Part shown: piece by piece, positions 1-64,000 of the stretch | Position numbering within the stretch: position 1 is the stretch's first letter | Layout: every line of letters begins with the position of its first letter | Assembly (NCBI GenBank): GCA_905178155.1 | Contig: CAJINV010000005.1 | Location: 984,564 to 1,048,563, forward strand | From: Amoebophrya sp. A120 | Lineage: Eukaryota > Protista > Dinoflagellata | Length of the DNA stretch: 64,000 bases | Direction: 5' to 3' | Translations under genes and position numbers: made by a program | The notes under the pieces: model-generated | Database searches by the model: none | What the model was told of the DNA's origin: nothing | Seen by the model: only the letters and a program-made list of their open reading frames with translations

Positions 1-3000
1 TTCTTCGACAAGGGGCACTTCCTGTGTCCCGCGCACCTGCTGTGGCACGAGTTGGTCGAGGACTTGAACTACGGCAACACGCGCGGCCTACTCCAAATGC
101 TGCTGGACGACATGAAGCGCGGGAAGGTGCAGGACCTGACCAGTGCGAGGAAGCTGAAGAACAAGCTGGATCAACATGGGAATGCACCCGGTGGACGAGG
201 TGGACAACCGCGGAGGAATGTATTTTCGCCGAGGAACAACGACTACCTAACATCCGCTGCTGGCGTTACTGGATATAATGATCTTGACCCACAGCAACAA
301 GCAGACAAATCTTCCTTCACCTTCCAAATGAACAATGCCGTTGCCTCCTCCGTGTCCCCGCGCGTTGCCGGCAACCAGCCCTTCCTGGCCGCGGAAGTGT
401 CGGGGCAGTTGTTCGCGGCTTCCGAGGTGTCGCACAAGAACCTCGCGGACTACGTGAAGCAGGATCGCAGAAGAACACGGGAGCTCAGCGGGGACTTGAA
501 GGGCATGTACAACCACCACCGCGAGGGCCAGCACTTCGCGGAGGATTTGAAGGCGATTGGCGTCGACGCGGAGACCGTCGAGCAGCTGGCGAGCGAGGGC
601 TTGTTGCCGGAGAAGGAGGAAGAGGGAGATTTGGTCACGGGGTCGTCCCCGGCCGCTTCTCCCTCGTCGCCCACCGCGGCGGACGATGACCGCAGGTTAG
701 CGAGGCTACTGGCGTCGCCGACGGGTGACACCGCTCCGGCACAGCTGCCGCGCGCCGTCACCCGGCCCATTCACGAAGTGGCTCCGCAGGTTGCGGAGGT
801 TTCCGGCGTCGTGTTGCCGCCACCGCAGCAGGCCGAATTGTCCGGGGTGATTTCCGATCCTCCCCCGCGTGTCGCCGAGCTATCCATGGTGAGTCCGCCA
901 CCGGCAAAACGAACAAAGCCTGTCGGCGCCGCTGCTTTCAAGCGCAAGATGGCCTCGTTCGCTTCCGGCGAGCAGAGCCCAACGTCGCGAGGAAAAGTTC
1001 GCGAAGTATCCGGCGACGGAGTAGATGACATGATGGACCGTTGCCAGCAGCAGCGACGAGAGCCAGATGTTACTAACCCGTTGCCGAACCAGCCAGTCAC
1101 AATACCGACCGCACCCAAGCCGCCGGCGTTCAACAGTTGGCAGCAAAACGAACCCGAGGTGAACGAGATTTCAATGAAGAAGCTGCCAACTATCATGGAA
1201 GAAAGGGACAGGCAAGCGGTTCCGGCGGCAGCCGAACCTGCGCGCGTCGAGGCGCTGAGCTTCGGCCCTACAGTTGCGCAACCCGCGCATCAAGTGGAGG
1301 CGCTGAGTTTTGGCCCGCTCGGGCCCCCGAAGGTGGAGGCGCTGAGTTTCGGCCCAACCACCCTTCCTCCAAAGGTGGAGGCGCTGAGTTACGGTCCGAT
1401 TCCGAAGGCACACGGTGCCTTCCCCTCCGGACTCGCCTCCCCCATGGACATGAGCAACCAGGTGCAGGCCCTGAGCTTCGCTGCCCAACCCGCCTCGCCC
1501 TACGCTGCCGCGGACAGTCTACCAAACGCGGCGGCGCGCACGCCAGTTTATTCCCCAACCGCGTACAAAGTTGGAGATCTTTACGGCAACAATTTCAACA
1601 AGCCCCCGCCCCTAGACCTCTACGATGAGGAGGTGAAGCACCGGCTTTATTTGGAGAGGGAAGCGCTAGAGGAGCGGGTTCGAACCATCCTCACCGGCAT
1701 CATAGAGGCTTGCGCGCAGACGAACTCCGTTTTTCTCCTAGGTCGTCCCTCCGGCGGGAACCGGTTGTCCGAGATTCTGTGCGAGAAGCTGCGCCCCGGG
1801 TGCAACGCGCTGGGGTGTTACACCCTGGACGAGTGCACCACGATCCCCTCCATCGTGTCCCCCAACGTACAGTACAAGTGGCCTACGCAGCGCGAGATCG
1901 AGAACAGCATGTGGAAACACAACTTCCAGGACCCGGCGCGGACGAGGATACCGCAAAAGGTGTTCGAAACGGCTTGCGTGGACGAACGGGAGGAGGTTTA
2001 TGCCGTCGAAAAAACGTACTACCCACTTTTCATATTCATGCAGCAAGTACCAGGCGCGGCTCTCGCCCACAAGGGGCTTTTTGTAGTTTTCTGATAAATT
2101 CACTAAGCAGGATCAGATAGTGGATTGGCGATGTAGCAGCACCAGCTAAGCGCACTAGCTAAGCGCACTAGCTAAGCGCACTAGCTAAGCGCACTAGCTA
2201 AGCGCACTAGCTAAGCGTACTAGCTAAGCGTACGAGCTACGCGCACGAGCTACGCGCACGAGCTACGCGCACTAGCTAAGCGCACTAGCTACGCGCACTA
2301 GCTAAGCGCACTAGCTAAGCGCACTAGCTAAGCGCACTAGCTAAGCGCACTAACTAAGCGCACTAGCTAAGCGCACTAACTGAGCGCACTAGCTCAGCGC
2401 ACTAGCAATCTATGTGTGACTTGTATAGCGAGAGTCACATGATCGTGGCCACGTGGTAAGAACGTTTTTTCGCAGGATGACGTAACCGAAGTAATCAACA
2501 TCCAGTCCGGATTGACGGAGTATGAGAGTACTTGTGTCAAGGACGGCAAAACCATGCTGACGTACGGCGGGTGCATGAAAAACGTGACGCATGTCTTGGT
2601 CTTCGCGACGGACCAGGTATATGATGTTGCTGAGTAGAACATGCACAAGGACAAACAAGGTGATTTTTCACGATCGCGTTATCCCTTTGTAGAATATTGT
2701 CTGAAGTAGAGAAAATAAAGTTGAAATTATCAATCAGGCCCGCAAGAAATTCTGCGAGCTTTTTCTCGAACTTTTCTCGGTCGGCTTGATCGTGGCGGGC
2801 GGAACCGGTCCGATCGCCAAACTCGGGCTGCGCTGCCTCCGCACGGGTTCTCCGCTTATCCTATGTAAAAACATCCCCACCCCAGAGTCAAGATGGGGAT
2901 TTTGCAACACAAACCTTGAAGTTTTGGAAACCACGCATGACAAATTGCAGGCTGTAGTGTAGTGCAGTTTAGCAAGGGAAGCCGCATAACAAATCGATCT

Positions 3001-5822
3001 CCTTATGCTGTTTACAGCATTACAAGTTCCAAAACGCGATTGATAATGCCCCTCATGGGATCGCGCATTACAAACGCTCTCGTGCTTGCAGATCTGCATG
3101 ACAACTCTGTGGTGGGGACGTTTTTACACGGGATACCGCTGTTCATTTTGGAAGGCACGGGCGGTCCGGCCGACGGGTTCGCGGAGCTCATGCGGATTTA
3201 CGAAATGTTCTTTTCCCCGGACGCACTGTACCCCCGCGCGAGTCTGAAGTGGATCCACGAGGAGATCGAGAACCGGTTGACCAAGCGGAACCCTCGGTAC
3301 CACTTCACCTACCACCACTTTTGGACCTTCGCGCGGAACTTCGACGAATCCTTCCGCCACAATTCCGTCATGGTGGTGAATTTATCCTTAGATAACCCGC
3401 AGATGAAGATGCTCCCCGTCGAGCGGCTCCAGGACGAGATCACGCAGGTGATGTCGTCCGTGCACGAAAACTTGGGGGAGATCGGCAATCAAGAATCCGA
3501 GACGCGGGCGATCCAGCACGCGGCCGATTTGTTTGGCGTATTGCTCGACGCGGCGCGAAATTTCCGGTTCGCGGCGACCATTCTGATGACCGTGATCCGC
3601 GTGTTGATTCTCGTCTCCACCACTCTAGCCTTGGCGCAAGTGTGGCTGGAAGCGGCGGAGGACCACCACCCGTTCTTCATGCACAGCAGCGATCCGGGGC
3701 AGGACCGCGCCTGGGCTATTCTCTGGACCCGACGGTTAAACGTGGTACTTCCCTTACTGATCTCCGTCCTCGTCACCTTCAGCGCGAGCTACCGGCCGCT
3801 GCAACGGTTCGTCACCGTTTTCGCCGCGGCGAAACGGATCGAGGGGGAGATTTGGCGGTACCGGGCGCGCGTCGGGGAGTACGTGCCCGTATCGGTGACG
3901 GCGATGAGTTTGAGGAAGAGGAAATCCGCGCGGGAAAACTTCGCGTCCACCGTGGAGGAGATCTGGACCAGCTGCGGGTCCGCGGATTTACGCCTCGGAC
4001 ACTTCTCCCGGTTTTTACCGGATATCTTTTCCTCGGATCGGAACGTGCGCTCCTCCGCGCGGGACGTGCAGGGGCTGCAGTCCTGGAGCAACAATCGGTG
4101 GAGCCGGTCGAGGTCCTGTTTTACCGACGACGGAGATGACCCGCATAACTCCTTCGTCGATCCGCAACGAAACACGAGAAGAAGCTTCGGCCGGTCAAAT
4201 AGCTGGGGAATGAACAAGTTGGGAAAACTTGCCGGAGGCAAGGGCGCGCAATATCAAGACCGGTACGGATACTCTGGTAAAAATCTCGACCCACACGATG
4301 ATTATGGTGGAAGTAGGCGTGAAGCGTTTTACTTCGGAGATGACCAGCACAGCGACCATTCCGGCGACTCGCCTTACCACCACGGCAAAAACCAGGAAGT
4401 AAACAAGCGCAGTAAGTTTTACGGAAAAATGATGACGAACACACGACGCCGGGGCTCCACCGCCGATTTTTTGCTCGATGACAACAAGAAACCTGCCACC
4501 GGCCGGAGTATCAGTTTGAAATTTTTGGAGATGGATAAAGACGATGAAAATAGGTTGAACGCGCCAGTGGTGACGCGGAAGCGGGAATTTTTATCGTACA
4601 AGGCCTGGACGGAGAAGAACCGGGGCCGGGACAAACTTTTGACCGGTGGGGACAAAAACAGTCTCACCTGCTTATCAAGGTGAAAAATGCCCCTACCCCC
4701 GAACGTGGGAGCATTTGTATTGCAAACCTTTCCAAATGAAACATACGCCCTCTTGCATCTTCAGCACCACAGATTTCCAATCGTGAATAGCAAAACTTTG
4801 TATTGCAAAAGACCCCAGCAAAAGTGGCGCTTGTCATGCAAGCGATGCGATACACGCGTAGACTCTGCACCAGAAAGATTCATACTTCTTTCATGCATGA
4901 CAAAAAGTTTGCATCTGGGAACTTCGCATCACAAGTTTTTACGACTTTGGGGGTGGTGGCATTTTTCACTGTAATACTGCTCCGCCGAAGTGTACGTCCG
5001 CGACCGGGTTTTGCCGCAGTTACGGGAGAACGAGCGCATGACGCCGAAGCTGGCGATATGGAATGCAAATATGTCTGGGTCATCTGGAAGAATGCACGTT
5101 TGTCATGCATGTCTGGCATGACTCTTACATCTGTGATGCATGAGCAGGAAAAGGGCCTCGTGCCTGTCATGCAAAAGCGCAGTTTATCATGCGGAAAACG
5201 CAACACTGAGCAGCGCAGACCTTTCTCATGCAAAGCTGTGCATTACAGAGCATTCACGATTCCCAACCAAGTATTACAAGTTTCCAGACCCAGACATATT
5301 TGCAATGCATAGGCGAGACAGCTGTACCAGTTGCAGTTCGCGATCATTGTTTTGAACGCGAGTAACGCCGCGTTGGTGGCATTCGGGGCGGCGGTCTGGG
5401 TGCCGTTGTTACTCGCTCTCGCGTCTTTACTGGAGTACTCGGTAACGTACCAGGCGTTGGAAATGCGGCTGCCGCACATGAACGCCGCGACGAACACGTT
5501 GGTGAAGTTACTTCTCTGGTGGGACGGGCTGACGCGCATCCAGCAGCGGATGCCGGAGAGCAAGGAATTTTTGGTCGATTCGGCGGAAAAAGCGATTTTG
5601 TTACAGCACGACGCGTTCGTCACCGGCGCGCTAGCGTCGCTCCGAGACGCGATCGGGAAGAAGCAGAATCAGAGCAACGACGCAACCGGGGCGGAATTGG
5701 AGGGAAATGGGAATGGGCAGTGGAGAGGAAATTCCTGTGTGCAAGTCGGGAATAGCGGAGGGTTCAAAGGAGGGACGGGTGGGGAGTCGCTAAATCGGAG
5801 CCAGCGGGCGCATAGCATGTAG
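1..5822 (+). CDS. 5'-partial multi-exon gene: low-complexity N-terminus + SLOG/LSDAT (TRPM N-terminal-like) domain + two SLATT-like 2TM domains
   Basis: Frame is open from base 1. GT-AG introns at 2047-2475 and 2617-2737; introners at 2857-3135, 4673-4976 and 5057-5311. The spliced product contains ILTGIIEACAQTNSVFLLG, NVTHVLVF and LIVAGGTGP..RTGSPLFILEGTGGPAD (LSDAT-like), then LPLLISVLVTFSASYRPLQRF..AAKRIEGEIWRYRARVGEY and EVYVRDRVLPQL..LYQLQFAIIV..LLLWWDGLT..LVDSAEKAIL (SLATT-like). Stop at 5820-5822. Confidence 0.75.
2144..2405. repeat. 13-bp tandem repeat (GCTAAGCGCACTA), about 20 copies, intronic
   Basis: Directly visible head-to-tail copies with minor variants (GCTACGCGCACGA), inside intron 2047-2475. 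Confidence 0.95.
2857..3135. mobile_element. Introner, TIR family B (279 bp), TSD CCGCT
   Basis: TATCCTATGTAAAAACATCCCCACC...GGTGGGGACGTTTTTACACGGGATA. CCGCT at 2852-2856 and 3136-3140. Removal gives ..RTGSPLFILEG.. Confidence 0.93.
4673..4976. mobile_element. Introner, TIR family C (304 bp), TSD CTGCT
   Basis: TATCAAGGTGAAAAATGCCCCTACCCCC...GGGGGTGGTGGCATTTTTCACTGTAATA. CTGCT at 4668-4672 and 4977-4981. Removal gives ..SLTCSAEVYVRDR.. Confidence 0.92.
5057..5311. mobile_element. Introner, TIR family A (255 bp), TSD GGCGA
   Basis: TATGGAATGCAAATATGTCTGGGTC...GACCCAGACATATTTGCAATGCATA. GGCGA at 5052-5056 and 5312-5316. Removal gives ..MTPKLARQLYQLQF.. Confidence 0.93.
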
Positions 5823-6311
5823 AATGCATCTTCGAAGTAGATGCGTCTTTTTATTAAAAATATAATTTTTGCGGTCGTTCAATTTCTTGTTGTAAGGTTC
5901 TTGTTTCGAATTTTGTATCTCCATCACGAATGCTGCACTCGCTCCTACGCTTTGTACAATCATAGCTTTTATTGTCATGTCATTACATTGACATTCCGAT
6001 CTTGCATCGACACTAGCAGGAGAATTGGGAAATGGTCACGAACGTGCGCCAAAGCGTCACGCAGCCGGTTGCGCTGTAATGCTTGTGTATATAGGACCGC
6101 ATACTTTTTTCCATTTGATGTCGTGGCGTTCACCTCCGTTGTCTTCGCCTTCGTGTCTGAGCGCCAGAGCTGGTTTGCTTGGATAGAGTATAGTGATGGA
6201 GTGAAGTAAAGAGTGCCTTTGGCTGCAAAGAAAAGCGAGTGCACGAAAGGCTGCTGCTGTCAATGCACTGTCTAGTAGAAGTCTGGCTGTTCAGAAGTTA
6301 AGGAAAAAACG

Positions 6312-9300
6312 ATGACCACCGAAGAGGGGCTCGGCGGCGCAACGCCGTCGGCTTTTCCAGAACCGCTAAGCGTCGTCGACGTGGTTGCCACTGAAGATGT
6401 CACAATTACGGAAGATAGGCCAATCGAAGGCGAGCTTACCCAGGCCGCCGTGTCCGACACCGAGAAGCCGGCAAGTGAAAACCCGGCCAGCGAAATGCCC
6501 ACCGATGCAGCCGGGGCTCTGGGTTTTTGCAAGGAGAACCAGGCCCAGTTTTTGTCTGGTATCACCGTCGCATTGGCCATGATCCCTGAGGCCGTGGCGT
6601 TTTCCTTCGTCGCGAAGGTGGAACCGCCAGTGGCTCTCACGGCAGCCTGGATCATGTGCTTTTTCACCGCCGTAGCGGGCGGCAGGCCAGGTAAAAAAAA
6701 CATTTTGCCACCCGGTCGAGTTCCACGACCAGTGCTCATAAGATAGTTAGGTGCAACATGGGCACCGGGCAAGTTGCAACTCTCGAACCCACTATCACAA
6801 CAAAAAACCAGGTATGATTTCCGGTGCCACCGGTTCCATGGCGGTGATCATGACGTCCATAGTCACTGACGAAGGGGTGGAGTACCTTTTCTGGTATCCT
6901 GTGTAAAAACGTCCCCACCCCAGAGTTGTCATGTAGATTTGCAATTGCAGGAACATTTGTAATGCGCGTCCCCAAGGGAGGCATTTCCAATCGTGTTTTG
7001 GCATTTGTAATGCTGCAAACAGGATAAGCAGATGGATTTGTGATGTGGCTGTCCTTGCTAACATGCACTACACTACGGACTGCAACTTGTCATGCGTGGG
7101 TCCCAAAGCTTCTGGGTTTGTAATGCTACGCTCCCAACTTGACTATGGGGTGGGGACGTTTTTGCATATGATATCTGGGCCGTGATGTTTTGCGGTTTGT
7201 TTCAAATCCTGCTCGGGTTCGCGGGCATCCACAAAGCACTCTCCCTGGTCACCTTCCCTGTCAAGATCGGGTTTCTCAACGGGCTCGCACTGGTGATCGG
7301 GAAGGCGCAGCTGGAATCCTTTTTGATCCCGCACGGGGAGACCACCGAGAAAACCGAGCATTTGGAGATCGTGGACTTCGTGTTGGCGACCAGCAACTAC
7401 GTGAAAGCAGACAAACTGATCGTCATGCTGGTACTAATAGTATAGCAACAGCTAGCTATAGGTTTTTTTCTGGAGAAATTCCGTCATAGCAAGTTTGATG
7501 GTTTCAGCATTCTTGCAATGGTTTCGGCGACAGCAAAACTCTTTTTGTCCTCTTCCTGTGCATTTTTTGCATCTGCTCTTCAAAGAGGATTCATTTTCCT
7601 GTTCCAAGCGAAAGAAGTATCAAACCCGCGGCCTAAAAAATAAGGTCCTTTCCTTCATCGCCCTGGGCATCAACTTTCTTCCCGAAAAGTTTCAAAAATA
7701 CCCCCTCGCGCTTATCTCCATCGTTTTCGTCACCGTCCTGGAGCACGCCTGCGTCCGCACGTTCATTCTGCCGGATGAGGGAACTACGCTCGTGGAGGAC
7801 ATGGCGAATCTGAAAGGGAACTTCCTCGAGGTGGTGTTTAGCAAGTACGACATGCCGAATCCCTTCAACGACGGGGGTGCACTCGCGTCGACGATTCTCA
7901 CCGCGGTTTATTTGTGCGTGATCGGGCTCACCGAGTCCCTGATGACGTTGGAGAAGATCGACGAGATGCTGCCCGACTCCCCGCCCGGAGATGCGAGACG
8001 GGAGGTTTTGGCGCAGGGCGGCGGCAATTTGATCTGTGGGTTCTTCGGGTCCATGGGCGGTTGCGCCATGATCGGGCAGGCCATGATCAACGTGCGGAAT
8101 GGCGGCACGAAGAGGATAGCCGGTATGACGGCCGGTGTGGGCACGCTTCTGATTATGGTGGCCATCAGTCCGGTTATAGGAAAAATTCCGGTTGGCAGTT
8201 TGGTCGGAGTGATGTGGTATAATTTTTTCCAGCTACGAAGATCATCAAGATCACACATCAAGAATTACTATCGCTTCGCATCTAAAATGTCCGAAAACGA
8301 GTACAATTGCACCTCCTACTCATAACAGGTGCGTGTCGTATCACACCTGGGAGAAAAAGACCCACATCCTGTTCTACGAGGCCTTTACGGGCAAGCCCTG
8401 GAAGCCGATTGAAGTATACGTCGTCAGCGAGGAGGCCGTGACCCCCGCGGTGGAGTCTCCCGCAACGACCGAAGGCGGAAATAGAAATCAGCTGCTGCCG
8501 CCGGGCGGCGATAATGTGGTGCGGGTGATCTCCGTCAGCAAGGAGGCACTGGCGCAAGCCGACGTAGGCCGATCGGGCTCCAAGGACCCACCCCCAGCGG
8601 ACGACTCGTTTGGGCAACCGCCCAGGTCCCAGCCCAGTAAGGAAACGGTCGGCAGCAAAGGATCGGAAATATCATCATGTACAGATAGATATTTTTTTGG
8701 GTACCGATTTTTTTTTGTTGTACTACAAATACAAACAGAATTATGAGGAGTATAGCAGGTATGCTGGTTCTTGTTTGTTCTTCGATTGCGACAGCGGCGC
8801 ACGTGAACAAAATCGAATGCACAATGAATTCTACTACCAAAATGCAAAAATAGACTCCGCCGGCGGCACGCGCGTGGTCCGCAAGCGGTCCAAGGGACAC
8901 TACCACCACGGCGTCGCGGGCGAGCAGAGTCCCGCGGCTAAGCGCGAAGACATCGTTTCGCATTTGGACAACGTGGTCGTCACCCCGGCGGCGCTGCGGG
9001 ACCGATCGCGGCTGTCCAAGGAAGAAGCGGAGGACGTTATCGAAAGGAAAAAGCCCCCCTCCCCGTATCAAACCGGAACTTCTGGCGCTGGATTTGCGTA
9101 CACAGATCAGCTTTGTCTTGCTGGAGAGGACTGCTGGCCCATATCAAGCCTTTGTAGGGAGATTTTGGCCTAGGCGCTTAGAATGAGAAACGTCTGCGCT
9201 GTAGGCTCACCAGCATCACAAACCCCCTGCGTAAATGCGGCGGCGCCTGTGGAGTTGCCTTCTTGCAAGACAGAGATGGTTTGTGGTCGACAATCAGCAT

Positions 9301-10158
9301 TGCAAATCTTCTGCGGCGTGCCTTTTCGATATTGGGAGGGGGAGTTTTTCCTTTTGATAGACGTGCAGCTCGGTTTGGCGGAGCTTTCCCGCTTCGACTG
9401 CTTCATCGTGGTAGTGGTCACCATCGGGTATGAATTGCAAAAATGTCTGGGTCTGGAAGATTCTGACAGTTGTCACGCACGTTTTGCATGAGCCATGATG
9501 TCTGTGATGCATATACTAGCAATACAGATTGTTTGAGGGCTTCTTGATGCCTATTCCGCATCACAAATGCCTTCTCATCGTAGCAAAAATTGCATTCCCT
9601 TCGCTACTCATGCAATACAGATTTTTTTGGAATCCAAAGGCAGCATCACAAGTTGCAATCTTCCAGACCCAGACATATTTGCAATGCATATCGGGACGCT
9701 GATTACCAATCTCGCCATCGCGGTCGCGGCGGGAATCGTGATGTCGAAGCTCATATCCTAAGTAAAAACGTCCCCACCTCAGAGTTGTCACGCAAACTCT
9801 GCTGGCTGAAAATATTTCTCATTGCGGAGCTCCTCGAGAAGCATTTTCTAGTCGTGTTTCGTAGTTTGTCATGCTTTAAAAATCAGCATTATATGCTAGA
9901 TCTGTGATGCTGCTGAACTACCTGAGCAGCATTACACTACGAGGCCAAACTTGTCATGTGCAACAGCCAAAGCTGGTTGATTTGTCTAGCAGATATCTCA
10001 TCTTGATTCTGGTGTGGGGACGCCTTTACTCAGGATAGCTCAACAGCTTGTACCTGCAAAAGTACGGCGACGACAAGCCCGCCCCGGCGGACGCGAGTAC
10101 GAAGCCAGCGGTGGGCACACCCGTGGCGCAGGACCCGGAATCGCTGGCGCCGAATTGA
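6312..10158 (+). CDS. SulP/SLC26 family anion (sulfate/bicarbonate) transporter, multi-exon
   Basis: [90 protein letters not shown] and [10 protein letters not shown] are SulP motifs. Four GT-AG introns and four introners. Stop TGA at 10156-10158. Confidence 0.9.
6895..7173. mobile_element. Introner, family B (279 bp), TSD TCTGG, opposite orientation to 2857-3135
   Basis: TATCCTGTGTAAAAACGTCCCCACCCCA...TGGGGTGGGGACGTTTTTGCATATGATA. Removal gives ..EYLFWAVMFCG.. Confidence 0.93.
9038..9359. mobile_element. Introner, family D (322 bp), TSD GACGT
   Basis: TATCGAAAGGAAAAAGCCCCCCTCCCC...GGGAGGGGGAGTTTTTCCTTTTGATA. Removal gives ..[13 protein letters not shown].. Confidence 0.92.
9429..9690. mobile_element. 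Introner, family A (262 bp), TSD TCGGG
   Basis: TATGAATTGCAAAAATGTCTGGGTCTGGAAGA...TCTTCCAGACCCAGACATATTTGCAATGCATA. Removal gives ..[13 protein letters not shown].. Confidence 0.94.
9754..10037. mobile_element. Introner, family B (284 bp), TSD GCTCA
   Basis: TATCCTAAGTAAAAACGTCCCCAC...GTGGGGACGCCTTTACTCAGGATA. Removal gives ..[12 protein letters not shown].. Confidence 0.92.
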
Positions 10159-11275
10159 GGAGATTTATTTGTTTCCGGAAATTAAGTTTCGCATGATCCA
10201 TCATCCAGATGTGCTAATATGCAAAATAAGGCCACCAGTCGTGGACAGTTATCCGTCGAGAGAGAGAGAGAGAGGAGCTCCTAATGTACTACTCCCTTAC
10301 TTGTTTTACAAGATATACTCGCAAGCAGGCGGTAAATGTAAAGTTACTGTAAAATAAATTCGATATTGAATTGATCTAATTATCAATCGGTGACTTTCAT
10401 CGCCGACCGCTGCTTTAGAACCCTATACAGAAGTATTTTGGAACTTTTCTCTTTCACAGTTCCTTGTCCTTACCTGGGAACTTTTGCAAAATTGTATGAT
10501 GGATTCGTTTCCTGAGGTGAGGAAAATGTTATCTACTTCCGGTCAACTACAAAATGCAGGATGATGTGCTACTCGTTGGTATTAGAAGCTCTGGTTGTGT
10601 GTGCCGTGCCCTAGACAGCGGCCGAAGCATCATTGTGCTGGTGCATGTACTTTCTTTTCTTGCGCGCCTCGTATGCACACCGCGTGCGGTAGTTTTAACG
10701 TCACGTGCTGTCTACTTGCAGTGGAAAAAATAGGTCAGCGGTGCAGGAGAGAGTGTTGAAATTCAAGTTCACAAAAATCTGCTTGTCGTTATATTTCTTT
10801 GTACGTAGAAGTTCTAGTTTCGTATTCGTTCGGTGCGGTCAGTTCGTGCAGTAAAACAACCACTCGTTCTTCACACAGAAGCTGCAAATAGAATCTTTCG
10901 TCCTGTCGTGCACCTATTTTTTCGTCGCGTCGTGCAGGAATGGAAATGGTGGCCATAAGTAACGGCGATAATATCATGCTTTGGTCCGTGACCGGTCACA
11001 GCTTTGCCGTACTTAGCGCATGCTTTGTTTTCTGAAGTTCAGCTGCGATTATACCCTGCCACGTGAACGATGCCATTTCAATTGCTTTTTCTCCGTGTCA
11101 TGAGCTCAGCTTAACGACGGATTAATTTGATTCCCACCCCGCGAAGGTATGTACATTTGTGAAGATGTCTCTTTTACGACAGCGCAAAAGCAATATATGA
11201 TTCTGTTTTTTTCCTAAACTAAAACAAGCCATTCAGCCTGCCACGACTTCAGCGTCAGCCTTGATTTATCGTAGT

Positions 11276-14200
11276 ATGTGTGCTTCATCTTTTCGACTTT
11301 ACTGCGCTTTGGTAACAGCATTTCACCGTCTCGCTCTGTTCCCGAGGAGCATCAGCGGTAGTTCTTTGAGATTACGAAAAAATGCCGGCCATCCGTCCGA
11401 GCAGAAGAAACCTATACCCAGGTCGTTGTCCTTTTTGTCCTCGAATAAACGCACGTCAAATCGCAACCGACCGCACCAGGACAAACCTCGGGGGCGGGCC
11501 CTACTAGAGCATAAGGAAAATATTAAGGGGCCGCTCGACGATGTGGCTAGGTTTTTTGGATTGCACGGAGGAGAAGACGAAAACTTCAAGCGCAAGCCTT
11601 GGAAGGTGTCCCAAATCGCCTGGGGAGAGCCCGGTGACGCGACGTGTCCCCCCGGGTCGGATATGCATTGCAAATATGTCTGGGTCTGGAATGTTGCCGG
11701 GTTTGTTATGCATGTTTTGCATGACCCAGGATGTCTGTAGTGCACGATCTAGCATCACAGATTTTTAGAGGGCTTCCTGATGCCTACTTCGCATGACAAA
11801 TGCCTTCCCCGCGTAGCACAAACTAGACTCCTCTTGCTGGTCTTGCAATACAGATTTTTTCAGAGTCCAATGTTAGCATCACAAGTTCCAACCTTCCAGA
11901 CCCAGACACTTTTGCATTTGATATCGGAACCGCTGGACGAGCGGTCGTGCGGGGATGCAGTGTACCTGATGCTCGACCACCTTATCAAAGTGAAAAATCC
12001 CCCCTCCCCAATTGAAACGAAGTTTGTGATGCTGGACTTCCGTACACAAATCAGATTTGTCTTGCTGGAGAGGACTGCGGGCCCATATCAAACCTGAGTA
12101 GGGAGATTTTGGTCTACACATTTAGCATGAGAAGCGTCCGTGCTGTAGGCTCAGCAGCATCACAAACCGCCTGCATAGCGCGGCGGAACCTGTGGGGCTG
12201 CCTGCTTGCGAGACAGAGATGATGATGATGATGTTACCCAGTAAAGGGTTTAGGGTGTTGAAGAACTAAAATATTCCTCAGCGTCGTGCTGCTCCTCAGG
12301 ACGTTCTCCTTCGTCGCAACGTCTGCGGCCACGTTTCTTCAACTTGCGCCGTGCCTGGTGCGATCTCATCGCCCCCACAATCCATCCCAGTTTGCGCAGC
12401 GGCTGTCCTTCGTCGGGGGTGTGAAATGTGGCGTCGTCGTGTTGAAGCTCGTACTTGTACACCTTGCAGTGCGGGCGCCGGATATGCTGCGCCCCCGCTC
12501 GGTCCGTGTAGAGGGATTCACGGGGCAGATGGTAAGCCCACGCCGAGGCACCGCCTCCGTAGGTGTACTTCGCTTCCGTCCTGTTCCAGCCATGATTTGT
12601 GGTCGCAAATCAGCATCACATGCCTTTTCGATATGGGGAGGGGGAATTTTTCCTCGTGATACACCTGCAGCTTTCGCACCAACGCTGGCCGGTGATCTCC
12701 TCCCGGGACTTCGTGGGACGTGGCCCCGATTCTGCGGGGTATTGGCGCGGGGAGTTGGGGTGGGAAAACCGCTGCGCTGGGGATGGAGAAAGGCGTTGCG
12801 GGGTGCATAACAAGAACTTGCCGTTCTACGGCGAGAAGCTGTGGGGCTTCCATAATTTGCCTGTGGGCTGCAGCGTACAGAGCACGGGGCGGGACCCGGA
12901 GGTGGACGTGCCGGGGACGCACGTGTGCGGCCCGTTAGATCACCAGTGGAGAATATCCCACAGAATAAAGAGACAGGCAGGCCATAAGTATTTGTGATGC
13001 AAAAAAGGAAAAAATGAAAGTATCATCTCTCTGGCGTGTCAGAAGCAGCATAGGGACGACGCCCATGACAGATCTTTCTGTTTAAAGTAATTTGTTTCTG
13101 CACGGTAAACATCAAGTATGCCAGGCCTGCTCTATTTCTGCGGGATAGAGGATGCCGCATTATCGCGACCCGAGTTACCGGGTGCCGCCGGACTGGTACC
13201 AGGTACCGGAAGAGGAGATGCACCTTGATAGTGAAATGCTCCTTCAATTTCAAGGTGTGAGAAGAGAAAGCGACGCTTGCCGCGAATGGCGCAGTGCCTA
13301 TATCCCGGTTTGCCGCCGATTGGAGGACATAAACGACAGTGTTTCAGAGGACGAGATTGCGGATCTTCCAGCTTCCTGGACCACGCCTCCAGTCGCGCCG
13401 CAGACGATAGACGAACTAGCTTGGGGCGAGCCGGGGGACGCCGACTGCCCGCAAGGGTCACACCCCCTGGAAGAGTCGTCTTGCGCGGTGGCCGTTGCGC
13501 TGCTACGCGAATACCATGATTGGACAACGAATATTCCCGGGCGCGTGCCGGCAGGATATACCGCGACCCCGAGGTTCCACACGACTAGCGATCTGACGTG
13601 GCCGGAACTCAGTAAAGAGGCTAGCATTAACAACCAACAGGACGGTCGGTACAATTTTAACGGCACTTCGTGTTCGAACGTCACCGCCGGTTTTAACGCT
13701 TTTATCCTACCTCACCTCGGAATCGAGTTTGCGCTTAGCGATAGCGAAATTGCGCGGGTGATAAACAGCGCCTGCCCGGTAAACGTGAACGTGCCGTTCA
13801 ATCCCGGCAGCACTCTAATTGTGTCACTCCCGGAAAGCCTCAGTAAGCTGCCGAATCCACACGAGCTGTATGACATGTATCGGGCTCGGCATAAAAACTG
13901 GACAAATGCTGAACCGTGGATGAAGTTAGCGGATGCCACAACTGGGTGGCAGAAGCAATGGGATTGGTATAATGTTCCCCTGGGTTGCAGCATCCAGTCC
14001 TCGGGCCGGGAGGTGGAACAGCAGACGCCGGACTCGCACCCCTGCGGAGCTAGCTTCACCCCGAATCGCGAGGCGCACTGGCGAGACGGCGAGGTTCCCT
14101 CGGACTGGCACGAGCCAAACGGTGCCTGTCGCGCGTGGCGCAGCATCTACATGCCGGTTTGCCGCCGCGACCGGCCGGACTCGTGGACGCCACCGGAAAA

Positions 14201-15851
14201 GCCCGCGGCGGTTACCTGCCCCCGCGGGAGCCGTCTGCTCGACTACAAGGGGACCGTCCGCGGCGCCGACATTGTAGGATGCGGGATCGAGGACTGCGAC
14301 GCACGCACGCTGAGCTCGCAGGCAGCGACAACACAGGACTGCTACAATCTCTGCCGTAGAATGCAGCCCTTGTGCCAGGCCTTTGAGTGGGCTGATGTCG
14401 GGTGGAGCGAGAAGACGCCGAACCGCACCAATTGCGAGTTGCACGGCGAGGCAGAGCCAAACGGCCTGCAGCACGGGGTCGACGGCCACTTCCACCAGAT
14501 TGTGTGCGGACTCGAGGAAGTGCAGTCGCCTCAGGTCGTGCCGAAGGGACCGGAGGTTCTCGGCACTATTGCAGCGGACGCCGCAGCTACGGACGGTGCG
14601 CGGGTTCCCGCGTCAGAGGTGGCGCGTGATCGGACAGCAGCAGCTGTAGCGGAGCAAGAGCCGAACTCTCCGGCTTCCTCAGAGCCTCCGCCCTACGTGC
14701 ACCCGACGTGGCCACCTACTGCCGTAGTTCCTTCAGCGAAACCAAAGGGGCCGTCCAGCGACTATGGACTGCAACTGACAGCGAAGCAACAAGGATCCGC
14801 TACTAACAGTACTTCTACTTCGGCGAGGACAGCACGCGAAGCGTCGACGAGCCATAACCACACAATTATTTTCACCGACGATCATACACTCCATGCGCAT
14901 ACCTCCGAAGCGATAGAAGCTGCAACGGAACCGCCCGAAAACGAAAAGAGCACGAACGCATCAGTCAAGGGGCAGGAAACCGAGGACGCTGCCCAACGTG
15001 GCGGGGTAATCATGCAGAGCAGCAGAACTTCTGGCACGGCAGCTGCGGGTGCTCGGAATAGCACTGGGGAAGTCAGCGGTCGTTTGCCGGAAGGAGCCAT
15101 CAAATCACAGTCAGAAGAATTAGACACGCCGGACCAGGACGCAGTCCCAGCTGCGGCCGGGCGCGTTGCCACAATTTGTGGCTGCTCCGCCACCTTCGTT
15201 TTTGCAACATCGCTCCTGAGTGTCATTATCCTTTGTCTGGGCGTCGCGTTTTGCTTCGTATTTCTCTCCAAGCAGGACATGGCGACGGAGCTGCAGGACC
15301 AGCGGGCGCGACACTTTGCAAACCAGTTCGACTACGACCCGCAGCGGCAATTTGATAAGTTTGGCGATTCGAATGCCGCATTGCAGGGGCGATCGCTGAA
15401 CTCGTACGATGTGAGTGTGGCAGCTGCGGGTCCTAGCGGCGTGGCAAGATCAGCCATAGCAACGGGGGTTGAAGTCCCGCCATCGCACCTCAACAGCCCT
15501 GGGTCGATCTACCCGGACTTCATGGCGCAGCCGGGTAGTACAACAGCAGACATGACTTCTAAGCGCAAGAGCAGCTCTCCAGGGCGGGATCTTCCGCCTG
15601 CCGCCAGCGGCCTTGCTGCGACCTCCCGAACAAGTGAGGGACCAGTTCATACAACTCTTATGGTACCTGCGCCGCCGGTACCTCAGTCGACGAAGACTGG
15701 CCTTCTAGTGCCAAGCGCTGATTTTGGATCGGGCGAAAGCCAGGGAAACGCGAACGCCGATAGTCTTGACGAAGATGTAGAAGCTGCCGACCGCCGGCGG
15801 GCAGGCGAGAATGGGAGCAGCGAAGAATCAGTCAGTGACGAGGATTTTTGA
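11276..15851 (+). CDS. Cys-rich type I membrane/surface protein with an internal duplicated module and a PAN/Apple-like domain (start uncertain)
   Basis: Duplicated module AWGEPGDA.CP.GS.PL...SC / N.P.GCS.QS.GR..E...P..H.CG / C(R)EWRS.Y.PVCRR. PAN-like CYNLCRRMQPLCQAFEW..NCEL. Ser/Thr/Pro stalk, one hydrophobic TM (FVFATSLLSVIILCLGVAFCFVFL) and an acidic tail. Three introners interrupt the 5' part. Confidence 0.7.
11662..11923. mobile_element. Introner, family A (262 bp), TSD TCGGA
   Basis: TATGCATTGCAAATATGTCTGGGTCTGGAA...TTCCAGACCCAGACACTTTTGCATTTGATA. Removal gives CPPGSEPLDERSC, matching the internal paralogous repeat CPQGSHPLEESSC. Confidence 0.94.
11983..12661. mobile_element. Introner, family D (679 bp including a nested insert), TSD CACCT
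   Basis: TATCAAAGTGAAAAATCCCCCTCCCCA...TGGGGAGGGGGAATTTTTCCTCGTGATA. Interior aligns with 9038-9359 apart from about 373 extra bp. Removal gives ..MLDHLQLSHQRW.. Confidence 0.92.
12219..12591 (-). mobile_element. Probable 5'-truncated non-LTR retrotransposon 3' end nested in an introner
   Basis: Absent from the sister D copy. The minus strand reads as an open frame ending TAA at 12250, followed by a short 3' UTR and a (CAT)5 tail. ATGAT occurs at both junctions. Confidence 0.6.
12954..13147. mobile_element. Introner, family F-like (194 bp), TSD GAGAA/GAGGA
   Basis: TATCCCACAGAATAAAG...CTCTATTTCTGCGGGATA. Removal gives ..HQWRMPHYRDP.., joining two ORFs. Confidence 0.85.
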
Positions 15852-16353
15852 ATTATCGATACAGCTTGTCATTCAAACCACAATTAGAAATCGCAAATAC
15901 TACTAATTAAAGCGCAGCTTTTCTTGCTAATTTGTCCTCCACTTTTGCGGCGCCAGTCTTCGATATGAAATCAAACTTGTTTCATGTTTCGTATCTCTCT
16001 GGTAACATTTATTTTTCACTTGCGCACTGGCACGCAGCTAGCATTCTACCTCCGGAAGTGCCACAGCCTTCCTTTGTGTTTCTTCGCTTATTGCCCAGTG
16101 AGGCGTAGAATGAGGGAAGGGAAAAGTCGGAAGAAGAGCTTCGTTCTACGAAACCAAGTGCGACGTGTGTGCGATGAAGAGAGAAAAAGAGAGTAATACG
16201 TGCAGGTCCGAACAAGATCGATGGCGTGCTGCGGTTCCAGTGGAGCACCTCGTGCCTTTGGTACTAAATTTTGCGTCAATATTACTGAGTCGGTGTACGT
16301 GTAGATTTGGAATGCCACATTCGTTTTTTCTACTCAGCTAAAAACACAACAAA

Positions 16354-17970
16354 ATGCCTGAGTCACCCACGAGCAAGCGCCGGAAATCCTCGGTGGACGA
16401 CGACGATTTCTTAGACTTGCCTGTGCAAGAGAAGGTTAAGGCACTTTTCGCTCCGAGAGCCGAAGACAAAAAGGAGGGTGCGACCCCTGACGCAGCAAAA
16501 ACAGAAATCGAGCGCAAGCGCGCCGAAATTGACGCTGCTGTCGAAGCGTTCGAGAAACACGCGATTGAGAAATTCCCAAAATTTTTGGAGTTCGACACCC
16601 AAAAGCGGATCGACGCCACGCTGCAAATTATGCGGGACCTCCACAAAGAAGAGCAGGCGGCGGAGGTTCACGCCCTGCTCAGTGGCGGCAAACAAGTCGA
16701 TCGCGAAGCTCGTGAAAAGCGCCACCGGCTATGTCGTGGTGCTCTCGATTTGCCACGACAGATTGACGACGAGAAGATAGAGCAGCTTGTCGACGCGCCT
16801 CATAAATTTTTCCTGCCCGCACGAAAAGCAGACACGGATGAGGTGCGACTGCACCGCGGGGACTTCGTTTACGCGCACAACACACCGTGGTTGCCGGAGA
16901 ACTATTCCACCTTCAGCAAATATTTCGTCTTCTGTTCAAGCGGGTCCGCGGCTCACGGTTTTCGGAACTCTATCCTGGATCATGAGGCGGTCAGCTTGAT
17001 CAACCTCCCTTCCGCCAGCGGGCTATGTGCGTCGAACGTCTGTGCACCACTGCGTCCGCCGAATGGAAACCGGGACTGGTTCCTGGCTGGTAGCGACTAC
17101 TGGTTCGATGCGGACACCGGGTGCGCGGTGACCTGGTGGATGACGTGGGAGAGGGTCCTGAAACACTGTCTGCTGGAGCAGCCACTGCAGCCGGCAAAAA
17201 TTTCGATCGAGTTCGTCAACGGGAAACAATCCTTCATGGGAAACAGGTTTGAACAGTCAGGAATAATGACGGACTTTGCCGGGGACTACTTTGTCATCAC
17301 CCTGTCCGGTTGCCAGCGCGACTTTTCTTCCGATCGCGACTGGCAACGGTTCGCCATGCAGGAGGATCCCGCGTTGCTGGACGAGAGCTGCACATTGATG
17401 GTGGCTTCCGGAGACAAAATCGCCTTGATCGACAATGCGGGAGAGTTTCTGTCAGAACTTCGCACAGGGAACACCGACTGTGACGGCCACTTTCTGCGGT
17501 TTCACCGCGCCGAGTTCGTGGCCGTGTGGCCGAAGCAGGCGGAGTACCTGGGACTCAGCGCTTCTGCGGAGAACGGACTCACCAAGATTTGGAAGTTCCA
17601 CAATTGTTACAAGCTGGACCGGCTGCAGAATGTATTCGCGGAATTCGTCACAAGCCTGTCACAAACCGCTCACGAACAGGAAGAGGAGCTCAAGGAACGG
17701 GCGGCCTTAGAAGCAGACGACGAAGAAGTGGAATCACTGCCGTTGCGCTGCGACTTTGAAAACTTGCTGGAAGAAAACCCATTCTGCAAAGAAATCAGCT
17801 TTCAGTGGCCGCGGAAAAAGAGGGACAAGAAAACGGGGGAAGGCGAGGAGCTCGGGCGGTTTTCTGTGCGAAGAAACCTCTCCACAAACGAAGATGAAGT
17901 TAAATCGGCGCGCTTGTTTACCTGGACTGGACTTGATGATCAGGCAGGTTCATCTTCTACACCTGCGTAA
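16354..17970 (+). CDS. Hypothetical protein (538 aa, single exon)
   Basis: Long ATG-initiated ORF with coding-like composition and AT-rich flanks. No recognisable motif. Confidence 0.75.
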   Translation: MPESPTSKRRKSSVDDDDFLDLPVQEKVKALFAPRAEDKKEGATPDAAKTEIERKRAEIDAAVEAFEKHAIEKFPKFLEFDTQKRIDATLQIMRDLHKEEQAAEVHALLSGGKQVDREAREKRHRLCRGALDLPRQIDDEKIEQLVDAPHKFFLPARKADTDEVRLHRGDFVYAHNTPWLPENYSTFSKYFVFCSSGSAAHGFRNSILDHEAVSLINLPSASGLCASNVCAPLRPPNGNRDWFLAGSDYWFDADTGCAVTWWMTWERVLKHCLLEQPLQPAKISIEFVNGKQSFMGNRFEQSGIMTDFAGDYFVITLSGCQRDFSSDRDWQRFAMQEDPALLDESCTLMVASGDKIALIDNAGEFLSELRTGNTDCDGHFLRFHRAEFVAVWPKQAEYLGLSASAENGLTKIWKFHNCYKLDRLQNVFAEFVTSLSQTAHEQEEELKERAALEADDEEVESLPLRCDFENLLEENPFCKEISFQWPRKKRDKKTGEGEELGRFSVRRNLSTNEDEVKSARLFTWTGLDDQAGSSSTPA

Positions 17971-18310
17971 GGATCTTGTCAAGCGTTAACGAAGTTGTTG
18001 ATGTGAAAAATTCTGATTCCACTCGCCGGGCAAAAATGCAGCAGACCGACAAGCAGGTTTCAGGCAATGTTGCTTTCGTTTGTTCACTATCAGCAGGCCT
18101 GCGTCATGTGCCGCTTTATTTCACATTTCGCCATAAGATCCGTGGGCTAAAGACGGCTATGCCCCTGATTTGCGGATGGAGACAAGTTGACTACCTCGTG
18201 CCCCCGACGTCACCAGCTTGACTGAGAGAAACGAGAGAGCAAGCATGAAATGAAAACAAAGTGATGTAGTTGTTCGCAAGTGTTCGCAGTTCATCCTCCG
18301 ATGCTTGCTT

Positions 18311-18410
18311 NNNNNNNNNNNNNNNNNNNNNNNNNNNNNNNNNNNNNNNNNNNNNNNNNNNNNNNNNNNNNNNNNNNNNNNNNNNNNNNNNNNNNNNNNN
18401 NNNNNNNNNN
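18311..18410. other. Assembly gap (100 N)
   Basis: Run of exactly 100 N. Confidence 1.
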
Positions 18411-20663
18411 ACGTCTGCGGCCTATAGCGTCTTCCGAATCGCACTTCCGTCCGAGGAAAGTCTCTTCGCCAAGGCAACGGAGAAATTCGCCGCCAACGGC
18501 CTTGCCACGGACAAGGAGCCCACGACGGACGTGACCATCACTCGGCATCTCGTGTCCGTCAAAGACATCATCGCCCATGCAGACTACGTGCGGGCGCAGG
18601 ACCAGCCGCGGGGCGGGAACGTTTTGTCCACCCGGGATTTGCTGTCGCTCTCCCTAACGCCGGCGAAGGTGTGGGAGAAGGAGTTTTCCGCGCGGGAGAT
18701 GGGACCCGATTTGGCCATCGACCGCGGCTTCGAAGCGGGGGAAGCGGAAACCGCGAAACCGGTGCTGCAACTCGGACGGGGACTGCCGTTCGAGGATAAT
18801 AATTCCGCATCAGAAGCAGACGAAGGGAGTAGTACAGCTGGACACGGCAAGGACAATCCTCCGACACCGCCGGATGAAGACGATGACACAACAACCAGCA
18901 TTCCGGAAACCACGCAATCGTTGGAGCAGAAGGCGCACCGCTTCGCGCAGCAACGCCGCTTGCAGCCAAAGCTTCTACCTCGGCAGCACTGTTTGGTGAT
19001 GGTGTTCGGACAGTACCGAGCGGTGATTTGGCGGTCCGAAGCGTTGCTCTTCGGCGCCGAGCAGCCGGAGATGCGGCAGCTCGCGCTGGATCTGAAAGCT
19101 TCTGTAGAATCCAGGTATCGATACCGCGCGCCGCAAAACGAGCTGGCGGTTTTTTCTGGTAGCGGTGGCTCATCGGACCCTTCTGGAGGAGGCGCTTTAT
19201 TCGGTGGTGCAAACGGAAATGGCAATCATCAATCCGCGGAGGGCGGGCGAAGTTCGACGTTTCGGGCCGAGCGGGTGGAGAGAGATTTCGAAGTCGTCGT
19301 GGTGCAGCACCTGCTGGATCACGTGTGCAACGCCTGGGAGAGGCGTTTGCTGTTCTACCGACCGATTCTGTCCCAGATCAGCAAGTCGCTGGCCGGGATC
19401 GTCCACAGCGAGGACGGGGACGACTTGCTGTTCCGAGTGTCGAATCTCCTTCCCCTCCGCGATTCCCTCGGTTCCTTCACGATGCAACTGCAGGACGCGA
19501 TTGGGGCGCTGGAGACGACCGTCTCGAGCGACGAGGCCATGCTTTCGATGTTGCTCACCGAGAAGTCCTTACTCGGGGCGGAACGACGGCAGCTGCACGT
19601 GCAGCGCATGAAAAGCGCCCAGTATGGGTGGAAGGAGGGGGAAGGCCGGTTCGCGGACGACGCGGCGACGGGTGCGGAAATAAATGCTGCTCCGACGACG
19701 ACCGTCACGCGGACGAAGAGCAAATCGAATGTCCTAGGCGACGAAGTGCTGGCGAGCAAGGGCGTGGGCGGGAGCAAGAAGACAACGGCGAATTATAAGG
19801 CGGGTTCATCTTCTAAATCAGCGACATCAGGTCCGCCTCTGTCTTCGGCCGCAACCCCCGCCGTCGACCCTGACAATTTAAACACGATCCAGAGGAACAT
19901 GGCGTTGGCCGTTGCAAGAAAGGTTTCTACCGTAGAAGACGATCTCGCGATGATTGACGCGCGGTACCACACGACGATTGAAATTATGCTGGAGGAGTTC
20001 GCCCGGCAGCTGAACGGAGTGTTGTCCGAGGTCTTGTACATGCAAAAGCGGCTGGACGCGAAGCAGGAACTGGTCACGGTGTCCATGAGCAGTTCCCGAA
20101 ATCAAATTTTGCGGTTAAATCTCTACTTGTCCATCGCAGGGTTGGCTTGCATGGTCCCAACAACGATCGCCGGGTTTTTCGGGATGAATTTGGACAACGG
20201 GATCGATTTCCACCTGGTCCCGTACATTTTCGAAATTGTCACTGTCTCGAGCTCAGGAATTGGGTTACTTGCAGCGCTCTACTGTTTTCGGTATTTGAAG
20301 CGGTCCCACCAGGGGCGCAACAACCAGGACCGGATACGGCAGTTGAAATCCTACGGCAGACTCTTGGAGGACTTGGACGCCTTGGACCGGGCTTTTCTAC
20401 ACGGCATTCTACCAAGATTAGATGCCGGTATGGCGGCGCAAAGTTCTATGCAGTCAAAGCTATCGGGGGCACCGCCTGTTACGTCGAATCAGCAATTATC
20501 CGTCGCGGATTTCCGAGAAATCTTTCAGCAGGCCAGGCCGGATATACCGGTGTCAGAGGAAGAGGCACAGCTGGTGTTTGACATGTTCGACGTCGATCGG
20601 TCGGGCGCACTGGAGTCGGGGGAGCTGGAGAGCTTAAGGCCAAACAAGCGCGGAAGGGGTTGA
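18411..20663 (+). CDS. Mrs2/CorA-family Mg2+ transporter with a C-terminal EF-hand (5' end in or before the gap)
   Basis: RDLL..L, LLPRQHCLVMVFGQYRAVI, DFEVVVVQHLL, SSRNQILRLNLYL..AGFFGMNL (GMN signature), a second TM, and EF-hand loop DVDRSGALESGE. Confidence 0.9.
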   Translation, partial: TSAAYSVFRIALPSEESLFAKATEKFAANGLATDKEPTTDVTITRHLVSVKDIIAHADYVRAQDQPRGGNVLSTRDLLSLSLTPAKVWEKEFSAREMGPDLAIDRGFEAGEAETAKPVLQLGRGLPFEDNNSASEADEGSSTAGHGKDNPPTPPDEDDDTTTSIPETTQSLEQKAHRFAQQRRLQPKLLPRQHCLVMVFGQYRAVIWRSEALLFGAEQPEMRQLALDLKASVESRYRYRAPQNELAVFSGSGGSSDPSGGGALFGGANGNGNHQSAEGGRSSTFRAERVERDFEVVVVQHLLDHVCNAWERRLLFYRPILSQISKSLAGIVHSEDGDDLLFRVSNLLPLRDSLGSFTMQLQDAIGALETTVSSDEAMLSMLLTEKSLLGAERRQLHVQRMKSAQYGWKEGEGRFADDAATGAEINAAPTTTVTRTKSKSNVLGDEVLASKGVGGSKKTTANYKAGSSSKSATSGPPLSSAATPAVDPDNLNTIQRNMALAVARKVSTVEDDLAMIDARYHTTIEIMLEEFARQLNGVLSEVLYMQKRLDAKQELVTVSMSSSRNQILRLNLYLSIAGLACMVPTTIAGFFGMNLDNGIDFHLVPYIFEIVTVSSSGIGLLAALYCFRYLKRSHQGRNNQDRIRQLKSYGRLLEDLDALDRAFLHGILPRLDAGMAAQSSMQSKLSGAPPVTSNQQLSVADFREIFQQARPDIPVSEEEAQLVFDMFDVDRSGALESGELESLRPNKRGRG

Positions 20664-21417
20664 GAAACAAGGGAAGTAGTGCATAGCATTTTGCAAATGA
20701 ACCGTGAAAATATGATAGTATAGAAATCTAAATTACGTCGCTCTGAAGATTCTAAATGATGTGATGCTACCGCCACTGGCACTGCCTGCACTATGACGCA
20801 CTACGAATCGTGCTTGGTACTTATTGCTGGCTGCAGCTGCAATTGACGTACGTAGTATTGTTGCGTCACAGAGGTCTGCTCAGTCTAAGGCTGAGCAAGC
20901 AAGCTTCTGCCAAGATCCGCTGCTTCTACCTGTGATCTGTGAAATTGTGATCGCGTGTCAACAGTGTGCGGCTCCAGTGATGTCCTCGTAAGTAGATCTA
21001 AACCAATCGACACGAGGATCATGGTCTAGTGGTCTGGTCCTCGAGAAGATCTTGAGGAAGAGTGCGTTTTCACATTTCTAAAGATCCGCGTTATCGCGTT
21101 CTAAATAAAAGAACAACTCTAGGTCCTGATGCAAGCGAGGATCTAAATTGGCGATCTAAAGATCTCTGCTGCTTGTACGGAGAGTTCGTAATTATACCAA
21201 ATTTTTCCCACACGTCGACGACGTCCTACATTGTTCTCTAAAGATGAAGTAAAAGAAGTTCTACGGCCACATAAAAATTCTGCTGGGCTCTTTTTCATCT
21301 TCGCATCCCACTAAAAAATTTTTTTATCACATGATTCACGACACAGGGACCGTGTTTCCTCTCACGGTAGTAGAATAGGTTCTGCTGTCCTATAAAGTTT
21401 CACCCACAAACCACACC

Positions 21418-21926
21418 ATGGGAGGTGGCAACAAGGCTGGCCTCAAGTACACCTCCGGGTACTTGCTGGCGGCCATGAAGGGCGACGAGGTCACGGCTGA
21501 CATGATCAAGTCCATCTTTGAGGCTGGCGGCGTCGAGTACGAAATGGAATACATCAACCTGGTCGTCGAGAAGATGTCCGGCAAGTCGGTCTCCGAAGTG
21601 TTGAGCGCAGGTATAAACGTTTTTTCTCGTCTAGACGAAGTGCCGCTGTTTCTGTGTGTTCCATGCCATGACTTGTTGTTTCATATTTGCATTCACATAT
21701 TACTTCATGCTTGCTGTCGTTTAAAGACTCTAAACGAAAATATCGAATTCTTAAATTCACAATCACAGGTCTGGGCAACCTGGAGGCTTGCGGTGGAGGC
21801 GGCGGTGGCGGTGCTGCTGCCGGCGGATCCGCCGGTGGTGCGGCCGCGGGCGGTGCCGAGGAGAAGAAGGAGGAGGCTCCTCCGGAAGAGGAAGAGGAGG
21901 AGATGGAGTTCGATTTGTTCGATTAA
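21418..21926 (+). CDS. RPLP2: 60S acidic ribosomal protein P2
   Basis: LKYTSGYLLAAMKG..IKSIFEAGGVE..GKSVSEVLSAG. Intron 21611-21768 (GT-AG). Gly/Ala hinge and EEEEEEMEFDLFD C-terminus. Confidence 0.93.
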
Positions 21927-22645
21927 ACTGTTGTTGGTGCACCAATTCTGTGTTACCATGACAAAAAATCGTGCTGATTCAAAATGACACGACGACGACG
22001 TCCCAGGGAAGAAGATGTGACTGAACTTAAACTACTACTACGGGAAGGCATGAGGAAAAAAAAACGGAAGACCACGCGGGGCGAGCAGCTGAGCCTGCTT
22101 GTAGTTAGTTGCTTCTGCGCGTGGCGAGTCGTCTGTTGTATCGGCGATGGACAGGATTCAAAAAAAATCGCAACCTTTTCTGTGCGTAGCTCTCGGTTAG
22201 GTTTTGAAGAGTCATCGAAATGAGAGCATGAGAGGAGGGTCTGCTACAAAAAGTCTGGCGCTTTTCTTCGTTGCTGCGGCAGAGTGGAGCGACGATACAG
22301 GAGTGCCGTGTCGTCATTTCGTCTTCAAACGACAGTTGATTTTTTACAAAATCGTCTTCTGAATAGTAGATCTAGGTAGGTACTGAAAGAAACAGACTCA
22401 TTTAGAACGTGTGTGGTATAGCGAAGAAAACATGACGTCGGACGAAAAAGTTCTGCATGCTGCGCTGCGATGGGAGGCGGAGCGTAAACCGACGCCGTTA
22501 GATTGGAAGACGCACATCAGAGAGGAGCGGGACGCGTACAGAGAGGTACTTACTTAACGGCTACACGAATGTGATAATGCATGTCATTGATGTAGTCAAT
22601 GCCTTTAAATCGAAGTTAGTTCTTCACATTGGTCCATATTGTCCG

Positions 22646-22753
22646 AGCCTCCGAAAAATCCACATGATGACATTTTTTGTTGATGGCCTGATCTCGTCAG
22701 AATGAGGGCTACCACAAGGTCTGTGTTTCACCTGATTGGATTTTTCGGAGGCT
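22646..22753 (+). ncRNA. C/D-box snoRNA, copy 1 (LSU rRNA guide)
   Basis: 17-bp terminal stem AGCCTCCGAAAAATCCA/TGGATTTTTCGGAGGCT. Box C ATGATGA at 22664-22670, box D CTGA at 22732-22735. Guide GGTCTGTGTTTCA is complementary (one G-U pair) to conserved LSU rRNA TGAAACACGGACC. Confidence 0.8.
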
Positions 22754-22817
22754 TCGCTGCAAGGAATACATCACTACCGTTCGCGTGATAAATTCGCATG
22801 AAAATTTCTAGAGAAGC

Positions 22818-22919
22818 GCACTTGCAACCTAACTGATGACACTTTTTTCGTTGGGCTTGATTTCGTTAGAATGAAAGCTACCTAACTGGTCTGTGTTTCA
22901 CCTGACTAGGTTGCAGTGC
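22818..22919 (+). ncRNA. C/D-box snoRNA, copy 2 (paralog of copy 1)
   Basis: Stem TGCAACCTA/TAGGTTGCA. Box C TGATGA at 22834-22839, box D CTGA at 22902-22905. Identical guide GGTCTGTGTTTCAC; the stem sequence is entirely different from copy 1. Confidence 0.8.
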
Positions 22920-23253
22920 AGCATGAACATACGCAGTTTATCTCACATGACAAAATTTTTCACGCGCTTCGTTGCAAGAGTCGGACCTTTCATGTGTAGG
23001 TGCGGTTCATCTAAGTGGCGCGAAATTGATTCAGTCCGTTACTCAGCGGGTTTTCCTTACACACTGGTGGAGGACTCGTTCTCTAGTGGACAAACAAACA
23101 AACTATTCTTTCGCAACGCTCTTCAGCATGATTTTTGGCATTTGCTGGCATCGCGAATTCGCGTCTCGTGCAAAGCGGCTTCCCTTGCTGCGGCGGTTGC
23201 TTGTGGCAGCCGTCGTGTAGTGGAGCCGTTCTAAACTGGCGCTACAGTAAAAA

Positions 23254-23749
23254 CTTTCAATACTCAACGGTCATTACTTTCCCTTGTGTGGTGACCGTTC
23301 TCTTGTGGAAGGACAGATCCTGTGCTGAAAAAGAGAACTGATCTTAATCAGGACACGCAAAAATGTCCGCGTCCTGTGCAAAGCGACGTCCCTTGCCGTT
23401 TTTCCAGCTCCAAGTCGAAAAGAATTTTCCTGTAGGGAAGTGTCGCCTAAACGGGCGCCAAAGGAACAGCTTTCAATACTCAACGGTCAGTGCTTTTTCT
23501 TGTGCGGTGACCGTTCTCTTGTGGAAGGACAGATCCTGTGCTGAAAAAGAAGCGATCTCAATCAGGACACGCAGAAGTGTCCGCGTCCTGTGCAAAGCGA
23601 CGTCCCTTGTCGTTTCTCCAGCTCCAAGCCGAAAAGAATTTTCCTGTAGGGACGTGTCGCCCAAACGGGCGCCAAAGAAAAAGCTTTCAATACTCAACGG
23701 TTAGTGCTTTTTCTTGTGCGCTGATCGTTCTCTTGTGGAAGGACAGATC
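23254..23749. repeat. About 215-bp tandem duplication, about 2.3 copies
   Basis: CTTTCAATACTCAACGG..TCTCTTGTGGAAGGACAGATC recurs at 23254, 23470 and 23684. Confidence 0.9.
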
Positions 23750-23846
23750 TTCGATACTACGCTTTGGGATGGCATGCCACGGTAGAAATTCGCTCCAAAT
23801 GAGAAGTTGTCGGCGTGCGCATCCTGTCCGGTGATTTTCGCGTGCG

Positions 23847-24447
23847 AGCCACAAAAGCCACCGCGACTCCGAGACCTTTGCGCTTCGAATTGGTGGCGCT
23901 CAGATCCATAAGTCGTAGACAAATTCTTGTTTGTACTGGTTTCCGCACGGCAATAGCATCTTGTCCGGCGGCGCTTGCGTGAGTCTTGGTCTCACCTTTG
24001 ACGCCTTTTTTCTTCCCTTTTGTCTCCCTCTTTTCCAATCGGAACTCTCGCGCATGGCAATAGATTGCGCTCCCGTATATGAGCAGTGAGAAAACGTTTT
24101 TCGTGTTTTCCTCACTTTCGCTGAGGAGCTACAGCAGCCACCGCAACTCCGAGACCTTTGCGCTTCGGATTGGTGGCGCTCAGATCCATAAGTTGTAGAC
24201 AATTTTACGCTCTAATATTCCAACTTTGTCGTGCGCTGCTGGCATTGTTGCCTTGCCTCTTCTCTTGCCTGATTCCCTTCCACTCCTTCCCGCGCTTCGT
24301 AAAAACATTTCGCTCCCGTATATGAGCAGTGAGAAGACGTTTTTCGTGTCTTCCTCACTTTCGCTGAGGAGCCACAAAAACCACCGCAACTCCGAGACCT
24401 TTGCGCTTCGGATTGGTGGCGCTCAGATCCATAAGTTGTAGACAAAT
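23847..24447. repeat. Imperfect tandem repeat, three copies of an about 80-bp core at 240-280 bp spacing
   Basis: CCACCGC(G/A)ACTCCGAGACCTTTGCGCTTCG(A/G)ATTGGTGGCGCTCAGATCCATAAGT(C/T)GTAGACAA at about 23858, 24137 and 24381. Confidence 0.88.
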
Positions 24448-24684
24448 ATCTACTCTTTCGCCACCTCCCGGCTGTCTTTCCATACCCTGCGATACCATGC
24501 AGAGGGCTACTGTCAACCGTCTGTCTTGCTATATGCTTTTCCAGCAAGATAGAACTACTTGACCGTTCGTTGCTGCGTTACTTTCTCCCGCCGGGGTCGA
24601 GCTCCAAGCCGTTGAGAAGCGCTTCCTACCGGCTACCGCCCCAAGAACAATAAAACAATCTTCGTTCCTCCATCTTCACATCAG

Positions 24685-25059
24685 ATGGCGGATCTCCTCA
24701 CATCCGACTTATCGCGCATCGACGACAAGATAGCGTCCGTAAAGGCGGAAAACGAGAACTGCCGCTCCCCCGAGGCCATGGACGAGAAGATACGCGGGCT
24801 GACAAATTTGGTAAAGTCCTGCGGGCGCATCACGCGGGACATTCCGGAACTCGCGGATCTCATGGAGCCCGAGTTCGAGGTGGTGAATATGCACCAAGAG
24901 CTCGAGGATTTAGCTGCGGAAAGCGAGGAATTTTTCGGGGCCTTGGAACGAGACGGGGGAGGGGGGATTGGAAACGATAGTACAGGTACTGTGGTACTTG
25001 CCATGTTTGCGTGTAGTTGGTTCTGGTTGTCTTGGCATCAGAAGAAGATCATGGTCTAA
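24685..25059 (+). CDS. Small acidic coiled-coil hypothetical protein (3' end uncertain)
   Basis: ATG-initiated GC3-rich ORF (MADLLTSDLSRIDDKIASVKAENE..) after a pyrimidine-rich leader. Confidence 0.45.
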   Translation: MADLLTSDLSRIDDKIASVKAENENCRSPEAMDEKIRGLTNLVKSCGRITRDIPELADLMEPEFEVVNMHQELEDLAAESEEFFGALERDGGGGIGNDSTGTVVLAMFACSWFWLSWHQKKIMV

Positions 25060-27561
25060 TTTCAGCTTGCTAAATGAAATTTATCCGCCGGAGTCAGTAT
25101 CTCTCGCGTGGTGTGAATTTTCAGTCGCCATTCGAGTCATCAAGTCTCCCAAAAGAAACTAGCAGCTACTTTGTGCGATGCTCTCTATCGCTGCTTCTGG
25201 TATTTTCTGTGAAGCAGTGGGGAGTGTCCAGTACGCTACAGTGACACGTCAATGATTCAAGGATCACATGATAAGTCGTTTCTTTTCTTCGTGTGGGTCT
25301 GTGTTTGGTTGCTCAGGTCAAATTGTTGTGTAGTGACATAATCCGCAAAAACATCCAAAAACAGCCCCTGCTACGACATCACCACTGCTAGCCCAAACTG
25401 GAGCGTGTCCACCGATCGTGCCGCCACAAGCGGTATGGGAGAAGCTACGAGCGAGACAATTCTTCCGGTACCTCGGCAGGCTCGCGGAACCAGGTGGGTC
25501 TTTTGTTCGTGTTGTTTGTCGTGTGTAAGTACTTCTCTTCTAGTTGCTTGTATGACTCGATCGCCCCGTTGGAAGTTCCTAGTGCTACGACTACATGTTT
25601 GATGCAGTCCAGCAGATGAAGATCTAATAGGATTCTTTCAAAACTCCGGCACCACAAGTAGAGTACGCTAACCTTTCTGGTGCCAGCAAGAGTCCATCAG
25701 CGTGGTTTGGCTGTTTGGGTAAACCCTCAGCCTTTCCAAAAATTCCATACGCTGCGCTGGACATCGCTCTACAATACTCTACGGTGCCCAAAAGAAACCT
25801 TACGCTCGTCCGTAGTGCGATCCTCCTAGACAGCTTCGAGTTTTTCGATTTTGTCGCCCGGATCATTGGCAGATAACCTTCGGTGGTTCGAGTTTTTCGA
25901 GCTGCTTTTTTCTGCCTTCAGTCGCTACTTGGGTGTAAATCTGCGCGGTCCTTAAGTCACCCGTCCCAAGAGCAGTCGGGGATTTTTGTCTTGACAAAAT
26001 CCTTGCTCTTCCGCCGGTTAGACGCCGTCGGCCTAATGGATGTGGTTTCGAGTCATAACCACGCTACAATGTTCCTTGAATATCGCCTACTAGTTTTCCA
26101 TATGGCAGAAATAGCGAGATCAAATTCGCAAGCGTGACGCTATGACAATGGATCTTCTGAGACAAAAATGCAGAGGGTCAGACTAAGTACCCGCACTCCA
26201 AAATTCCGGTTTCGACGCTCGATCTCTGCAGCGTGCTTGACGAAGCTCGGTGGCGGTTCTTCCCGAAGAATTGCCCCTTGCGAGTAGACTTGTCACAATG
26301 CGTTTTCGAAACTACTCGTCTCTCCGGGACCAACTGTGTGGAAGAAGAAACAGAGTGTTTTAGTAAATCCGTTTTGGTTTTGCGTTTTGTGAGACCAATC
26401 TGGATTCCGATTTTGTCGGCACTCAATCTGCGCGGCCCTTAAGTCACCCACCTTGAAGACGAGGAATTTCTTTCCTCGTCTTCCTGCCGGTTAGACGCCG
26501 TCGGTCTAGTAGGTGCGGTCTCGAGTCATAACCACGCAACAATTTGTATTTGTGCTGTCTCATGCAAGAAGATCGCAGTGACTACTGATCAGGAATCTGA
26601 TGCGAGCAGATCAAAATTTGCTTTGTTATGCCAGAAACCAAAATCTCAGATCCTGAAACCATGGAACTGGAAGACCGACTTACGAATCTGCGGTTCCAAG
26701 CCGGGCAGGCTCTACCGGACGACGCTCTAATACGGAACTGGGAAATCGCGGAGAAGGCAAAACTGCAAGCAGAATTACAGGCGTGTCGGGACGATCCAAA
26801 TTTTATCGCCATGGCAGAGGACGACTCGGCGGAAGAACCCGGCAGTGCCTTTGTGTGAAGGGCGAGGAGGCCTTTTATTTTCGTGGATGCAAGCTACCTG
26901 CTCGTCGGGTGCAGCGTGCTCTCGTGCAGCTAGTCGCGGCGGTGGTGATGCATGGGGTCGGTTACGCGACCGGCATCTTTTCGTTTTGATAGAGGACAGT
27001 GGAGGCGAAAGGGGGCGGTCATGGTCCCAGCATTTAGGGAATTTGGTAGCGAAAACATGAACATTGATTTGAAAGATTTACTATTTGTTTCGAAGAACGA
27101 GAACCACAACCACCGCAGGAAAGATGAAAATTCCCATTCCAAATCCGAAAATCGCCGAGCTTCTGCTGCAAGGAAAACTTTTCACACGAGCAACGTGCTT
27201 CATCTTCCCAACAATGATTGAATCGCTGCACATGATTTTTCCAAACGCGCATCAGTGTTCGCGGCGTCACGACTGCTCAGGTTCTGTTGCGTTTCGTCTT
27301 CTGCGTGCTTCGTAAGTGGTTCTTGTTGGTGGTTTGCTCAAAAAAGATCCGTAGTGTACTTTGCCTAAGAACGATTGTTCCAAGATAGAACAATAGATCA
27401 ATCACAATCAATACCCTTGAGAGAACACAAGAGAGGGGCAACAAGAACTGACTTTTGGAGCGGTACATCCAGCAGTTCTGACCGAGAGGACAACAGTAGG
27501 GTAGATTCTCGAGCCTTCTACAACTTCTTCAAAGATTCAGTACTCATCCAGCGTGGAACCC

Positions 27562-28750
27562 ATGGCCGCCACCGTCGGCACACTCGGCAGTGACGTGGTC
27601 GGCGTCATCTCGCCCGGGACCGAGGTGCAGATCGAGGGGTTGCAAAACGCGGCGCACTTGAACTATCAAATGCAAAAATGTCTGGGTCTGGAAACTTGTG
27701 ATGCCGCATGGCAACTCAAGAGAACGCCAGAAATGACGGCTTAGCATGACAGGTTTTTGATTCGCTAGGTGTTGCCTATTCTGCATGAGAAACTGGGTTT
27801 TTGCCTCCCACAAAAGCGGCGCTTTTGGGTACCTTGCATGACAGTCATGCTAGCAGAGCATGACTTTCCAGACCCAGATATATTTGCAATGCATATGAGC
27901 GGGTTGAAGGCGATTGTGGTGGAATACGACCAGGACAATAACCGGTACAAAGTCCTATGAACTGCAAAAGTATCGTACTCGTATAAATGCATTACAAATT
28001 TTCTCAGCATGGGAAATCAAATTTGTCATGCTGATTTACCTTAAGAAAAATATTTGTAATGCAAGACTTGCAGTTATACGAGTGCGATACTTTTGCACAG
28101 GATAAGTCCACGTCGAGGACGATTCGAACATTGCTCTGCGCGCGCAGAACTTCCGAATCCTGTCCGTTGCCGCGGCCCCGGACGTGGTCATTGGCCAAGC
28201 GAGTTCTCCGAACCCAGGAGTGCGGCTGAGTCAGCAATCTGGGAGTCCTGCGAATGCGTCATCGTTGTCGATCAATGTGCCGCCGCCCACAACGGTAAAC
28301 CAGCAGTCGACGGTGACCTCCATCTTGTCCCGGCGGGACAGCTATCAACTGCAAACATGTCTGGGTCTGGAAGATCGCCACGCTTGTCATGCATATTCGG
28401 CATGACCAAGGATGTCTGTAATGCATGCCCTAGCTGCATCAGAAATTTTTACAGGGCTTCCTAATGCCTATTCCGCGTGACAAATGCCATCCCCGCGTAG
28501 CACAAACTGGACTCCTCTTGCTGGTCATGCGATGCAAATGTTTTTAGAATCCAAAGCTAGCATCACAAGTCCGAACTTTCCAGACCCAGGCATATTTGTA
28601 ATGCATAACAGCGAGGACGCGCTGTTTCACAAGCTTGGCTGGACCGATTACGTGTTGTGTGGCGAGTTTCCTTTGTTCACGAAGTCGCTGGTGATTGGGG
28701 GGCTGTGGATGTTTTTGGTAACCATGCTTCTCATCTACGCGCCGCGGTAG
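27562..28750 (+). CDS. Small protein with a VxIxGL..LNG..RYxV (SH3/KOW-like beta-barrel) module and a C-terminal TM
   Basis: After removing three introners: PGTEVQIEGLQNAAHLNGLKAIVVEYDQDNNRYKVHVEDDSNIALRAQNFRIL...SLVIGGLWMFLVTMLLIYAPR*. Confidence 0.8.
27664..27895. mobile_element. Introner, family A (232 bp), TSD TGAAC/TGAGC
   Basis: TATCAAATGCAAAAATGTCTGGGTCTGGAAA...TTTCCAGACCCAGATATATTTGCAATGCATA. Removal gives HLNGLKA. Confidence 0.92.
27956..28104. mobile_element. Introner, family E (149 bp), TSD AGTCC
   Basis: TATGAACTGCAAAAGTATCGTACTCGTATAA...TTATACGAGTGCGATACTTTTGCACAGGATA. Removal gives RYKVHVEDD. Confidence 0.92.
28343..28607. mobile_element. Introner, family A (265 bp), TSD ACAGC
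   Basis: TATCAACTGCAAACATGTCTGGGTCTGGAA...TTCCAGACCCAGGCATATTTGTAATGCATA. Removal gives RRDSEDALF. Confidence 0.93.
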
Positions 28751-29454
28751 AGCCAGAGAAGAACAGGAGGTTGTTGTTGAGACGGTGGCGCCTCGTCGTG
28801 TAGGTACATTTCACATACAAGACTCCTCGCACCCTGCAGTGAACGAAGAGTCCATCCAAGTCGCGATGAGCAGCTCCGATGCCGCGAGGTCATAGCAGAA
28901 GATTTATCGTTGCCTTAGATGGTTGTGAGTGAGCAAGATGAAGTCGAGTTTGTCTTTCGGTGCCGAGGCCGCGCGTGGCTCCCTCTTGCTGCTCGCGCGT
29001 TTTGATCGGCTATCGTGCAAGTGTCTGCGAAACTCTTGACAATCCCTAGAAGATCTTCCCGATACTACATTCATAAGTCAAAGATCCGATTGGAACTAAA
29101 TGCAGATCCAGACAAAGCAGTTTCATAGGATAATTTGAGATCATGATCAGAAGCACAGATGAAAGGCGGATCCGTTAATGTTAAGGGTACAAGATCACGG
29201 CAGAAGCAGATCCACAAAGTTTGTTCAGAACGAATCCACCAAGGTGTGCTCCTCAAATCAAAGAGAAATCGTGGAGATTGTCATTGTCTTGCCATCAAAT
29301 GATCAATTCTTCCATCTCTTGTTCAGGTGTACGAAGCTAGACTTTGCCGCAGGTAAAGATAAAACGTATGGTCGTGTGTAGGTCCTCTGGCGCGTGAAGT
29401 CAGATTGGTCTCTCGTTCTAGTGAGCGGTTTCTTTCACGTGAAAAGAAAACAGA

Positions 29455-30773
29455 ATGGTCGTCGTGCCGCGGTTCGACCCAGCGGCGCTTGGCAAGAAGA
29501 AGCGAAAGCGGGATGAAAATAAACTTGACGTTGACAGCGCTGCAGCAGAACAGTTCGTGGCTGCTGCTGCTGTTCCAATAAAAGAACCTGCTATCGGAGC
29601 GGATAATCCGGAACCCGGTTTCGAGAAGAAGAAAAAAAAGAAGAAGCGAAAAACTGAAGTAGAAGAATCTACTGTCCTCGGAGTTGTGGATCATGCTGTC
29701 GAAGCACCATCACTGGAAAAAGCCGAAGCAGGTACAACACGACCGGGAAATAAAGCGACAGTAGACGATAAAATAAATTCTGCGAGTACAATAGAACCAG
29801 GCTTCGCGAAGGAGAAGAAAAAAATTTCCGCATCAGCTAGTAAAACTTCAGCTGGACCTGCAGTATCCCCCAGAAAAAGACCGACAGGTCATATTTGTAA
29901 TGCAAAAATAAATAGACAAAAAAATATGTATTGCGTGCCCTAAACAGGATGTTATGGCCTCGCCCATGACAGATTTTCCTGTGTATTTATTTTTGCATTA
30001 CAAATATGACCTGTCGGTCTTTTTCTGTGGGATATGCAGGCCCAAGTGAACAAGATGTCAAGCCGAAGTTGAACCGGTGGAAAGTGAACCCCAAATTCGC
30101 GTTCTCCTACCGCAAGAACGAATCTACTGCGGCGTTGCCAGCGACAGTAGAAGAAGAAAAAAGGAAAAATAATGCTGAGGCTCATGGAACAAAAGATGCC
30201 GTCTCAACAGCAGCAGCAGCAGCAGCAGCAGAGGAGGATGATTCTAATGCGGCCGCCAAGGACGAAGCGGAAGCAGACGCAGACGCAGATGCGCCCGCAC
30301 CTGGAGTTGAAGATGATGAAAATATTTTCGAGGAAGTAGAGCAACAACCTGCATTCGTTCCCGATGTGAACGACTGGCTGGCCTCGTTGGGCGCCGCAGC
30401 AAAGCAACCTGGAACTCTAGCGGCAGGAAAAACTACCTTTGATGCTGCTTCATCATCCACTGACGGAACCAAGCACACCTCTGCCGACGGTTCGACGAGA
30501 GCGACAAAACGAGAACTCACCCCCGAGGAAAGAGAGCTCCTGCTCAAGCCCTGGCTCAGCTGGCCGAAAGTGCAAGATGTCGACAAGCCTTTCAAAAAGC
30601 CAATATTGCCTTTCTGCCGAACCGAATCGAGCAAGGAAATGTGGGACCGATGGCGGCTTTTGCAACCGGCGAGGGAGAAGGATATAAAAGAAAAATGGAA
30701 GCAGACAAAGCGGCTCCACGCAAAAATGATGGAAAACAGATGCGTGGAGCGCGGGATGTACAAAAGATCATGA
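29455..30773 (+). CDS. Lys/Glu-rich, probably nuclear/nucleolar hypothetical protein
   Basis: Two ORFs (29455-29943 and 30006-30773) joined in frame by removing introner 29864-30034. Poly-K NLS-like tracts. C-terminal FCRTES..W..KDIKEKWKQTKR is weakly reminiscent of NOL8-type C-termini (tentative). Confidence 0.7.
29864..30034. mobile_element. Introner, family F (171 bp), almost entirely a hairpin, TSD TGCAG
   Basis: TATCCCCCAGAAAAAGACCGACAGGTCATATTTGTAATGCAAAAATAAATA.. is mirrored at the right end (over 50 bp near-perfect IR). Removal gives AGPAGPSEQD. Confidence 0.95.
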
Positions 30774-31446
30774 TTTCATAGACGGACGACAGTAAATCAA
30801 CGAAAGTATATTCATCGACCACACCATATGAAGCGAAAATGAAAAAGTACACATCATGTCGTAGTGCGTGGACGGCGCAAGCCTGTCGCTGCTGCCAAGT
30901 TTTATTTGTGAAGATCTCCTGTTCTTCATCCGTGGTCTCGTGAATGTAACTGGGGGAAGATTCTGTTGGAAGAACGTGCGCGTCGGGCTATTAGTAAAAG
31001 GGTCAAAAATAAGTAGAGCGGTTCGAAAAAAAGTTGAAATTCATAGTATTGCCTGCTTCATCCGTCGAATGCAGAAGTACTTATTCACGTAGGTGCCAAG
31101 AACAAGTCATTTTTCGTTCCAAAAGTCGTAAAGCGTCGTCAGCAGCTGTGAGTTTCACTTTCTGATCTCGTTTTGGGAAGTAAAAGGCGTCCGTTTATTA
31201 GTTGTGTCTTCTTTGACTCTTGGAAGACAAAAGGAATTTTTGCGCGCATAGATGAAGCTTATAGTAAGTTGTAGATTTTTCGTAGCTGCAAGTTCCTCTA
31301 TAGCGGAAAGCAGATTTTTTTCTGGAAGAAAACAAGCAAAAAGGCAAGGTCAGCACTTGGATCCTACCATCGATAGAAATTGCAGGAACCGTTGATCGTA
31401 GAGATTTTTTCAACGAGAAGATATAACTACAACAAGCTCAATAAAA

Positions 31447-34178
31447 ATGGCCACCATGACTAGTCAGCACCAGACCTCAATCCGCGAACGCGAACATTTT
31501 GAGACGGAGAAGCAGACGGAAATCCAGTTTCGCCGAGCGCCCCGGGATGTCGAAATATCGTCCTCCGCGGTCGAGGCAAAGCGCGCCGCACCGAGCAGAA
31601 AAGCGCCCACGCCGGTGCTCTCTTCCACGAGTAAGGCGCGGGCGAGCAGCGGAAGGTCGGGGGTACCCGGAGGACCGCCTAGTGCGGAACTACAAACAGC
31701 AGGGGGACATCAACTGCCAGTAGGCGTACGAGACTCCTCATCCAGGGAGCGACCGAGCATCACCCCCTCAAAAGTGGAAGCCAAGCCCGCAAATCCAACG
31801 CCAACGCGGGGGCGGAGTTCCGGAACTTCGGCGAAGGCAGGCTCGTCGGTTAGCAGCAAGCAGAAATCCAGTGCAGCCAGCAGCGTGGAGCGCGAGCAGC
31901 GGCCCACGAACAGGACCTCGTCGGCTTCGAAAACGAAGGAAAAAGACCGGGATTCGCTCGCGGGAAGCGCCGGCAGCGCGGGGCAGGAGATCCTGTCGAC
32001 GTTCGCGAAAAATGTGGACGCGAAACTTTCGGAGGTACTTATGGATGATTTTCGATCGTTCGTGAGTTTTCTGATGCGGAAAGGAAATTGGAATTCTGAT
32101 TTGTGATCTTGCAATTTGGTGGTCATGTTGTAATCCCACGTTGTCACGTTAGAAACCAAACCTCGATATCAATTGTCCAGGGACCAAAGAAGATTTCGAG
32201 CGGAAGGCGTCCCCCAGGGACGAAAGAAGAGGATGCCGTCCAGTACGTCCAGAGCTTGGAAGCTCGGGAGTTTTCGAAGGTATGAATTTTTGTGATGTTG
32301 CTGCTCCGGATTAAGCAGCATGCCACCACAGTGCAGACGCTTAGATCGTACAAGTTGAGGAAGCATACACAACATCGAACATCAGTGGAAAATTTGCTTT
32401 TTCCGTCTATCAGGAATACAACACCGACGACATGAGCGAGCGGGTGGCAGGGATTCCCTCCCAATCCACGGCGATTTCCAACCGGACCGCTGCGCTCGCC
32501 ATGCACGGCGCACCGATGCCCGCTGCAGCCCAGCAATTACCACCGACGAATTTTTCCCTCCGGTCCAACGCCGCCAACGGCTCGGCAAGTCTGCGACCGA
32601 GGATGGATCAGGTGCAGCAACAGCAATCCGTTGCTGCTGTCACGCCACAAGTCGTGGTGGCCAACAACAATCAAACCGCAACTGGTGTGACCCCAGCACC
32701 GAAGAAATCTTTCACTCCCGACCCCGTGCCCGCGACAGCGGCCGATCCCGCTCTCCGCCCGCCGCTCGGGTCCGATGACGACAGTTGCCAGAGTGTACCG
32801 ACAGAAATTGTGGAGCGCGGGAGACTCCAGCGGCCGCAGCTGAATATGCCGATGCTGAACCGCGCACCGAAGATCGGGGGAGGTAGTTCCTCGGGAACGG
32901 TGAGAAGTAGGTCGCAGCAGCTGAACGCGCGGAGAATACCCGGGCTGGTTCCAGAGCAAACAAGGCAGTACGCCGCAACCCCCACGATGGAAACGAGCAA
33001 CGGCGGGCTGGTGCGGCCGCAGGGGAGTAGTAGCAGTTCCGGTTCAACAGCAGGTTCTACGCAGCAACCGCAGGCAGTCGGGGATGTTCAACCATTAGGA
33101 AGTGCTGCTTCGAGGATGGCAGCATCTAGAGGCACTACCGGCGAGCAACAGAACGTGGATCTCTCGGTGGCGCAGCAGCAGCAGCAGGTTCTAGCGCAGC
33201 AGCAGCAGACGCAGCAACTTCCGCATCAGCTCCAGATGAACAGACCACCAACGGGACTAGCGCCAGCGTCGAGCTCGACATTCCAAGCGAACATACCGAT
33301 GCCGCAGAATCCTTCCGCTACCTCATCATTCATCGCGAAGTCACCGATGTATTCGAATCAGCCGCAGTTTGCCGCCGCGTCTCCGTCATTCCTGCAGCCA
33401 CCGGGTGGGCAAGGATTCGTTCTGCAAAGATCAAACTTCCAGCCCCCAGCACGGACGCCGCTCATACAGCCGACCGCGAGCGCTGTGCCACCACCGAAAG
33501 CAGCTGGTGCGCCGGCTGCTGCAAATGGGGGTGCAGCAGGGGCGGAAATCGACGAGAGCCCGATACCGGATCTCTTATGCATAGACTTCGACGACTGCCT
33601 CGCTATGGGCCACCTGTACCGCGAGGAGCCAGATCCCGCGGAGTGGGCGAAAAACAATTTTGGGGATGAAACCCGGGTGGATTATTTGAAGTTCCACCTC
33701 AGAAGGATACGTCTGACGAAACCGAGTATAAATTTGTGTTGCTTAGTGATTCATTTCGACGTGAAGCATAATTGGGATACAACTAGACTATGACTTCATC
33801 AACTAAAATTTGAAAATCCGATATCACTCCTGAAAACAACAAGAACTCATCCCAGGTATCAAGATCTGCGTGATGACTTTGAACCAGACGGAGCGAGTCG
33901 TGGCCGCGCTGAAGCAGTGGGAGATGGACTCTCTGTTCGACAAAGTGTTCGGCTCGGACGTGCCGCCCTTCAACAGTAGCAAGGCCGCTCGGATGGGCAC
34001 GCTGATGAGTAACATTCCCGGGGCCCGGACGGGGTTGCTCATCGACGACAGCGCCAGCAACATTGCGCAGGCTGCGGAGTACGGGTTCGCGACCATCCAT
34101 GCCAAGCACATCACCGCGGAAGTGCTTGTCCGGGTGCAGACGGGGCAATACACGAAACCGGTGGTGCCGAGGGCGTGA
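31447..34178 (+). CDS. Long low-complexity protein with a C-terminal HAD-superfamily hydrolase domain
   Basis: GT-AG introns at 32035-32180, 32280-32413 and 33726-33855. HAD motif I LLCIDFDDCL, motif II ICVMTLN and motif IV LLIDDSASNI. Confidence 0.8.
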
Positions 34179-35410
34179 CGTGGCTGGGGTTTTGCTGGTC
34201 CTCGAGGACCAGCCTCGAGCTGTCATCTCAACCTACTGCTGAGCTTCCCCGAGCTACTCGATCCTCGTCGCGGCCCTCCAGGATAGGGACGACCACCTGG
34301 AGCAGCAGCTTTATCGAATGTACAACTCTACTTCCAATAAAAGCCTTTTTGTAGTTCCATCAACAATGAACTTCGAAATATTAAAACCTTCAATACATTC
34401 CAAAGAAATCGTCAAAAGTTTTTCCAAATACGCCATTGCTTTTTGAAAATTTGATCACATGAAAATAAACCACAATACATAAAAAGAGACTTGTATGTTG
34501 TTGCTTTTTTCGATTCAACACCCTGTATAGCTACCTTTGTTGTGACTACGGGCTCCTGTCGCTTGCAGTTGTATCGGGAACGGGGACAGTTTTTGAGCAG
34601 AAGCTGGAAGTAGTTTTTTGCACACTCCCTCTTCTCTGTTCGACCACAAGATAAACTCGACCTTTGTACGAACTGTAAAAACGACGTCGAACAACTTTTT
34701 TGCAACTTATGGTTTGCACCACTCATTTGGAAAAGCGAGCTGCTCGCTGTCATAAGAAAACACGTAAAAGAACTTGTACTCATTTTTAATGCGGGTTGTA
34801 CAATACAACCGGCACGCTGTTGTTTGTTTGTGCTGTGGCGACCAGTAAACGCACCTTGCTCGAATAGTGGAAGATCTACATGTTGTGTGTGAAGAGCAGG
34901 GACGACGCCAGTGGAGTTGCAGAGAGATCATTTTAGGGGCAAACTTGCGGGCGGGGAGAGGAGGCGGAGTTTTCCTCGGAGCGGAAAAAAAGTTTTTTCG
35001 TCTTTATGGCACAGGCGTTCGCGAGAACCTGACTTGAATTCCATACGCTCTTCTATTTTCTTATTAGCCGCTCCGGAAGTTTGATGCACTGTTTGCCTGT
35101 AAAAATCCCTTCGTTTTCTTTTCCGTGACACGACGACCGATTTGGTTTTTCGGCCGCCATCATGCACGACTGCGAACACGGAGGTGAAATGACAGCACGA
35201 GAGTTCTTGGTTCTTGTCACTGGTTTCTCTGTGCTGGCGCTCTGTGCGTTTCCGTCTCCGACAGGTCTTGCACGGAAATAAAGGTGACGACGATGCTGTG
35301 AAGAGAGAAGCAAGTTCTGCATTCGGCCCGGTAGAACCAAGTGCTCGGCACCTTTGGTAGAAGTAAGTTGCGTTCTTCACAAGAAGTACAAACATCGCGC
35401 CGTCAAGAAC

Positions 35411-38400
35411 ATGGCGGACGAATACGACCGGCATACCGTCCAGGAGGATCCTGGAGGACAGCAGGAGCAGGATGTCGAACAACGGATATCCCAACCCGAG
35501 GAGTCGCCTGTCAGAAAATCGCTGGAAGCGAAGATGCAGGACGAGAAGCGGAACCTCGTGAACCGGCTGAAATCCCTCCACCATCGGTTCGTTTTTTGGT
35601 TTTGCGCCACCTTCGCGGTAAACCTTTCCGTTGCGATTTTCACGCTTTTAATCTGGTCCCACATCGGCTACGGTGCCAGCAGCTACCGGTGGGCGATGAA
35701 GCAAACGACGGTTGGGTTTTTCTTGTGGTACGGCGGGTTTTTCGTGTTATTTCTACTCTACCTGTTGGACTTCTTCACAGCGCCTTACGTGACGAAACCC
35801 AGCCGGTCCGAGGTGCAAGCTCTCATCGCGGAGGAGCGAGCAACCGGGACGAGCAGCATACTGGATGAAGAGGCACTGAAACAAGCGGCGGAGCTAGCGG
35901 AAAAGAACAAACAAGAAGCTCCTGCTGCTTCACCGCAAATATTACCCAGCGCGGCGCCACCAATTCCAGAAGTGGTGGTCGAGGGCGAGCACAAGTCGGA
36001 GGCACCACCCGACAGCTCCGTTCCGGCGGTTCCCGCTGCAGCGCCCGCAACTAGTCCCCTGCCGTCTATCGCAACGCCGAAGATGGTCACGCTCGCCCCC
36101 CGGGAGGAGCCCCCCGCCCTTCCGAATTCCGAGTCCACTTCGACCGTCCGGCATCTGGTCTGGGGGAACAGACCCGGCGAGGTGAACGAGTACGGGACGT
36201 TTTTCCTGCGGTTTGTGTTCATCATAACCGGCTGCATGGCGTTGTGTTGGGGCGTCACGGCAACAGCCAGGTATCCGCACTACCCGGTCATGATCATGCT
36301 CATCATGCTCGCGTTGCTGCAGGTCATGGCCAGGTACAAGTTCCGACCGAAGCAGACCAAGCAGCACGACTTTGCGAAACGGCACAAGGGGCAGTCGGTG
36401 ATCCGCGTCATTGCCTCGTCCATCCACGACCCGCACCGAAGGTACGAGGCGGTGATGGAGGTGTTAACCAGGCATTTGCTCGTGGCGCACGACAAACTTT
36501 TGTACTACAAGGCTTTCGCGATCTCCACGCTTCTCACCGCCATGCTGGTTTTTAACATTTGGCTCCATTGGGCGTTTATCGGCGAGAAGAAGTACTGGGG
36601 CGCGGAGGTGCGGGAGGAAATGGTCGCAGACGGCGTGCAGCCGGAGGAAGAGTACGATGTGACGGAGAATCAGGCGTTTAACATGCAGTTCAACATCTGG
36701 GCGGCGCCGGTCCTGTTCTGCGTCGGCCTGGCGCTGCTGTTCGGGTTGCTGTCCCTGCGGGCGTATCTGCACATCCGGTACACGAAGACAGACGACCTGC
36801 TCACGGAGATTTCCCGGTCGGTCGCCTCCGTGGACCACGAGCTCGGGGACAGCATTCTGGGCGTCGGAAACATGGACGCGTTGGTGGAGACGGTGAAAAT
36901 TTGCGTCTGCGGGTTGTTCGCCACCGCGTTGACGTTTTGGGTGGCGGCGGAGGTGGGGGTCGGGGCGAGCAGCTCGGCCTTGGACATTTCCACCACGGTC
37001 CGGACGTTCATCGCCGCGTTGCTCTTCGCTTTCGTGGTCATCATCGCCGCGACCATGCGAAGATTGTACGCCCAGATGCTGGAGCACATGTGGAAGAACC
37101 CCTTTCTGAAGATCACGATCTCCGCGCTGCAGTCCGACTGGCTGAAAGCGTTGTTCTTGCTTTTGTTCTGTATCAAATGCAAAAATGTCTGGGTCTGGAA
37201 GAATGTATGTTTGTCATGCTTGTCTGGCATGACTCTTAAATCTGTCATGCATGTTACCCAAGAGCCCCACTTTTCTGTCATGCAGAAACGCAGTTTGTCA
37301 TGCAGAAACAGGCAACACCAAGAAGCTCAAAAACTTGTCATGCTGGGCCAGCTCTTGTGGCCTCCTCATGATACGCCACCCAGCATCACAAATTTCCAGG
37401 CCCAGACATCTTTGCATTTGATATTCTGGTGGATGCTGCCATTTTACTACTTAATCAGCGCGCTGAACAAGCTGGTGCGGGTATCCTATTTGAAAACGTC
37501 CCCACCCCATAGTTGTAATGCAAATCTGCATGCTGAAAATGTTTCTTATGCGGAGCCCCATGAGAAGCATTTTCTAATCGTGTTTTGCAATTTGTCATGC
37601 TCCAACCAGCATGGTATGTTAGATCTGTGATGCTGCTTAGATAGCTCAAACAGCACTACACTACGAGTCCAAATTTGTCATGCAAAACAGCCAAAGCTTG
37701 TGGATTTGTGTAGCCGATTCCCCATCTTGACTATGCTGTGGGGATGTTTTTACTCAGGATAGCGGGATTGCCGAGGGGTGTCGGATCAACAGTACTACGA
37801 CCCTGAGAAGACGTTTTTCCTCCCGGACCCGTGGCACAGCAGGTGCACGAAAGCCTGCAGCGCGCAGCTCGGGCATGTCGCGCAGTGGAACAAAACGAGC
37901 GTGATATCGAAGTATTTAACAAATGGAAATAATGTTTTTCATGCTAGTTTTCTTTTCGTGTGGTTCTATTTTGCCTTGCACCTGCTGCCTCTCGTGATAG
38001 TTTGGCATGAGCCTGACCCTTTCACGACGGTACATTGATAAAAATCAAAACAGTGGACAAAAATAACGCCTGTACTACTTCGATCAGGGCCTACGTCTGG
38101 GCGCTCGCCGTGTTCACCCTCAACGTCGGCTGTACCAAGGGACTGAACCTCGGTCTGATCGGTCTGGGCGAGGTTCTCAGCGGGAAGCCGGCGTACCAGA
38201 TCCTGATTGTGTGGTACATCGCCGGGTTGGTCGGGTTCTTGCTCCCCCCAGTCCCCGGCCCACCGGTTTATCTCTTCGGCGGCTTGGTCGTCGTTGGCGC
38301 GTTTGAGAAGGAATTTGAGGACCCGGATACGGGGTTTTGGCTCGGGTTGGCAATCACCTCCGTCGTCGCGTTGATTCTAAAATTGAACGCCTGCGCGATG

Positions 38401-39866
38401 CAGCAGAAGTGTATCGGGCAGCCCCTCGGGTCCTACAAGTTCATCCGGGCCTTGGTCGGGGTGCACACACCGACCATTCGGGCGATAGAAGTGGTCTTGC
38501 GGCAGCCGGGGCTCACGTTCGGGAAGTGCGCGATCCTTTGTGGAGGCCCGGACTGGCCGGTTAGTGTGCTGACAGGTACTTACTACTTATGGGAGTTCTA
38601 GTACTCCGGCCAAACAAACTGCTTGTTCTCTGATGCATTGTACTTAGTTGAAGCCTGTATCTGTAACTATGATACATCTTTTTGCCCTCCTGTGACTGCG
38701 TGGGCGCGCAGGAGCATGAGGAGATTGAAGATTTTCGCTGCAGCAGCCTCATCACCAGACCAAAATAACTATCAAGGCATCCTTCGGTGCCGGCTCAGCC
38801 AGATGTTGCTGGGCACGTGTCCGATCTTCATCTTCGTCACCCCCACTGTGATGACGGGCGCGTTTAAGAGAAAAACGGACAAAATCTTCGTCACGCTCAC
38901 GGCGTTGTTGCTCTTTTTCAGTGTCCTCCTCGCATGCGCCATGGGTGTCGCCGCGTGCTACGCAATACAGGAAGTGCTGGACTCGCACGGTCCGCTCATG
39001 ACTGTTCCCTTAGAGGTGAACAAGGAGCTGCACTGGCTCGACTACAAGGCTGAGCAAAGGAACAAGTTCTACACCCAAGCGACCCAGTGGAGCAAGCTCG
39101 GACTGCCGACGAAATTTGCGATGCTCTTCGGCTTCCTTCTCATGTCCGCGCAGGCGTACGTCTTCTTCTGGATGGACGCCGACTGCTTCGGAAACTTGGA
39201 TGCCGTTCTGACGCAGGACAAAGACGCGGTGAGGCCAGCTGGCGTACCTCTCTACACGCTGTGGTGGAAGCTCGACGCGCCGGAAGGGCTGCTGAGTGAG
39301 TACAAAATACAAGTGGTGAAGCGAGTCGGGCAGTACGCGCTACTCAGTCTATTCCTCGGAACTTTGATCTTCTGGGCCTACGGGAAAGTCCTGCAGCACT
39401 TGGCGGCGCCGGTACTATTTTGGTGGTTGAGACTTGTGTCAGCTCTTGGTGGGTTTTACACGACATTGAACGAGAGAATTCTTTTGTTTTGCAACGCAAT
39501 TAAAAGTTGACGTTCGGGGGATAATGTTCGTCTTTCGCGATGATTGATTCAAATAAAAAACTTTTACAGCTGGTGGAAGCCTTCGAGAAGGACGTGGACA
39601 ACCAGCGCGCGAAGTGGGAGAAGGAGCAGGAGATGGTGCGCGACGAAATCGAACGGGAAATGGTCGAACTCTACCCCGATGACTACGAACTCTACTTGGA
39701 GCACACCGGCAGGCCACGGTTGGAGCCGCAGCACCACGAGCAATCCGACCAGGAGTGGGAGACAAAGAAAAAATTGCAATCCGACCAGGTCGTGGAGAGC
39801 GAAGGGCTGAGAAAAAGGGAGATAGCGAACAACGCCGACAATGTCAGAATATCCGACGGCAGCTGA
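35411..39866 (+). CDS. Large polytopic membrane protein (more than 15 TM) with a DedA/VTT (SNARE-associated)-like segment
   Basis: Many hydrophobic helices. GFLLPPVPGPPVYLFGG and CAILCGGPDWPVSVLTG motifs. Two introners plus GT-AG introns near 37912, 38576 and 39412. Confidence 0.78.
37171..37423. mobile_element. Introner, family A (253 bp), TSD TTCTG
   Basis: TATCAAATGCAAAAATGTCTGGGTCTGGAA...TTCCAGGCCCAGACATCTTTGCATTTGATA. Removal gives LLLFWWMLPF. Confidence 0.93.
37482..37761. mobile_element. Introner, family B (280 bp), TSD GCGGG
   Basis: TATCCTATTTGAAAACGTCCCCAC...GTGGGGATGTTTTTACTCAGGATA. Removal gives KLVRDCRGVSDQ. Confidence 0.92.
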
Positions 39867-40925
39867 GACGAGTATGGTTACTGTGCTTCTACTTCCTAGA
39901 CCTAGTGAAGCTGGCAGAGTCGGGCAGCTGTCGGGGGGTAGAAATGCAGCTTTGCGAAAATGCATACTTACGACTGGTTCTTCCCACAAGGCATAAGACG
40001 CGTTGATGCAAACCTTGGAATGGTGCGCAATTGATATACATGCCAGTGCAAAGCTGATGTATCTCTATCAAAGACACGTAGTACACTAGCATACTGAATT
40101 TTTTAGCAAGCGAAATTTTGCAGGTAATTTTGTTTTTGAATATACTGCGGCGTTCTTGAGGTAGACGTAGAGATGTAGGACGAAAGGGTCCTCCTGGTGC
40201 ATCTACAGCTTCCCGCCCTCGGACGTAAGCAAGCATCCACGCTCGAAAGATCGCTGAGTAGATGACAGATGGGAAGAACGATAGTAGAAAAGATCGCCCT
40301 AACTCTGATCTACGTTGCTGAGCAGGATGTTGGGATCAATAACGAACAAAGAAAAATGCACGAAGATCCACAGCTAAAAAGCGACGACGGATAAATTCGA
40401 TCTCAAAGCTTTTTGCCCGTTTGGGTACTTCACTCAATCTTTATCGCTTAACACAAAAGTTCTGTAAAGCGACGATCCTTGGCCGCACAGTACCGCAAGA
40501 AACCCTGCATTGCAAAAATTTCTTATCAGGGGTGCTAGATGAGTACTTTTCATACGCAAAAAGTTTTCTGGCTTTCAGTTCGACAACTGCACTTTCTTTT
40601 TGCTAAGTAGATACTTGTATTAGTATACGGCCCTTAGTAGCTGCAGGTGTTTTATTATTAGCTTCGAATAAGCGCCACGGAAACCCCCCTGCCGAAAATG
40701 TCGCGATTTGCCTTCCTTCAATCCGATGACTCGTCCGATAGCGAGACGGAGCAAGCCCCGAAGATTGTGGAAAAGCCAATGCCACAGGTATAATTGTACG
40801 GATTGAATACGCATGAGACAACGTTTCCTCATTTTGCGCTTCTTGCATGCGAAACTTTTTCAGTGCGCAAAGAAAGGTATGTTCTTTGTGATGCAGATAA
40901 GTAGATTTTTGCCTACGGGAAACAA

Positions 40926-41978
40926 ATGAAGTTACTCGATCAGGCCGGTGGTATGGCAGCTCCGGTTACTTCCTTCGCGGAAGATGCGGGCGATTTCCGA
41001 GCGGTACCGAAAAAGAAGGCTCACCACATGAAGGCAGATGCAAAAATGGTACAGGAACACATCCAGCAGCTGGACAACAGCACGACCACACCAGGTATGT
41101 ATAATGTGGGACGACTTTCATTTTGTTTTGCTGCCACGATGAAAATTTCTGATGCTGTTTTATTCACGATTGGTTGGTGGCTCGATTTGTGGTGTGAAAT
41201 TTGCAATGCAAAAATACCATTGCAGTTTACGCGAACGGTGGTCATGCTGCGGGTCAGGGGATCTCTCCAGCGCACCTCGTTATCTCCCCGGTGCAGAAGT
41301 CCACACCAAAAAACGCCGCTGCGGTCGCAATGGATCCGTCGGCGCTGCAAACGCAGTCACCACTGGACAAGAAGGTACTACTCATAGTGAAAGCTATTTT
41401 ATTTTTGTCATGCACATCATCAACCAGTAAGTCTTTATCGTGCGTTTTTTCTATGAGATGCATTGTCAATAATTTCGAAAAATCAACTCACCACAGGCTA
41501 TGAAGAAGGCCAAAAAGAAGGCTGCCAACAACCGATTTGCATGCTTCGTGGACAGCGATGAAGAGAAGGGAGAAGATTCCTCCGAGGAAGAGGAGGCAGA
41601 TGACGTCACACCAATAGCCAGCCACATCGCACGTACTGAACTTGGTGTCATTTGCTTTGTCATGCGTAGTACTCATACTCCTGTGAATAAGAATAACATC
41701 GCTTTTTCTTTTTCTCTATTACTGGTGCTCTCGACGAACACCTCTTTTGACTGTGACCACTTCCTGCAAAAATACAAATTATCCAAAACAGCGGTCCTCC
41801 CAAAGCACATTGGATTGCTGAACCAGAGCGCACAACCGGATTATTTCGCTATCGTCCACATGGAATCCACGGTCAAGCCCGAGGTATTATTGCTTTGTTG
41901 ATTCGCAGTTGTGCATGACGCATTTTTATTGCCATGCCTGACCCTGACGTCGAAAATAAAGTTTTGCATAAATAATTT

Positions 41979-42014
<36 letters not shown>

Positions 42015-42798
42015 GGCAACATTTCTGTATGACATTCCAACAACAGCGCGACCCGGTGGAGGAACTGAAGAAGCCCTTCGTGTCTGAAGTCGTGTCCGTC
42101 AACATTTCCTTTTTCAATAGCAAAACAAAGAAGACCGACTTTTCGTTCAAAAAACTCGTGCGACCGACCGTGTTCCCGGTGCTGAGCCCGCAGACGACAG
42201 AACAAACGAGCATTTCCAATGAAGATCTGGACAAGAGCCACGCGCAGCCACTGGATGAAGTTTTGCGGGAACTGGAACGCTTTTTCAAGGAGAACAACCT
42301 GGTATAATGATTGATACGCTTCAATTTCATCACAAATTTTTGCTCCATTTTTGCATGTTTTGCACGAAACAGCCTAGTAAGTTATTTTCCTCACTAAAGT
42401 GAGTAAATTCACAACTACGATTTCTATCACTATGACATTCTCAGGTCTCCGCGCTGCGTAACAAGAAGAAGCCGCTTTCCCAGATCCAGTCGAATCTGTG
42501 CGAGTTCGTTTTTGTCACCTACGGTGCGGAACCGCTGCAATCCTCCTTCACCAAAGAGTGCAAGAGAAAACAGATCCCGCACGCCAACGTGTGGAAAAAG
42601 TGGTGCGATTTGCGGAAGGTCTACGAGGAAAACTACAAAAAGTCCGCGCCGACGTTGGAGGATATGCTGCGTCAGATCTGCATGGAATTCGAGGGCGTGC
42701 CGCGGGTGGACGACGGGCAGAACGTGGCGAAGGCGCTCGCGGCTATGCTCACCGACATCCCGGACAAGATCACGGTCAACAGCAGCCTGCAGGCGTGA
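40926..42798 (+). CDS. ERI1/ERI3-like DEDDh exonuclease-fold protein with a degenerate active site, multi-exon
   Basis: PDYFAIVHMEST, FKKLVRPTVFPVLS..TSISNEDLDK..LDEVLRELERF, FVFVTYG, ECKRKQI..WCDLRKVY..LEDMLRQICMEFEG..DDGQNVAKAL follow the ERI1-family pattern. Exon boundaries in the 5' part are uncertain. Confidence 0.7.
41980..42012. repeat. (CA)n microsatellite, intronic
   Basis: About 16 CA units. Confidence 0.95.
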
Positions 42799-44185
42799 GT
42801 TTCTGTTTCTTGCGACAGATTTTCTTGAAAAATCGGCACTAGTGCACGACTTCTGGGAAATAAAGAACGGGTCGTGTGCTGGAGTGCTGCTGAAAATCGC
42901 GGGAGCGGACCATAATATCACGTATTAACCAGCACAGAACTACTAACAACTTTCCAAATACAATCAAGCAGCTAGTGCAGTTCATTTCACACTAGTCGTG
43001 AATATCGATCTGACGCAGCATCGAACACAGACAAGTTCAGACAAACTCAATCTAGACGCGACAATCCATCAGACAGTTTTAATTTGAAATTTAGACACAA
43101 AAGAGCGACTACACCGGCGATCTGAGCGAGCAGGTGTGTACTATTTAGGAACTAAAAGCTGCACAACTCTCGCCCAGAGCTTTTGCAGAGCTCGAGGAAC
43201 ACTCGTTTTTTTGTACATCAGAATTGCAAGAAGAAACATGAAGCGCCGGAGCAGGTGGCTTTGGCTAGAGGGATTCCTGCAAGCCAGAAAACTGCCTTTC
43301 ATTTTCAGCAAGCTTCATTATCCCTCAGGATCGTGGGGAAGATGAAAGTAAGTAGACACGGAAGAACAAATGTAACGCGATTCACTAGAACTACCTCCAC
43401 CGCGTCCCCACGAAAAATAAAGGGATTGCTTCGGACGAAAGAATGCAGTCTTTCTTACTTGCAACTGTTTCACACGACTAGCTTTTAACGAGCAATGCAC
43501 GTAGGAGGAATATTAAAAATCTTCTGAACCTGCTTAGTGAACTGGTATTTTGACGAAAAAACTTAACGACTACAACATCTGTAGTAGCGCAATTGTGACT
43601 GATTTTAGGGAATATTCTATCAAAGAGTCTGCTTATCTGCTTTTGCTTTCACCACGACAAGAGACGGAGAATGATCTTTTTTCTCTGCATCTCAAAATGA
43701 CTTCTTGGAGTTTACGAAAACATTTTTTCACAGAATGTCCTAAGCGAGTCAGTACCAAAAAAATCTTTTATGAGAAAGCAGACGCTTGTTGCAGCGCGCT
43801 GGCTTGTCTGTTTTTTCTACTGGAAAGAGCTTCGTTTTGCTTTTGTCTGCGTGCGTGCGACCACAGGTGTTGCCGGTAAGGAGCGATAGTTTTTCGTGAT
43901 GAGACCTTTAACTCGTGGGAGCCGAGCGGTGTGCGATGACAATGAATCGAGGGACAGAGAGGTGAAGTTGACAAGAAGCAAACTGGCGTTGGTTTCTTCT
44001 CTTGCATCCTCATTTACTTTTGGTTCGTTCCATGCGAATTTTAACCCTACTTCTTATCGGTAGAAGTCAAGAACGTATTGGTATCCACCATAATATTTTT
44101 TGGTTTTGTTGGCACTCAAGATTTTTTCTGCGGGATTAAGTACTCTTTCTACACGTCTACGTTTTGGTTTTTGCCGACTGTCAAG

Positions 44186-47100
44186 ATGCCGGATAAGAAG
44201 ACCGATTTTGCCACCCGTTTTCAGGGTAAAATGGGAGCTTTTTCCGCCAATGGGAGGATCGAACTACAGGACAATTCCGTGAACTCGGACGCGTCGTCTG
44301 CCCCAGTGGTGCCGGAAAAGGTGCAGACAAACCGCGGGCTGTTGCAGAAGATGATGAAAGAGGCTGGGGTATTAAAAAGAGGAAACAACTTTTTAGAGTA
44401 TATGATTTTGATGGCCTATTTTGCAGTAAAATTTTTGGCTTGTTCTTATGCCCGAAGTAGTCTCATCGTGTCAAATTGAATAATTTCAGATGTCCGCTTC
44501 TGGTGGCGGCGGCAGCGGTGCGGGGGCACCAGTCAGCCAAACTTCTGGAACAACGTCGATCGCAGCTACTACCAGAGCAAGAGTTCTCCAGAAGTCCGAA
44601 GCCAGAACGTCGCCGAAACAGCGGACACGAGCCGTTCATCAGGTGCAGCCTGGAGGCGGTGGTGCAACGGGAGGTTCCAGTTCCAGCTCTTCGAGCGTGC
44701 GGGGTACTACTTCTTCTACAGGGATTACGCACAACATGAATCCGAATGTGAATATGCAGTCGAAACAGGTCAATACTGTCCCGCAGATCCGCGCCGAGCA
44801 CATGGACGAAATCTCCCGCATCGAAACCATGTCGTCCGTCATGCCGCCCCCCGATAACTGGGACGATTCTTTCGTGAACGAGGATGAGAACTTCTTGGAG
44901 AAGGACCCGACCCCCCGGCCCATCATGGTGCAATCGAAGATCCAGCCTGTCGCGGGGTTGAACCGCGGGACCGCCGTCGTTTCCGCCAACACCGCACCGC
45001 GGATCACCGCGAACCCGAACCTCGCCATGCAGCAGCAAGCAGGAGGAGACCCTGTGGTGGTGCAGGTTCTTGCAGGAGCTGCTGCGCGGAATGGTAGGTC
45101 TCTCTCCGACGCGAACGAATCTACGACATCCTCCACAGGGTCGGGGCTCCCGCGGGAACAGTACAACAATGCTGTAATGCAGCAGCAGCAGCAAGGCGTA
45201 AATCCAACAAGCGTGCAGAGCCGCATTCAAATCGCCGCCGCAAGCGCATCGACAAATGTGCGGAAGGTGTCCCCGCGGAAGCACTTGCAAGGCACCACAT
45301 TGCAAAACCCCCAAACCACGACGTCCACGATACAGAATGCCTACGGAGTAGCGATCAACGCGATAGAGCAGCGTGGCGGAGCTAGTGCAGGAAGTGCAAC
45401 ACAGATTGCCAACGCGGCTACTGTTGTCCCGACCAAGCCGCCTGCGAAGGGCACGCTGCGTCGCGTGGTGGAACAGAACACATCGGCGAGCACGACGCCG
45501 CGGGGCTCGTACGCGGAGCAGTGGCAAAGACGGAAGGCGACGCCGCGGAGGGACCAGCAGGTGATCGGGCGACAAGACCAACATGTCCCGGCTCATATCA
45601 TTCGACCGGGAGCTGCTGCCCCGCAAGCTGTTGTGCAGCCTCGTTCTACTGCGACGTCTGGTCCATCTTCGCAACCACCTGTGGTGAGGGAAGTAGTACA
45701 AAGCATCAATCCAGGCGACGGTCGTGGCGATGTGCAACAGTTCCCGGTTGTATCGCGAGTTGATATCGCAGGGACCACGACTAGCGTCTCGACGAAACCG
45801 CTTGGAGGCGGCCTGAGGAAAAACGACATCAACGCGGTGCTGGCACGAGTAGGGGGGAGTACGAGTACTGTGTGCGACGATTACGAAGCGCAGAATAATC
45901 AGTGGAACGAGGAGGAGCAGAAGCAGCTGGTTTCGGCTTTGGATTTCCAAGAGGAGGACGACAGCCAGTTTTTCCCGGCGACATCATCGACCGGAAATAG
46001 AAATCACCATCTGGTCCACGACCCTCTTTCGGAGTTCGGCGCAGGAGTCCCGGGTGGCGCCGGCGGGGGTTTGCTTGCGAATTTCCAGCAGGCCGCCATT
46101 GCGGCGGCAAGTGCGGGCGTGCCAGTGCAGGCTGCACGGAGTATGGTAAGTGGCGGCCCTGCGGCAGTTCCGTCCCACCCAGCAGTAGATCTCGCACCAC
46201 TCACGACCAAACCAACCTGTATACTACCATGTACTTCAGCAAGCTCAGCACCTGGCGCCACGGATGCGCAGCGCTACGTGCAGGAACTGAAGCAGCGGTT
46301 GCGGAGGGAGCAGCAGGCGTCGTCTGTAGCTACTTCAGTGTTGAACATTTTTCAAGGTGGAGAGGTGGAAAATGTCGTTCCGCGTGTAGTTCCCGCGCCG
46401 GCAAAGGTTACGAGTAGTGCCAGCGTGGCTCCCCCGGTGGTGCCAAAACTAGAGCTGAGAACGCCAACCCCAGGTGGAAGTGGACCTGACGCAGAAGAGG
46501 CTAGACAAAGAGCTGCGAACACCAGCGACGCTACACAGTTGCATCCAGTGTCGTCGGGAGGTCCAAAGCTGCGTCCGGCTCCAACCATGAATATGAAACC
46601 GCAAATACCTACTCCAATGGGCCGTCCTCCCCGCCCGCCCGCGATGCAGATGCGGAAATCCGCGTCTCTTCCGGAAGGAAAACTGGTATTAGATGATTCC
46701 AGTTCGGACGGCGAGGAATCTATCCCCGACTACCGCGATGACACGCCAAACAGTCCGGGCATGATCCACGCGGAATACAGTAGCAACCACGGCGGGTCGA
46801 GTCGTGGGAGAGCGGGGATGAACAACCCGAGTTCAGTGCTGCCACTCGAGCAGCAAGGTGAGGCTCACCATGCCGCGAAGCCCGCCGCAGTGAGATCGAG
46901 CTCTGTCCACGCTGGCGGTGCTGCTACGATAGGAGTTTCTGCACCTGGAGGTGGAGAAGTAGGGTCCGTCGCAGGAGATCTTCCAGGACCAACAAACGCC
47001 ACGACCATGTCCTCTGCGAGCCGCAGCACGGGTGGTGGTAAGGCTGTAACGCGAATAAGGGACGCCGGCGCGTGTCACAACAATCCTCCGGCGCAGCAGT

Positions 47101-48298
47101 CCAACCTATCGACCACCGGGACGTCCTCGAATTTCACGCCGACAGAAGTCACGTCAAGTCGCAGTACCAGAGGACCCATGGTCCGGACGCGGGCGCAGTC
47201 TACCGGAATGGCGCCGGTGATGGAAGAGATGGTTACAGTGCAGCAGACAAGCAAGTCCGCGAACACAACTACGACAACAGGAACCGCTTTTGGCGCCGGC
47301 ACCGGGCCGCCCATATCGCAGTTGCGCGAGCCGGCGGCGGGGCGGAATCCGCCGAAGCCGCAGATACCCTACGTACCAAAGAGGAAAAAAGCAAAAATGC
47401 CGACCAAGGCGGAAGAGGTAAAGAAGTTGTGGGTTGCTTTTCATGTCAGGGTGCGTGAATCATATTCATAAATTTAGAAATTGCACAAATTGATGGGCTG
47501 AAAAGGTTGCCTCCGAAAACTGAAAGTTGTTCTTGTTGCAAAAAACCTCTCGATTCCAATCCTTCGCAGGCAGAAGCTGCAGAAAAGAAGAAAAAGGACA
47601 ACGCGCGCATGGTGCGCAAAACGGAGGATTTACTTTTGTTCTCGAAAAAACCGCGACCCGTGAAGTACTCCCCGCGCACCGAGCCTTTGTCCGCGGTTCC
47701 GCAGCAATTAGGCAGTCTCGGGCCGGATCTGGACTCCGATGCGCTCCTGTACAAGAAGGCGGTGGCGCACCGAATGAAGGACTTCTCCGACCAGTTGCGG
47801 AACATCAACCGAAAGCGAATTGACACGGAGAAACGGAAGAGAAGCAGTAATTTGTCTTAACCATTGATTCAGATTTTGAATTTCCAGCAGTGACAATTTT
47901 GTCTTCATGGTGACCAGCACCGCCTCAAAATTTCTATGAAACCAGAAAACAGGTACGGATAAAGATGCGAAAAATACAATCATACAGGCTCCTGTGGCGC
48001 GTGTGCCCAAGGCGGGAACTCCAGGATCGAGCACAGCAACCGGGCGAGAGCCCTCGCCTTTGCGAAGTCCGTGGCAAAACCGAAAGTGGTTCCGAGGCAG
48101 GTGCAGACGACGCTGAATACGTCTGGGACTCAGCTGCAAAATCCCGAGGATGACTCCGCTGGGAGTGGCTATGAGCACAATTTTCACGGCATGCTTCCTG
48201 AACCACAGGAAGACCCCCTGGAAACGCAACTGGCGCAGAACGCACAAGACAGAGCGCTTGCGGAAAACGTGAAACAGTTTTTAATGCGAAATAAATGA
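44186..48298 (+). CDS. Large low-complexity protein with a C-terminal JHY-like motif (possible ciliary protein)
   Basis: 993-aa central exon. C-terminal FSKKPRPVKYSP..QLGSLGPDLDSD..KKAVAHRMKDFSDQLRNINR resembles the LGxLGP-containing JHY domain (from memory, tentative). Confidence 0.65.
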
Positions 48299-49543
48299 GT
48301 TGAGTCTACCCATTTCATTTGTCCCTGTATGAACAAAAGCATCTTCGTACTACAAGGCTAGCGGAAATTTTCCTGTCGTGCGCTGCCTGCAAACACGCAG
48401 TTTAGATTCATGTTGTTCGCGAAAACGAGACAGAGCAGTCGGTTTTTGAAAGTCTACACCCTGAGTGACACCAGTTAGTACTGAAATATACGCGAAAAGA
48501 AAATTTCGGTCCGTTCAGTGAACAAGATTCTGCAAGGAGGTCCGACAGAGCTGTTGAGCATTCGTGTGTGATAACGCGCATGGAAAGGAAATTATTCATA
48601 GTGCGGGTTTATTCATCTGGATGATATATTTTTTTGCAAAAGAAACTTGCATTCTTCTTCCGCCGTTGCTACCTCGATGTTGACTAAGCTCCTAAAAGAA
48701 CACGCAATCAAATTGTAACTGTAGTGAAAGTACTTAGAAGTGAGCATCGGTGCTGTACCATCGTGCAAATTACACCGAGTAACAGTTTCACCACTTCGGT
48801 CTCGTGCAAGAAAACCATGGACGCAGAAGAAACTTGACAGGCAGAGCTCCGTGGCAGTATTAATTCGTGTGCCGCGGAGCAGCTGCGAGGAGAACATCCA
48901 TCGTGCGCGTTGATAAGAACAGTAGTCAGACTAATCGTACCAGTCGGTCACATCGTACACGAAAGACAGAACTCTGAAGACTATACGTGCCTGTAGATGT
49001 CGTCCTCGACATTTGGTAGCTCCAGCTTCCGCAGGAATCTAACGTCCACCATTGCCGGCTCGGTAGTACGCAGCAAAATTTTTTCCATGTTTACTCTCTT
49101 CTCCAAAACGCTACCAGCTCATGGCTTTTCACCCCCAATATTTCTTTGATACCAATTTTGAATGATTTTCATTCGCCCCTCAACCTTACCAATTCTTTCG
49201 ATTAGTTTACCGCATTTATTGTTCTATGTGTCACACGTCTGACGGAGGTCGAGCGCCAGAGGCGGGCGGACGAGGCGATTAGCGAACTAGGTTACTCGAC
49301 CTGATTTGTTCCACTCTTGTTCTTGCAAGAACCTCCAAGTGTCACTCAGAAATTTCCCCCGGTTTTATTCCTATAAACCACGACCTTGATTATCTTCCTA
49401 TCACTCCAACACTGGTCTATTTACCACACTTTATTTCCGTGAATAAGCCACCTTTATCGTGCAGCAGAAGCTGAGCCTGGACTCCGTTCGTTCGCGACGA
49501 CTTCTTCTCGGTGAAAACCTGCTACCTCGACGTGTCCGCAGGA

Positions 49544-52500
49544 ATGGCGGGGGCAGCCACCGAGGAGCGGGTGGACAGCAAGGAGGCCCCGGAGAATGTG
49601 GAGGCCAAGGCCCCGGCCGGCTCGCAGCCGGGGAGCGGGATAAAGATCGACCCGAATTTGCCCTTCGACGACCAGTGGCAGAGCTCCGACCCGGAGATAT
49701 TGCGGTTCGTCCCGCCAGACGTGTCCGAAGAAGCGGATGCCGCCAAGGACCGGTCCGGGCTGCAGAAACCAAAAAACATTTTCGCGCCGAGAAAGATCTC
49801 CCTGGAACTCGGGTTTTTCCGAAGGTTATTCTCCATTCTGAACTCCCGGTTCGGCGATGCGCAGGGCGAATTGTCGACCGCGCACTTCGAGCGGACCATG
49901 TTGCGCATGTTCAAAATCATCGGGTCCACCGGCGAGGAGAGAGAAGGAAAGACGTTCAACGCCGAGGAGTACGACGTGGATGGCAGTGGTATGATGATTT
50001 TTTGCACTACAGACCGATTGTAGAAGTTGTCATGCTGTTTGCCGTATTTTTACAACCTGAAATTTATTCTTGATAGTTGAAACTTGCGATGTTGATGTTC
50101 AGTTTGTGATTCCGATGCGGTTTGCGCGCAGTGCAAATTGGGTGGAATGGTTTTCCACCGATTTGCGATACGGCAACTACATGCCAATCACCCAAAATAA
50201 AACAGGCGCCGTGGGCTGGTGGGAGTTCGTTTCCTGCTGGAAAAGCAATGACTTCCACATCACCTGTACCTGGTCGGAAAGGATCTGGCTGTCGATAGAG
50301 GTATTTCATTAAGGGAAGGATTCTATAAATTTTTGTTGCTAGTAGTTGCAAATTTCTCTTGCCCTTTGTCATGCTTGACTTCCACCTAGTAGGGTTGAAC
50401 AATCTATGGATGAAGATAATGCGAAAGTCAACCGATAATTGCCATACCCACTAAACAGGATTCCTCATCGTGCCGGATCGCTCAGTGGGTGCAGACGACG
50501 GTGATGATCATGATTATCGTTTCCTCCACCTGTTTTATGATTGCCACCCTCCCGGACTTGAAGAAGTCCCCCGGGCAGTGTACCCCCCGGTGCGACAACA
50601 TCGACACCAGCACCGCCTACGAGGAGTTCGAGTGGTGCAAGCGGGAGTGCGAGCCGCAGCAGGCGGACATCTTCTGGACGCTGGAGCTGATTTGCGTGGT
50701 GATCTTCACCGTGGAGTACGGCGTCAGAATATGCTGCTTCCCGTTTGCGCGAGCGGAATTGTTCTCCTCGGATATCCTCCTCGACATGTGCCTCGGAGAT
50801 TTACCCATCGCTTTCCAGTCCTCCAGGCAGCGGCTGTTCAATTTCTTCTTTTCCCCACCGAATCTCGTCGATTTCTTCGCCATCGTGCCCTTCTACTTCG
50901 AGGTGATATTGGAGGGTGTGATGGAAATCCAGGGAACGGCGGTGTTGCGGGTCATCCGGTTGACCAGATATGAAATCCAAAAATGTCTGGGTCTGGAAAC
51001 TTGTGATGCAAGTCAGTCAATAACAAATGCACTGTAATGCGCCGCCAAGCATGACGATGACAAGTTGCCTCGTGCTTGTGTGCTGCGTATTCCGCATGAG
51101 AAACTGCGTTTTTGCATGACAGGCGAGAGAGGCTGTCTGTGTCGTCGAAACCGGAGTCGAAAACCGGAGTAAGAGGGGCCGTCGGACCGGGGAATCGCTT
51201 GCTGGTTAATATGTATGCGTGACAAGCTGGCTGCGTTTTGCATTCGTGGCAGTCCAGGAAAGAGAAAGAACTAGTGAAGCGATCGGATCGACGAGGTGCG
51301 TCAGGGGGCGTCACTCATTCATTCATTCATTCATTCATTCATTCTGTGGCCACACAATACAGATTTAAGGGCCATGCTAGATCAGCATGACAAATCTCGC
51401 AATCTTCCAGACCCAGACATTTTTGCATGTGATACCAGGTTGTTCCGGTTGATGAAGGCCGTGAAGTATTTCGAAACGCTGCAGATCATCGGGCGTGTGC
51501 TGCGGAGAAGTATGCAGGCGTTAACGGTGCTGCTGTTCTACCTAACCCTGTGCGTCTGCTTCTCCGCGTCCTTGCTTTACTTTGCGGAGAGCGGCGACTG
51601 GGATCCAGCACAGGAGGAGTAAAAACTTTTGATTGCTTTGTTCTGTAGCGGTACTAGCGCAAGAAGTCATGACAAGGAAGTGTGTTCGTTGCTGTTGTAC
51701 CACCGAAGATGATCTGCATGACTGAACGTATAACAAAAATAAAACTACTAGAGCTTGTTACTGTCTTCCAAAATCCTTTCCCCAGGTGGATGCGAACCAA
51801 CTGGATCAACAATGGACGCGAGCCTACTCCGTTCAAGTCCATTCCGCATAGTTTCTGGTGGTGCTTCGTGACGTACACGACGGTCGGGTACGGTGATATG
51901 GTGCCGTACTCTTCGCTCGGACAGATGTTCGGTGTCGCAACCATTTTAGTCGGCCTGCTCGTGCTGGCCATGCCCATTTCGGTGTTGTCAAGTAACTTCG
52001 GCGAGGTGTGGCGAGAAAACCAGGAAGAAATGAGATTGCAGGCGAAAAGCGACGAGATTGTATTGCATATTCTATATTATTAACATGAGAAAACATCATT
52101 AGTGACACTTCACCTTATTTCATTCCACTTTTTTGCCTGTAGTGCTGAATTCGATTTGCATGGCGATGGCCTGTCGTATAAAGTGACCGTGATGTCCACG
52201 TATGCAGAAAACAAAAACTATTAATGTCAATCAAGAAAAATGTAAACTAAAACAGGAACGGGAGGCAGTGGAATCTGCGTTGGCCATCAAGGACCCCGCA
52301 GAGCAGCTGAAGAGGGTATTGATCGAGCTCTACGATGAGGACGCACTGGGCGAACGCGACTTCCTGGGCGAGTGCCAGATCGAATACGAGAAAATAGGCC
52401 TCAGTCCGGATTTGTGCGGCGAGATCAAATTCGATACAATAGAGGTATGGGATAAAATTTTCAGAAAATTTCGGATCCTTTTATTCATGAATGACAGCGA

Positions 52501-53612
52501 CGAGGACAGTACAGCCAAAAACAAATTACACTTACGATACGACATTTGTTGACGTGCAAAGAAATAGACGGTCAATTGGTAGATAATTCGCAAGAACCGT
52601 TAGAAATAGAGACTGCAACTCCAATCGCTCAGGCCCCTCTGTGCCCCAACGAGCTGAAGCACACCAACGACAAAGTAGTAGTCCGTGGGAGTGTGAAGTT
52701 GCTCGTTTCCTGGACGCCGTTGCCCTTCGACGAGGACACGGCGACGGCCGCGAAGAAGAAGGACGACGACGCGGACGACCCAACCGAGAAATACAAGAAA
52801 AAGCTGCGCGCAGAGCCGCCAAAGCGAACCCATATCCAGTTCTCCGGCTTAGAACTTTGGCCGGGCTCCTTGACCGTAATCGTCCACAGTGCGACGGAGG
52901 TGGCAGCAGCGGATTTTAGCATCTTCAAAACAGGTATAGCACTTTTTTTGGCCTATTACTTTTCATGCGTAGATTGATTGATATGGATAGTTCCCCGAAG
53001 ACATGAAGTTACGCGAAAAAGAAAATCATCGAAAAAAGAAAATCACCACCTCCACTTACAGGTGGCTCCTCCGACCCGTATGCAACGATAACGGCGTGGA
53101 CCACTCTCCCCGCCCCCACGGGCGCGCTGACCGTGAAGACGTCGAGAACGAAAACCATGTACGCGACCTTGAATCCGGTCTGGAACGCCATGATGGAATT
53201 CGATTACCCATGGCAGACCGCCGAGCACACCAAGGTCAAGCCGAAGCCCGGGGATTTGGACACGAACAACAAAGCTCTCGCCTCCTCGCTCGACCCGGCC
53301 CTCGCCGCGGAGATGCAGCTGGCCAGCAAGGCGGGGCAGATGGGAAACTACCAGTCCCTGAACGAGAAGTTGCTAAAAATGGAGCTAGACGACCAACCAG
53401 ACCCCTACGATAAGCAGGCCTTTGACGCGATCACGGAGCTACGACAAGAATTCCGCGGCGAAATCGACGAGACCAAGCAGATGATCCTAGACCTCATGGA
53501 GCTGATGCGCAAACAGCACAAGCAGCTGGTGAAGGAGCTGGGGCTCAAGAAGGACAAGGAAAAGAACAAGCTTGGGGGGAGCGGAAGCAGTCCCAGCGGG
53601 GCGCCGTCGTGA
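49544..53612 (+). CDS. Voltage-gated K+ channel (6TM) with an N-terminal EF-hand and C-terminal C2 domain(s)
   Basis: EF loop DVDGSGAVGWWE. S3 NLVDFFAIVPFY, S4 VLRVIRLTRLFRLMK, pore SFWWCFVTYTTVGYGD, S6 LAMPISV. C2-like IELYDED..DFLGECQI and LTVIVHSA..SSDPYA..RTKTMYATLNPVWN. Confidence 0.92.
50969..51434. mobile_element. Introner, family A (466 bp including a nested insert), TSD CCAGA/CCAGG, inside the S4 voltage sensor
   Basis: TATGAAATCCAAAAATGTCTGGGTCTGGAA...TTCCAGACCCAGACATTTTTGCATGTGATA. Removal gives IRLTRLFRL. Confidence 0.92.
51125..51344 (+). mobile_element. About 220-bp insert ending in (CATT)7, probable SINE/LINE 3' end nested in an introner
   Basis: Absent from other family A copies. 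Removing it gives about 246 bp, the normal family length. It ends in a simple-repeat tail. Confidence 0.55.
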
Positions 53613-55494
53613 GGATCGAGCAGATGAGCGCGGAAAGTTTTGGATGTTGGGTTGTAGTTGTGTTGGCTTTTTCTTTATGTTGTGCTTTTTTTTTTCATGG
53701 TTATCGAATTATTCATGTTGACACTCAATTATTTCAAATTCAAAGTACGTATGCGAAAATTTATAGTCAGATGAGGTGGCAGAGGTACAACTGCATACGC
53801 GTTAATACTGTGTGCTATCCATCATGTTGAGAGCAGGTTGTGAAGTGCCTTTTTTTTTCCCCGAGAGAAAAGGCAACACGTCTGGCTATGACTGGTGACA
53901 TGGTAGAAATGCGTGAGGTGGTGACTATTAATTTTTTGTTTCTTGCTTTGTTACTTGCTTTAAATTACTTGCTCTTTCGTTTTTCTATTTTTTCATGGCT
54001 TTTTATTGAATTGACACATTTTATTTTTTTTTCAAGCTGCGCTACCGACCGTGCCTACCCGGCATGGCGCGTAGTTGCTTTGTTACACATTTCTTATTGT
54101 TTTTACACGAATATGATTCAATCATCAAAAATTAAAGTCCTGAGGCAAGACACGTCGGCCGCGCATGTGGCCGCCCGCCTATGGTTCTTTATGTCAGTTT
54201 ATTACGAAGATTACAAAAAAGTCCAAGCGCTACTGGAAAGGCGGAAGTAGCGTGTGCAGTGAGCTGTTTATCATTCCCAACTACGACGTTTCCAGGATTT
54301 TTTGAAAGAAAAGTCTCTCGCTACCAAGTAAACACAATGTACTTACGTAAATTATACCAAAAAAAGATGTTGTACCTTTGTATGATCGATCTCTCCACCG
54401 CTTTGTATGATGCAGCAGCCAAAGCTACAATGCGACACGATTCAAAGCATTTTTCGCAGTGCAGAACGCTTTTCAGCAAGACTCGTCGCGTTTTTATTCC
54501 AGGAGCACGAACGGCGTTACACTTAAACTTGAATTCGGGGAACCAACTTGGTGCTTCGCTTCGGATCTTTTTCTGTGCCAAGCGCCGGGGATTGTACTTG
54601 CCGTCAGCATTCCACGTAGCTTTTATTTACGGCCTACCTGTGAACGTGAAAGTGAAAGTGCACGTAATTCCAATTCTAGTACCACCACTGGTCTGGCGAG
54701 TGCGATTCTCGCTCTACTAGCTGCGATGGCAGTTGTGTTGTCTTCTGAAAGTCAATGTTGCGCTACGAAGACATTTATTTGGGTAACGTATTAATTTGAC
54801 CTAGGCCTAAGCGACCATTTTCCACTGGAACTGTAAGGAACGACGAGTCCCGGAGTGAAATTTGCTTCTGTTACTGGAAAGTAAAAGCGGTGGTAGCGAG
54901 CTGCTGTGGAGCCCACGAAGAAGATGAGATAAGAAAATCAAAATTAGTTTACGTAGGACGAGGCTTGAAATCACAACAAAAAAAGTTAGCAAACGCAAAG
55001 CCGAGCACTCCGCTGGTTTTCGAATTTGCGGCATGTTGTCAAATGCTTGGTGTTCTACTGAGGGAATGAAATTCCAAAGGCAAACAGAGGAAAGTTTGTA
55101 ACGATGGGAGCGAAGTGTAGAGGGTAGAATCCAGAAGAGATCTGCACTCAAGGAGCGTCCAAATGTGAAAAATTCTTTGACACCCTAATGTGGCCTTTCA
55201 CCGCGAAGAGAGGGAACACAGCACAACGGTGAAAAGACGTTCTCTTTCCGTCTTTATCATCACCATCATTTCCAATATTCAATTGCGCAGTGACAGTGGG
55301 AAGTAAGAACCTAAAGGCCCCTCAATGCGAAAAAATGTAAAAACATACATCCCTTTCTTGAGTGTATTCTGTGTATCAGATATTCGATATATATCATCGT
55401 CGAAACAAGAACATTATCATTGCGGCCGACACACACAAGAACGGTGTTCTGTCAACTAAGTAGTTAGTTCCAGTTGCACTTTGAAAATCAGAGC

Positions 55495-56150
55495 ATGGCG
55501 CCTCTTTTGGAGAAGCAGGACGCAGCTAGGTGTCCGGTGATGTCGGGGCAGATGCAGGCGCCCGAGGGTGTGCACCTTCCGCCTCTGTCTCACTTTGACG
55601 GTGCGGGCGTCAATGGCGACCCGTCGGACGGGGCGTGTCCGTTTTTGAAAGTTTTGCAGGAGAGAGGTATCATCAATGCAGATACTGTTTACTTGCAACA
55701 ATATAAATATTCGTGATGGACTTCGCAAAGCGGAAGTCCTTCTCGCGTTTTTGTTCTGCAAATCAAGACAATCAAACCAGGCTGCGTGTGCGAAGATGAA
55801 CTGTTAAATCAACATGAACATTATGAGTCTACTTCAAACGTCGTAGTAGACAATAAAAACACTGCTCCTGATCAGGTGAACCACTTCCAGCCGGGATTAC
55901 TTTTCAGCCGGATCCATACTGGGCCAACGTGCAGCGCGATATGGACCGCGAAACCGCAAAGGAAAAGGACGGCGGCATGACGCTAGGGGAGTGCTTCACG
56001 GGTATTTTCAACGGTGCTATTCTCAAGCAACTGTGTGCCGGGGGAACTACGAGCAGTCCAAGCACGGCAGCGATAACCGGGACGGCAGCTCCCGCACCGG
56101 CACAGTCCGACGATGGCTGTAGCAAGGGATGCTGCGGGGACAAGCAATGA
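55495..56150 (+). CDS. Small Cys-rich protein with CP (heme-regulatory-like) motifs
   Basis: Two exons (GT-AG intron 55667-55875). RCPVM, ACPFL and C-terminal GCSKGCCGDKQ. Confidence 0.7.
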
Positions 56151-57025
56151 AAAAAAATCTAAAGCGACCAACGAAAGACAAAGTAAAGCAAAGCATTGCA
56201 GCAGCGACTTTTTGAACGCCGAGTGAACAACTTCATTTCTAGTGTTTCTAACAGAACTACATGGATATACTGTGTTACAGTTAATACCGAAGAAGGAACT
56301 GTGATTAGACCGGCTGCTGTATTGCTGTGCTATTATACACATGATGCCGGACAACAACAAAAACTAACTAGCCAGCCACAGTTTATTTACTTTCTGATTT
56401 CGTGATCTTGTGATTGTGCAGGAAGTTCTTTCCGATATACACCTGAGCTTCGCCTCGTATGATTGATTTACTTACCAGTATCCCCAGCATGTTTCGACTA
56501 GGAAAAAATGTACAAGAGCTGCTTGCAGACGGAAGAATGGCCGGTCGGAGTTGTACTTCTTCGTCTTTCCGCGCTAAGCATTTTGTACGATACGAAATCT
56601 TCAAGTAAAGAAATTGCTGGAGCACCTCGTGCAGCTCCTTCGAATGCAATGGAATGGAAAAATTTCGGGAAGAAAATTATAGCGGGACACCCTGGGCGCA
56701 GTAGTTGCTGGCGCATTGAACATTCTGTGCGACACTGCTTGCGATTTTTGCGTTCGCCCTTTTATGTATTGAAATTTCAGATCTAGAATTTGGTCGAAGA
56801 TGGAGCAGTCCTCTTTTTGAGTATAGTGCAACAGCACCCAACTTCTATCATCTTTCCACGACAAGATTAAGTCACTTTTACATTTTCAGTCTATGTCGAG
56901 GGGCCAGGCACGTGTCAGAAGGTCGTGTCGTCCTTCGTTTTTGTCGTGTCGTCCGTGCAAGTTTGAGTCCTCTGGTGTATTGGTAAATTGCTCGGTTTTG
57001 CATTTTTGACAGGACGCGAAAAACC

Positions 57026-59537
57026 ATGGCCTCCTCCTGGGACAAGATTTGGTTGTTGCTTTTCGTTGCCCTTCTCGTCACCCTGCACCCGCATTTCCGG
57101 GGGCCGCTGAAGACCAGGAAAATTCGGAAAAGAAACGTTTCTTACCAGGAAAGCAAGGAAAGGGCGTTTGGCCATGGCGCCACAACAGCATCGGGGAGGA
57201 ACCATAGGTTCAGCACGACGAGTGCAACGACAACTCCACATCCAGATGAAGTTGGAAACGACAAGGTGCCGGACTCCGGGCCGACGCTCCTCCCTGGGGA
57301 GGAGTCTTTCGGCATGCGGAGCAGCAGTAGGGAGGAGAGGAAAGAAGTAGGAGCGAGTAGCTCTTCTACCGAAGCGAAAAGCAGTGCTTCGAGCACGGGG
57401 CAGACTGCGACGCCTGCGGGTGGCTCCTCCGCTGCACCAGCGACTCGGATGGAGACTGACCACGTGAATATTCAGGAAAACAAGAAGGAAAGCAACACAA
57501 GTTCAGTGCCACCCGAAGGAGCTGCACCACCGGCAGCGAAGTTTCCCACGGCGGTGTCTCCGGAACCAGTGGCTGATATCAATGGGGCCCCCTCCGTGCT
57601 CACGGCGTCGCCATCTTCCATTCTCGGTAGCACGATTGCACAGGATCTGAGCAGCAATCTCGTGAAGACAAATGCTGCTGTTCCACGTGTTCATAGTACA
57701 CCTGATGCCGCCTCCACCAGTGCTGCATCCTCAACAGCGGCCCCTGCAACTGCTCTCTCCTCAGAAAACGCCCCGACCGCACCGCCTGCAGCACTAGCGC
57801 CAGCATCGGAGCAGGCAGCCGAAAAGGCACACAGCCATCCTGCGGAGCATTCTGTCGACATCAGTTCAGCAACCGCGACGACCAGCAGCCTGATGCAAAC
57901 TTCCTCAGCTTCCGACCTACAGGCCTCGATCCTGACCACCCCGCCCCCGGCCACTTCAACGATTCCGCCACCGGTCTACGAGCGGGCGCTCTACGCTAGC
58001 GCGGATGGGGTCTTGAAGGAGGAGCGCTGCGACAACCACTCCGTCGGGCAGGACAAGCAGATTCAGCTTTCCGAGGACCACGACTTGCGCGCGAGCCAGC
58101 ACGTGATCGGCCCGGTATCCTTCGCGCGTACCTCAGTGCACCCGCCCGTGGAGATGACGGTCTACGTGCCCGGCATCGACGACAACTTTGTGTCGTCCGG
58201 CATCATCCGCGACGGGTGTTGGGAGTGCGGACTGGTATCCTTGATCGTCAACGCCGTCACGAAGCACAACCAGGCTTTCTTCCTGGACGCGGGCGCGAAC
58301 CTCGGCATGTACACTCTGACGGTTGCGAAGATGGGGCGCCAGGTGTTCGCGTTCGAGCCGTTTTTCACCACCCGAATACGACTGTGTAAGTCGGTGCAGA
58401 GAAACAATTTGATGCGCAATGTGCACTTATTCCGGAAAGGGTTGTCAAAGACGCCCAACATGAAGTTCGAGTTCCGCGGGATCACGAACAAAAACCCGGG
58501 GGGCGTGTCGATCAATGAAGCGAAAGCGAGGAGTTCGTTCCGCGCGCAAGACGAGGGGGTGACGTGGGCGGAGTCGGTAGGGAGGTTTGTTTTTGTGAAG
58601 TGAAGATAGAATGATGGCGTTTTTTTTCAGAAGCGTGGAACAAGATATGGTGCTTTTGTGCTTTTTCTTTCTGCAAAAACCAAAATGCGCTTTAATATCC
58701 ACAAATTCAGATTCGTCTTGACGACTACGGCGACGTGTTTTCCCACTACGAAATCCCGGAGAGGTCGGATATGGTCATGAAGATGGACATTGAGGGACAC
58801 GAGTGCCAGGCGGTGGAAGGGATGCTGAAGACCATCCAGCGGTTCAGCCTGAAGTTCGTGCTCATGGAATGGGGGCAGATGTACGGCGACGCGGCAAAAA
58901 TGGCCCTGCACCACCTAGACAGATTCTGTCCGAGCATCAAGCAGCTGGTGGACGCCTTTCTGCAGAAAGGTGAAAAGAAACAATTCGGTTTTTTTCCTGG
59001 TTCTGCTGTGACAGAGATTTCTTGAAGATGAAGTTGAAGTCACATAAATGTTCGATGGATGCATGCAGGTGGTAGAGCCCAAAATGATCCAGGGCCGTAA
59101 CAAACATCACGTAAAATTGTTCCAAAGGTCTCGTCCCCTCCACAATCAGCGGGCACCGGCTGAACCCGCAGGTGCCCACGAGGTGGGACGGCGTGGGCGA
59201 CGTCGTCTGGGAACCAGGTGCGCCCTACGTGCCTCCTCCGCAAATCCCGCGGACCGAGTTTCGGCCCCGACCGCAGGCCGTGCCGTTCGGGCAGAACACG
59301 AACCGTCACAGCAGCCCCGACAGCTACGCACGGTATCGGCATAGGACCAACATCTTTGCCGGGTTGGACCACCGACACCCCTCGAACCGACCGCTGAGCA
59401 TGCGGGGGGGAAGACGGCGGCTGCTGGTCGAGGAGGATGGGGTTTCTCCCAGTAGCGAAGCTGTTCTGGACGCTATGAGACAGCACGCACCCGGAACTAC
59501 CTTTGTATGGGAAGCGGGTGGACCAAGCGATGTGTAA
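57026..59537 (+). CDS. FkbM-family (Methyltransf_21) SAM methyltransferase with an N-terminal signal anchor and Ser/Thr/Ala stalk
   Basis: FFLDAGANLGMYTL..VFAFEP, NPGGVS, VMKMDIEGHECQAVEG and VLMEW. N-terminal IWLLLFVALLVTL. Confidence 0.9.
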
Positions 59538-60047
59538 GCAGTCGCTTGATTGAGCCGCACGGCTTGACATACGGAATGACTTTCCACCTCTGCTAGGGAT
59601 GTCGAAAACATTCTGCTGCAAATTGCAAAAATTTTCCTCTCTACTGCCGTTTTGCGAGCAATCACAATTTGCGTGAAAGGCGAATCAGCAGTCGTACGTA
59701 CTGCTTTGCGAAGCCAATTTGAGTGGTTTTGCTGAAAGGAAGTCTGTGCGGTGAACAGAAAATCTCTGCGTCATTGTGACCGCGCCACAGGATGCTGTGG
59801 ACTTCGGCTCCCTGTGGTCCTTCCTGTTCTGGTTCTGGCCGGCTCGGGTGAGAGTATGAATAGCTTTTACTCTGGACGCGTCCTTGATGTTTGTACCCGG
59901 GTCTGATCTGTAGCTCTGGCTCCACGAAAGAACACCAACATGAGTGAAGTGGTTTTTTCATTGCAGGCTCACCGCGGAGGATCGCAGAGCTGCTTGCACA
60001 TGAGCAGTCATGGGTAGGCGTGATAGAACACGTCGCGTCCAATCAAG

Positions 60048-61706
60048 ATGGACCTGCAGTGGGCTTTCCTCGGAGCCCCCTCGTCGTCCTTGCCACGTCG
60101 CTCAAGCGTAGTTTCATCTACAACAGGAAAGCTTACTGCACTGTACTGCGAGCTCTTGCTTCTCGCCGCCTTCCTCGATGGCGCTGTGCCGCTTGCCCGC
60201 GCCGCGAGAGGTCCTCCGCGAAGCGCGCGGACCAGCCGGCAGGACCGGCACGTGATGAGCATCCTCGGAGCGGAATCCGCGATTCGTTTTCACAAGTGGC
60301 ACGATTGGGAACCGGAGAGACACGCCGACGTTTTGACGGATGCTGTGGCCGAAACGACGATCGCGGCAGAACACCCCGCACCTAGAGGTACCATGGATTC
60401 TCAGTACCAAGAAGATCCGCGCTTCGCTATGTCCTTCCGAACGCTGAAGGAGCCCGGGGGGTCGCATCTGCCCGCCCTCCACGCCGCGCTTCGGTACTTG
60501 AAACGGAAAAGGAGAAAAAGGGAACAAACGATGCAGATCCTGGAGCTCGGCGTAGGCGGCTTCTCCACCAAGTACCTGCAGTCGCTCCGGTTTGCAGCCA
60601 GAGTGGTGTCGCTCGAGGGGAACGCTACCTGGGCACGGATGCTCCAGCCATTACCTCCTAAGGGAGAGCACAATTTCACAACTTCGGCAACGGCGAAAAG
60701 TCATAATGCTGACAGCAGAAACACAAGCACAGTTACAGCCGCTGTAACGACCTCTGGTGATACAACATCAACCATCAACCAGCACGAAGTTCGGTGGATC
60801 GGCAGCGGGCCGGACAACTCCACGTGGCGGCCGTCACTGGAAGAGTGGATCGACGCGGCGGTGAATGCGGATCAGCATAAAGTGGCGTTGAATGATAGTT
60901 CTTCTGGTAGTTCTGTCTCTGCAGTAGAGGCAGGTAGTGGCGCACCTGCGAGCTACGAACCGAGCTGGGACCTGTGCTTCGTGGACCAGTACAATTACAC
61001 GGCGAGGCTTCAGTATCCACCAAGAAAAAGAAAGCTGGGTTCTCTCATTGCTGCATGGGCTTGCATAGCAGATGGTCTGGCACAGGAAGGAACTTCTCAG
61101 GAATTATGTGAGGAGAGAGGCTAAGCGTAGGCGTGCAGATTTTGTTGTTGGCATATGAAGACACACCAAATGTACGATGCAAAAAATTCTGCAGAATTCT
61201 CACATAGGAAACAGTATTCTCGCTCCCATATCCGATCCGCTATCGCTCTTCTGCGGCACGACAAATGCAAGCTGCTCGTGATGCACGACACGGACGAAGG
61301 GCACGTGTACCCGTGGGAAGACTCCATGCGGCCTTTGTGCAAACAATACGTCGAGATGTCGCCGCCGATGGACTACCGCCCGATCTACTGGCGGAACGGA
61401 CCAAGGACGCTGTTGTGCGTGCCGTTCGGGACGGTTTCGTCCGATCTTGCAGAGAGAGGCGAGGACGGGAGTTTGTTCTCTGGGAAAGTCAAAGGCGATA
61501 CCGAACCTCCGGCGTTATGTTCGGTCAGCGACGCGATTTTCCAGAATAATCGCACCAATCTGCACGTGCACGTGCGGCTGCCACGACACGCGCCAAACAC
61601 GTTTGCGTTGCTGCATGGGTTTGCGTCCTTTGCCGCTGCAAGAGGGAATTCGAGTGTGTCGTATAGGCTCGCAGTCAGGTACGGGCTCCGAACGGTGTGT
61701 CAATAG
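60048..61706 (+). CDS. Class I SAM-dependent methyltransferase-like protein
   Basis: ILELGVGGFST, RVVSLEGNATW, WDLCFVDQ..AR and LLVMHDT. One intron of about 200-220 bp near 61014-61235 with unclear boundaries. Confidence 0.7.
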
Positions 61707-62151
61707 GATAGCGTAATGAGGAAAGGTAATTTCTCACTCAGAGTGCAAAACGTCAACAGGTAGAAAAAGTAGATACAGTCAGAATTCTATGGACACTTCT
61801 AATCTTTTGGTGCACCGCTCAAGTGTTCGAGATGTGAACAGTGGCTCTAACTGTGTTGTGAGGCGCTAGCTTAGCACGAGTGCGCACGATCTTCGTTTTG
61901 CTCGCTTTTTGTACAAACAGGTCCTCCGCCTCACCCCTTAGAGTTAGATCTCAATTTATTATGACCCCACCTTTTTTTTGAAGGCTTAGGCATGTAGTGT
62001 TTTTCCTTGTTCTCTTTACCCGCGCACTGTATTTCCCAAGACAAGAACGACAGCGAGAAACCCCTCTGGCTCAACAATCAAGCTACTTACTCTGCGCAGA
62101 AGATCTCCCACGCCCCACGCCCAAAATAAAGATAAAACAAAAATCCACGCC

Positions 62152-63930
62152 ATGCCCCCCGACAAGCGATGGCGGAAAGAAGCGCACGAACTGTGGGCTT
62201 CCAAGTCCATCTCTGCCTGTCGTGCGGTGGCCTTGGAGCTCCAGAGCGACGTCGTGCTGGATTTCAAGGACAGGAAAAACCTGTTTACCTTGATGGCCCT
62301 CGATTTAAGAAGTCAAAACTTCCCAGTCGATACCGTCACGGCGGATGGAAATAAGTCGGGGTCAGCTGATGTCGACGCAGTGCGATTGAGCAACGCGATC
62401 GCGAGCCCGAGTGTGACGCTGTCGGTGAAGCGGGACGAGGGGAACGAGAACCGGCTCTGGGTGCAGGCGAAAGGTGGTCGTGGGGACGAGGGCGGCCATG
62501 GTGTAGTTCATGATCCAACTACGACGGGGAATCTTGCAAGCGTACCCAGCGCGACGCACGCCTACATGCTGGAATTTCTATTGGAGGAAGAGCACGACAT
62601 TACGACCCATCCCTACGACAATTTCAGGTACGCCCTCCGCTTCATCGTCCCCTTCGCCTACCCGCACACCGCGCCGTTTGTGTGTTTCGTGAAGACAACG
62701 TTTCTACTCGAGCGACCCCGCCCTGCTGTTCAAACGGTGATCCCCTACCACCCAAACATTTGCCCCTCCACCGGGTCGATTTGCATGGATCTGCTGAACG
62801 CCGGCAGCCTGTGGTCGCCAGTGCTAACGCTGCTGACAACGAAATTGGCCATCACGTCGCTACTGCAGACGCCGAACGAGGATCACGGACTGAATGGCTA
62901 CGCGATTCGATTATACCGGGAGCTGGTAGTGAACGCGGGGAAGAGGCAATTTTTCTCTCGTGACGGGATAGCGGGGAGAACAAGAACACCTGCTATAATA
63001 TCCACAGAACGGGAACAAGATAATTCCGAGCCTGTCACCCCTGGTGTCTATTTTGACCAGCAGCTTCACGACCAGCTACTCGAGCAAGATAAGGGCGAAA
63101 ACTTCGATTTTCCGGACGCGAAAAGCGTGGAGGCACGGCAGGAGGTGGAGAATCAGCTGCAGAAAGTGCACAACACGTTTTTGCGGTTCGAGAGGTTTGA
63201 CTGGAAAAGATGTGACTTGGAAACTTTGGCAAACTGGGGCCCGGTTCTCTACAGAGAGTGGGTGCGGGCGAAGATGCTGCAGGAAAACCCTCAAGCAACG
63301 CGGTCGAGAAAGGGCTTGAGTGCGGAATTTTTGACGCCCGAGGTGGATAGAGCAGGTGTTTTTGTCAGGTATGATGAAGCAGCTGCTGTCACACCGGCGG
63401 CACCAGCACGGGTGAATGCTGCTGGGTTTTCTGCAATCGGTGGGGCCTCTGGAGAGATACGCGCTGAGCCGCGTGACGTTGTTGCGGTGGAACAACCACA
63501 CCTAAGTCAGGGGTCCGTGCTGACGCAAAGACGAGGGGCAAGGCAGGGAGGTGCGGCGAATGAGAATAGCACAGGAGAAGTTCTTCAAGATGCTCGGCTC
63601 ACTGAGCAAGAAGGACTACAAAAATCACCCTCTGCTGCACCACCGAGGCCAAAACTCTTCGAAAAAACGTACTTCCAAGAATTCCAGCGCCAGAGCCGAA
63701 AATTCTATGCCAGCGTGCCGGCGCCTTTGAAGCTTGTCGCGGGGTTTTTGGTGTTTCTTATCGTGTATGGCCGGGTGGAGAAGATGCTTGCTCGGGTGAA
63801 TTTTTCCACTGAGGAGCCTTCGCCTTCGGCAAAACACCACCAGAAACACAGAGCCTCTTCGGCTGAACTTCTGAACCACCAGTTACGAGGGCTCGAACAA
63901 AACTCCTGGATGGTGAATTTGTTGCGTTGA
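62152..63930 (+). CDS. Ubiquitin-conjugating enzyme E2 domain protein with a long C-terminal extension and a possible TM
   Basis: YPHTAPFVCF..YHPNICPSTGSICMDLL..WSPVLTL..ITSLLQTPNEDHGLN (HPN motif plus catalytic Cys). Hydrophobic LVAGFLVFLIVYG. Confidence 0.9.
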   Translation: MPPDKRWRKEAHELWASKSISACRAVALELQSDVVLDFKDRKNLFTLMALDLRSQNFPVDTVTADGNKSGSADVDAVRLSNAIASPSVTLSVKRDEGNENRLWVQAKGGRGDEGGHGVVHDPTTTGNLASVPSATHAYMLEFLLEEEHDITTHPYDNFRYALRFIVPFAYPHTAPFVCFVKTTFLLERPRPAVQTVIPYHPNICPSTGSICMDLLNAGSLWSPVLTLLTTKLAITSLLQTPNEDHGLNGYAIRLYRELVVNAGKRQFFSRDGIAGRTRTPAIISTEREQDNSEPVTPGVYFDQQLHDQLLEQDKGENFDFPDAKSVEARQEVENQLQKVHNTFLRFERFDWKRCDLETLANWGPVLYREWVRAKMLQENPQATRSRKGLSAEFLTPEVDRAGVFVRYDEAAAVTPAAPARVNAAGFSAIGGASGEIRAEPRDVVAVEQPHLSQGSVLTQRRGARQGGAANENSTGEVLQDARLTEQEGLQKSPSAAPPRPKLFEKTYFQEFQRQSRKFYASVPAPLKLVAGFLVFLIVYGRVEKMLARVNFSTEEPSPSAKHHQKHRASSAELLNHQLRGLEQNSWMVNLLR

Positions 63931-64000
63931 TATGCAAGTACTCACCGCCATAAAGCAGGAGAGCGGGGCAGAACACTATGTATTCGTACTCAGTTCTACT

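Follow-up and report, generated by a model that had tools for sequence, protein, structure and literature searches.

Introner elements of Amoebophrya sp. A120 were described by Farhat et al. 2021 (PMC7789003) with 29,850 copies, whose inverted repeats (IRs) show a motif of TAT, 7 nt and at least three As and whose direct repeats measure 3-5 nt; the passages of that paper used here leave the cut position open and give no clear splice signature. TIR elements of A120 likewise create introns in the study of Gozashti et al. 2025 (PMC12130899), in whose excerpted account family 38 of A120 has ORFs similar to Copia/Gypsy, the best published lead to the mobilising enzyme, whereas no Copia/Gypsy-like ORF occurs in any copy examined here. 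In class 12 of Polarella glacialis (excerpts of Roy et al., 10.1101/2020.10.14.339549) the geometry is the same, with a 5-nt duplication whose last base forms the 5' site together with the element's first base and which also provides the 3' site, but those elements depend on the duplication for G and AG (NNAGG/NAGGH), while the A120 duplication is unconstrained: its length agrees with class 12 and its sequence does not, the composition being unbiased and NNAGG appearing in 5/200 copies among those listed. The nonconventional introns of Euglena (excerpts of Nomura et al. 2025, PMC12501133, and of the review PMC11282704) share the TIR and direct-repeat anatomy, have paired motifs at fixed unequal distances and no GT-AG, and are excised, in euglenids, as circles; however, their motifs are CAG/CTG, set 3 and 5-6 nt from the cuts, and their exons start with a purine, whereas in A120 the motifs are TAT/ATA, the spacers measure 1 and 4 nt and the exon start shows no preference, and the motif N3-CDG ... 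CHG-N5-6 is replaced here by N-TAT ... ATA-N4.

The window of this study is the whole stretch of A120 DNA analysed, 64,000 nt in length. The 17 elements which a sequence-only reading had noticed in it are the published introner elements of A120, already annotated, so that the system is not new. That reading had called them similar to introners reported in Amoebophrya; the published likeness stands, and the system is in fact identical, with the public annotation already removing the elements. The host, the IR motif, direct repeats within 3-5 nt, removal without GT-AG and families recurring in the genome, all five features of the A120 introners, are found here, and with the excerpted description (PMC7789003) our elements share the TAT+7+AAA IRs, the 5-nt repeats, the non-canonical RNA-supported junctions, the many families and the transposase-free interior. 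There is no difference in kind from that description, and three junctions here point to a fixed cut. This cut, with the intron starting 1 nt before TAT and ending 4 nt after ATA (register 4|1), is likely the one addition over published work; in the portions of the literature searched no paper was found stating the A120 cut register, and published figures or datasets may show one.

Elements and their host genes

Table 1. Introner elements and host genes in the window, with positions counted from its first letter.
Feature	Coordinates	Strand	Duplication	Host gene or remark
Family A, reversed vs 6895	2857..3135	.	CCGCT	gene 1
Family D	4673..4976	.	CTGCT	gene 1
Family B	5057..5311	.	GGCGA	gene 1
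Family A	6895..7173	.	TCTGG	SulP gene; hairpin z -6.2
Family C	9038..9359	.	GACGT	SulP gene
Family B	9429..9690	.	TCGGG	SulP gene
Family A	9754..10037	.	GCTCA	SulP gene
Family B	11662..11923	.	TCGGA	gene 3
Family C	11983..12661	.	CACCT	gene 3; holds ~357-nt insert, (CAT)n tail on minus strand
Family F (weak link to 29864)	12954..13147	.	GAGAA/GAGGA	gene 3
Family B	27664..27895	.	TGAAC/TGAGC	gene 4
Family E (~150 nt)	27956..28104	.	AGTCC	gene 4
Family B	28343..28607	.	ACAGC	gene 4
Family F, near-palindromic	29864..30034	.	TGCAG	gene 5
Family B	37171..37423	.	TTCTG	gene 6
Family A	37482..37761	.	GCGGG	gene 6
Family B	50969..51434	.	CCAGA/CCAGG	splits Kv S4 segment; holds ~210-nt insert, (TCAT)n tail
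18th, degenerate element	intron 61013..61234	+		TAT at 61014, ATA ending 61230; GT..CG
Gene 1, membrane protein, open at window start	1..5822	+		3 elements; start not fixed
SulP-family anion transporter, 685 aa	6312..10158	+		4 elements, 4 GT-AG introns
Gene 3, unknown protein	11201..15851	+		3 elements; start not fixed
Gene 4, 175 aa	27562..28751	+		3 elements
Gene 5, unknown protein	29455..30773	+		1 element
Gene 6, multi-pass membrane protein	35411..39866	+		2 elements
Voltage-gated cation channel (Ion_trans)	49544..53612	+		1 element

As listed in Table 1, all 17 elements were confirmed in the window; their ends are TAT...ATA and each is flanked by a 5-nt duplication, though the 5-bp repeats which the sequence-only reading had given to every element are perfect in 14/17 and carry a single mismatch in 12954, 27664 and 50969; the 18th element (61014-61230) falls beyond the range 2857..51434 covered by that reading. 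With a fixed criterion of TAT..ATA ends, at least 15/25 positions paired and a duplication matching at 4/5 or more, 16/17 elements were recovered and 30 dinucleotide shuffles gave 4 hits in total, the 17th (12954) having a gapped TIR and being recognised by eye. The published IR start of TAT, 7 nt and at least three As is present at one end or more in 17/17 window elements, and the three A positions hold an A in 158-163 of the 166 further copies listed. Pairing of the ends is predicted in 17/18 elements (mean 0.43-0.96). The number of six families, also claimed before, holds if 12954 is joined with 29864 (67% over 134 nt), and a separate comparison of families put the two apart. Families A and B each occur in both orientations in the window. 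As had been noticed, no copy was found outside coding exons within the window, where coding exons make up ~60% of the element-free DNA; the spacing of the elements peaks at 26-90 nt, and an 11-nt periodicity in it is weak (p 0.012) and carries no conclusion here. Moreover, GT..AG ends, the mark of canonical U2 introns, appear in 0/17 window elements in any product-equivalent register tried, which is stronger than the earlier statement of their absence in most, and in 9/166 locus copies among those listed.

The TIRs, the fixed-length duplication and the absence of coding capacity are those of MITEs. No Rfam match at gathering score was obtained in the window, and two frames of the largest insert, in 11983, gave no Pfam hit, by which a transposase remnant in this insert was rejected. 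Within the window and among the harvested copies, which are elements of up to 900 nt, no mobilising enzyme was found.

The spliced SulP model equals the public Amoebophrya sp. A120 protein P0001 in every letter over 685 aa, and the spliced gene 4 model likewise equals P0121. When each element is taken out with 5 nt, the frame is open in 7/7 genes, as the earlier claim of frame restoration had it, with the exception that 37171, if retained, adds 258 nt with no stop, so that frame rescue is no test there because retention leaves the frame open as well. Of the motifs said to be restored, the SulP junctions (gap-free in alignment to homologues and orthologues) and the R-x-x-R pattern of the Kv S4, re-formed by removal of 50969, do hold; the SLATT label of gene 1 derives from one sub-threshold hit to DUF4231 (E 0.0077), which we take to be SLATT and which crosses no junction.

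Removal from RNA-like contigs and further copies

Eleven elements, namely those of gene 1, the SulP gene and gene 3 together with 50969, were compared with RNA-like contigs (X1-X4) that come from one sample, whose RNA nature is a guess, in which rare variants were dropped, and which may be the same data that underlie the public annotation; 27664, 27956, 28343, 29864, 37171 and 37482 stand outside this comparison. The elements are absent from these contigs in 8/11 cases, by 2 direct joints, 5 exact length matches and 1 partial match, in agreement with the exact removal from transcripts that had been anticipated, and the other 3 are uncovered: for gene 3 (11662, 11983, 12954) there is no transcript contig among those listed and hence no evidence either way. 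For example, a direct joint 6889>7174 leaves out 284 nt at 6895, and at 50969 the joint 50962>51434 leaves out 471 nt, with 5 letters fitting either side, in 4/4 runs of the one sample. An RNA-like contig of 2334 equals the model with both 4673 and 5057 removed, another of 2541 equals that with 9038, 9429 and 9754 removed, while for 2857 the support is partial, a contig piece beginning at 3136 in a record that continues for 274 letters. Eleven GT-AG introns are likewise missing from the same contigs. The X5 contigs, by comparison, read through introns and element ends, so that element ends adjoin their flanks there; 17,686 contigs were matched, with a depth piled on the elements that is not a copy number. 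The raw-read runs X7 and X8 cover next to nothing of the window.

Frame-compatible GT..AG pairs do exist within ~15 nt for 11/18 elements, whose use would shift the removed length by 3-24 nt. Splicing at such nearby canonical sites, named by the sequence-only reading as what would speak against it, was rejected where covered, since neither the joints seen directly nor the contigs of exact length make use of them there. The data thus support removal at the RNA level at the elements' own ends and, as suggested earlier, in both orientations, wherever an RNA-like contig covers them.

Families A-F recur elsewhere, and at least 228 copies from at least 148 loci (L001-L148) were harvested, with a family B seed and elements of up to 900 nt, so that family shares are biased, and from loci that may differ in strain from the window. 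Of the 228 listed, one of which (L022) is a mis-call, 208 were orientable, 200 of them with at least 3/5 duplication matches and 166 with perfect ones, while 107 passed the phase filters; the orientation method was correct on 16/18 window elements. Among the copies listed, a perfect 5-nt duplication occurs in 183/228, lengths of 4, 6, 7 or 8 in at most 2, and phase is kept in 96/107 scorable copies upon removal of one copy. Family B is oriented 69:63 relative to the sense strand among the copies listed, 7 window copies included.

Register of the cut

The evidence for the register lies in three junctions with imperfect duplications (61013, 50969 and 27664), one from the public annotation and two from RNA-like contigs of one sample, which intersect at register 4. 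In 61013, where 2/5 duplication positions match, the joint 61012>61235 (222 nt missing, 0 letters fitting either side, 4/4 runs of one sample) maps to one register only, 4|1, with GT..CG ends. In 50969, position 5 in the RNA comes from the right copy, which allows cuts up to position 4, and in 27664 P0121 has position 4 from the left copy, the model being equal to it only in registers 4 and 5. We hold it quite probable that the 4|1 register is general. As for the claim that the element ends define the intron, removal does occur at the elements' own ends where contigs cover them, and the cut is likely offset from them by 1 nt and 4 nt.

Register 4 places TAT at +2..+4, just as in GTAT, the host's commonest donor (GTA in 30/31 and GTAT in 17/31 introns, 11 RNA-mapped and 20 predicted), and only under this register is T found at +2 in 166/166 copies, among those listed. 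All 9 predominant non-canonical motifs of A120 in Table S4 of PMC7789003, including GT-CG, AT-AG and CT-AG, have T at +2 in the excerpt used, and these motifs may reflect aligner preference. In A25, with TTA ends, the 9 top motifs all begin with TT, and TA at +2..+3 may be the rule common to both. Moreover, register 4 turns 5/200 oriented copies, among those listed, into ordinary GT-AG introns.

Neither G at +1 (51/166) nor AG at the 3' end (14/166) is enriched in the copies listed, and the idea that the duplication is selected to provide G or AG was rejected for want of bias in these 166 further copies. A window hint for G, with the right copy having G in 3/3 position-4 mismatches, is followed in the larger set by G gained in the intronic copy once and lost 6 times. 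The exon's first base is unbiased among the harvested copies listed; a codon model of which copy is exonic, applied to 34 imperfect duplications, gives at most a hint against the register, leaning to the right copy at position 1 by 7:2. No end hairpin is predicted for 61013 (end-pairing probability 0), which counts against the hairpin as guide. Because this eroded copy is spliced all the same, the full TIR stem may be less important than the short motifs at the ends.

Agents of removal and movement

Taking these results together, we consider the elements to be the published A120 introners, in the best overall explanation probably removed by a relaxed U2-type spliceosome with a 4|1 cut. That the genes are pseudogenes and the missing stretches arose by DNA deletions or by template switches of reverse transcriptase at hairpins or direct repeats is scarcely credible. 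Strong hairpins with short direct repeats are a known setting for template switching, and the RNA nature of X1-X4 is, as said, only guessed; but at 61013 the joint lacks a matching repeat and no hairpin is predicted, the SulP protein after joining aligns gap-free at its junctions, phase is kept in the harvested copies, and in X5 the element ends adjoin their flanks. It is also improbable that the register floats, the cut falling at varying places inside the direct repeat, with the repeat rather than a fixed offset giving exact removal. The synonymous mismatches in imperfect duplications (19/34), which could mean that both copies are sometimes exonic, would suit such a float, as would splice sites termed variable relative to the hairpin in the legends of Fig. 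3 and S23 of PMC7789003; against it, 61013 maps to a single register, register 4 is common to all three informative junctions, and eroded duplications leave a fully open frame in 5/7 copies after the element and 5 nt are taken out, 2 being ambiguous (by eye).

The spliceosome, guided by the element ends, we slightly favour as the catalyst. Terminal guanines matter for the second step of spliceosomal splicing, and the missing enrichment of G+1 and AG counts against a spliceosome, as does the U1 snRNA undetected in A120. The same 4|1 cut might be made by a separate, non-spliceosomal endonuclease/ligase measuring from the TAT/ATA pair, which seems to us rather unlikely; a system of this kind is suspected for the nonconventional introns of Euglena. 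Such a ruler would fit the unconstrained terminal dinucleotides of the 166 copies listed, the predicted pairing of the ends, the missing U1 and the 61013 intron, which passes over a CAG (61212-61214) 20 nt upstream of its end, and its unequal fixed spacers of 1 and 4 nt would resemble the 3 and 5 around CAG/CTG of Euglena (excerpt of PMC12501133). However, the 5' cut coincides exactly with the position expected from the host GTAT donor, some copies in the 4|1 register are plain GT-AG introns, the A120 spliceosome is nearly complete in the excerpted survey (PMC7789003), and the tunicate Fritillaria splices non-canonical introns by the spliceosome (excerpt of the review PMC11282704).

Under spliceosomal removal, TAT would be read as donor positions +2..+4 of the host GTAT with G+1 dispensable, and the 3' site would be set by the distance from ATA, the TIR stem helping and AG not being used. 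Given the symmetry of the two ends, an insertion would be spliced scarlessly whichever way it points and whichever 5-mer it hits, and exons could therefore be colonised. The elements would move as non-autonomous DNA elements by 5-nt staggered cuts of a DDE enzyme encoded elsewhere, and we tentatively place this enzyme in the integrase-like DDE class.

It is conceivable, at somewhat less than an even chance, that A120 uses a second splicing code, N-TAT ... ATA-N4, needing no terminal dinucleotide, direct repeat or full hairpin, in which a ruler from two 3-nt motifs cuts tens of thousands of introns, the machine being a spliceosome freed from G+1/AG or a new endonuclease-ligase. If the 4|1 register is fixed, the absence of a clear splicing signature becomes an exact and testable rule, which would explain the scarless removal in both orientations and at any target, make degenerate copies such as 61013 predictable and set the area in which to search for the branch point. 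Moreover, it would tie A120 to Polarella class 12, with the same geometry and constrained ends, and to the Euglena introns with their ruler-like spacers.

Anatomy and sites of the elements

A scan of the window that did not presuppose TAT, but required inverted ends flanked by identical 5-nt repeats in direct orientation, gave 16 pairs, 14 of them TAT...ATA elements; the other two lack these ends and were judged to be chance. Two more, 27664 and 50969 (elements are named by window start), appeared once the scan was relaxed, and 12954 was spotted by eye. Under one fixed criterion the window holds 16 elements as compared with 4 hits in total over 30 dinucleotide shuffles, and with 12954 this bears out the 17 described in the sequence-only reading. 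The 5-bp direct repeat which it gave to all 17 is perfect in 14 and has one mismatch in three, while its statement that most lack GT..AG ends was too weak, since none of the 17 has GT..AG in any product-equivalent register. Its six families reappear, with 12954 joining F only weakly, and A and B do occur in both orientations; all host genes lie on the + strand. The frame opens in all seven genes once element plus 5 nt is deleted, as had been claimed for removal with one duplication copy, and retention brings stops into the coding frame, 37171 excepted. End pairing is predicted for 17 of 18 window elements, the exception being 61014, a degenerate copy outside the range of that reading, with no predicted end hairpin and no matching direct repeat at its joint.

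Elements of the window by family (window start coordinates)
Family	Elements	Remark
A	2857, 6895, 9754, 37482	2857 reversed
B	5057, 37171, 9429, 11662, 27664, 28343, 50969	5057 and 37171 opposed to the others
C	9038, 11983	
D	4673	
E	27956	
F	29864, 12954	12954 weakly linked
	61014	degenerate; intron 61013-61234

A larger sample came from at least 148 loci of another assembly, found by one pattern scan seeded with family B, so that family shares are biased; the loci listed yielded 228 distinct copies. Among these, 183 of 228 have perfect 5-nt duplications, one-copy removal leaves the phase, called independently, intact in 96 of the 107 copies that could be scored, and family B lies 69:63 with respect to the sense strand. 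Flanks are coding-like in 190 of 215 copies, a rate equal to that of held-out coding DNA (161/181) and far above that of non-coding DNA (17/130).

Gaps between neighbours in the window are 4977-5056, 9360-9428, 9691-9753, 11924-11982, 27896-27955 and 37424-37481. Over window and listed loci, 54 of 100 gaps measure 26-90 nt, none is below 26 and only 8 fall in 91-155, with a weak periodicity of ~11 nt (p 0.012); such clustering suggests that new elements are targeted to sites beside one already in place. Some copies carry inserts themselves. For example, (TCAT)n-tailed inserts at window ~51126-51345 and at locus L049:681-853 are 95% identical at slightly different sites, while the rest of their family B hosts is less similar (78% across the full alignment); a short retro-like element probably inserted twice, independently. 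The 50969 copy bearing one is still exactly spliced. A (CAT)n-tailed insert in 11983 (~12220-12590) has a tail end recurring at L075:38-61, with ~33 nt matching roughly 500 reads of the raw-read run X7, and a further insert, at L024:632-1465, contains a comparable triplet run. In L063:1597-1876 and L035:975-1302 the repeat at the flanks is shifted by 3 nt (8-nt duplication, 5-nt repeat displaced 3 nt); these may be survivors of imprecise insertion, because both are in frame whichever removal rule is applied.

Most of the 31 GT-AG introns of the window measure 112-217 nt, and one, predicted to be 429 nt long, spans a 13-nt tandem repeat near 2140-2410; the introns have neither G at +5 nor a pyrimidine tract, and are A/C-rich ahead of CAG. 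The ends of one of them, 8217-8328, read G-TAT...ATA-ACAG, as would those of an old introner. Intergenic direct repeats of ~100-215 nt (23231-24456, 26000-26543) are unrelated to the TAT elements, and a 100-N assembly gap (18311-18410) lies directly upstream of a long open frame.

Removal from transcripts and position of the cut

The RNA comparison covered window stretches 2460-13400 and 50400-61750, using contig runs of one sample that were taken for RNA by guess only and are possibly the same data underlying the public annotation. In the first stretch, run X1 contigs lack four GT-AG introns; a direct joint across 6895 omits 284 nt, namely element plus 5; a contig of 2334 letters equals the model with 4673 and 5057 removed, and another of 2541 letters the model minus 6895, 9038, 9429 and 9754; at 2857 a contig piece begins at 3136. 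In the second, joints occur in four runs over seven GT-AG introns, over 50969 and at 61012>61235. The exact removal claimed earlier is thus seen in RNA-like contigs wherever they cover an element, with a partial view at 2857; six of the 17 elements lie outside both stretches, and gene 3, with its three elements, has no transcript contig among the matches listed, which is evidence neither way. Run X5 behaves as DNA, because its contigs cross introns into element ends (17,686 aligned, depth concentrated on elements); a second, diverged X5 contig at ~10730-11230 and ~12800-13260 suggests a paralogous or duplicated region. Raw reads of X7 and X8 gave almost no coverage of the stretch.

Perfect duplications conceal the register of the cut and imperfect ones reveal it. 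At 50969 the contigs retain the fifth base of the right copy, which puts the cut no later than position 4; at 27664 an Asn in the public protein requires the fourth base of the left copy, so it lies after position 4 or 5. At 61014 the duplication copies agree in 2 of 5 positions and the joint maps to one register only, with the first intron base 1 before TAT, the last 4 after ATA, and ends GT..CG; a CAG 20 nt upstream of the intron end, whose use would shift the frame, is skipped. Low-depth X3 and X4 contigs within this intron are perhaps unspliced RNA. Common to all three informative junctions is register 4, in which the RNA keeps four duplication bases from the left copy and the fifth from the right.

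Register 4 places TAT at intron +2 to +4, and no other register gives T at +2 in every copy. In a codon test of the register on 34 imperfect duplications from the listed loci the picture was less clear, position 1 favouring the right copy by 7:2. All nine predominant A120 motifs in Table S4 of PMC7789003 have T at +2, to which aligner preference could contribute, and the accessible text of that paper terms the cut position variable or unknown. A fixed register would add modestly, and in a testable way, to the published account; it was not found stated in the literature examined, where unseen figures or datasets may show it.

Removal machinery and mobilisation

Of 31 host introns, 11 mapped by RNA and 20 predicted, 30 have GTA as donor and 17 have GTAT. 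We favour, with moderate confidence, a relaxed U2 spliceosome as the remover, because the 5' cut coincides with this host donor frame, because 5 of 200 copies at the listed loci are ordinary GT-AG introns in register 4, and because class 12 elements of Polarella share the geometry, but with constrained ends, according to the accessible part of a preprint (10.1101/2020.10.14.339549). Against part of the spliceosome reading, duplications at the listed loci are not enriched for G at intron +1 or for AG at the intron's 3' end, and their position-4 mismatches show no preference for G. The A120 ends carry no chemical constraint, and therefore a separate removal system, by analogy with Euglena, is a serious rival, if a less probable one. 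Whichever way round it lies, a symmetric element would begin (5') with TAT and end (3') with ATA, and machinery cutting 1 nt before TAT and 4 nt after ATA would remove exactly one duplication's worth of sequence at any target.

No mobilising enzyme was found in this analysis. A fixed 5-nt duplication suits a DDE or integrase-type enzyme. In the accessible text of Gozashti et al. (PMC12130899), an A120 TIR family has Copia/Gypsy-like ORFs.

Relation to the published introners

Searching with the SulP transporter exon recovered a protein assigned to Amoebophrya sp. A120, 100% identical, and an A25 protein, 78% identical; the spliced model equals the A120 protein across all 685 residues, and the gene 4 model equals a second A120 protein. 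For this organism the accessible text of Farhat et al. 2021 (PMC7789003) gives >60% non-canonical introns, inverted repeat motifs starting with TAT, 7 nt and at least three A, direct repeats of 3-5 nt and 1,954 families comprising 29,850 repeated introns; its authors detected neither U1 snRNA nor a transposase in A120. The sequence-only reading had described real elements correctly and had interpreted them correctly, in a system already known: by these identities and descriptions, the window elements are a direct view of the published introner system in its published organism.

Follow-up and report, generated by a model that had tools for sequence, protein, structure and literature searches.

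An Amoebophrya gene for a TRPM-type SLOG domain joined to two SLATT modules, collinear with bacterial LSDAT-SLATT fusions

Introduction

At the left end of a 64,000-nt stretch of Amoebophrya sp. A120 DNA (the window), a preliminary description made from the letters alone proposed a SLOG domain followed by two SLATT-like membrane modules, interpreted as a candidate nucleotide-gated channel or immune effector resembling bacterial proteins. The locus thus raises the question of whether one expressed gene encodes such a protein, and whether its SLOG domain is likely to sense a nucleotide in the manner of TRPM2 or of bacterial defence systems.

Gene Structure and Transcript Support

The excision of five inserts leaves a single open reading frame, identical to the database protein P0001 (1587 aa), that reaches its stop codon at positions 5820–5822 of the forward strand; keeping any single insert results in an early stop. 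The five joints are all present in contigs of runs X1 and X2 (one sample; their RNA nature is presumed and not on record), and the coding sequence that they define matches P0001 residues 135–1587 exactly. All exons occur on one spliced X1 contig of 4733 nt, spanning positions 1–6050 and probably derived from RNA. X5 and X6 contigs are unspliced across the listed insert borders, and the raw runs X7, X8 and X9, taken as RNA, although no run is on record as such, yielded 0 reads on the stretch. The SLOG-SLATT gene is a real gene.

The gene does not start at position 1630, as first proposed: no stop interrupts the frame back to window position 1, and the start lies 134 codons further upstream; the SLOG domain of P0001 begins within these 134 residues. 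Nor is the database model fragmented, as had been expected of gene callers: it is complete and in agreement with the joints. The motifs quoted in the preliminary description are all found in the spliced protein. Exon A (1–1995; residues 135–799), open at the left window end, encodes the end of the first SLOG strand, a long insertion, and the next SLOG helix and strands. It is followed by exon B (2482–2616), defined by the contig joints and the match of the coding sequence to P0001, and by four exons defined by frame and joints: exon C (2738–2856); exon D (3141–4672), with the end of the SLOG domain, the first SLATT module and a linker; exon E (4982–5056; 75 nt), with the YxxxR motif of the second SLATT module; and exon F (5317–5822), which ends with the stop codon.

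Insert 1 (1996–2481; 486 nt, with a cut position uncertain by 2 nt) is spliced out at contig joint 1995>2482. It is an aged, decayed introner whose termini match at 20 of 28 bases, and it contains a 13-bp tandem array of 20.6 copies (2139–2406). The GT-AG intron proposed earlier at 2047–2475 preserves the frame but is contradicted by the contigs. Insert 2 (2617–2737; 121 nt, forward strand) is a canonical GT-AG intron by frame and contig joints. The other three, delimited by repeats and contig joints, each consist of an introner with terminal inverted repeats plus one copy of a direct repeat: insert 3 (2857–3140, 284 nt; introner 2857–3135), insert 4 (4673–4981, 309 nt; introner 4673–4976) and insert 5 (5057–5316, 260 nt; introner 5057–5311), with 5-nt direct repeats present at all three. 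The earlier tally of two introns and three introners was correct as to five inserts, three inverted-repeat introners and the intron at 2617–2737, but the true count is one intron and four introners because insert 1 is a decayed introner and not a GT-AG intron. PMC7789003 describes the introner elements of Amoebophrya as introns of a non-canonical type that have inverted repeats at their termini and 3–5-nt direct repeats over exon borders; the inserts found here are alike in architecture, to which the likeness is confined, and present nothing new.

The SLOG Domain

The SLOG domain of P0001 is divided by a long insertion. The end of its first strand and the adjoining loop (1–33; residues 135–145) open the window on the forward strand, with residues from about 85 to 134 upstream of it, as located by N-terminal profile matches: residues 70–210 align with the N-terminal end in 22 others of the 156 proteins compared (i-E < 0.01). 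The insertion of ~530 residues (34–1626; residues 146–676), placed by alignment anchors, is mostly Ala/Pro/Ser-rich and carries four short repeats at 1237–1397. Between two anchor columns, P0001 has 570 residues versus a median of 66 (66 proteins), and its residues 210–680 match no other of the 156 proteins compared. When P0001 was run against the PDB with phmmer, the sole match, to CARD8 (E 0.031; residues 282–346), was weak and is taken as chance. The main body of the TRPM/LSDAT-type domain (1627–3459; residues 677–990), recognised by profile and fold, is spread over four exons and retains His836, Gly865-Gly866 and the TGGxAD loop (residues 890–895).

The family profile A1 (41 sequences, P0001 excluded) matches TRPM5 (E 7.8e-13), TRPM7 (1.4e-10) and sea-anemone TRPM2 (4.8e-10), always within the TRPM N-terminal domain. 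In a fold search with a predicted model of residues 677–1535 (pLDDT 73.7), the top nine VIA rows are all TRPMs (e.g., 7aov_B: Z 12.8, rmsd 3.5, 225 aligned), TRPM rows scoring Z 9.6–13.3 versus 8.7 for LOG-type rows. The relative P0008 gave a similar ranking (7aov_B: Z 17.9, rmsd 5.6, 290 aligned; TRPM rows Z 12.0–18.2, LOG-type rows at most 10.0), so that, judged by predicted models, the SLOG fold resembles TRPM more closely than it does LOG or DprA. P0001 has no match to the LSDAT Pfam families (PF18171 and PF18139) at E ≤ 10; matches at E ≤ 0.01 occur in 10 of 53 relatives, and one of the 53 (P0078) passes the curated cut-off. The earlier call of an LSDAT-type SLOG domain is nonetheless upheld by the family profile, which is homologous to both TRPM MHR1/2 and bacterial LSDAT, and by the predicted folds. 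An atlas score of 0.83 is a lead only.

The SLATT Modules

Downstream, Pfam, profile and hydropathy place two membrane modules on the forward strand. SLATT-1, of the DUF4231 type (3487–3984; residues about 1000–1165), includes the predicted transmembrane helices TM1 (3577–3645) and TM2 (3721–3789), while SLATT-2, of the SLATT_1 type (4666–5648; residues about 1393–1530), includes TM3 (5328–5384) and TM4 (5388–5444). The linker between them (3985–4665; residues 1166–1392) is predicted to be disordered (pLDDT < 50 over model residues 507–695). Each module is modelled as a long helical hairpin with two hydrophobic helices. The Kyte-Doolittle maxima of the four helices are 2.27, 1.86, 1.67 and 1.88; the hydrophobicity of TM3 and TM4 is moderate only, TM4 exceeding 1.6 in 46% of 68 rows.

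DUF4231 (PF14015; 15.8 versus a cut-off of 24.7 bits, E 0.02) and SLATT_1 (PF18181; 14.3 versus 26.3 bits, E 0.044) match P0001 below cut-off and in the right places, with E 5.8e-4 for an isolated piece, and one or both are matched at E ≤ 0.01 in 47 of 53 relatives. Two stretches of P0001 match the bacterial profile at i-E 1e-16 and 3e-20 and have SLATT motifs in common with it, the bacterial members compared being those that pass the Pfam cut-off. The check proposed earlier against Pfam and profiles thus divides: the Pfam matches stay below cut-off, but homology to SLATT and LSDAT holds at the profile level, and the presence of two SLATT modules after the SLOG domain is upheld by the profile of the bacterial fusions and by the fold. 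The Pfam search of P0001 returned no ion-transport family and no six-helix TRP pore domain was found; the membrane part aligns with SLATT. No solved SLATT structure was prominent in the fold searches with the P0001 model and P0008, which is no sign of a new fold.

Bacterial Fusions and the Protist Family

LSDAT, SLATT and SLATT follow each other in one chain, in the same order, in P0001 and in bacterial LSDAT_prok-DUF4231-SLATT_1 fusions (e.g., WP_341472297.1 of Ca. Chlorohelix allophototropha and WP_243803067.1 of Hymenobacter tibetensis). Aligned with hhalign, A1 and 31 bacterial fusions are collinear over 521 columns (probability 100, E 3.9e-57), with SLATT motifs and four hydrophobic helices in common, and the bacterial fusion profile scores P0001 at E 3.4e-37 (set of 167 proteins); the suspected likeness to such fusions hence extends over the whole protein. 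Compared with these bacterial proteins of about 560–750 aa, the protist protein is eukaryotic, spliced and 1587 aa long, with eroded pocket motifs and a different conserved basic set, and no TIR neighbour was found for it in the window. PMC13143021, PMC7159879 and 10.64898/2026.04.29.721553 cite Burroughs et al. 2015 as the source of these domain families.

Among the bacterial LSDAT loci, a TIR gene lies at most 5 kb away in 7 of the 29 fused and in 14 of the 26 stand-alone cases, a count covering 55 of 71 loci, as 16 were dropped by eye (short, partial or near-duplicate); the other 22 fused loci have no TIR gene in the flank examined. A six-frame search of the window with our own bacterial TIR profile found none, where introns could mask one and a eukaryotic partner need not adjoin.

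A full HMMER scan identified 946 relatives of P0001; word-based homologue searches, by comparison uninformative, had returned P0001 alone. Dinoflagellates, one diatom, one parmalean and one cercozoan account for those that are named. The family is highly divergent (median identity 17–26%): among protists, the SLOG domain is the lowest part at 17%, versus 23% and 26% for the others, the bacterial values being 43%, 39% and 44%. One dinoflagellate has at least two distant copies, and N-terminal fusions vary (trypsin-like in P0014, LRR in P0039). One member occurs on an intronless virus-fraction contig. A viral origin of the P0041 group was considered and set aside, with no IMG/VR relative of P0041 or of alignment A4, and 0 matches at E ≤ 0.001 in a BFVD fold search; its viral link is a lead from gene context only.

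In an unrooted tree, the protist-type rows, P0001 among them, and 33 bacterial-type rows fall on opposite sides of a branch (support 100/99). The tree is limited to SLATT columns because hmmalign could not fit SLOG domains of bacteria to the protist profile, comprises 99 of 104 rows (P0014, P0024, P0025, P0029 and P0039 were dropped for gaps) and, having no outgroup, is silent on the direction of transfer. P0146 occupies the edge of the protist side and scores 51.7 bits with LSDAT_prok. P0143 and P0147 do not qualify as non-bacterial: they nest among bacteria and pass LSDAT_prok. Both are excluded from the protist-type counts of the pocket-motif, basic-residue and tree analyses, and are still within the 73 rows of the conservation and alignment analyses (residue conservation, anchor columns, identity, hydropathy).

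Pocket Motifs and Conserved Basic Residues

Three pocket motifs of the bacterial proteins, DGGT..G[VI] (27 of 31), aromatic-Gly-x-Glu (18 of 31) and G[ST]GRxA (12 of 31), occur in none of 71 protist-type proteins, a contrast that is partly biased, since the HSHF motif is itself one of the two patterns by which the bacterial set was fetched, and SLATT-2 score largely decided the ranking of the protist set. TGGxAD is the only pocket loop retained (16 of the 71, P0001 included); the GA/GG after strand 1, DGGT and aromatic-Gly-x-Glu loops are missing from P0001. The family profile further has the loop following the conserved His deleted relative to TRPM5 and TRPM7. Over 73 rows, His836 is conserved in 88%, Gly866 in 81%, Thr890 in 74% and Gly891 in 84%. 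The TRPM2 residues that bind ADPR presumably correspond to the SLOG pocket motifs considered here. They include Y295, R302, R358 and a loop (PMC6759353).

The nucleotide-gated channel proposed in the preliminary description therefore stands as regards the SLOG fold and is weakened as regards gating, the pocket motifs being absent from P0001 and from 71 of 71 protist-type relatives. With the classic motifs of the nucleotide pocket gone from the sensor, the trigger is probably a different one, and it is doubtful that ADP-ribose gates the protein via the SLOG pocket.

In the SLATT modules, R1106, R1125, R1127 and R1403 are K/R in 90–100% of protist-type and 73–100% of bacterial-type rows. R1148, R1470, R1497 and K1502 are K/R in 79–94% of protist-type versus 4–25% of bacterial-type rows, a difference hinging on the alignment of the bacterial rows to the protist profile. 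The conserved Arg/Lys may be structural, paired in salt bridges with Glu1120 and Glu1510, which are conserved too, instead of constituting a ligand site.

Discussion

The reading that we favour, at a probability of about 0.45, is that of a signal-triggered membrane effector in which a TRPM-type SLOG domain and two SLATT modules, collinear with the bacterial fusions, respond to a trigger that probably does not act via the classic SLOG pocket. The protein is likely of bacterial immune ancestry. Upon infection or stress, it would oligomerise and permeabilise a membrane, the SLATT hairpins of several subunits assembling into a pore. An anionic signal (NAD-derived nucleotide or anionic lipid) could bind the basic residues beside the membrane helices, in line with the model of ThsH, a SLATT effector that lacks SLOG. 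The SLOG domain, diverged as it is, might be a brake or a sensor of changed specificity, and ions would leak or the cell would die as a result. A role in immunity or cell death is suggested by analogy with the bacterial context and other SLATT systems.

According to bioRxiv 10.64898/2025.12.03.692087, a TIR+SLATT system is toxic on cADPR addition, and the model of its SLATT effector shows basic pockets where protomers meet. By that description, ThsH of type VII Thoeris and the protist protein are both SLATT membrane effectors, with modelled basic cytosolic pockets in the former and conserved basic residues in the latter, whereas ThsH, encoded next to a TIR gene, has just a SLATT domain, and the protist protein combines SLOG with two SLATT modules. 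In ThsA of type I Thoeris (SIR2-SLOG; bioRxiv 10.1101/2021.01.06.425286), which the P0008 fold search retrieved with Z 8.1 (rmsd 4.7, 172 aligned), a SLOG sensor is likewise joined to an effector, there an NADase and here a membrane module. TRPM channels (TRPM2, 5, 7 and 8; choanoflagellate TRPM2 chanzyme) have the same SLOG subtype (MHR1/2), N-terminal on a membrane protein, by profile and fold; the protist protein differs from them by its two SLATT hairpins, the deleted loop after the conserved His and a membrane part in which no six-helix TRP pore was detected.

Alternatively, the gene could encode a domesticated housekeeping membrane protein (an ion channel or an organelle/flagellar scaffold), devoid of a defence role and with a structural or allosteric SLOG domain. 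The broad occurrence in free-living protists, transcripts in three runs, none of them known to involve a challenge (run conditions are not on record), a sulfate permease as gene neighbour, and a stand-alone SLOG-like chain in a ciliary-tip structure (9nw3_6A in the P0008 fold search: Z 12.3, rmsd 4.5, 236 aligned) agree with this, while high divergence, distant copies, variable fusions and the virus-fraction contig suit conflict proteins, without being proof; we regard it as rather unlikely, the least so of the alternatives. Classic nucleotide gating, by which ADP-ribose or a cyclic isomer in the SLOG cleft opens the SLATT pore, as in TRPM2 and ThsA, appears distinctly unlikely. It would explain the preserved fold with its conserved His836, Gly866 and Thr890-Gly891, the TGGxAD of P0001, the LSDAT_prok score of P0146 and bacterial relatives that carry all motifs and adjoin TIR genes; it fits poorly with the lack of three pocket motifs throughout the protist-type set, the deleted post-His loop, the residues inserted in the strand-1 loop of P0001 and a SLOG domain that is the least conserved part in protists and not in bacteria. 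That the SLOG domain is an enzyme (a LOG-like phosphoribohydrolase) tethered by SLATT helices is highly improbable: LOG proteins appear in both fold searches (Z 8.7–10), but under the TRPM rows, and the domain has few conserved polar residues. A decaying or mis-joined gene, as long low-complexity insertions, four transposon-like inserts and sub-cut-off Pfam scores might suggest, is the least probable of all and largely refuted by the open frame, by the five inserts each being spliced out exactly in both X1 and X2, and by the retained family-conserved residues.

Returning to the signal-triggered effector, we consider unlikely, though worth stating, a wider scenario in which a bacterial TIR-linked SLOG-SLATT-SLATT effector entered eukaryotes whole and early, spread in marine protists and at least one giant-virus-like contig, and is now a nucleotide-triggered death pore, with sensing shifted from SLOG to SLATT. 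If true, eukaryotes would have put the TRPM sensor domain to use a second time, here without losing its original bacterial pore, and would possess an unrecognised class of death pore. Known effectors of protist cell-autonomous defence are few, and the protein is a testable candidate for one. According to PMC13143021, TRPM channels are considered to owe their N-terminal SLOG domain to bacteria, through a fusion that took place in an early eukaryote; the TRPM SLOG subtype also persists in several groups of protists in proteins that keep its bacterial SLATT partners. The weight of this finding is limited because the protist protein is a variant of an already predicted family whose architecture is catalogued in bacteria, no experiment or demonstrated function was found for any family member, and eukaryotic fusions may already appear in Burroughs et al. 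2015. Bacterial proteins with an intact pocket, P0146 between, and eroded forms such as P0001 provide a natural series on which the questions of the LSDAT ligand and of SLATT opening can be addressed.

Gene Structure and Intervening Sequences

The gene, which starts upstream of the window, is real and spliced, and it belongs to an apparently undescribed protist branch of a predicted family already known from bacteria. Frame 1 is open over 1-2094; the stop codon (5820-5822) is reached in frame once all five inserts are removed, and an early stop arises whenever any single one is retained. Three of them (2857-3135, 4673-4976 and 5057-5311) are TIR inserts, which start with TAT, end with ATA and are flanked by 5-nt direct repeats; another is a GT-AG intron (2617-2737), and insert 1 (1996-2481) is a decayed introner with 20 of 28 terminal bases matching and a 13-bp array inside. 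The preliminary description counted two introns and three introners, where we find one intron and four introners within the window. By starting the gene at 1630, it also missed the front: in residues 70-210, P0001 resembles the N-terminal part of 22 other proteins (156 compared), a region that aligns with the opening strands of the TRPM domains.

The sole match in a protein search was the gene's own product, P0001 (1587 aa), with which our splicing agrees everywhere except at insert 1. Contigs of sequencing runs X1 and X2, which come from one sample and whose RNA status is a guess, carry the joints 1995>2482, 2613>2735, 2851>3136, 4667>4977 and 5051>5312, and a single 4733-nt X1 contig extends from beyond the left window end to 6050. 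The X5 and X6 contigs are unspliced at the listed borders and span every one of the 30 bins, the pattern expected of DNA, and some intergenic bins are missing from the X1-X3 contigs. Three raw RNA runs yielded no reads for this stretch, which carries no weight either way. The CDS assembled from the contig joints equals residues 135-1587 of P0001, and insert 1 therefore measures 486 nt. Its direct repeats no longer match, yet its splicing is still exact, with the cut fixed to a 2-nt span; this joint may help to define the splice rule of these elements.

The downstream gene (6312-10633, plus strand), three exons of which match Pfam PF00916, encodes a sulfate permease; it is also interrupted by TIR introners and is covered by a spliced X3 contig. 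Under strict criteria, the window contains 13 TAT...ATA elements bordered by 5-nt direct repeats, located between 2857 and 37761, nine of them within the first 13 kb. Added together, their depth in the DNA-like runs, which is not a copy number, exceeds that of unique sequence by a factor of hundreds to thousands, and hence they are repeated in the genome. The stretch 6893-7173 is an inverted counterpart of 2857-3137, with 82% similarity. An assembly gap of 100 N lies at 18311-18410.

Domain Assignment and Fold

The protein is, with near certainty, a SLOG-SLATT-SLATT protein, as first proposed. Pfam matched DUF4231 (E 0.02) and SLATT_1 (E 0.044) in P0001, both under the cut-off, and LSDAT was absent from its matches. 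A phmmer search with residues 677-1535 against 1.84 billion representatives yielded 946 proteins that passed E <= 0.001, of which 265 reached 1e-10 and 37 reached 1e-30; the relatives examined were drawn from the best 150. At E <= 0.01, DUF4231 or SLATT_1 occurred in 47 of the 53 relatives scanned and LSDAT in 10. The SLOG call was borne out by a profile of 41 relatives, which matches TRPM5 (E 7.8e-13), TRPM7, TRPM1, TRPM2, TRPM8 and TRPM3 in their N-terminal domain, and by the AlphaFold models of the relative P0008 (pLDDT 77.6) and of the window's protein (73.7): TRPMs rank first in Foldseek for both (best E 1.2e-7 and 6.3e-4, respectively), and also in VIA. In the models, each SLATT module forms an extended hairpin of helices, which carries two hydrophobic segments. 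The SLOG model also matches PDB 9nw3 chain 6A, of 256 residues, from a ciliary-tip central-pair structure (Z 12.3, rmsd 4.5, 236 aligned), apparently an LSDAT-like domain that stands alone in cilia.

P0001 has 570 residues between two anchor columns of its SLOG domain, where the median of 66 proteins is 66; this long insertion is peculiar to it, the next longest being that of P0041 (278). Within the insertion, phmmer weakly matched residues 282-346 (window 442-636) to the CARD domain of CARD8 (E 0.031), probably by chance.

Bacterial Counterparts

A tblastn search with the related protein P0063 found two plasmid records, both encoding LSDAT_prok-DUF4231-SLATT_1 fusions over the cut-off. A species-genome scan gave 71 bacterial loci; the 55 analysed comprise 29 with a long fused protein and 26 with stand-alone LSDAT, and Pfam confirmed the three domains in all five fused proteins scanned. 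The likeness to bacterial LSDAT-SLATT fusions noted in the preliminary description holds: over 521 columns, the protist alignment runs collinear with the bacterial one (probability 100, E 3.9e-57). In a tree of 303 SLATT columns, 66 protist-type and 33 bacterial-type rows are split (support 100/99), with P0146 on the protist side, next to the branch between them. Since the tree has no outgroup and gives no direction, derivation of the protist family from bacteria is inferred rather than demonstrated.

By our own profile, built from four Pfam-confirmed TIR neighbours that are included in the counts, and with related loci not independent and no background control, a TIR gene occurs at 7 of the 29 fused loci and at 14 of the 26 with stand-alone LSDAT. 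TPR-S genes lie near stand-alone LSDAT in 9 of 26 loci (L033, L035, L038, L040, L042, L044, L045, L046 and L048) and near none of the 29 fused loci; patatin or CHAT genes accompany some stand-alone bacterial LSDAT genes.

Proposed Function and the Sensor Pocket

SLATT proteins are described as predicted nucleotide-responsive pore formers (PMC7159879, PMC9503650), DRT10 defence requires SLATT (10.1101/2025.10.16.682844, 10.64898/2026.04.29.721553), and in Type VII Thoeris the supply of cADPR leads to toxicity, and an oligomer model of its SLATT effector has basic pockets (10.64898/2025.12.03.692087). From these precedents, we infer with a probability of roughly 0.45 that the protein is a signal-triggered membrane effector, whose trigger would be sensed at the SLATT modules or, otherwise, by a remodelled SLOG domain. 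That it is a housekeeping membrane protein is a less probable, though still serious, alternative.

Classic gating by ADPR through the SLOG domain seems unlikely. In human TRPM2, a loop and the residues Y295, R302 and R358 hold ADPR (PMC6759353). Conservation of the SLOG loops is high across the 31 bacterial fusions: G-A-A after strand 1 (100, 84 and 94%), D-G-G-T (94, 94, 100 and 87%), W-G-x-E (94, 84 and 84%) and G-S-G-x-x-A-D. These motifs we tentatively equate with the TRPM2 contacts, with the TRPM5 and TRPM7 alignments as sole support. Counted as patterns, DGGT..G[VI] is present in 27 of the 31 bacterial proteins, the aromatic-Gly-x-Glu motif in 18 and G[ST]GRxA in 12, whereas none of the three is seen in any of the 71 protist-type proteins. 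The sole persisting pattern, [ST]G[GR]x[AS]D, is found in 28 bacterial and 16 protist-type proteins, P0001 among the latter. HSHF is present in 31/31 bacterial proteins, a partly circular count, as the motif is one of two search patterns. Against TRPM5 and TRPM7, the protist profile has the loop after the conserved His deleted. Median identities of SLOG, SLATT-1 and SLATT-2 are 17, 23 and 26% in protists versus 43, 39 and 44% in bacteria, in different alignments and with a selection by SLATT score that may inflate the gap. Conserved instead are basic residues flanking the membrane helices, four in common with bacteria and four protist-specific. The sensor pocket of the protist branch is eroded, judging by sequence. 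That the protein is an enzyme is highly improbable, and a decaying gene slightly more so.

Distribution and Variant Relatives

In the literature as far as accessible, we found no description of a eukaryotic SLOG-SLATT-SLATT family, although Burroughs et al. 2015 may already list such fusions, and no joint treatment of LSDAT with SLATT, or of SLOG with SLATT and TRPM. One preprint reports a SLATT-domain gene of Gephyrocapsa huxleyi that differs with infection treatment (10.64898/2026.09.30.755861), another records SLATT genes from polinton-like viruses (10.1101/2025.10.09.676808), and a third, on choanoflagellate TRP channels, brings up SLOG only in such channels (10.64898/2026.06.15.732245).

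Among 30 clusters looked up, those named are from Mataza sp. (Cercozoa), an Acanthoecidae transcriptome, Dactyliosolen fragilissimus, Polykrikos kofoidii, Gymnodinium smaydae (two clusters) and Triparma columacea. Transcriptome labels may reflect prey or contaminants. A eukaryotic Atlas cluster with DUF4231 (45%) and LSDAT_prok (10%), of known phylum for only two members, is a lead.

The P0041 gene is intronless and lies on two contigs of 29-31% GC (L001:4103-7225 and L002:1165-5444), one of them, judged by its name, from a Tara virus-size fraction; its neighbours are a WWE-RING-Deltex gene and a further Cys-rich ORF. In the SLATT-column tree, P0041 forms a group with P0034 and P0053 (support 100/100), and a giant-virus origin of the P0041 contigs is plausible. 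P0146 keeps a TRPM-like strand-1 loop, with both LSDAT models over the cut-off, and the bacterial-type P0147 has two LSDAT matches ahead of its SLATT pair. Extra N-terminal domains (trypsin-like, LRR, M50B peptidase and PNPOx-like) occur in P0014, P0039 and two bacterial ORFs called mechanically, with provisional starts (L016:3642-6713 and L032:4269-6692).

What the first reader, a model, noticed from the sequence alone, without database searches (positions are those of the whole stretch)
2857..51434. All six TIR families share one terminal grammar: TAT-N7-A-tract plus a 5-bp TSD
Seen, left ends aligned: A TATGAATTGC-AAAAA, B TATCCTATGT-AAAAA, C TATCAAGGTG-AAAAA, D TATCGAAAGG-AAAAA, E TATGAACTGC-AAAAG, F TATCCCCCAG-AAAAA. 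Positions 4-10 and everything after 15 differ by family, but TAT (1-3) and the A-tract (11-15, one helical turn away) recur. Inference: one transposase type recognises a bipartite end. I do not recognise TAT termini with a 5-bp TSD as the signature of a standard eukaryotic DNA-transposon superfamily (Transib has a 5-bp TSD but CAC ends). No transposase is encoded in this window.
Basis: partly seen in the sequence, partly recalled or inferred. Interest (0 to 1): 0.85.

Follow-up and report, generated by a model that had tools for sequence, protein, structure and literature searches.

The report
Known Amoebophrya transposon-derived non-canonical introns
These are short mobile DNA elements sitting inside the genes of a marine parasitic dinoflagellate, and they are missing from its transcripts as if they were introns; their shared end pattern is real but was published in 2021.

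Summary
The pattern is real and already published. The window holds 16 inverted-repeat elements in six families. All 32 ends start TAT, 31 of 32 have AAA at 11-13, and 14 of 16 have an exact 5-bp flanking repeat. RNA-like contigs lack six tested elements plus exactly one repeat copy each, and the rebuilt protein equals a deposited Amoebophrya sp. A120 protein. Farhat 2021 describes A120 introner ends as TAT, seven variable bases, at least three As. Gozashti 2025 lists one A120 family as '5-bp TSD, TA/TA termini' with integrase-like homology.

Corrections: the A-tract is absent in 4 of 18 clusters of a larger sample, positions beyond 15 are partly shared, and TA termini do occur in IS3EU/GingerRoot (6-bp TSD).

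Two extras were not found in what I read. An internal motif TGTNATGC occurs in 17 of 18 clusters. Mismatches between the two repeat copies lean synonymous (21 of 34), a modest hint that both copies reach the mRNA. No transposase was found.

The parts
2857..3135 (.). Family B element, 279 bp, repeat CCGCT/CCGCT, in a + strand reading frame
   Evidence: removal from RNA not directly shown
4673..4976 (.). Family C element, 304 bp, repeat CTGCT
   Evidence: absent with one repeat copy from X1 contig 1
5057..5311 (.). Family A element, 255 bp, repeat GGCGA
   Evidence: absent with one repeat copy from X1 contig 1
6312..10158 (+). Host sulfate-permease (SulP) gene interrupted by four elements and four canonical introns; gene ends read from the sequence
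   Evidence: Pfam PF00916; spliced model equals deposited protein P0001, 685 aa
6895..7173 (.). Family B element, 279 bp, repeat TCTGG
9038..9359 (.). Family D element, 322 bp, repeat GACGT
9429..9690 (.). Family A element, 262 bp, repeat TCGGG; ends pair in the predicted RNA fold (z -8.6)
9754..10037 (.). Family B element, 284 bp, repeat GCTCA
11662..11923 (.). Family A element, 262 bp, repeat TCGGA
   Evidence: removal from RNA not shown
11983..12661 (.). Family D element, 679 bp, repeat CACCT, lengthened by a nested insert at about 12220-12594
27664..27895 (.). Family A element, 232 bp, repeat copies differ at position 4 (TGAAC/TGAGC; Asn versus Ser codon)
27956..28104 (.). Family E element, 149 bp, repeat AGTCC
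28343..28607 (.). Family A element, 265 bp, repeat ACAGC
29864..30034 (.). Family F element, 171 bp, 66-nt inverted arms, repeat TGCAG
37171..37423 (.). Family A element, 253 bp, repeat TTCTG
37482..37761 (.). Family B element, 280 bp, repeat GCGGG
50969..51434 (.). Family A element, 466 bp with nested insert, in an ion-channel gene; repeat copies differ at position 5 (CCAGA/CCAGG, both Arg)

Best explanation
These are Amoebophrya A120-type introner elements: short inverted-repeat elements with TAT ends and a 5-bp flanking duplication that lie in coding exons, are missing together with one duplication copy from RNA-like contigs (six tested), and were likely spread by a still unidentified cut-and-paste transposase. 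Shown: anatomy, exonic position, precise absence from the contigs, no need for GT or AG, both orientations. Inferred: a DDE transposase encoded elsewhere or now lost makes a 5-bp staggered cut with a mild C...G target preference. It is probably integrase-like (IS3EU/GingerRoot/Ginger neighbourhood; about 0.55) and probably reads TAT plus the internal TGTNATGC repeats rather than the A-tract alone. Predicted: on the pre-mRNA the inverted repeats pair and bring the two duplication copies together, and the exons are joined somewhere within the 5 bases, which restores the original sequence. The splicing enzyme is unknown.
For: [quoted passage not shown] S19 legend; A120 fam38 annotated 'Ginger; 5-bp TSD, TA/TA Termini' (PMC12130899 supplement file 8 row 580). 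Organism: a window exon is 100% identical over 189 aa to a protein named Amoebophrya sp. A120; the A25 protein is 78% identical. Removal: models lacking each element plus one repeat copy give 2334 and 2541 nt, equal to the spans in X1 contigs 1 and 2, and translate to P0001 exactly (685 of 685 aa). Homologues align without gaps at the four SulP junctions. X5 contigs run from the flanks into the elements, so that DNA-like run keeps them. 219 of 228 confidently framed elements carry an in-frame stop. On the sense strand the base before TAT is G in 61 of 182 and the base after ATA is G in 42 of 182. 56 of 114 framed family A copies are reversed relative to the others. Ends pair in folds, z -8.6 and -4.9.
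Against: No transposase in the window and no autonomous candidate among 9 TAT pairs of 340 bp or more (longest 1104 bp). Farhat 2021 found none in A120 and argued against general transposase-driven mobilisation. X1 is only guessed to be RNA, though it also skips four canonical introns. Only 6 of 16 elements were tested against RNA, none from families E or F. Hairpins flanked by direct repeats can give false introns by reverse-transcriptase switching (recalled, no call).
Confidence: 0.88

Rival explanations
1. Ordinary MITEs of several unrelated superfamilies whose ends converged because the host splicing step selects for TAT ends and hairpins.
For: Families share no full-length homology. Gozashti 2025 assigns A120 introners to several transposon classes. 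TAT preceded by G resembles a GTAT donor.
Against: One duplication length (5 bp in 258 of 328; 4 bp 2, 6 bp 0, 7 bp 0) and one internal motif in 17 of 18 clusters point to a common mobilising enzyme. G before TAT is no commoner than its mirror, C after ATA (61 versus 65 of 182).
Confidence: 0.12
2. The elements are removed by a relaxed spliceosome at a fixed register, so one duplication copy is purely intronic.
For: Nearly all spliceosome proteins are present in A120 (PMC7789003 section 10). With two-mismatch cases included, 27 of 52 synonymous changes is compatible with one free copy (P 0.13). At 27664 the left copy gives an HLNG motif that I recall as conserved (not tested).
Against: No conserved dinucleotide in any of six registers. 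Single mismatches are synonymous in 21 of 34 against at most 0.43 expected with one free copy (P 0.02). Both orientations occur.
Confidence: 0.35
3. The apparent splicing is a reverse-transcriptase template-switch artefact, or excision happens in DNA.
For: The hairpin plus direct repeat layout favours switching (recalled). Evidence is assembled contigs only.
Against: Retention would put a stop in 219 of 228 framed cases. Homologues are collinear across junctions. DNA-like contigs keep the elements.
Confidence: 0.04

Closest known systems
Amoebophrya sp. A120 introner elements (Farhat et al. 2021, PMC7789003)
   Same: TAT-N7-AAA ends, inverted plus direct repeats, about 240 nt, non-canonical introns, no transposase; the window gene equals an A120 protein.
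   Different: The paper gives direct repeats of 3-5 nt in variable positions; here they resolve to a fixed 5 bp abutting the ends. The internal TGTNATGC motif and A-tract-less families were not found in the sections read.
A120 introner family 38 (Gozashti et al. 2025, PMC12130899)
   Same: Listed with 5-bp TSD and TA/TA termini, inverted repeats.
   Different: About 810 bp with homology to Copia/Gypsy elements; the window's elements are 149-322 bp (two longer through nested inserts) and non-coding. Its sequence was not compared here.
IS3EU/GingerRoot DNA transposons
   Same: TA..TA termini (TAYGG..CCRTA in rust fungi), GC-rich targets.
   Different: 6-bp TSD there, 5-bp here (0 of 328 with 6 bp); no transposase to compare; intron behaviour not mentioned in the passages read.
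Euglenid nonconventional introns and Fritillaria non-canonical introns (review PMC11282704)
   Same: Inverted repeats bring intron ends together; duplication-like repeats at borders.
   Different: Other lineages and end motifs; Fritillaria has preferred AG-AC/AG-AT borders.
hAT5 and Transib (5-bp TSD)
   Same: 5-bp duplication (hAT5 mentioned).
   Different: Transib's group has CA..TG ends in most cases; hAT5 ends not checked; no transposase.

Membership tests
Amoebophrya A120 introner elements | Ends TAT-N7-(3 or more A) | tested here: met
   32 of 32 TAT; 31 of 32 AAA at 11-13; definition
Amoebophrya A120 introner elements | Inverted repeats plus 3-5 nt direct repeats at exon/intron borders | tested here: met
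   14 of 16 exact 5-bp repeats, 2 with one mismatch
Amoebophrya A120 introner elements | Removed from transcripts without GT-AG | tested here: met
   6 of 16 tested, all 6 absent with one repeat copy; no shared dinucleotide. X1 is RNA by inference.
Amoebophrya A120 introner elements | Repeated in the genome | tested here: met
   Up to 7 copies per family in the window; X5 summed depth of about 4,000-200,000 in bins over elements against about 20 in unique bins (not a copy number)
Amoebophrya A120 introner elements | Host is Amoebophrya A120 | tested here: met
   P0001 identical, named A120 by its source
IS3EU/GingerRoot | TA..TA termini | tested here: met
   definition
IS3EU/GingerRoot | 6-bp target duplication | tested here: not met
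   0 of 328 exact 6-bp, 258 exact 5-bp
IS3EU/GingerRoot | Integrase-like DDE transposase of that clade | not testable with these tools
   No autonomous copy found; whole genome not held
Ginger1/Ginger2 | TG..CA termini | tested here: not met
   TAT at both ends in 328 of 370 full-length copies; TGT at one end in 4 rows shown; definition
Transib / CMCT group | CA..TG termini | tested here: not met
   definition
hAT5 | 5-bp duplication | tested here: met
   hAT5 named
hAT5 | hAT transposase and hAT-type ends | not tested
   No transposase available; hAT5 ends not looked up

The most novel reading that the evidence does not exclude
The TAT-ended A120 introners are the non-autonomous offspring of one undescribed 5-bp-TSD lineage of integrase-like (IS3EU/GingerRoot-related) transposons that reads TAT plus TGTNATGC boxes spaced three helical turns apart. 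They are cut out of RNA by a signal-free, hairpin-guided reaction whose cut floats within the 5-bp duplication, so that both copies encode protein.
Probability: 0.25. Interest if true: 0.75.

Novelty: already known. Interest (0 to 1): 0.28.

Why it matters
The end pattern itself adds nothing to the 2021 description. The system is still unusual: tens of thousands of introns without splice signals, in a genome where U1 snRNA was not detected, with neither the splicing mechanism nor the transposase known. Two by-products sharpen those open questions. Elements with mismatched repeat copies let existing RNA reads show where the cut falls. The internal motif shared by nearly all families is a better candidate binding site than the A-tract.

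Tried and rejected
That sample is heavy in family A, and I cannot say whether it is the same strain. The same motif found 0 matches in viral contigs. A search for the integrase family PF00665 in 20 of those loci could not run because their records are not held.

No RNA holder is on record. Raw-read runs X7 and X8 did not cover host exons (638 and 2 reads, all partial) and gave no evidence.

Open-frame length after removing 0, 3, 4, 5, 6 or 7 extra bases was too noisy to score. The idea that N-TAT acts as a GTAT donor and ATA-N as an AG acceptor together predicts 3 extra bases per element (81 and 131 nt at two junction groups); observed 75 and 122, so rejected. G enrichment at those positions was not found. 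Removed length divisible by 3 was 10 of 16 in the window but only 126 of 328 overall, so not pursued.

Homologue searches at the two mismatched elements failed: query too short, no hit at E 1e-15. Earlier scan notes: none. Paper searches for later work on the splicing mechanism, IS3EU with a 5-bp TSD and the internal motif listed nothing relevant; one search showed 15 of 144 papers.
Full report
Observation. The six quoted ends are in the window. A scan for inverted repeats with flanking direct repeats, making no assumption about TAT, gave 26 hits, of which 14 are TAT-ended elements with an exact 5-bp repeat. A similarity scan added two whose repeat copies differ by one base. The 16 elements fall into six groups: A 7, B 4, D 2, and C, E, F one each. 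TAT is at 32 of 32 ends, AAA at 11-13 in 31, AAAAA in 19. Only 23 of the other roughly 1010 TAT sites in the window have AAA there. Pfam found no transposase in 137 reading frames of 125 aa or more.

They are introns. Removing each element plus one repeat copy leaves a stop-free + strand frame across all 16 junctions. That is weak alone in GC-rich DNA, but a codon model also chose + for 14 of the 14 window elements it examined. Contigs of run X1, which is RNA by inference because it also skips four canonical introns, match models lacking six elements to the base: 2334 and 2541 nt. The SulP model translates to deposited protein P0001 exactly, and its source names it Amoebophrya sp. A120. Homologues align without gaps at the four junctions, so the repeat is a duplication of pre-existing coding sequence. 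The DNA-like run X5 keeps the elements and shows very high summed depth over them. Ten of the 16 elements were not tested against RNA.

It is in print. Farhat et al. 2021 (PMC7789003; I read the abstract, passages, sections 10, 11, 12, 16 and supplement legends, not the figures) state that A120 inverted-repeat motifs start with TAT, then seven less-conserved bases, then at least three As. They count 29,850 such introners in 1954 families. The Fig. S19 legend shows 5-bp direct repeats. They found no transposase in A120, did not detect U1 snRNA, and left the intron border unresolved. Gozashti et al. 2025 (PMC12130899; section 6, passages, and all 58 A120 rows of supplement file 8; files 13 and 14 not searched, figures unseen) list family 38 as 'Ginger, 5-bp TSD, TA/TA Termini' with Copia/Gypsy-like homology but without Ginger ends. 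IS3EU/GingerRoot have TA..TA ends with a 6-bp duplication (passages of PMC10045372, PMC12730594, PMC6839031). I saw passages of the review PMC11282704. Roy et al. 2023 was not read. Unseen figures and supplements may already show the extras below.

Wider sample. A metagenome scan gave 156 loci, biased to family A. Without assuming TAT, 235 of 453 hits were TAT with a 5-bp repeat. Of the rest, 123 lay outside those elements and by eye were mostly offsets within or between TAT elements. Homology search gave 370 full-length copies (356 metagenome, 14 window); 42 without TAT at both ends were dropped, leaving 328. Exact repeats were 5 bp in 258, 4 bp in 2, 6 or 7 bp in none; 46 had one mismatch, 15 two, 9 three or more. 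These form 18 clusters, of which four (31 elements) have AAA at 11-13 in 0 of 62 ends. The A-tract is therefore common, not required. The internal motif TGTNATGC occurs 1012 times against 24 in shuffles, in 17 of 18 clusters including those four. It starts mostly 33-45 nt from an end and recurs at 31-33 nt. No autonomous copy appeared: nine TAT pairs of 340 bp or more, longest 1104 bp, longest frame 238 aa, not scanned against Pfam.

How it likely works. Insertion: a cut-and-paste transposase makes a 5-bp staggered cut. Targets lean to C at position 1 and G at position 5, mirror-symmetric. An integrase-like enzyme is my best guess from the TA ends and family 38, but it is untested. Removal: no register gives shared splice dinucleotides, G is not required beside either end, and 219 of 228 framed elements (228 of 328 passed the frame filter) would add a stop if kept. 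Both orientations occur. The ends pair in predicted folds, which would place the two repeat copies side by side. The varied splice-site dinucleotides reported for these introns probably reflect, in part, the six equivalent registers within the repeat (inference; the family 2 counts are dominated by NT starts and AN ends).

Where is the cut? If one repeat copy were purely intronic, at most about 0.43 of mismatches between copies should be synonymous (neutral share 0.27). Observed: 21 of 34 single mismatches in confidently framed cases (P 0.02), 27 of 46 without the frame filter (P 0.025), but 27 of 52 when two-mismatch cases are added (P 0.13). This is suggestive only: frames are predicted, the sample is small, and the loci come from a metagenome assembly. 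Direct reads over mismatched repeats were not obtained.

Verdict. A real, well-seen pattern that is the published signature of A120 introners. Already known; interest 0.28, resting on the open splicing and transposase questions and the two small leads.

Noticed in passing
all elements; e.g. window 6895-7173: Internal motif TGTNATGC repeated at about 31-33 nt spacing in 17 of 18 clusters; 55 copies in 3.8 kb of element interior against 11 in 59 kb outside.
   Followed up: yes
window about 12220-12594: Insert nested in the family D element, ending in a (CAT)n tail on the - strand, like the 3' end of a non-LTR retroelement; a 33-nt piece of it drew over 400 partial reads from run X7.
   Followed up: partly
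window about 51130-51345: Insert nested in the family A element at 50969, ending in a (CATT)n tail.
   Followed up: no
L076 3769-4799: A family B element (4097-4376) nested inside a family A element.
   Followed up: no
metagenome loci, e.g. L003 2024-2252, L003 4095-4336, L017 7128-7435, L049 1475-1727: Four TAT-ended families without the A-tract, absent from the window.
   Followed up: partly
L056 2011-2333; L068 2096-2825: Inverted-repeat candidates that do not start with TAT, possibly other element types.
   Followed up: no
328-element set: The first base of the repeat falls on codon position 3 in 112 of 228 framed cases, probably through the C...G target preference.
   Followed up: partly
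window 6691-6811, 8217-8328, 8679-8853 and introns near 49990-52950: Several canonical introns have a T-run shortly after GT and an A-run before AG, the reverse of the elements' polarity (seen by eye).
   Followed up: no
window about 2145-2407: Tandem array of an 11-bp unit upstream of the first element (seen).
   Followed up: no
window 18311-18410: Assembly gap of 100 N.
   Followed up: no
whole window: All reading frames with Pfam hits are on the + strand (SulP, CorA/MRS2-like with EF-hand, 60S acidic ribosomal protein, ion channel with C2 domain, ubiquitin-conjugating domain), as in the co-oriented gene blocks described for Amoebophrya.
   Followed up: no

What the first reader, a model, noticed from the sequence alone, without database searches (positions are those of the whole stretch)
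4673..37761. Introners of different families cluster at a narrow 58-80 bp spacing
Seen, bases between neighbouring elements: 80 (4977-5056), 69 (9360-9428), 63 (9691-9753), 59 (11924-11982), 60 (27896-27955) and 58 (37424-37481). The next gaps are 238 and 292. Each close pair mixes two families and always includes family A, while exons of 1.6-3 kb elsewhere have none. Inference: an existing element directs the next insertion about 60 bp away (target capture by end-bound protein or chromatin phasing), or a minimal exon size is imposed on strong local hopping.
Basis: partly seen in the sequence, partly recalled or inferred. Interest (0 to 1): 0.8.

Follow-up and report, generated by a model that had tools for sequence, protein, structure and literature searches.

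The report
Intron-making transposons land beside each other
In the parasitic dinoflagellate Amoebophrya, small transposons that are spliced out as introns sit 34-90 bases from one another far more often than chance allows, whatever their family, most likely because an element already in place draws the next insertion to a short zone beside its end.

Summary
The six gaps (80, 69, 63, 59, 60, 58 bp) are real. The elements are the published Amoebophrya A120 introners: TAT...ATA inverted ends, each with its own 5-bp target duplication, spliced out exactly in transcript contigs. The spacing rule replicates outside the window. In 651 kb of related loci, 162 of 403 neighbour gaps fall at 34-90 bp (7.3 per kb, against 1.6 beyond and 0.5 inside). 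A per-gene null with a minimum exon size gives 47+-5 where 94 are seen. The band is 34-90, not 58-80. It is family-blind: same-family pairs occur at about chance rate and 46 of 162 pairs lack family A. Local hopping, helical phasing and a nucleosome ladder are not supported. Canonical GT-AG introns attract elements weakly or not at all, but share the inner cut-off of about 30 nt, so that edge is probably a minimum exon size. Best reading: insertion is about four-fold favoured beside resident ends, through a factor common to all families (inferred). Selection for co-operative splicing is not excluded. I found no report of this spacing, but two key papers were unavailable.

The parts
4673..4976 (.). 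Introner, family C (304 bp), 5-bp target duplication; pair 1 left
   Evidence: transcript contig keeps 75 nt (=80-5) between 4667 and 5312
4977..5056 (+). 80-bp gap; 75-nt coding exon after splicing
5057..5311 (.). Introner, family A (255 bp); pair 1 right
9038..9359 (.). Introner, family C (322 bp); first of a chain of three in a sulfate-permease-family gene
   Evidence: (contig keeps 300 nt across 8679-10036, as predicted if all three elements and one GT-AG intron are removed)
9360..9428 (+). 69-bp gap; 64-nt exon
9429..9690 (.). Introner, family A (262 bp); its two ends pair in the predicted RNA fold
9691..9753 (+). 63-bp gap; 58-nt exon
9754..10037 (.). Introner, family B (284 bp)
11662..11923 (.). 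Introner, family A (262 bp); pair 4 left
   Evidence: frame open after excision; no transcript joint listed
11924..11982 (+). 59-bp gap; predicted 54-nt exon
11983..12661 (.). Introner, family C (679 bp) holding about 370 bp of foreign sequence at 12222-12592
27664..27895 (.). Introner, family A (232 bp); its target duplication has one mismatch and the transcript keeps the upstream copy's letter
   Evidence: skip of 237
27896..27955 (+). 60-bp gap; 55-nt exon
27956..28104 (.). Introner, family E (149 bp)
   Evidence: skip of 154
28343..28607 (.). Introner, family A (265 bp), 238 bp beyond the pair
   Evidence: skip of 270
37171..37423 (.). Introner, family A (253 bp); pair 6 left
   Evidence: skip of 258
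37424..37481 (+). 58-bp gap; 53-nt exon
37482..37761 (.). Introner, family B (280 bp); pair 6 right
   Evidence: skip of 285
2857..3135 (.). Isolated introner, family B
6895..7173 (.). Introner, family B, with no element nearby; 83 bp downstream of the GT-AG intron 6691-6811
   Evidence: skips of 121 and 284
29864..30034 (.). Isolated introner, family F
50969..51434 (.). Isolated long family-A introner (466 bp)

Best explanation
Amoebophrya introners of all families sit 34-90 bp from each other's ends about four to five times more often than further away, likely because a resident element draws the next DNA transposition event into that zone through a factor that all families bind, while insertions closer than about 34 bp are likely lost because the exon left would be too short to splice. 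Shown: each element is a separate DNA insertion (own 5-bp duplication, both orientations, a flanking target motif that ignores gene strand); each is spliced out whole; the excess is family-blind, measured from the end rather than the centre, on both sides. Inferred: the shared factor binds the TGT[C/G/A]ATG repeat that peaks 30-50 bp inside the ends of the five largest families, or the common TAT-N7-AAA tip. It would either tether the incoming transposase loosely or keep about 90 bp of flank open. The broad, unphased band fits a loose tether or an open patch better than a rigid ruler.
For: Band: 162 of 403 gaps at 34-90 bp, 7.3 per kb against 1.6 at 91-200 and 0.5 at 0-33; strict set 92 of 291. 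Nulls: 100 against 36.7+-5.4 under per-gene uniform placement; 94 against 47+-5, maximum 61 in 600 runs, with a 29-nt minimum exon; a four-fold weight reproduces 95. Element-specific: rate ratio 5.6 (4.1-7.6) from element ends; 7.7 per kb against 2.3 per kb from canonical splice sites; element-to-canonical exons 22 against 18.9+-3.7, p=0.24. Family-blind: 21 of 116 same-family against 26.1+-3.5 permuted; 46 of 135 gaps without family A lie in the band. Gap does not depend on family or length (A about 263 bp median 58, E about 158 bp median 56; p=0.19). DNA-level insertion: exact 5-bp duplication in 359 of 477 elements; family A inserted 72 to 86 in the two orientations, and the one-sided T-N-G target motif ignores gene strand. 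Shared internal motif: 16.6 per kb inside against 0.47 outside. Inner edge shared with canonical introns: 0 exons under 29 nt against 8.7+-2.8 expected. One paralog pair, 85% identical, has a chain of four elements in one copy and one element in the matching stretch of the other, none at the same site.
Against: No direct insertion data. Motif count barely predicts having a close neighbour (family A p=0.18, E p=0.008, C p=0.42, uncorrected). The target motif is not relaxed in close pairs (1.91 against 1.87) and faces neither in nor out (53 to 58). By the hazard method canonical splice sites also show a ratio of 2.3 (1.4-3.7), so a weaker intron-wide effect is not excluded. When degenerate pieces are counted, five elements lie within 33 bp of a canonical site (7, 29, 29, 30, 33). 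Canonical introns outside the window are predicted by my own gene finder. No transposase was found in 11 reading frames of long elements. Pairs in non-coding DNA, which would favour insertion bias over splicing selection, were too few and too doubtful to use.
Confidence: 0.5

Rival explanations
1. Selection after insertion: elements land without regard to neighbours, but a new hairpin intron is spliced better when another hairpin intron lies one short exon away (co-operative loading of the unknown non-canonical splicing machinery), so such insertions survive more often.
For: Predicts a family-blind, element-specific band without DNA phasing and with a steric inner limit, all as seen. The sites are coding: 365 of 389 exact insertions. 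U1 snRNA was not detected and the splicing route is unknown (PMC7789003).
Against: About two thirds of ends have no close neighbour, and elements without a close neighbour are spliced exactly (skips of 284 and 270). It needs a four-fold survival difference. The clustered share is the same in all three divergence thirds (0.46, 0.47, 0.46), though that age proxy is weak. No upstream or downstream bias (34 to 30; 25 to 19).
Confidence: 0.25
2. Nucleosome linker targeting, as reported for algal introners: each element end positions a nucleosome (or DVNP complex) that covers about 35 bp of flank, and the next insertion falls in the adjoining linker of about 55 bp.
For: Sharp inner and fairly sharp outer edge with linker-like width. 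Linker insertion is reported for Micromonas and Aureococcus introners and predicted for many genomes (PMC9860276 passages).
Against: No second peak one repeat further out: 8 exons at 143-199 and 8 at 200-256; hazard 0-2.3 per kb in all bins from 140 to 1000. No CpG, GC or WW periodicity in 231 kb of coding sequence. A 150-bp and a 260-bp family give the same gaps. Dinoflagellate chromatin is largely non-nucleosomal (abstract listings). Power for a weak second peak is low.
Confidence: 0.13
3. Intron-wide effect: any splice junction (spliceosome, exon-junction complex, exon definition) favours new introns one short exon away, and elements only look special because they are the commonest introns.
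For: Hazard ratio 2.3 (1.4-3.7) beside canonical sites; 22 against 15.6+-3.5, p=0.057, under the plain null; shared inner edge.
Against: The rate beside elements is 3.4 times that beside canonical sites, and the canonical excess vanishes under the minimum-exon null (p=0.24). Only 1 of 39 predicted canonical-canonical exons (the gene finder may miss short ones) and 0 of 7 transcript-supported ones (99, 1312, 151, 149, 136, 92, 255) lie in the band.
Confidence: 0.07
4. Local hopping (a copy re-inserts beside its donor), joint insertion of two elements, or gene-level hot spots.
For: Clusters and chains exist: 101 pairs, 19 triples, 7 of four, 2 of five.
Against: Same-family pairs are not enriched. 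Close A-A pairs have median identity 0.665 (n=16) against 0.67 for random pairs. Each member has its own duplication. Member divergences do not correlate (rho -0.01, n=100). Per-gene nulls already absorb gene-level differences.
Confidence: 0.05

Closest known systems
Amoebophrya sp. A120 introner elements (Farhat et al. 2021, PMC7789003; classed as TIR DNA elements of unknown superfamily in PMC12130899 supplement)
   Same: These are those elements. A window exon is 100% identical to an A120 protein. The ends are TAT + 7 + AAA, with short direct repeats, a hairpin and non-canonical splice ends.
   Different: The sections, passages and supplement legends I read say nothing on spacing between elements. 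The fixed 5-bp duplication as a rule across families, the one-sided T-N-G target motif and the shared subterminal repeat are not described in what I read (one figure legend shows a 5-bp example).
Micromonas and Aureococcus introners inserting in nucleosome linkers (Huff et al. 2016; seen only as cited in PMC9860276)
   Same: Non-autonomous TIR elements with target duplications that make introns, placed non-randomly at a scale of tens of bases.
   Different: Those keep canonical splice motifs (PMC7789003 section 16) and follow chromatin. Here the reference point is another element's end, with no repeat one nucleosome further out.
Tethered retrotransposon targeting beside tRNA genes: Dictyostelium TRE5 (40-54 bp upstream, via TFIIIB), TRE3 (40-150 bp downstream), NLTR-B (39-64 bp) (PMC5911963 table 1)
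   Same: Insertion within a window tens of bases from a protein-bound landmark. TRE3's broad window is the closest in shape.
   Different: Those are retroelements aimed at a host gene and away from coding DNA. Here DNA elements cluster at their own kind, on both sides, inside exons, and no tether is identified.
IS3EU/GingerRoot DNA transposons (PMC10045372 passages)
   Same: TA..TA termini.
   Different: They usually make 6-bp duplications; these make 5 (359 of 477 at 5 bp, 0 at 6). No transposase is at hand to place them.

Membership tests
Amoebophrya A120 introner elements | Host is Amoebophrya sp. A120 | tested here: met
   Exon 35411-37168 is 100% identical over its length to an A120 protein and 52% to A25
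Amoebophrya A120 introner elements | Inverted repeat starting TAT, seven variable bases, then at least three A | tested here: met
   Motif from PMC7789003 section 11; seen in the end consensus of window families A, B/C, E and F; two minor families outside the window depart from the A run
Amoebophrya A120 introner elements | Direct repeat of 3-5 nt at the exon-intron boundary | tested here: met
   5-bp repeat perfect in 14 of 16 window elements and 4 of 5 bases in the other two
Amoebophrya A120 introner elements | Removed from mRNA with non-canonical ends, frame restored | tested here: met
   Skips of 284, 237, 154, 270, 258 and 285 = element+5 in contigs that also skip GT-AG introns; open frames after excision. 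The tool only guesses that these runs are RNA.
Amoebophrya A120 introner elements | Repeated in the genome; hairpin joins the ends | tested here: met
   Families; ends pair in three of three predicted folds
Nucleosome-linker-targeted introners | Insertions recur at the nucleosome repeat length | tested here: not met
   No second peak; no dinucleotide periodicity; power limited
Nucleosome-linker-targeted introners | Sites coincide with mapped linkers | not testable with these tools
   No MNase or ATAC data available
IS3EU/GingerRoot | TA..TA termini | tested here: met
IS3EU/GingerRoot | Target duplication usually 6 bp | tested here: not met
   0 of 477 at 6 bp, 359 of 477 at 5 bp
IS3EU/GingerRoot | IS3-like DDE transposase in an autonomous copy | tested here: inconclusive
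   No transposase match in 11 frames from long elements; no whole genome held
Tether-targeted mobile elements (TRE5/Ty3 type) | Insertions enriched in a defined window from a landmark | tested here: met
   34-90 bp from element ends, ratio 5.6
Tether-targeted mobile elements (TRE5/Ty3 type) | Element protein binds a factor at the landmark | not testable with these tools
   Neither transposase nor factor is known
Tether-targeted mobile elements (TRE5/Ty3 type) | Bias present in new, unselected insertions | not testable with these tools
   Only fixed copies seen; age proxies uninformative

The most novel reading that the evidence does not exclude
Self-targeting introners: all TAT-type families share a DNA-bound factor on their subterminal repeat that recruits the next transposase to within 34-90 bp. 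Intron gain is then self-propagating and cuts long exons into runs of 30-85 nt exons, landing each new intron where hairpin splicing already works. This would be a direct route from long-exon genes to the very short exons of core dinoflagellates (median 51-81 bp in the three Symbiodiniaceae columns of PMC7789003 table 1).
Probability: 0.3. Interest if true: 0.85.

Novelty: new variant of a known kind. Interest (0 to 1): 0.68.

Why it matters
Where new introns land, and why exons have the sizes they have, is an open question, and Amoebophrya A120 has about 30,000 young introner copies (PMC7789003). A strong, family-blind preference for a 34-90 bp zone beside existing elements means intron gain here is not random. 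It creates short exons directly. Either a transposon aims at its own kind, or the unknown hairpin-splicing machinery works co-operatively across a short exon. Both are new handles on a splicing system that lacks a detectable U1, and public genome and RNA data can test the pattern at once. The one-sided target motif and the shared subterminal repeat give baits for finding the missing transposase or host factor.

Tried and rejected
No whole genome is held and the related loci's records cannot be searched further, so the genome-wide histogram for A120 itself could not be made. No listed run is on record as RNA for this stretch. Two raw-read runs gave no usable cover (529 and 2 partial reads), so splicing efficiency was not measured. 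Helical phasing: maximum Rayleigh Z 0.89 at 9.5-11.5 bp, p=0.72; an apparent 10-bp pattern in the first 92 gaps vanished with 162. Multiples of three: 61, 51, 50. Which element end faces the neighbour: 54 to 48 for A, 27 to 20 for E. Insertion order and direction: no signal, but the divergence proxy does not separate perfect from decayed duplications (p=0.21), so this is weak. Composite transposition: each member has its own duplication. Decayed elements posing as canonical introns: the motif is in 4 of 22 close and 21 of 61 far canonical introns, so it does not explain them. Non-coding pairs: 10 candidates, labels unreliable. No Rfam match in the window. No relative for the insert in 11983-12661. 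Earlier findings of this scan: three look-ups, nothing. Huff et al. 2016 is not held.
Full report
WHAT THE ELEMENTS ARE. Self-comparison and inverted-repeat searches and a strict search for TAT...ATA ends with a 5-bp target duplication (5 weak hits in shuffled DNA against 437 real) give 16 elements in the window. They fall in five families by my labels: A 7, B 4, C 3, E 1, F 1. A long exon is 100% identical to an Amoebophrya sp. A120 protein. The ends match the published A120 introner motif, TAT + seven variable bases + AAA (PMC7789003 section 11). The elements are therefore known; the question is their spacing.

THEY ARE INTRONS. Contigs of runs X3 and X5 (one sample; RNA is the tool's guess, but they also skip GT-AG introns) skip 237, 154, 270, 258 and 285 bases at five elements, in each case element length + 5, and 284 at 6895-7173. 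One contig keeps 75 bases between 4667 and 5312. Another keeps 300 bases across 8679-10036. Both are what removal of all elements predicts. Five spliced genes read without internal stops; one is a sulfate permease. Predicted folds pair each element's own ends, also when two neighbours are folded together.

THE OBSERVATION. All six gaps are exact, and six of 15 gaps in such a band never arose in 200,000 uniform placements.

REPLICATION. No genome is held, so I searched metagenome contigs for a family-A end motif. After merging overlaps, 134 pieces and 651 kb remained. They carry the same families: the nearest copy of each window element is 78-92% identical. They share no unique sequence with the window. 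One of their proteins hit A25 at 43% and no A120 protein within the lengths searched. So this is an Amoebophrya population with A120-type elements, not shown to be the same strain. Strict elements gave 291 gaps: 3 below 34 bp, 92 at 34-90. Adding decayed ends by profile (weak hits of small families dropped) gave 403 gaps: 8 at 0-33, 162 at 34-90, 46 at 91-200, or 0.48, 7.3 and 1.6 per kb with locus ends treated as censored. One 17-bp gap is counted twice. Biases: loci were chosen by family A, and short-read contigs may break at close pairs. The 135 gaps with no A member show the same band (5 below 34, 46 at 34-90, 10 at 91-147, 2 at 148-204).

NULL MODELS. I trained a gene finder on element-free sequence. 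It recovers 12 of 12 transcript-supported introns, but these were its seeds, so that is no independent test. Placing each gene's elements uniformly in its coding sequence gives 36.7+-5.4 exons of 29-85 nt (gap minus 5) against 100 seen, and 22.4+-4.3 below 29 nt against 2 seen (window included). Forbidding exons under 29 nt gives 47+-5 against 94 (window excluded); a four-fold weight on the band reproduces the count.

Half of the close gaps (80 of 162) are 34-57 bp. Same-family pairs are 26 of 162 close against 44 of 198 far (p=0.18), and 21 of 116 against 26.1+-3.5 on permutation. About a third of ends have a close neighbour in every large family (0.28-0.38). DNA contigs of the window's organism also join A ends to A starts and show gaps of about 28-45 bp. 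In the published A120 example gene, four of eight consecutive introner pairs lie 298-330 bp apart by listed position, which fits element plus a short gap, though lengths are not given (PMC12130899 Dataset S3).

CANONICAL INTRONS AS CONTROL. Among 144 high-confidence introns of 337 predicted, elements lie 29-85 nt away in 22 cases. The plain null gives 15.6+-3.5 and the minimum-exon null 18.9+-3.7. By hazard the rate is 2.3 per kb against 7.7 beside elements, though still 2.3 times (1.4-3.7) its own far background. So the attraction is mainly element-specific; a weak intron-wide part is not excluded. No intact element lies under 29 nt from a high-confidence canonical site (0 against 8.7+-2.8); with decayed pieces the closest are 7, 29, 29, 30 and 33. 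The inner edge is thus shared and is best read as a minimum exon size. A second possible contributor is two abutting 18-bp target footprints (36 bp), suggested by the target motif below.

CLUES TO MECHANISM. The duplication is 5 bp in 359 of 477 elements and never 6. Family A inserts in both orientations, 72 to 86. A T-N-G motif lies 18 and 16 bases outside one end only: in A and E, 203 elements have it on one side, 13 on both and 74 on neither. Its side follows neither gene strand nor element orientation. It is weaker or T-only in families B, C, G and H, which hints at more than one transposase (inference). All families carry TGT[C/G/A]ATG repeats (16.6 per kb against 0.47 outside), with a peak 30-50 bp inside the ends. 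Neighbours are not copies of each other. There is no 10.5-bp phasing, no second peak and no dinucleotide periodicity. Gap size does not depend on element length. The two ends of an element gain neighbours independently (37 both, 180 one, 158 none; p=0.20). In L007, two paralogs 85% identical share no insertion; one has a chain of four (gaps 74, 52, 81) and the other a single element 2 bp from one of those sites. That is one example only.

READING. Shown: DNA-level, separate, family-blind insertions concentrated 34-90 bp from element ends. Inferred: a factor common to all families marks resident ends and raises insertion about four-fold within about 90 bp, with a splicing floor cutting off the inner 34 bp (0.5). 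Selection for co-operative hairpin splicing predicts nearly the same picture and cannot be separated with fixed copies alone (0.25). Nucleosome linkers (0.13), an intron-wide effect (0.07) and hopping or hot spots (0.05) fit worse.

LITERATURE. Nine full-text searches returned no title or abstract on spacing between introners in Amoebophrya; most listed papers I saw only as listings. Read: PMC7789003 (abstract, sections 11, 12 and 16, passages, term search of its supplement; figures not seen). PMC12130899 (passages; supplement files 4 and 9 whole, A120 rows 1-22 of 58 in file 8, file 14 not searched). Passages only: PMC9860276, PMC10045372, PMC8151067, PMC11282704, PMC5911963, PMC12595863. Huff et al. 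2016 is not held, and Roy et al. 2023 on dinoflagellate introners was not read; either may bear on novelty. The expectation that rigid DNA tethers give helical phasing is my own background knowledge.

VERDICT. The mechanism is narrowed to two testable options. Interest 0.68.

Noticed in passing
flanks of elements in window and loci L001-L142: One-sided target motif T-N-G at 18 and 16 bases outside the element end (13 and 11 outside the duplication), strong in families A and E, weaker or T-only in others; independent of gene strand and element orientation.
   Followed up: yes
inside all element families, e.g. window 9429-9690: Shared repeat TGT[C/G/A]ATG, about 35 times denser than outside, peaking 30-50 bp inside the ends and reversed in family E.
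   Followed up: partly
all loci: 365 of 389 exact insertions lie in predicted coding sequence and only 9 in intergenic DNA, which is 30% of the sequence; elements nested inside elements are nearly absent (one doubtful case).
   Followed up: partly
all elements: CpG observed/expected is 0.64 in elements, 1.08 in coding sequence and 0.94 in canonical introns: possible methylation decay of elements.
   Followed up: no
window 12222-12592: About 370 bp of foreign, exon-like sequence inside a family-C element, starting with a short GAT run and a telomere-like TTTAGGG (dinoflagellate repeat recalled, not from a call); no protein relative found. A 33-base piece is matched by 529 otherwise unrelated reads of run X9, perhaps only through the simple repeat.
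   Followed up: partly
window 12877-17184: About 25 listed places where the window has A and DNA contigs (often transcript contigs too) have another letter: probably assembly base errors near the N run at 18311-18410.
   Followed up: no
window 27659-27900: The two copies of the target duplication differ at one base and the transcript keeps the upstream copy's letter, so the cut lies after base 4 or 5 of the upstream copy.
   Followed up: partly
L007 5944 and 11323: Paralogous genes were hit independently by families A and H 2 bp apart: a possible site-level hot spot.
   Followed up: partly
confident coding insertion sites: Insertion phase is skewed: 183, 105 and 103 across the three codon positions.
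   Followed up: no
window 50969-51434; L046 571-1051: A long form of family A (466 and 481 bp, 78% alike over 492 columns), without a recognisable protein domain.
   Followed up: partly
window 2087-2463 and 23231-24456: A 13-bp tandem array and two sets of 214-280 bp direct repeats unrelated to the introners.
   Followed up: no
predicted canonical introns: Donors are mostly GTA (181 of 289); 20 of 144 high-confidence ones contain the element repeat motif and may be decayed elements.
   Followed up: partly

Follow-up and report, generated by a model that had tools for sequence, protein, structure and literature searches.

The elements described here are introners of the known Amoebophrya A120 type, and what appears to be new is a conserved code of 12-bp sites inside them, set in same-direction pairs and phased with the DNA helix. 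They lie in a stretch of 64,000 nucleotides, hereafter called the window, and in related metagenomic loci. Our leading explanation, to which we give about an even chance, is that one shared protein binds these paired sites on double-stranded DNA and aids the assembly of the transposition complex across families.

The element at 6895–7173 interrupts a gene whose conceptual protein, taken from the host transcript, matches PF00916 (E 2.9e-14). Removing the element leaves 552 codons of open frame; if it is kept, a stop is reached at codon 157. The X4 and X5 contigs skip 284 nucleotides at this place, i.e. the 279 of the element plus 5, which corresponds to precise removal from the sulfate permease transcript. 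The element is bounded by terminal inverted repeats (TIRs) of 30 bp and by a target-site duplication (TSD), and its features are the following.

6275–10593, plus strand: host transcript of the sulfate permease family, containing the focal element and three others (9038, 9429, 9754)
6895–7173, plus strand: focal family B introner of 279 bp with TAT...ATA ends and without a coding frame; TIR match 26/30
6890–6894, plus strand: left 5-bp TSD, TCTGG
7174–7178, plus strand: right 5-bp TSD, TCTGG
6895–6924, plus strand: left TIR, with TAT tip fixed, positions 4–10 loose and positions 11–30 conserved
7144–7173, minus strand: right TIR
6924–6935, plus strand: motif site 1, pair 1, at +33 relative to the end; weak in the focal copy (score 7.4)
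6955–6966, plus strand: motif site 2, pair 1, +31
7003–7014, plus strand: motif site 3, pair 2
7036–7047, plus strand: motif site 4, pair 2, +33
7085–7096, plus strand: motif site 5, pair 3
7116–7127, plus strand: motif site 6, pair 3, +31

Sixteen elements, 4,742 bp in total, were recovered from the window by looking for TAT...ATA pairs with inverted ends; their TIRs are about 30 bp long. When TSD lengths of 2–11 were tested, a 5-bp TSD was perfect in 14 of the 16 and had one mismatch in the other two. The remaining elements are listed below, with the strand where one was assigned.

2857–3135, minus strand: family B copy in reverse orientation; its six sites all lie antisense to the host RNA, and it is spliced out nonetheless
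4673–4976: family C introner with motif sites
5057–5311: family A introner
9038–9359: family D introner
9429–9690: family A introner
9754–10037, plus strand: family B copy
11662–11923: family A introner
11983–12661: family D introner carrying an internal insertion
27664–27895: family A introner, TSD mismatched; contig joint 27662 to 27900
27956–28104: family E introner
28343–28607: family A introner
29864–30034: family F introner, near-palindromic, with a pair at +33/+64 from either end
37171–37423: family A introner
37482–37761, plus strand: family B copy
50969–51434: family A introner carrying an internal insertion

Contig joints of element length plus 5 were found at no fewer than 7 of the 9 elements in 2500–13300 and at least 3 of the 6 in 27500–41950 (at least 10 of 15 over both stretches), the contig runs being taken as RNA by guess; the same contigs are without the GT-AG introns (plus strand). 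The raw RNA reads X10 and X11 matched the window only in part and yielded nothing; near 12220–12253, about 500 partly fitting X10 reads continue into unrelated sequence. In one case, at 27659–27900, the two TSD copies differ by a mismatch, from which the splice register can be read: the 5' cut falls at the fifth TSD base or at TAT, and the intron closes with ATA plus 4 or 5 TSD bases. In this single case, the N-TAT start may mimic the GTAT donor that is common in ordinary introns of the host. Introners enlarged by internal insertion or nesting were seen at 11983–12661 and 50969–51434 of the window and in three metagenomic loci (L018, 505–1608; L070, 6017–6988; L062, 4769–5799).

For the wider sample, a metagenome was scanned with the family A TIR, yielding 147 overlapping loci (544 kb) whose contigs, among the matches listed, bear one shared assembly prefix. 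The strongest matches between these loci and the window are the elements, not their flanks. Once overlaps, duplicates and calls longer than 400 bp had been taken out of 332 raw calls, 320 elements were left (14 from the window and 306 from the metagenome assembly), forming 27 groups, 17 of which have at least two copies. It should be noted that all counts rest on the window and on loci selected by the TIR of one family, so that the sample is biased toward family A and its neighbours.

The TIRs are bipartite. Their TAT tip, which was itself a search requirement, is invariant; positions 4–10 are loose (547 end-to-end mismatches in 1,708 positions), and positions 11–30 are conserved (626 in 4,880), with A at positions 11–13 in 293, 308 and 315 of the 332 raw calls. 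By eye, positions 11–30 fall into about nine unlike types, and in families 9 and 10 the TIR contains 15-bp subrepeats. After masking of the motifs, the interiors were similar in 11 of 136 family pairs. No coding element was found among the longer TIR-bounded stretches of the window and the 544 kb of loci (12 rows, 9 of them distinct), nor did six frames from two of these stretches match Pfam. The Rfam search returned 0 matches, as did the family A TIR in viral contigs; the paired-motif pattern had 90 scattered matches in viral contigs, none with TIR plus TSD, and these were provisionally taken as chance matches.

In the available parts of PMC7789003, A120 introners are described as having inverted repeats of TAT, seven loose bases and at least three A, 5-bp direct repeats (Fig. 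S19 legend), TIRs of about 30 bp and non-canonical splicing, and as being grouped into families by inverted repeat and overall similarity; a transposase was not found in A120. The elements of the window resemble them in their TAT + 7 + AAA ends, 5-bp repeats, TIRs of about 30 bp, non-GT-AG splicing and lack of an internal transposase, and their family lengths (about 149, 209, 260, 279, 305 and 320 bp) match file 8 of PMC12130899 among the rows listed. What these two sources cover, as far as available, is ends, repeats and hairpins, with no internal motif, paired spacing or helical phasing; nor is an internal motif mentioned in the accessible portions of PMC11282704 and PMC9860276. The internal code was thus not found in print, although Roy et al. 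2023 (Curr Biol), which lies outside this comparison, may bear on its novelty.

The consensus of the 12-bp motif is ATTTGTCATGCA, with A-Y-Y-T-G-T-V-W-T-G-C-D as the family-weighted matrix. The first-pass annotation had noticed the shorter word TTGTVATGY in the focal copy, starting at 6926, 6957, 7005, 7038, 7087 and 7118 (spacings 31/48/33/49/31), and these positions are exact; the word itself holds, but the true site is wider. Its claimed recurrence in other families was correct at 9 of 11 quoted coordinates, the other two needing adjustment (9646 stands for 9643–9651 on the minus strand, and 29894 for 29895). The word has 50 matches in the window, against 3.11 expected (sd 1.96, maximum 10 in 100 shuffles), and 41 of them are inside the 16 elements; of the other 9, 6 are inside GT-AG introns. 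With no prior used, GTCATGC and its variants top the enrichment lists of 6-mers to 8-mers. At least one site is present in 319 of the 320 elements (mean 4.9). When the matrix was built with the target family left out, 2–7 sites were found in that family, compared with 0.03–0.16 in shuffles, and this was so in 17 of 17 families. At score 12, the density per kb is 15.4 in elements and 15.8 in partial copies; it drops to 0.8 in the remaining non-coding DNA and to 0.24 in coding sequence.

The earlier suggestion that the motif is kept while flanking bases drift was borne out: identity to the consensus is 0.94 in the motif core and 0.80 in the rest of the interior, a significant difference in all 12 families with five or more copies. 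Family by family, core conservation is about equal to that of the TIR (0.86–1.00 vs. 0.81–0.96). Position +3 varies among A, C and G but shuns T (C to T 0.024, background 0.123), which points to selection for a match rather than to a mutational cold spot. Motif and TIR are unrelated, in that TIR positions 11–30 vary by family while the motif is constant, and resemblance is confined to the tip in some A and E ends. Because it is shared by families with unlike TIRs and mostly unlike masked interiors, the motif is probably ancestral and, as judged from sequence comparison, would have outlived both TIRs and spacers.

Three results concern selection on inserted copies. The motif is retained (0.07; slope 0.17) in the most TIR-deviant copies (0.24, n 12), a hint that selection goes on once a copy has inserted, though one confounded by subfamily variation. 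An age test based on TSD mismatches was without power, as interior divergence did not rise either. Finally, the lowest change rates at the sites (0–2.4%) are about what drift since insertion is estimated to produce (465 TSD positions with 11 mismatches), and therefore no excess constraint after insertion is shown.

With regard to geometry, same-direction pairs 30–33 bp apart number 29 of 95 (null mean 3.7, maximum 12 in 5,000) and occur in 16 of the 17 families. The general rule is a same-direction pair at 31–33 bp, the first site of which is the stronger (16.2 vs. 14.0), while the gaps between pairs vary; hence the doublet period of about 80 bp noted for the focal copy is right for family B, but not as a general rule. 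When each pair was counted as one site and periods 7–16 were scanned, the spacings up to 140 bp had their peak at 10.5 bp (p 0.0007), or at 10.6 bp (p 0.002) without two close families. First sites within 60 bp of the end, 23 in all, have offsets grouped at 33–34, 41–45 and 53–56, and their best period is again 10.5, reached by 0 of 5,000 nulls. The p-values for phasing are optimistic, since the families are not fully independent, 11 of the 136 pairs having similar interiors. A second peak lies near 14 bp (15.1 vs. 17.8), and in family B the three pairs (79 and 82 bp) do not share a phase. Sites occur in both orientations in 15 of the 17 families. There is only a hint of an inverted site inside the spacer (mean score -14.5 vs. 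about -28, with 3 of 29 pairs reaching score 3).

A fixed period is what tandem duplication leaves behind and some of the families do share ancestry, so the lattice might be a neutral relic of an ancestral repeat of about 31 bp, or else reflect mutational cold spots. We consider this highly improbable, and the conservation and spacer tests have largely refuted it. Spacers are no closer to neighbouring units (0.30) than to unrelated spacers (0.32), for which reason a tandem-repeat origin was rejected; the behaviour of position +3 is unlike that of a cold spot, and both site orientations and differing layouts are found.

The next point is whether the sites are read in DNA or in RNA. Coding potential allowed the host strand to be assigned for 244 of the 320 elements, with locus-wide and local assignments agreeing in 152 of 153; in these elements 623 sites are sense and 572 antisense, with no biased family (B 10:4, p 0.18). 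Sense sites were not better preserved than antisense ones, with harmful core changes at 236 of 4,788 and 242 of 4,480 positions, respectively (p 0.32), in a comparison of limited power. TIR mismatches showed no G-U preference (G-U 257, A-C 245). The absence of strand bias, the 10.5-bp phasing and the splicing of the copy at 2857, which has antisense sites only, favour a motif read on double-stranded DNA rather than RNA. Of the binders proposed in the first-pass annotation (a transposase, a chromatin protein or a splicing factor), the data thus favour a protein of duplex DNA over an RNA splicing factor, and no protein can be named.

The ordinary introns complicate this picture. Among the 30 GT-AG introns of the window, of which 10 are contig-supported and 20 were set by hand, 11 contain a total of 13 sense and 0 antisense sites (shuffles 0.23 and 0.43), often 26–67 nt past the 5' splice site, as in these two examples.

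41375–41496, plus strand: ordinary GT-AG intron, one sense-strand site at +32
41633–41791, plus strand: ordinary GT-AG intron, one sense-strand site at +26

The 14.7 kb of intergenic DNA showed no motif excess (2 sense and 1 antisense, compared with 1.3 and 0.9 in shuffles), and the GT-AG introns of the window no residual inverted repeat (p 0.86). In 101 predicted introns of the metagenomic loci the motif is again enriched about tenfold, but symmetrically (14:12), in a set that is impure, the predictor having recovered 5 of 10 confirmed introns. An earlier filter, which could drop introns for the motif itself, had given 20:3 sense to antisense with the window included; in the unfiltered set, 12 of 43 spacings are 31–33. 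The comparison with background and ordinary introns that the first-pass annotation had called for is therefore mixed: GT-AG introns have a fraction of the density of the elements, yet about tenfold or more that of shuffles.

Like the missing inverted repeat, the 13:0 bias in the window also speaks against the mobility reading, as neutral decay of elements should be symmetric. The bias is in addition one argument for regarding the motif as an intronic splicing enhancer that an RNA-binding protein recognises in the pre-mRNA. Since elements insert either way round, they would then need inward-pointing copies at both ends, which agrees with the two orientations found in most families, with the position of many intron sites shortly after the 5' splice site and with the fact that elements lacking a sense site are fewer (12 of 244) than those lacking an antisense site (22 of 244). 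The UGU at the start of the motif presumably resembles PUF-type sites. We nevertheless judge an RNA enhancer unlikely. The bias was not repeated in the predicted introns, impure as these are; sense-specific preservation was not seen in the elements (permutation p 0.19–0.24), though partial purging may occur; the copy at 2857 is spliced without a sense site; the period is 10.5, with a lower score at 11; and in predicted RNA structures most of the sites are paired (0.79 vs. 0.58).

Because GT-AG introns carry the motif about tenfold above shuffles and intergenic DNA does not, the main rival is a different one, namely that the motif, recognised in double-stranded DNA by a host protein, serves to mark introns, by way of chromatin or of recruitment during transcription, so that a spliceosome reported to be without U1 can take out introns that have no GT-AG ends. 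The elements would be rich in sites as only well-marked copies would be tolerated in genes. Such a mark would explain the helical spacing and strand neutrality equally well, and it is consistent with the restriction of the motif to introns, with a single site common to unlike TIRs and with its survival in copies with deviant TIRs. Moreover, TSDs show no pull toward GT or AG, so that the splicing signal must lie within the element, and U1 was not detected in A25 or A120 in the available parts of PMC7789003. On the other hand, 19 of the 30 ordinary introns are without a site, the lowest change rates at the sites match the estimated drift, and phasing to the element ends suits a complex at the ends. 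To our knowledge, intron marking at the DNA level has no precedent. On balance we hold this explanation possible but doubtful, and we are equally tentative about its corollary that unrelated transposon families became harmless introners through one host mark, with removal of tens of thousands of non-GT-AG introns. The transposition-binder and DNA intron-mark readings share the same physical picture, and both may be true at once.

If the shared transposition protein that we prefer exists, two of its units would occupy the same helical face, separated by three turns and aligned with whatever binds the TIR; by bending or bridging the short element they would bring its ends together for pairing or synapsis. 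Copies keeping their sites would go on seeding new ones, and the sites would thereby persist while spacers drift. Those found in GT-AG introns would be left over from old elements, in keeping with several predicted, motif-bearing GT-AG introns that look like decayed elements and with the spacings of 31–33 in the unfiltered intron set. Considering that the site is constant across about nine TIR types, the putative binder is more likely a host-coded or shared accessory protein than a family-specific transposase. Neither a transposase nor a binding protein was found in the window and the 544 kb of loci. The Fis sites of the Hin and Gin invertases are recombinational enhancers of this kind, i.e. 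paired sites for a host protein in duplex DNA, with fixed helical spacing and independent of orientation, but they belong to bacterial site-specific inversion, and the parallel would be one of mechanism only.

Closer among transposons is Emigrant/Lemi1, for which cooperative binding of transposase to subterminal MITE motifs has been described (PMC1636448, in its available parts, where mariner-like elements, Sleeping Beauty, pogo, CACTA and hAT are also cited for subterminal repeats). Here too, short repeated sites lie in a non-autonomous element, in both orientations, and their arrangement matters. As in subterminal transposase-binding repeats, the introner motif is conserved like the TIR, but it is not a copy of part of it: the Emigrant motif repeats half of the TIR and is confined to a single family, whereas the introner motif is unrelated to the TIR, goes with about nine TIR types and fills the whole element at a spacing of 31–33 bp. 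The 5'-TA...TA-3' termini recall IS3EU and GingerRoot (PMC10045372 and PMC6839031, as far as available), but TSDs there are usually 6 bp rather than 5 bp, and therefore the elements were not filed under these groups; in addition, GingerRoot TIRs are 100–150 bp long. A family of A120, fam38, is labelled 'Ginger, 5-bp TSD, TA/TA termini' in file 8 of PMC12130899, contrary to the available main text of that paper, according to which fam38 is without Ginger termini and TSDs.

PMC7789003, in its available parts, leaves open the mobility of Amoebophrya introners and also the way in which they are spliced when canonical ends are missing and U1 was not detected. A universal 12-bp site with fixed geometry is a concrete probe for the trans-acting protein, and it ties some 17 families with unlike terminal repeats into one system. 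It may also mark those ordinary GT-AG introns that are of introner origin. Predicted GT-AG introns in four metagenomic loci (L036, L038, L050 and L056) resemble decayed introners, and the GT-AG intron at 61013–61214 of the window starts with TAT, seven bases and an A-run and has a CAGTAT repeat at both ends; such decayed-looking introns suggest that introners have been converted into ordinary ones. Ordinary introns of the window have A-rich 3' ends without a polypyrimidine tract, often T-rich 5' halves, and mostly a GTA donor.

Some further observations were made along the way. Insertions relative to the consensus of families 0–11 peak at 3 bp (134 distinct, vs. 49 each at 2 and 4 bp), with a smaller rise at 6 bp (39), whereas deletions have no peak (16 at 3 bp). 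Most of the insertions are not exact tandem duplications; in non-coding DNA such as this, they are possibly footprints of another transposon or a repair signature. The motif may resemble Sox-Oct composite, TALE homeodomain, ApiAP2 (TGCATGCA) and PUF sites.

All genes seen in the window are on the plus strand. Pfam gave no match for 8 of the 13 window frames tested; host genes at 18414–20660, 50459–50962 and 62152–63927 encode a Mrs2/CorA-like magnesium transporter with EF-hand, an ion-channel domain and a ubiquitin-conjugating domain. A tandem array with a 13-bp unit lies at 2139–2406, past the end of the first reading frame. Degenerate tandem repeats occupy 23231–24447 and 25938–26543, with units of about 216 and 243–280 bp and a pair about 490 bp apart; they are apparently non-coding and have neither the motif nor TAT/ATA ends.
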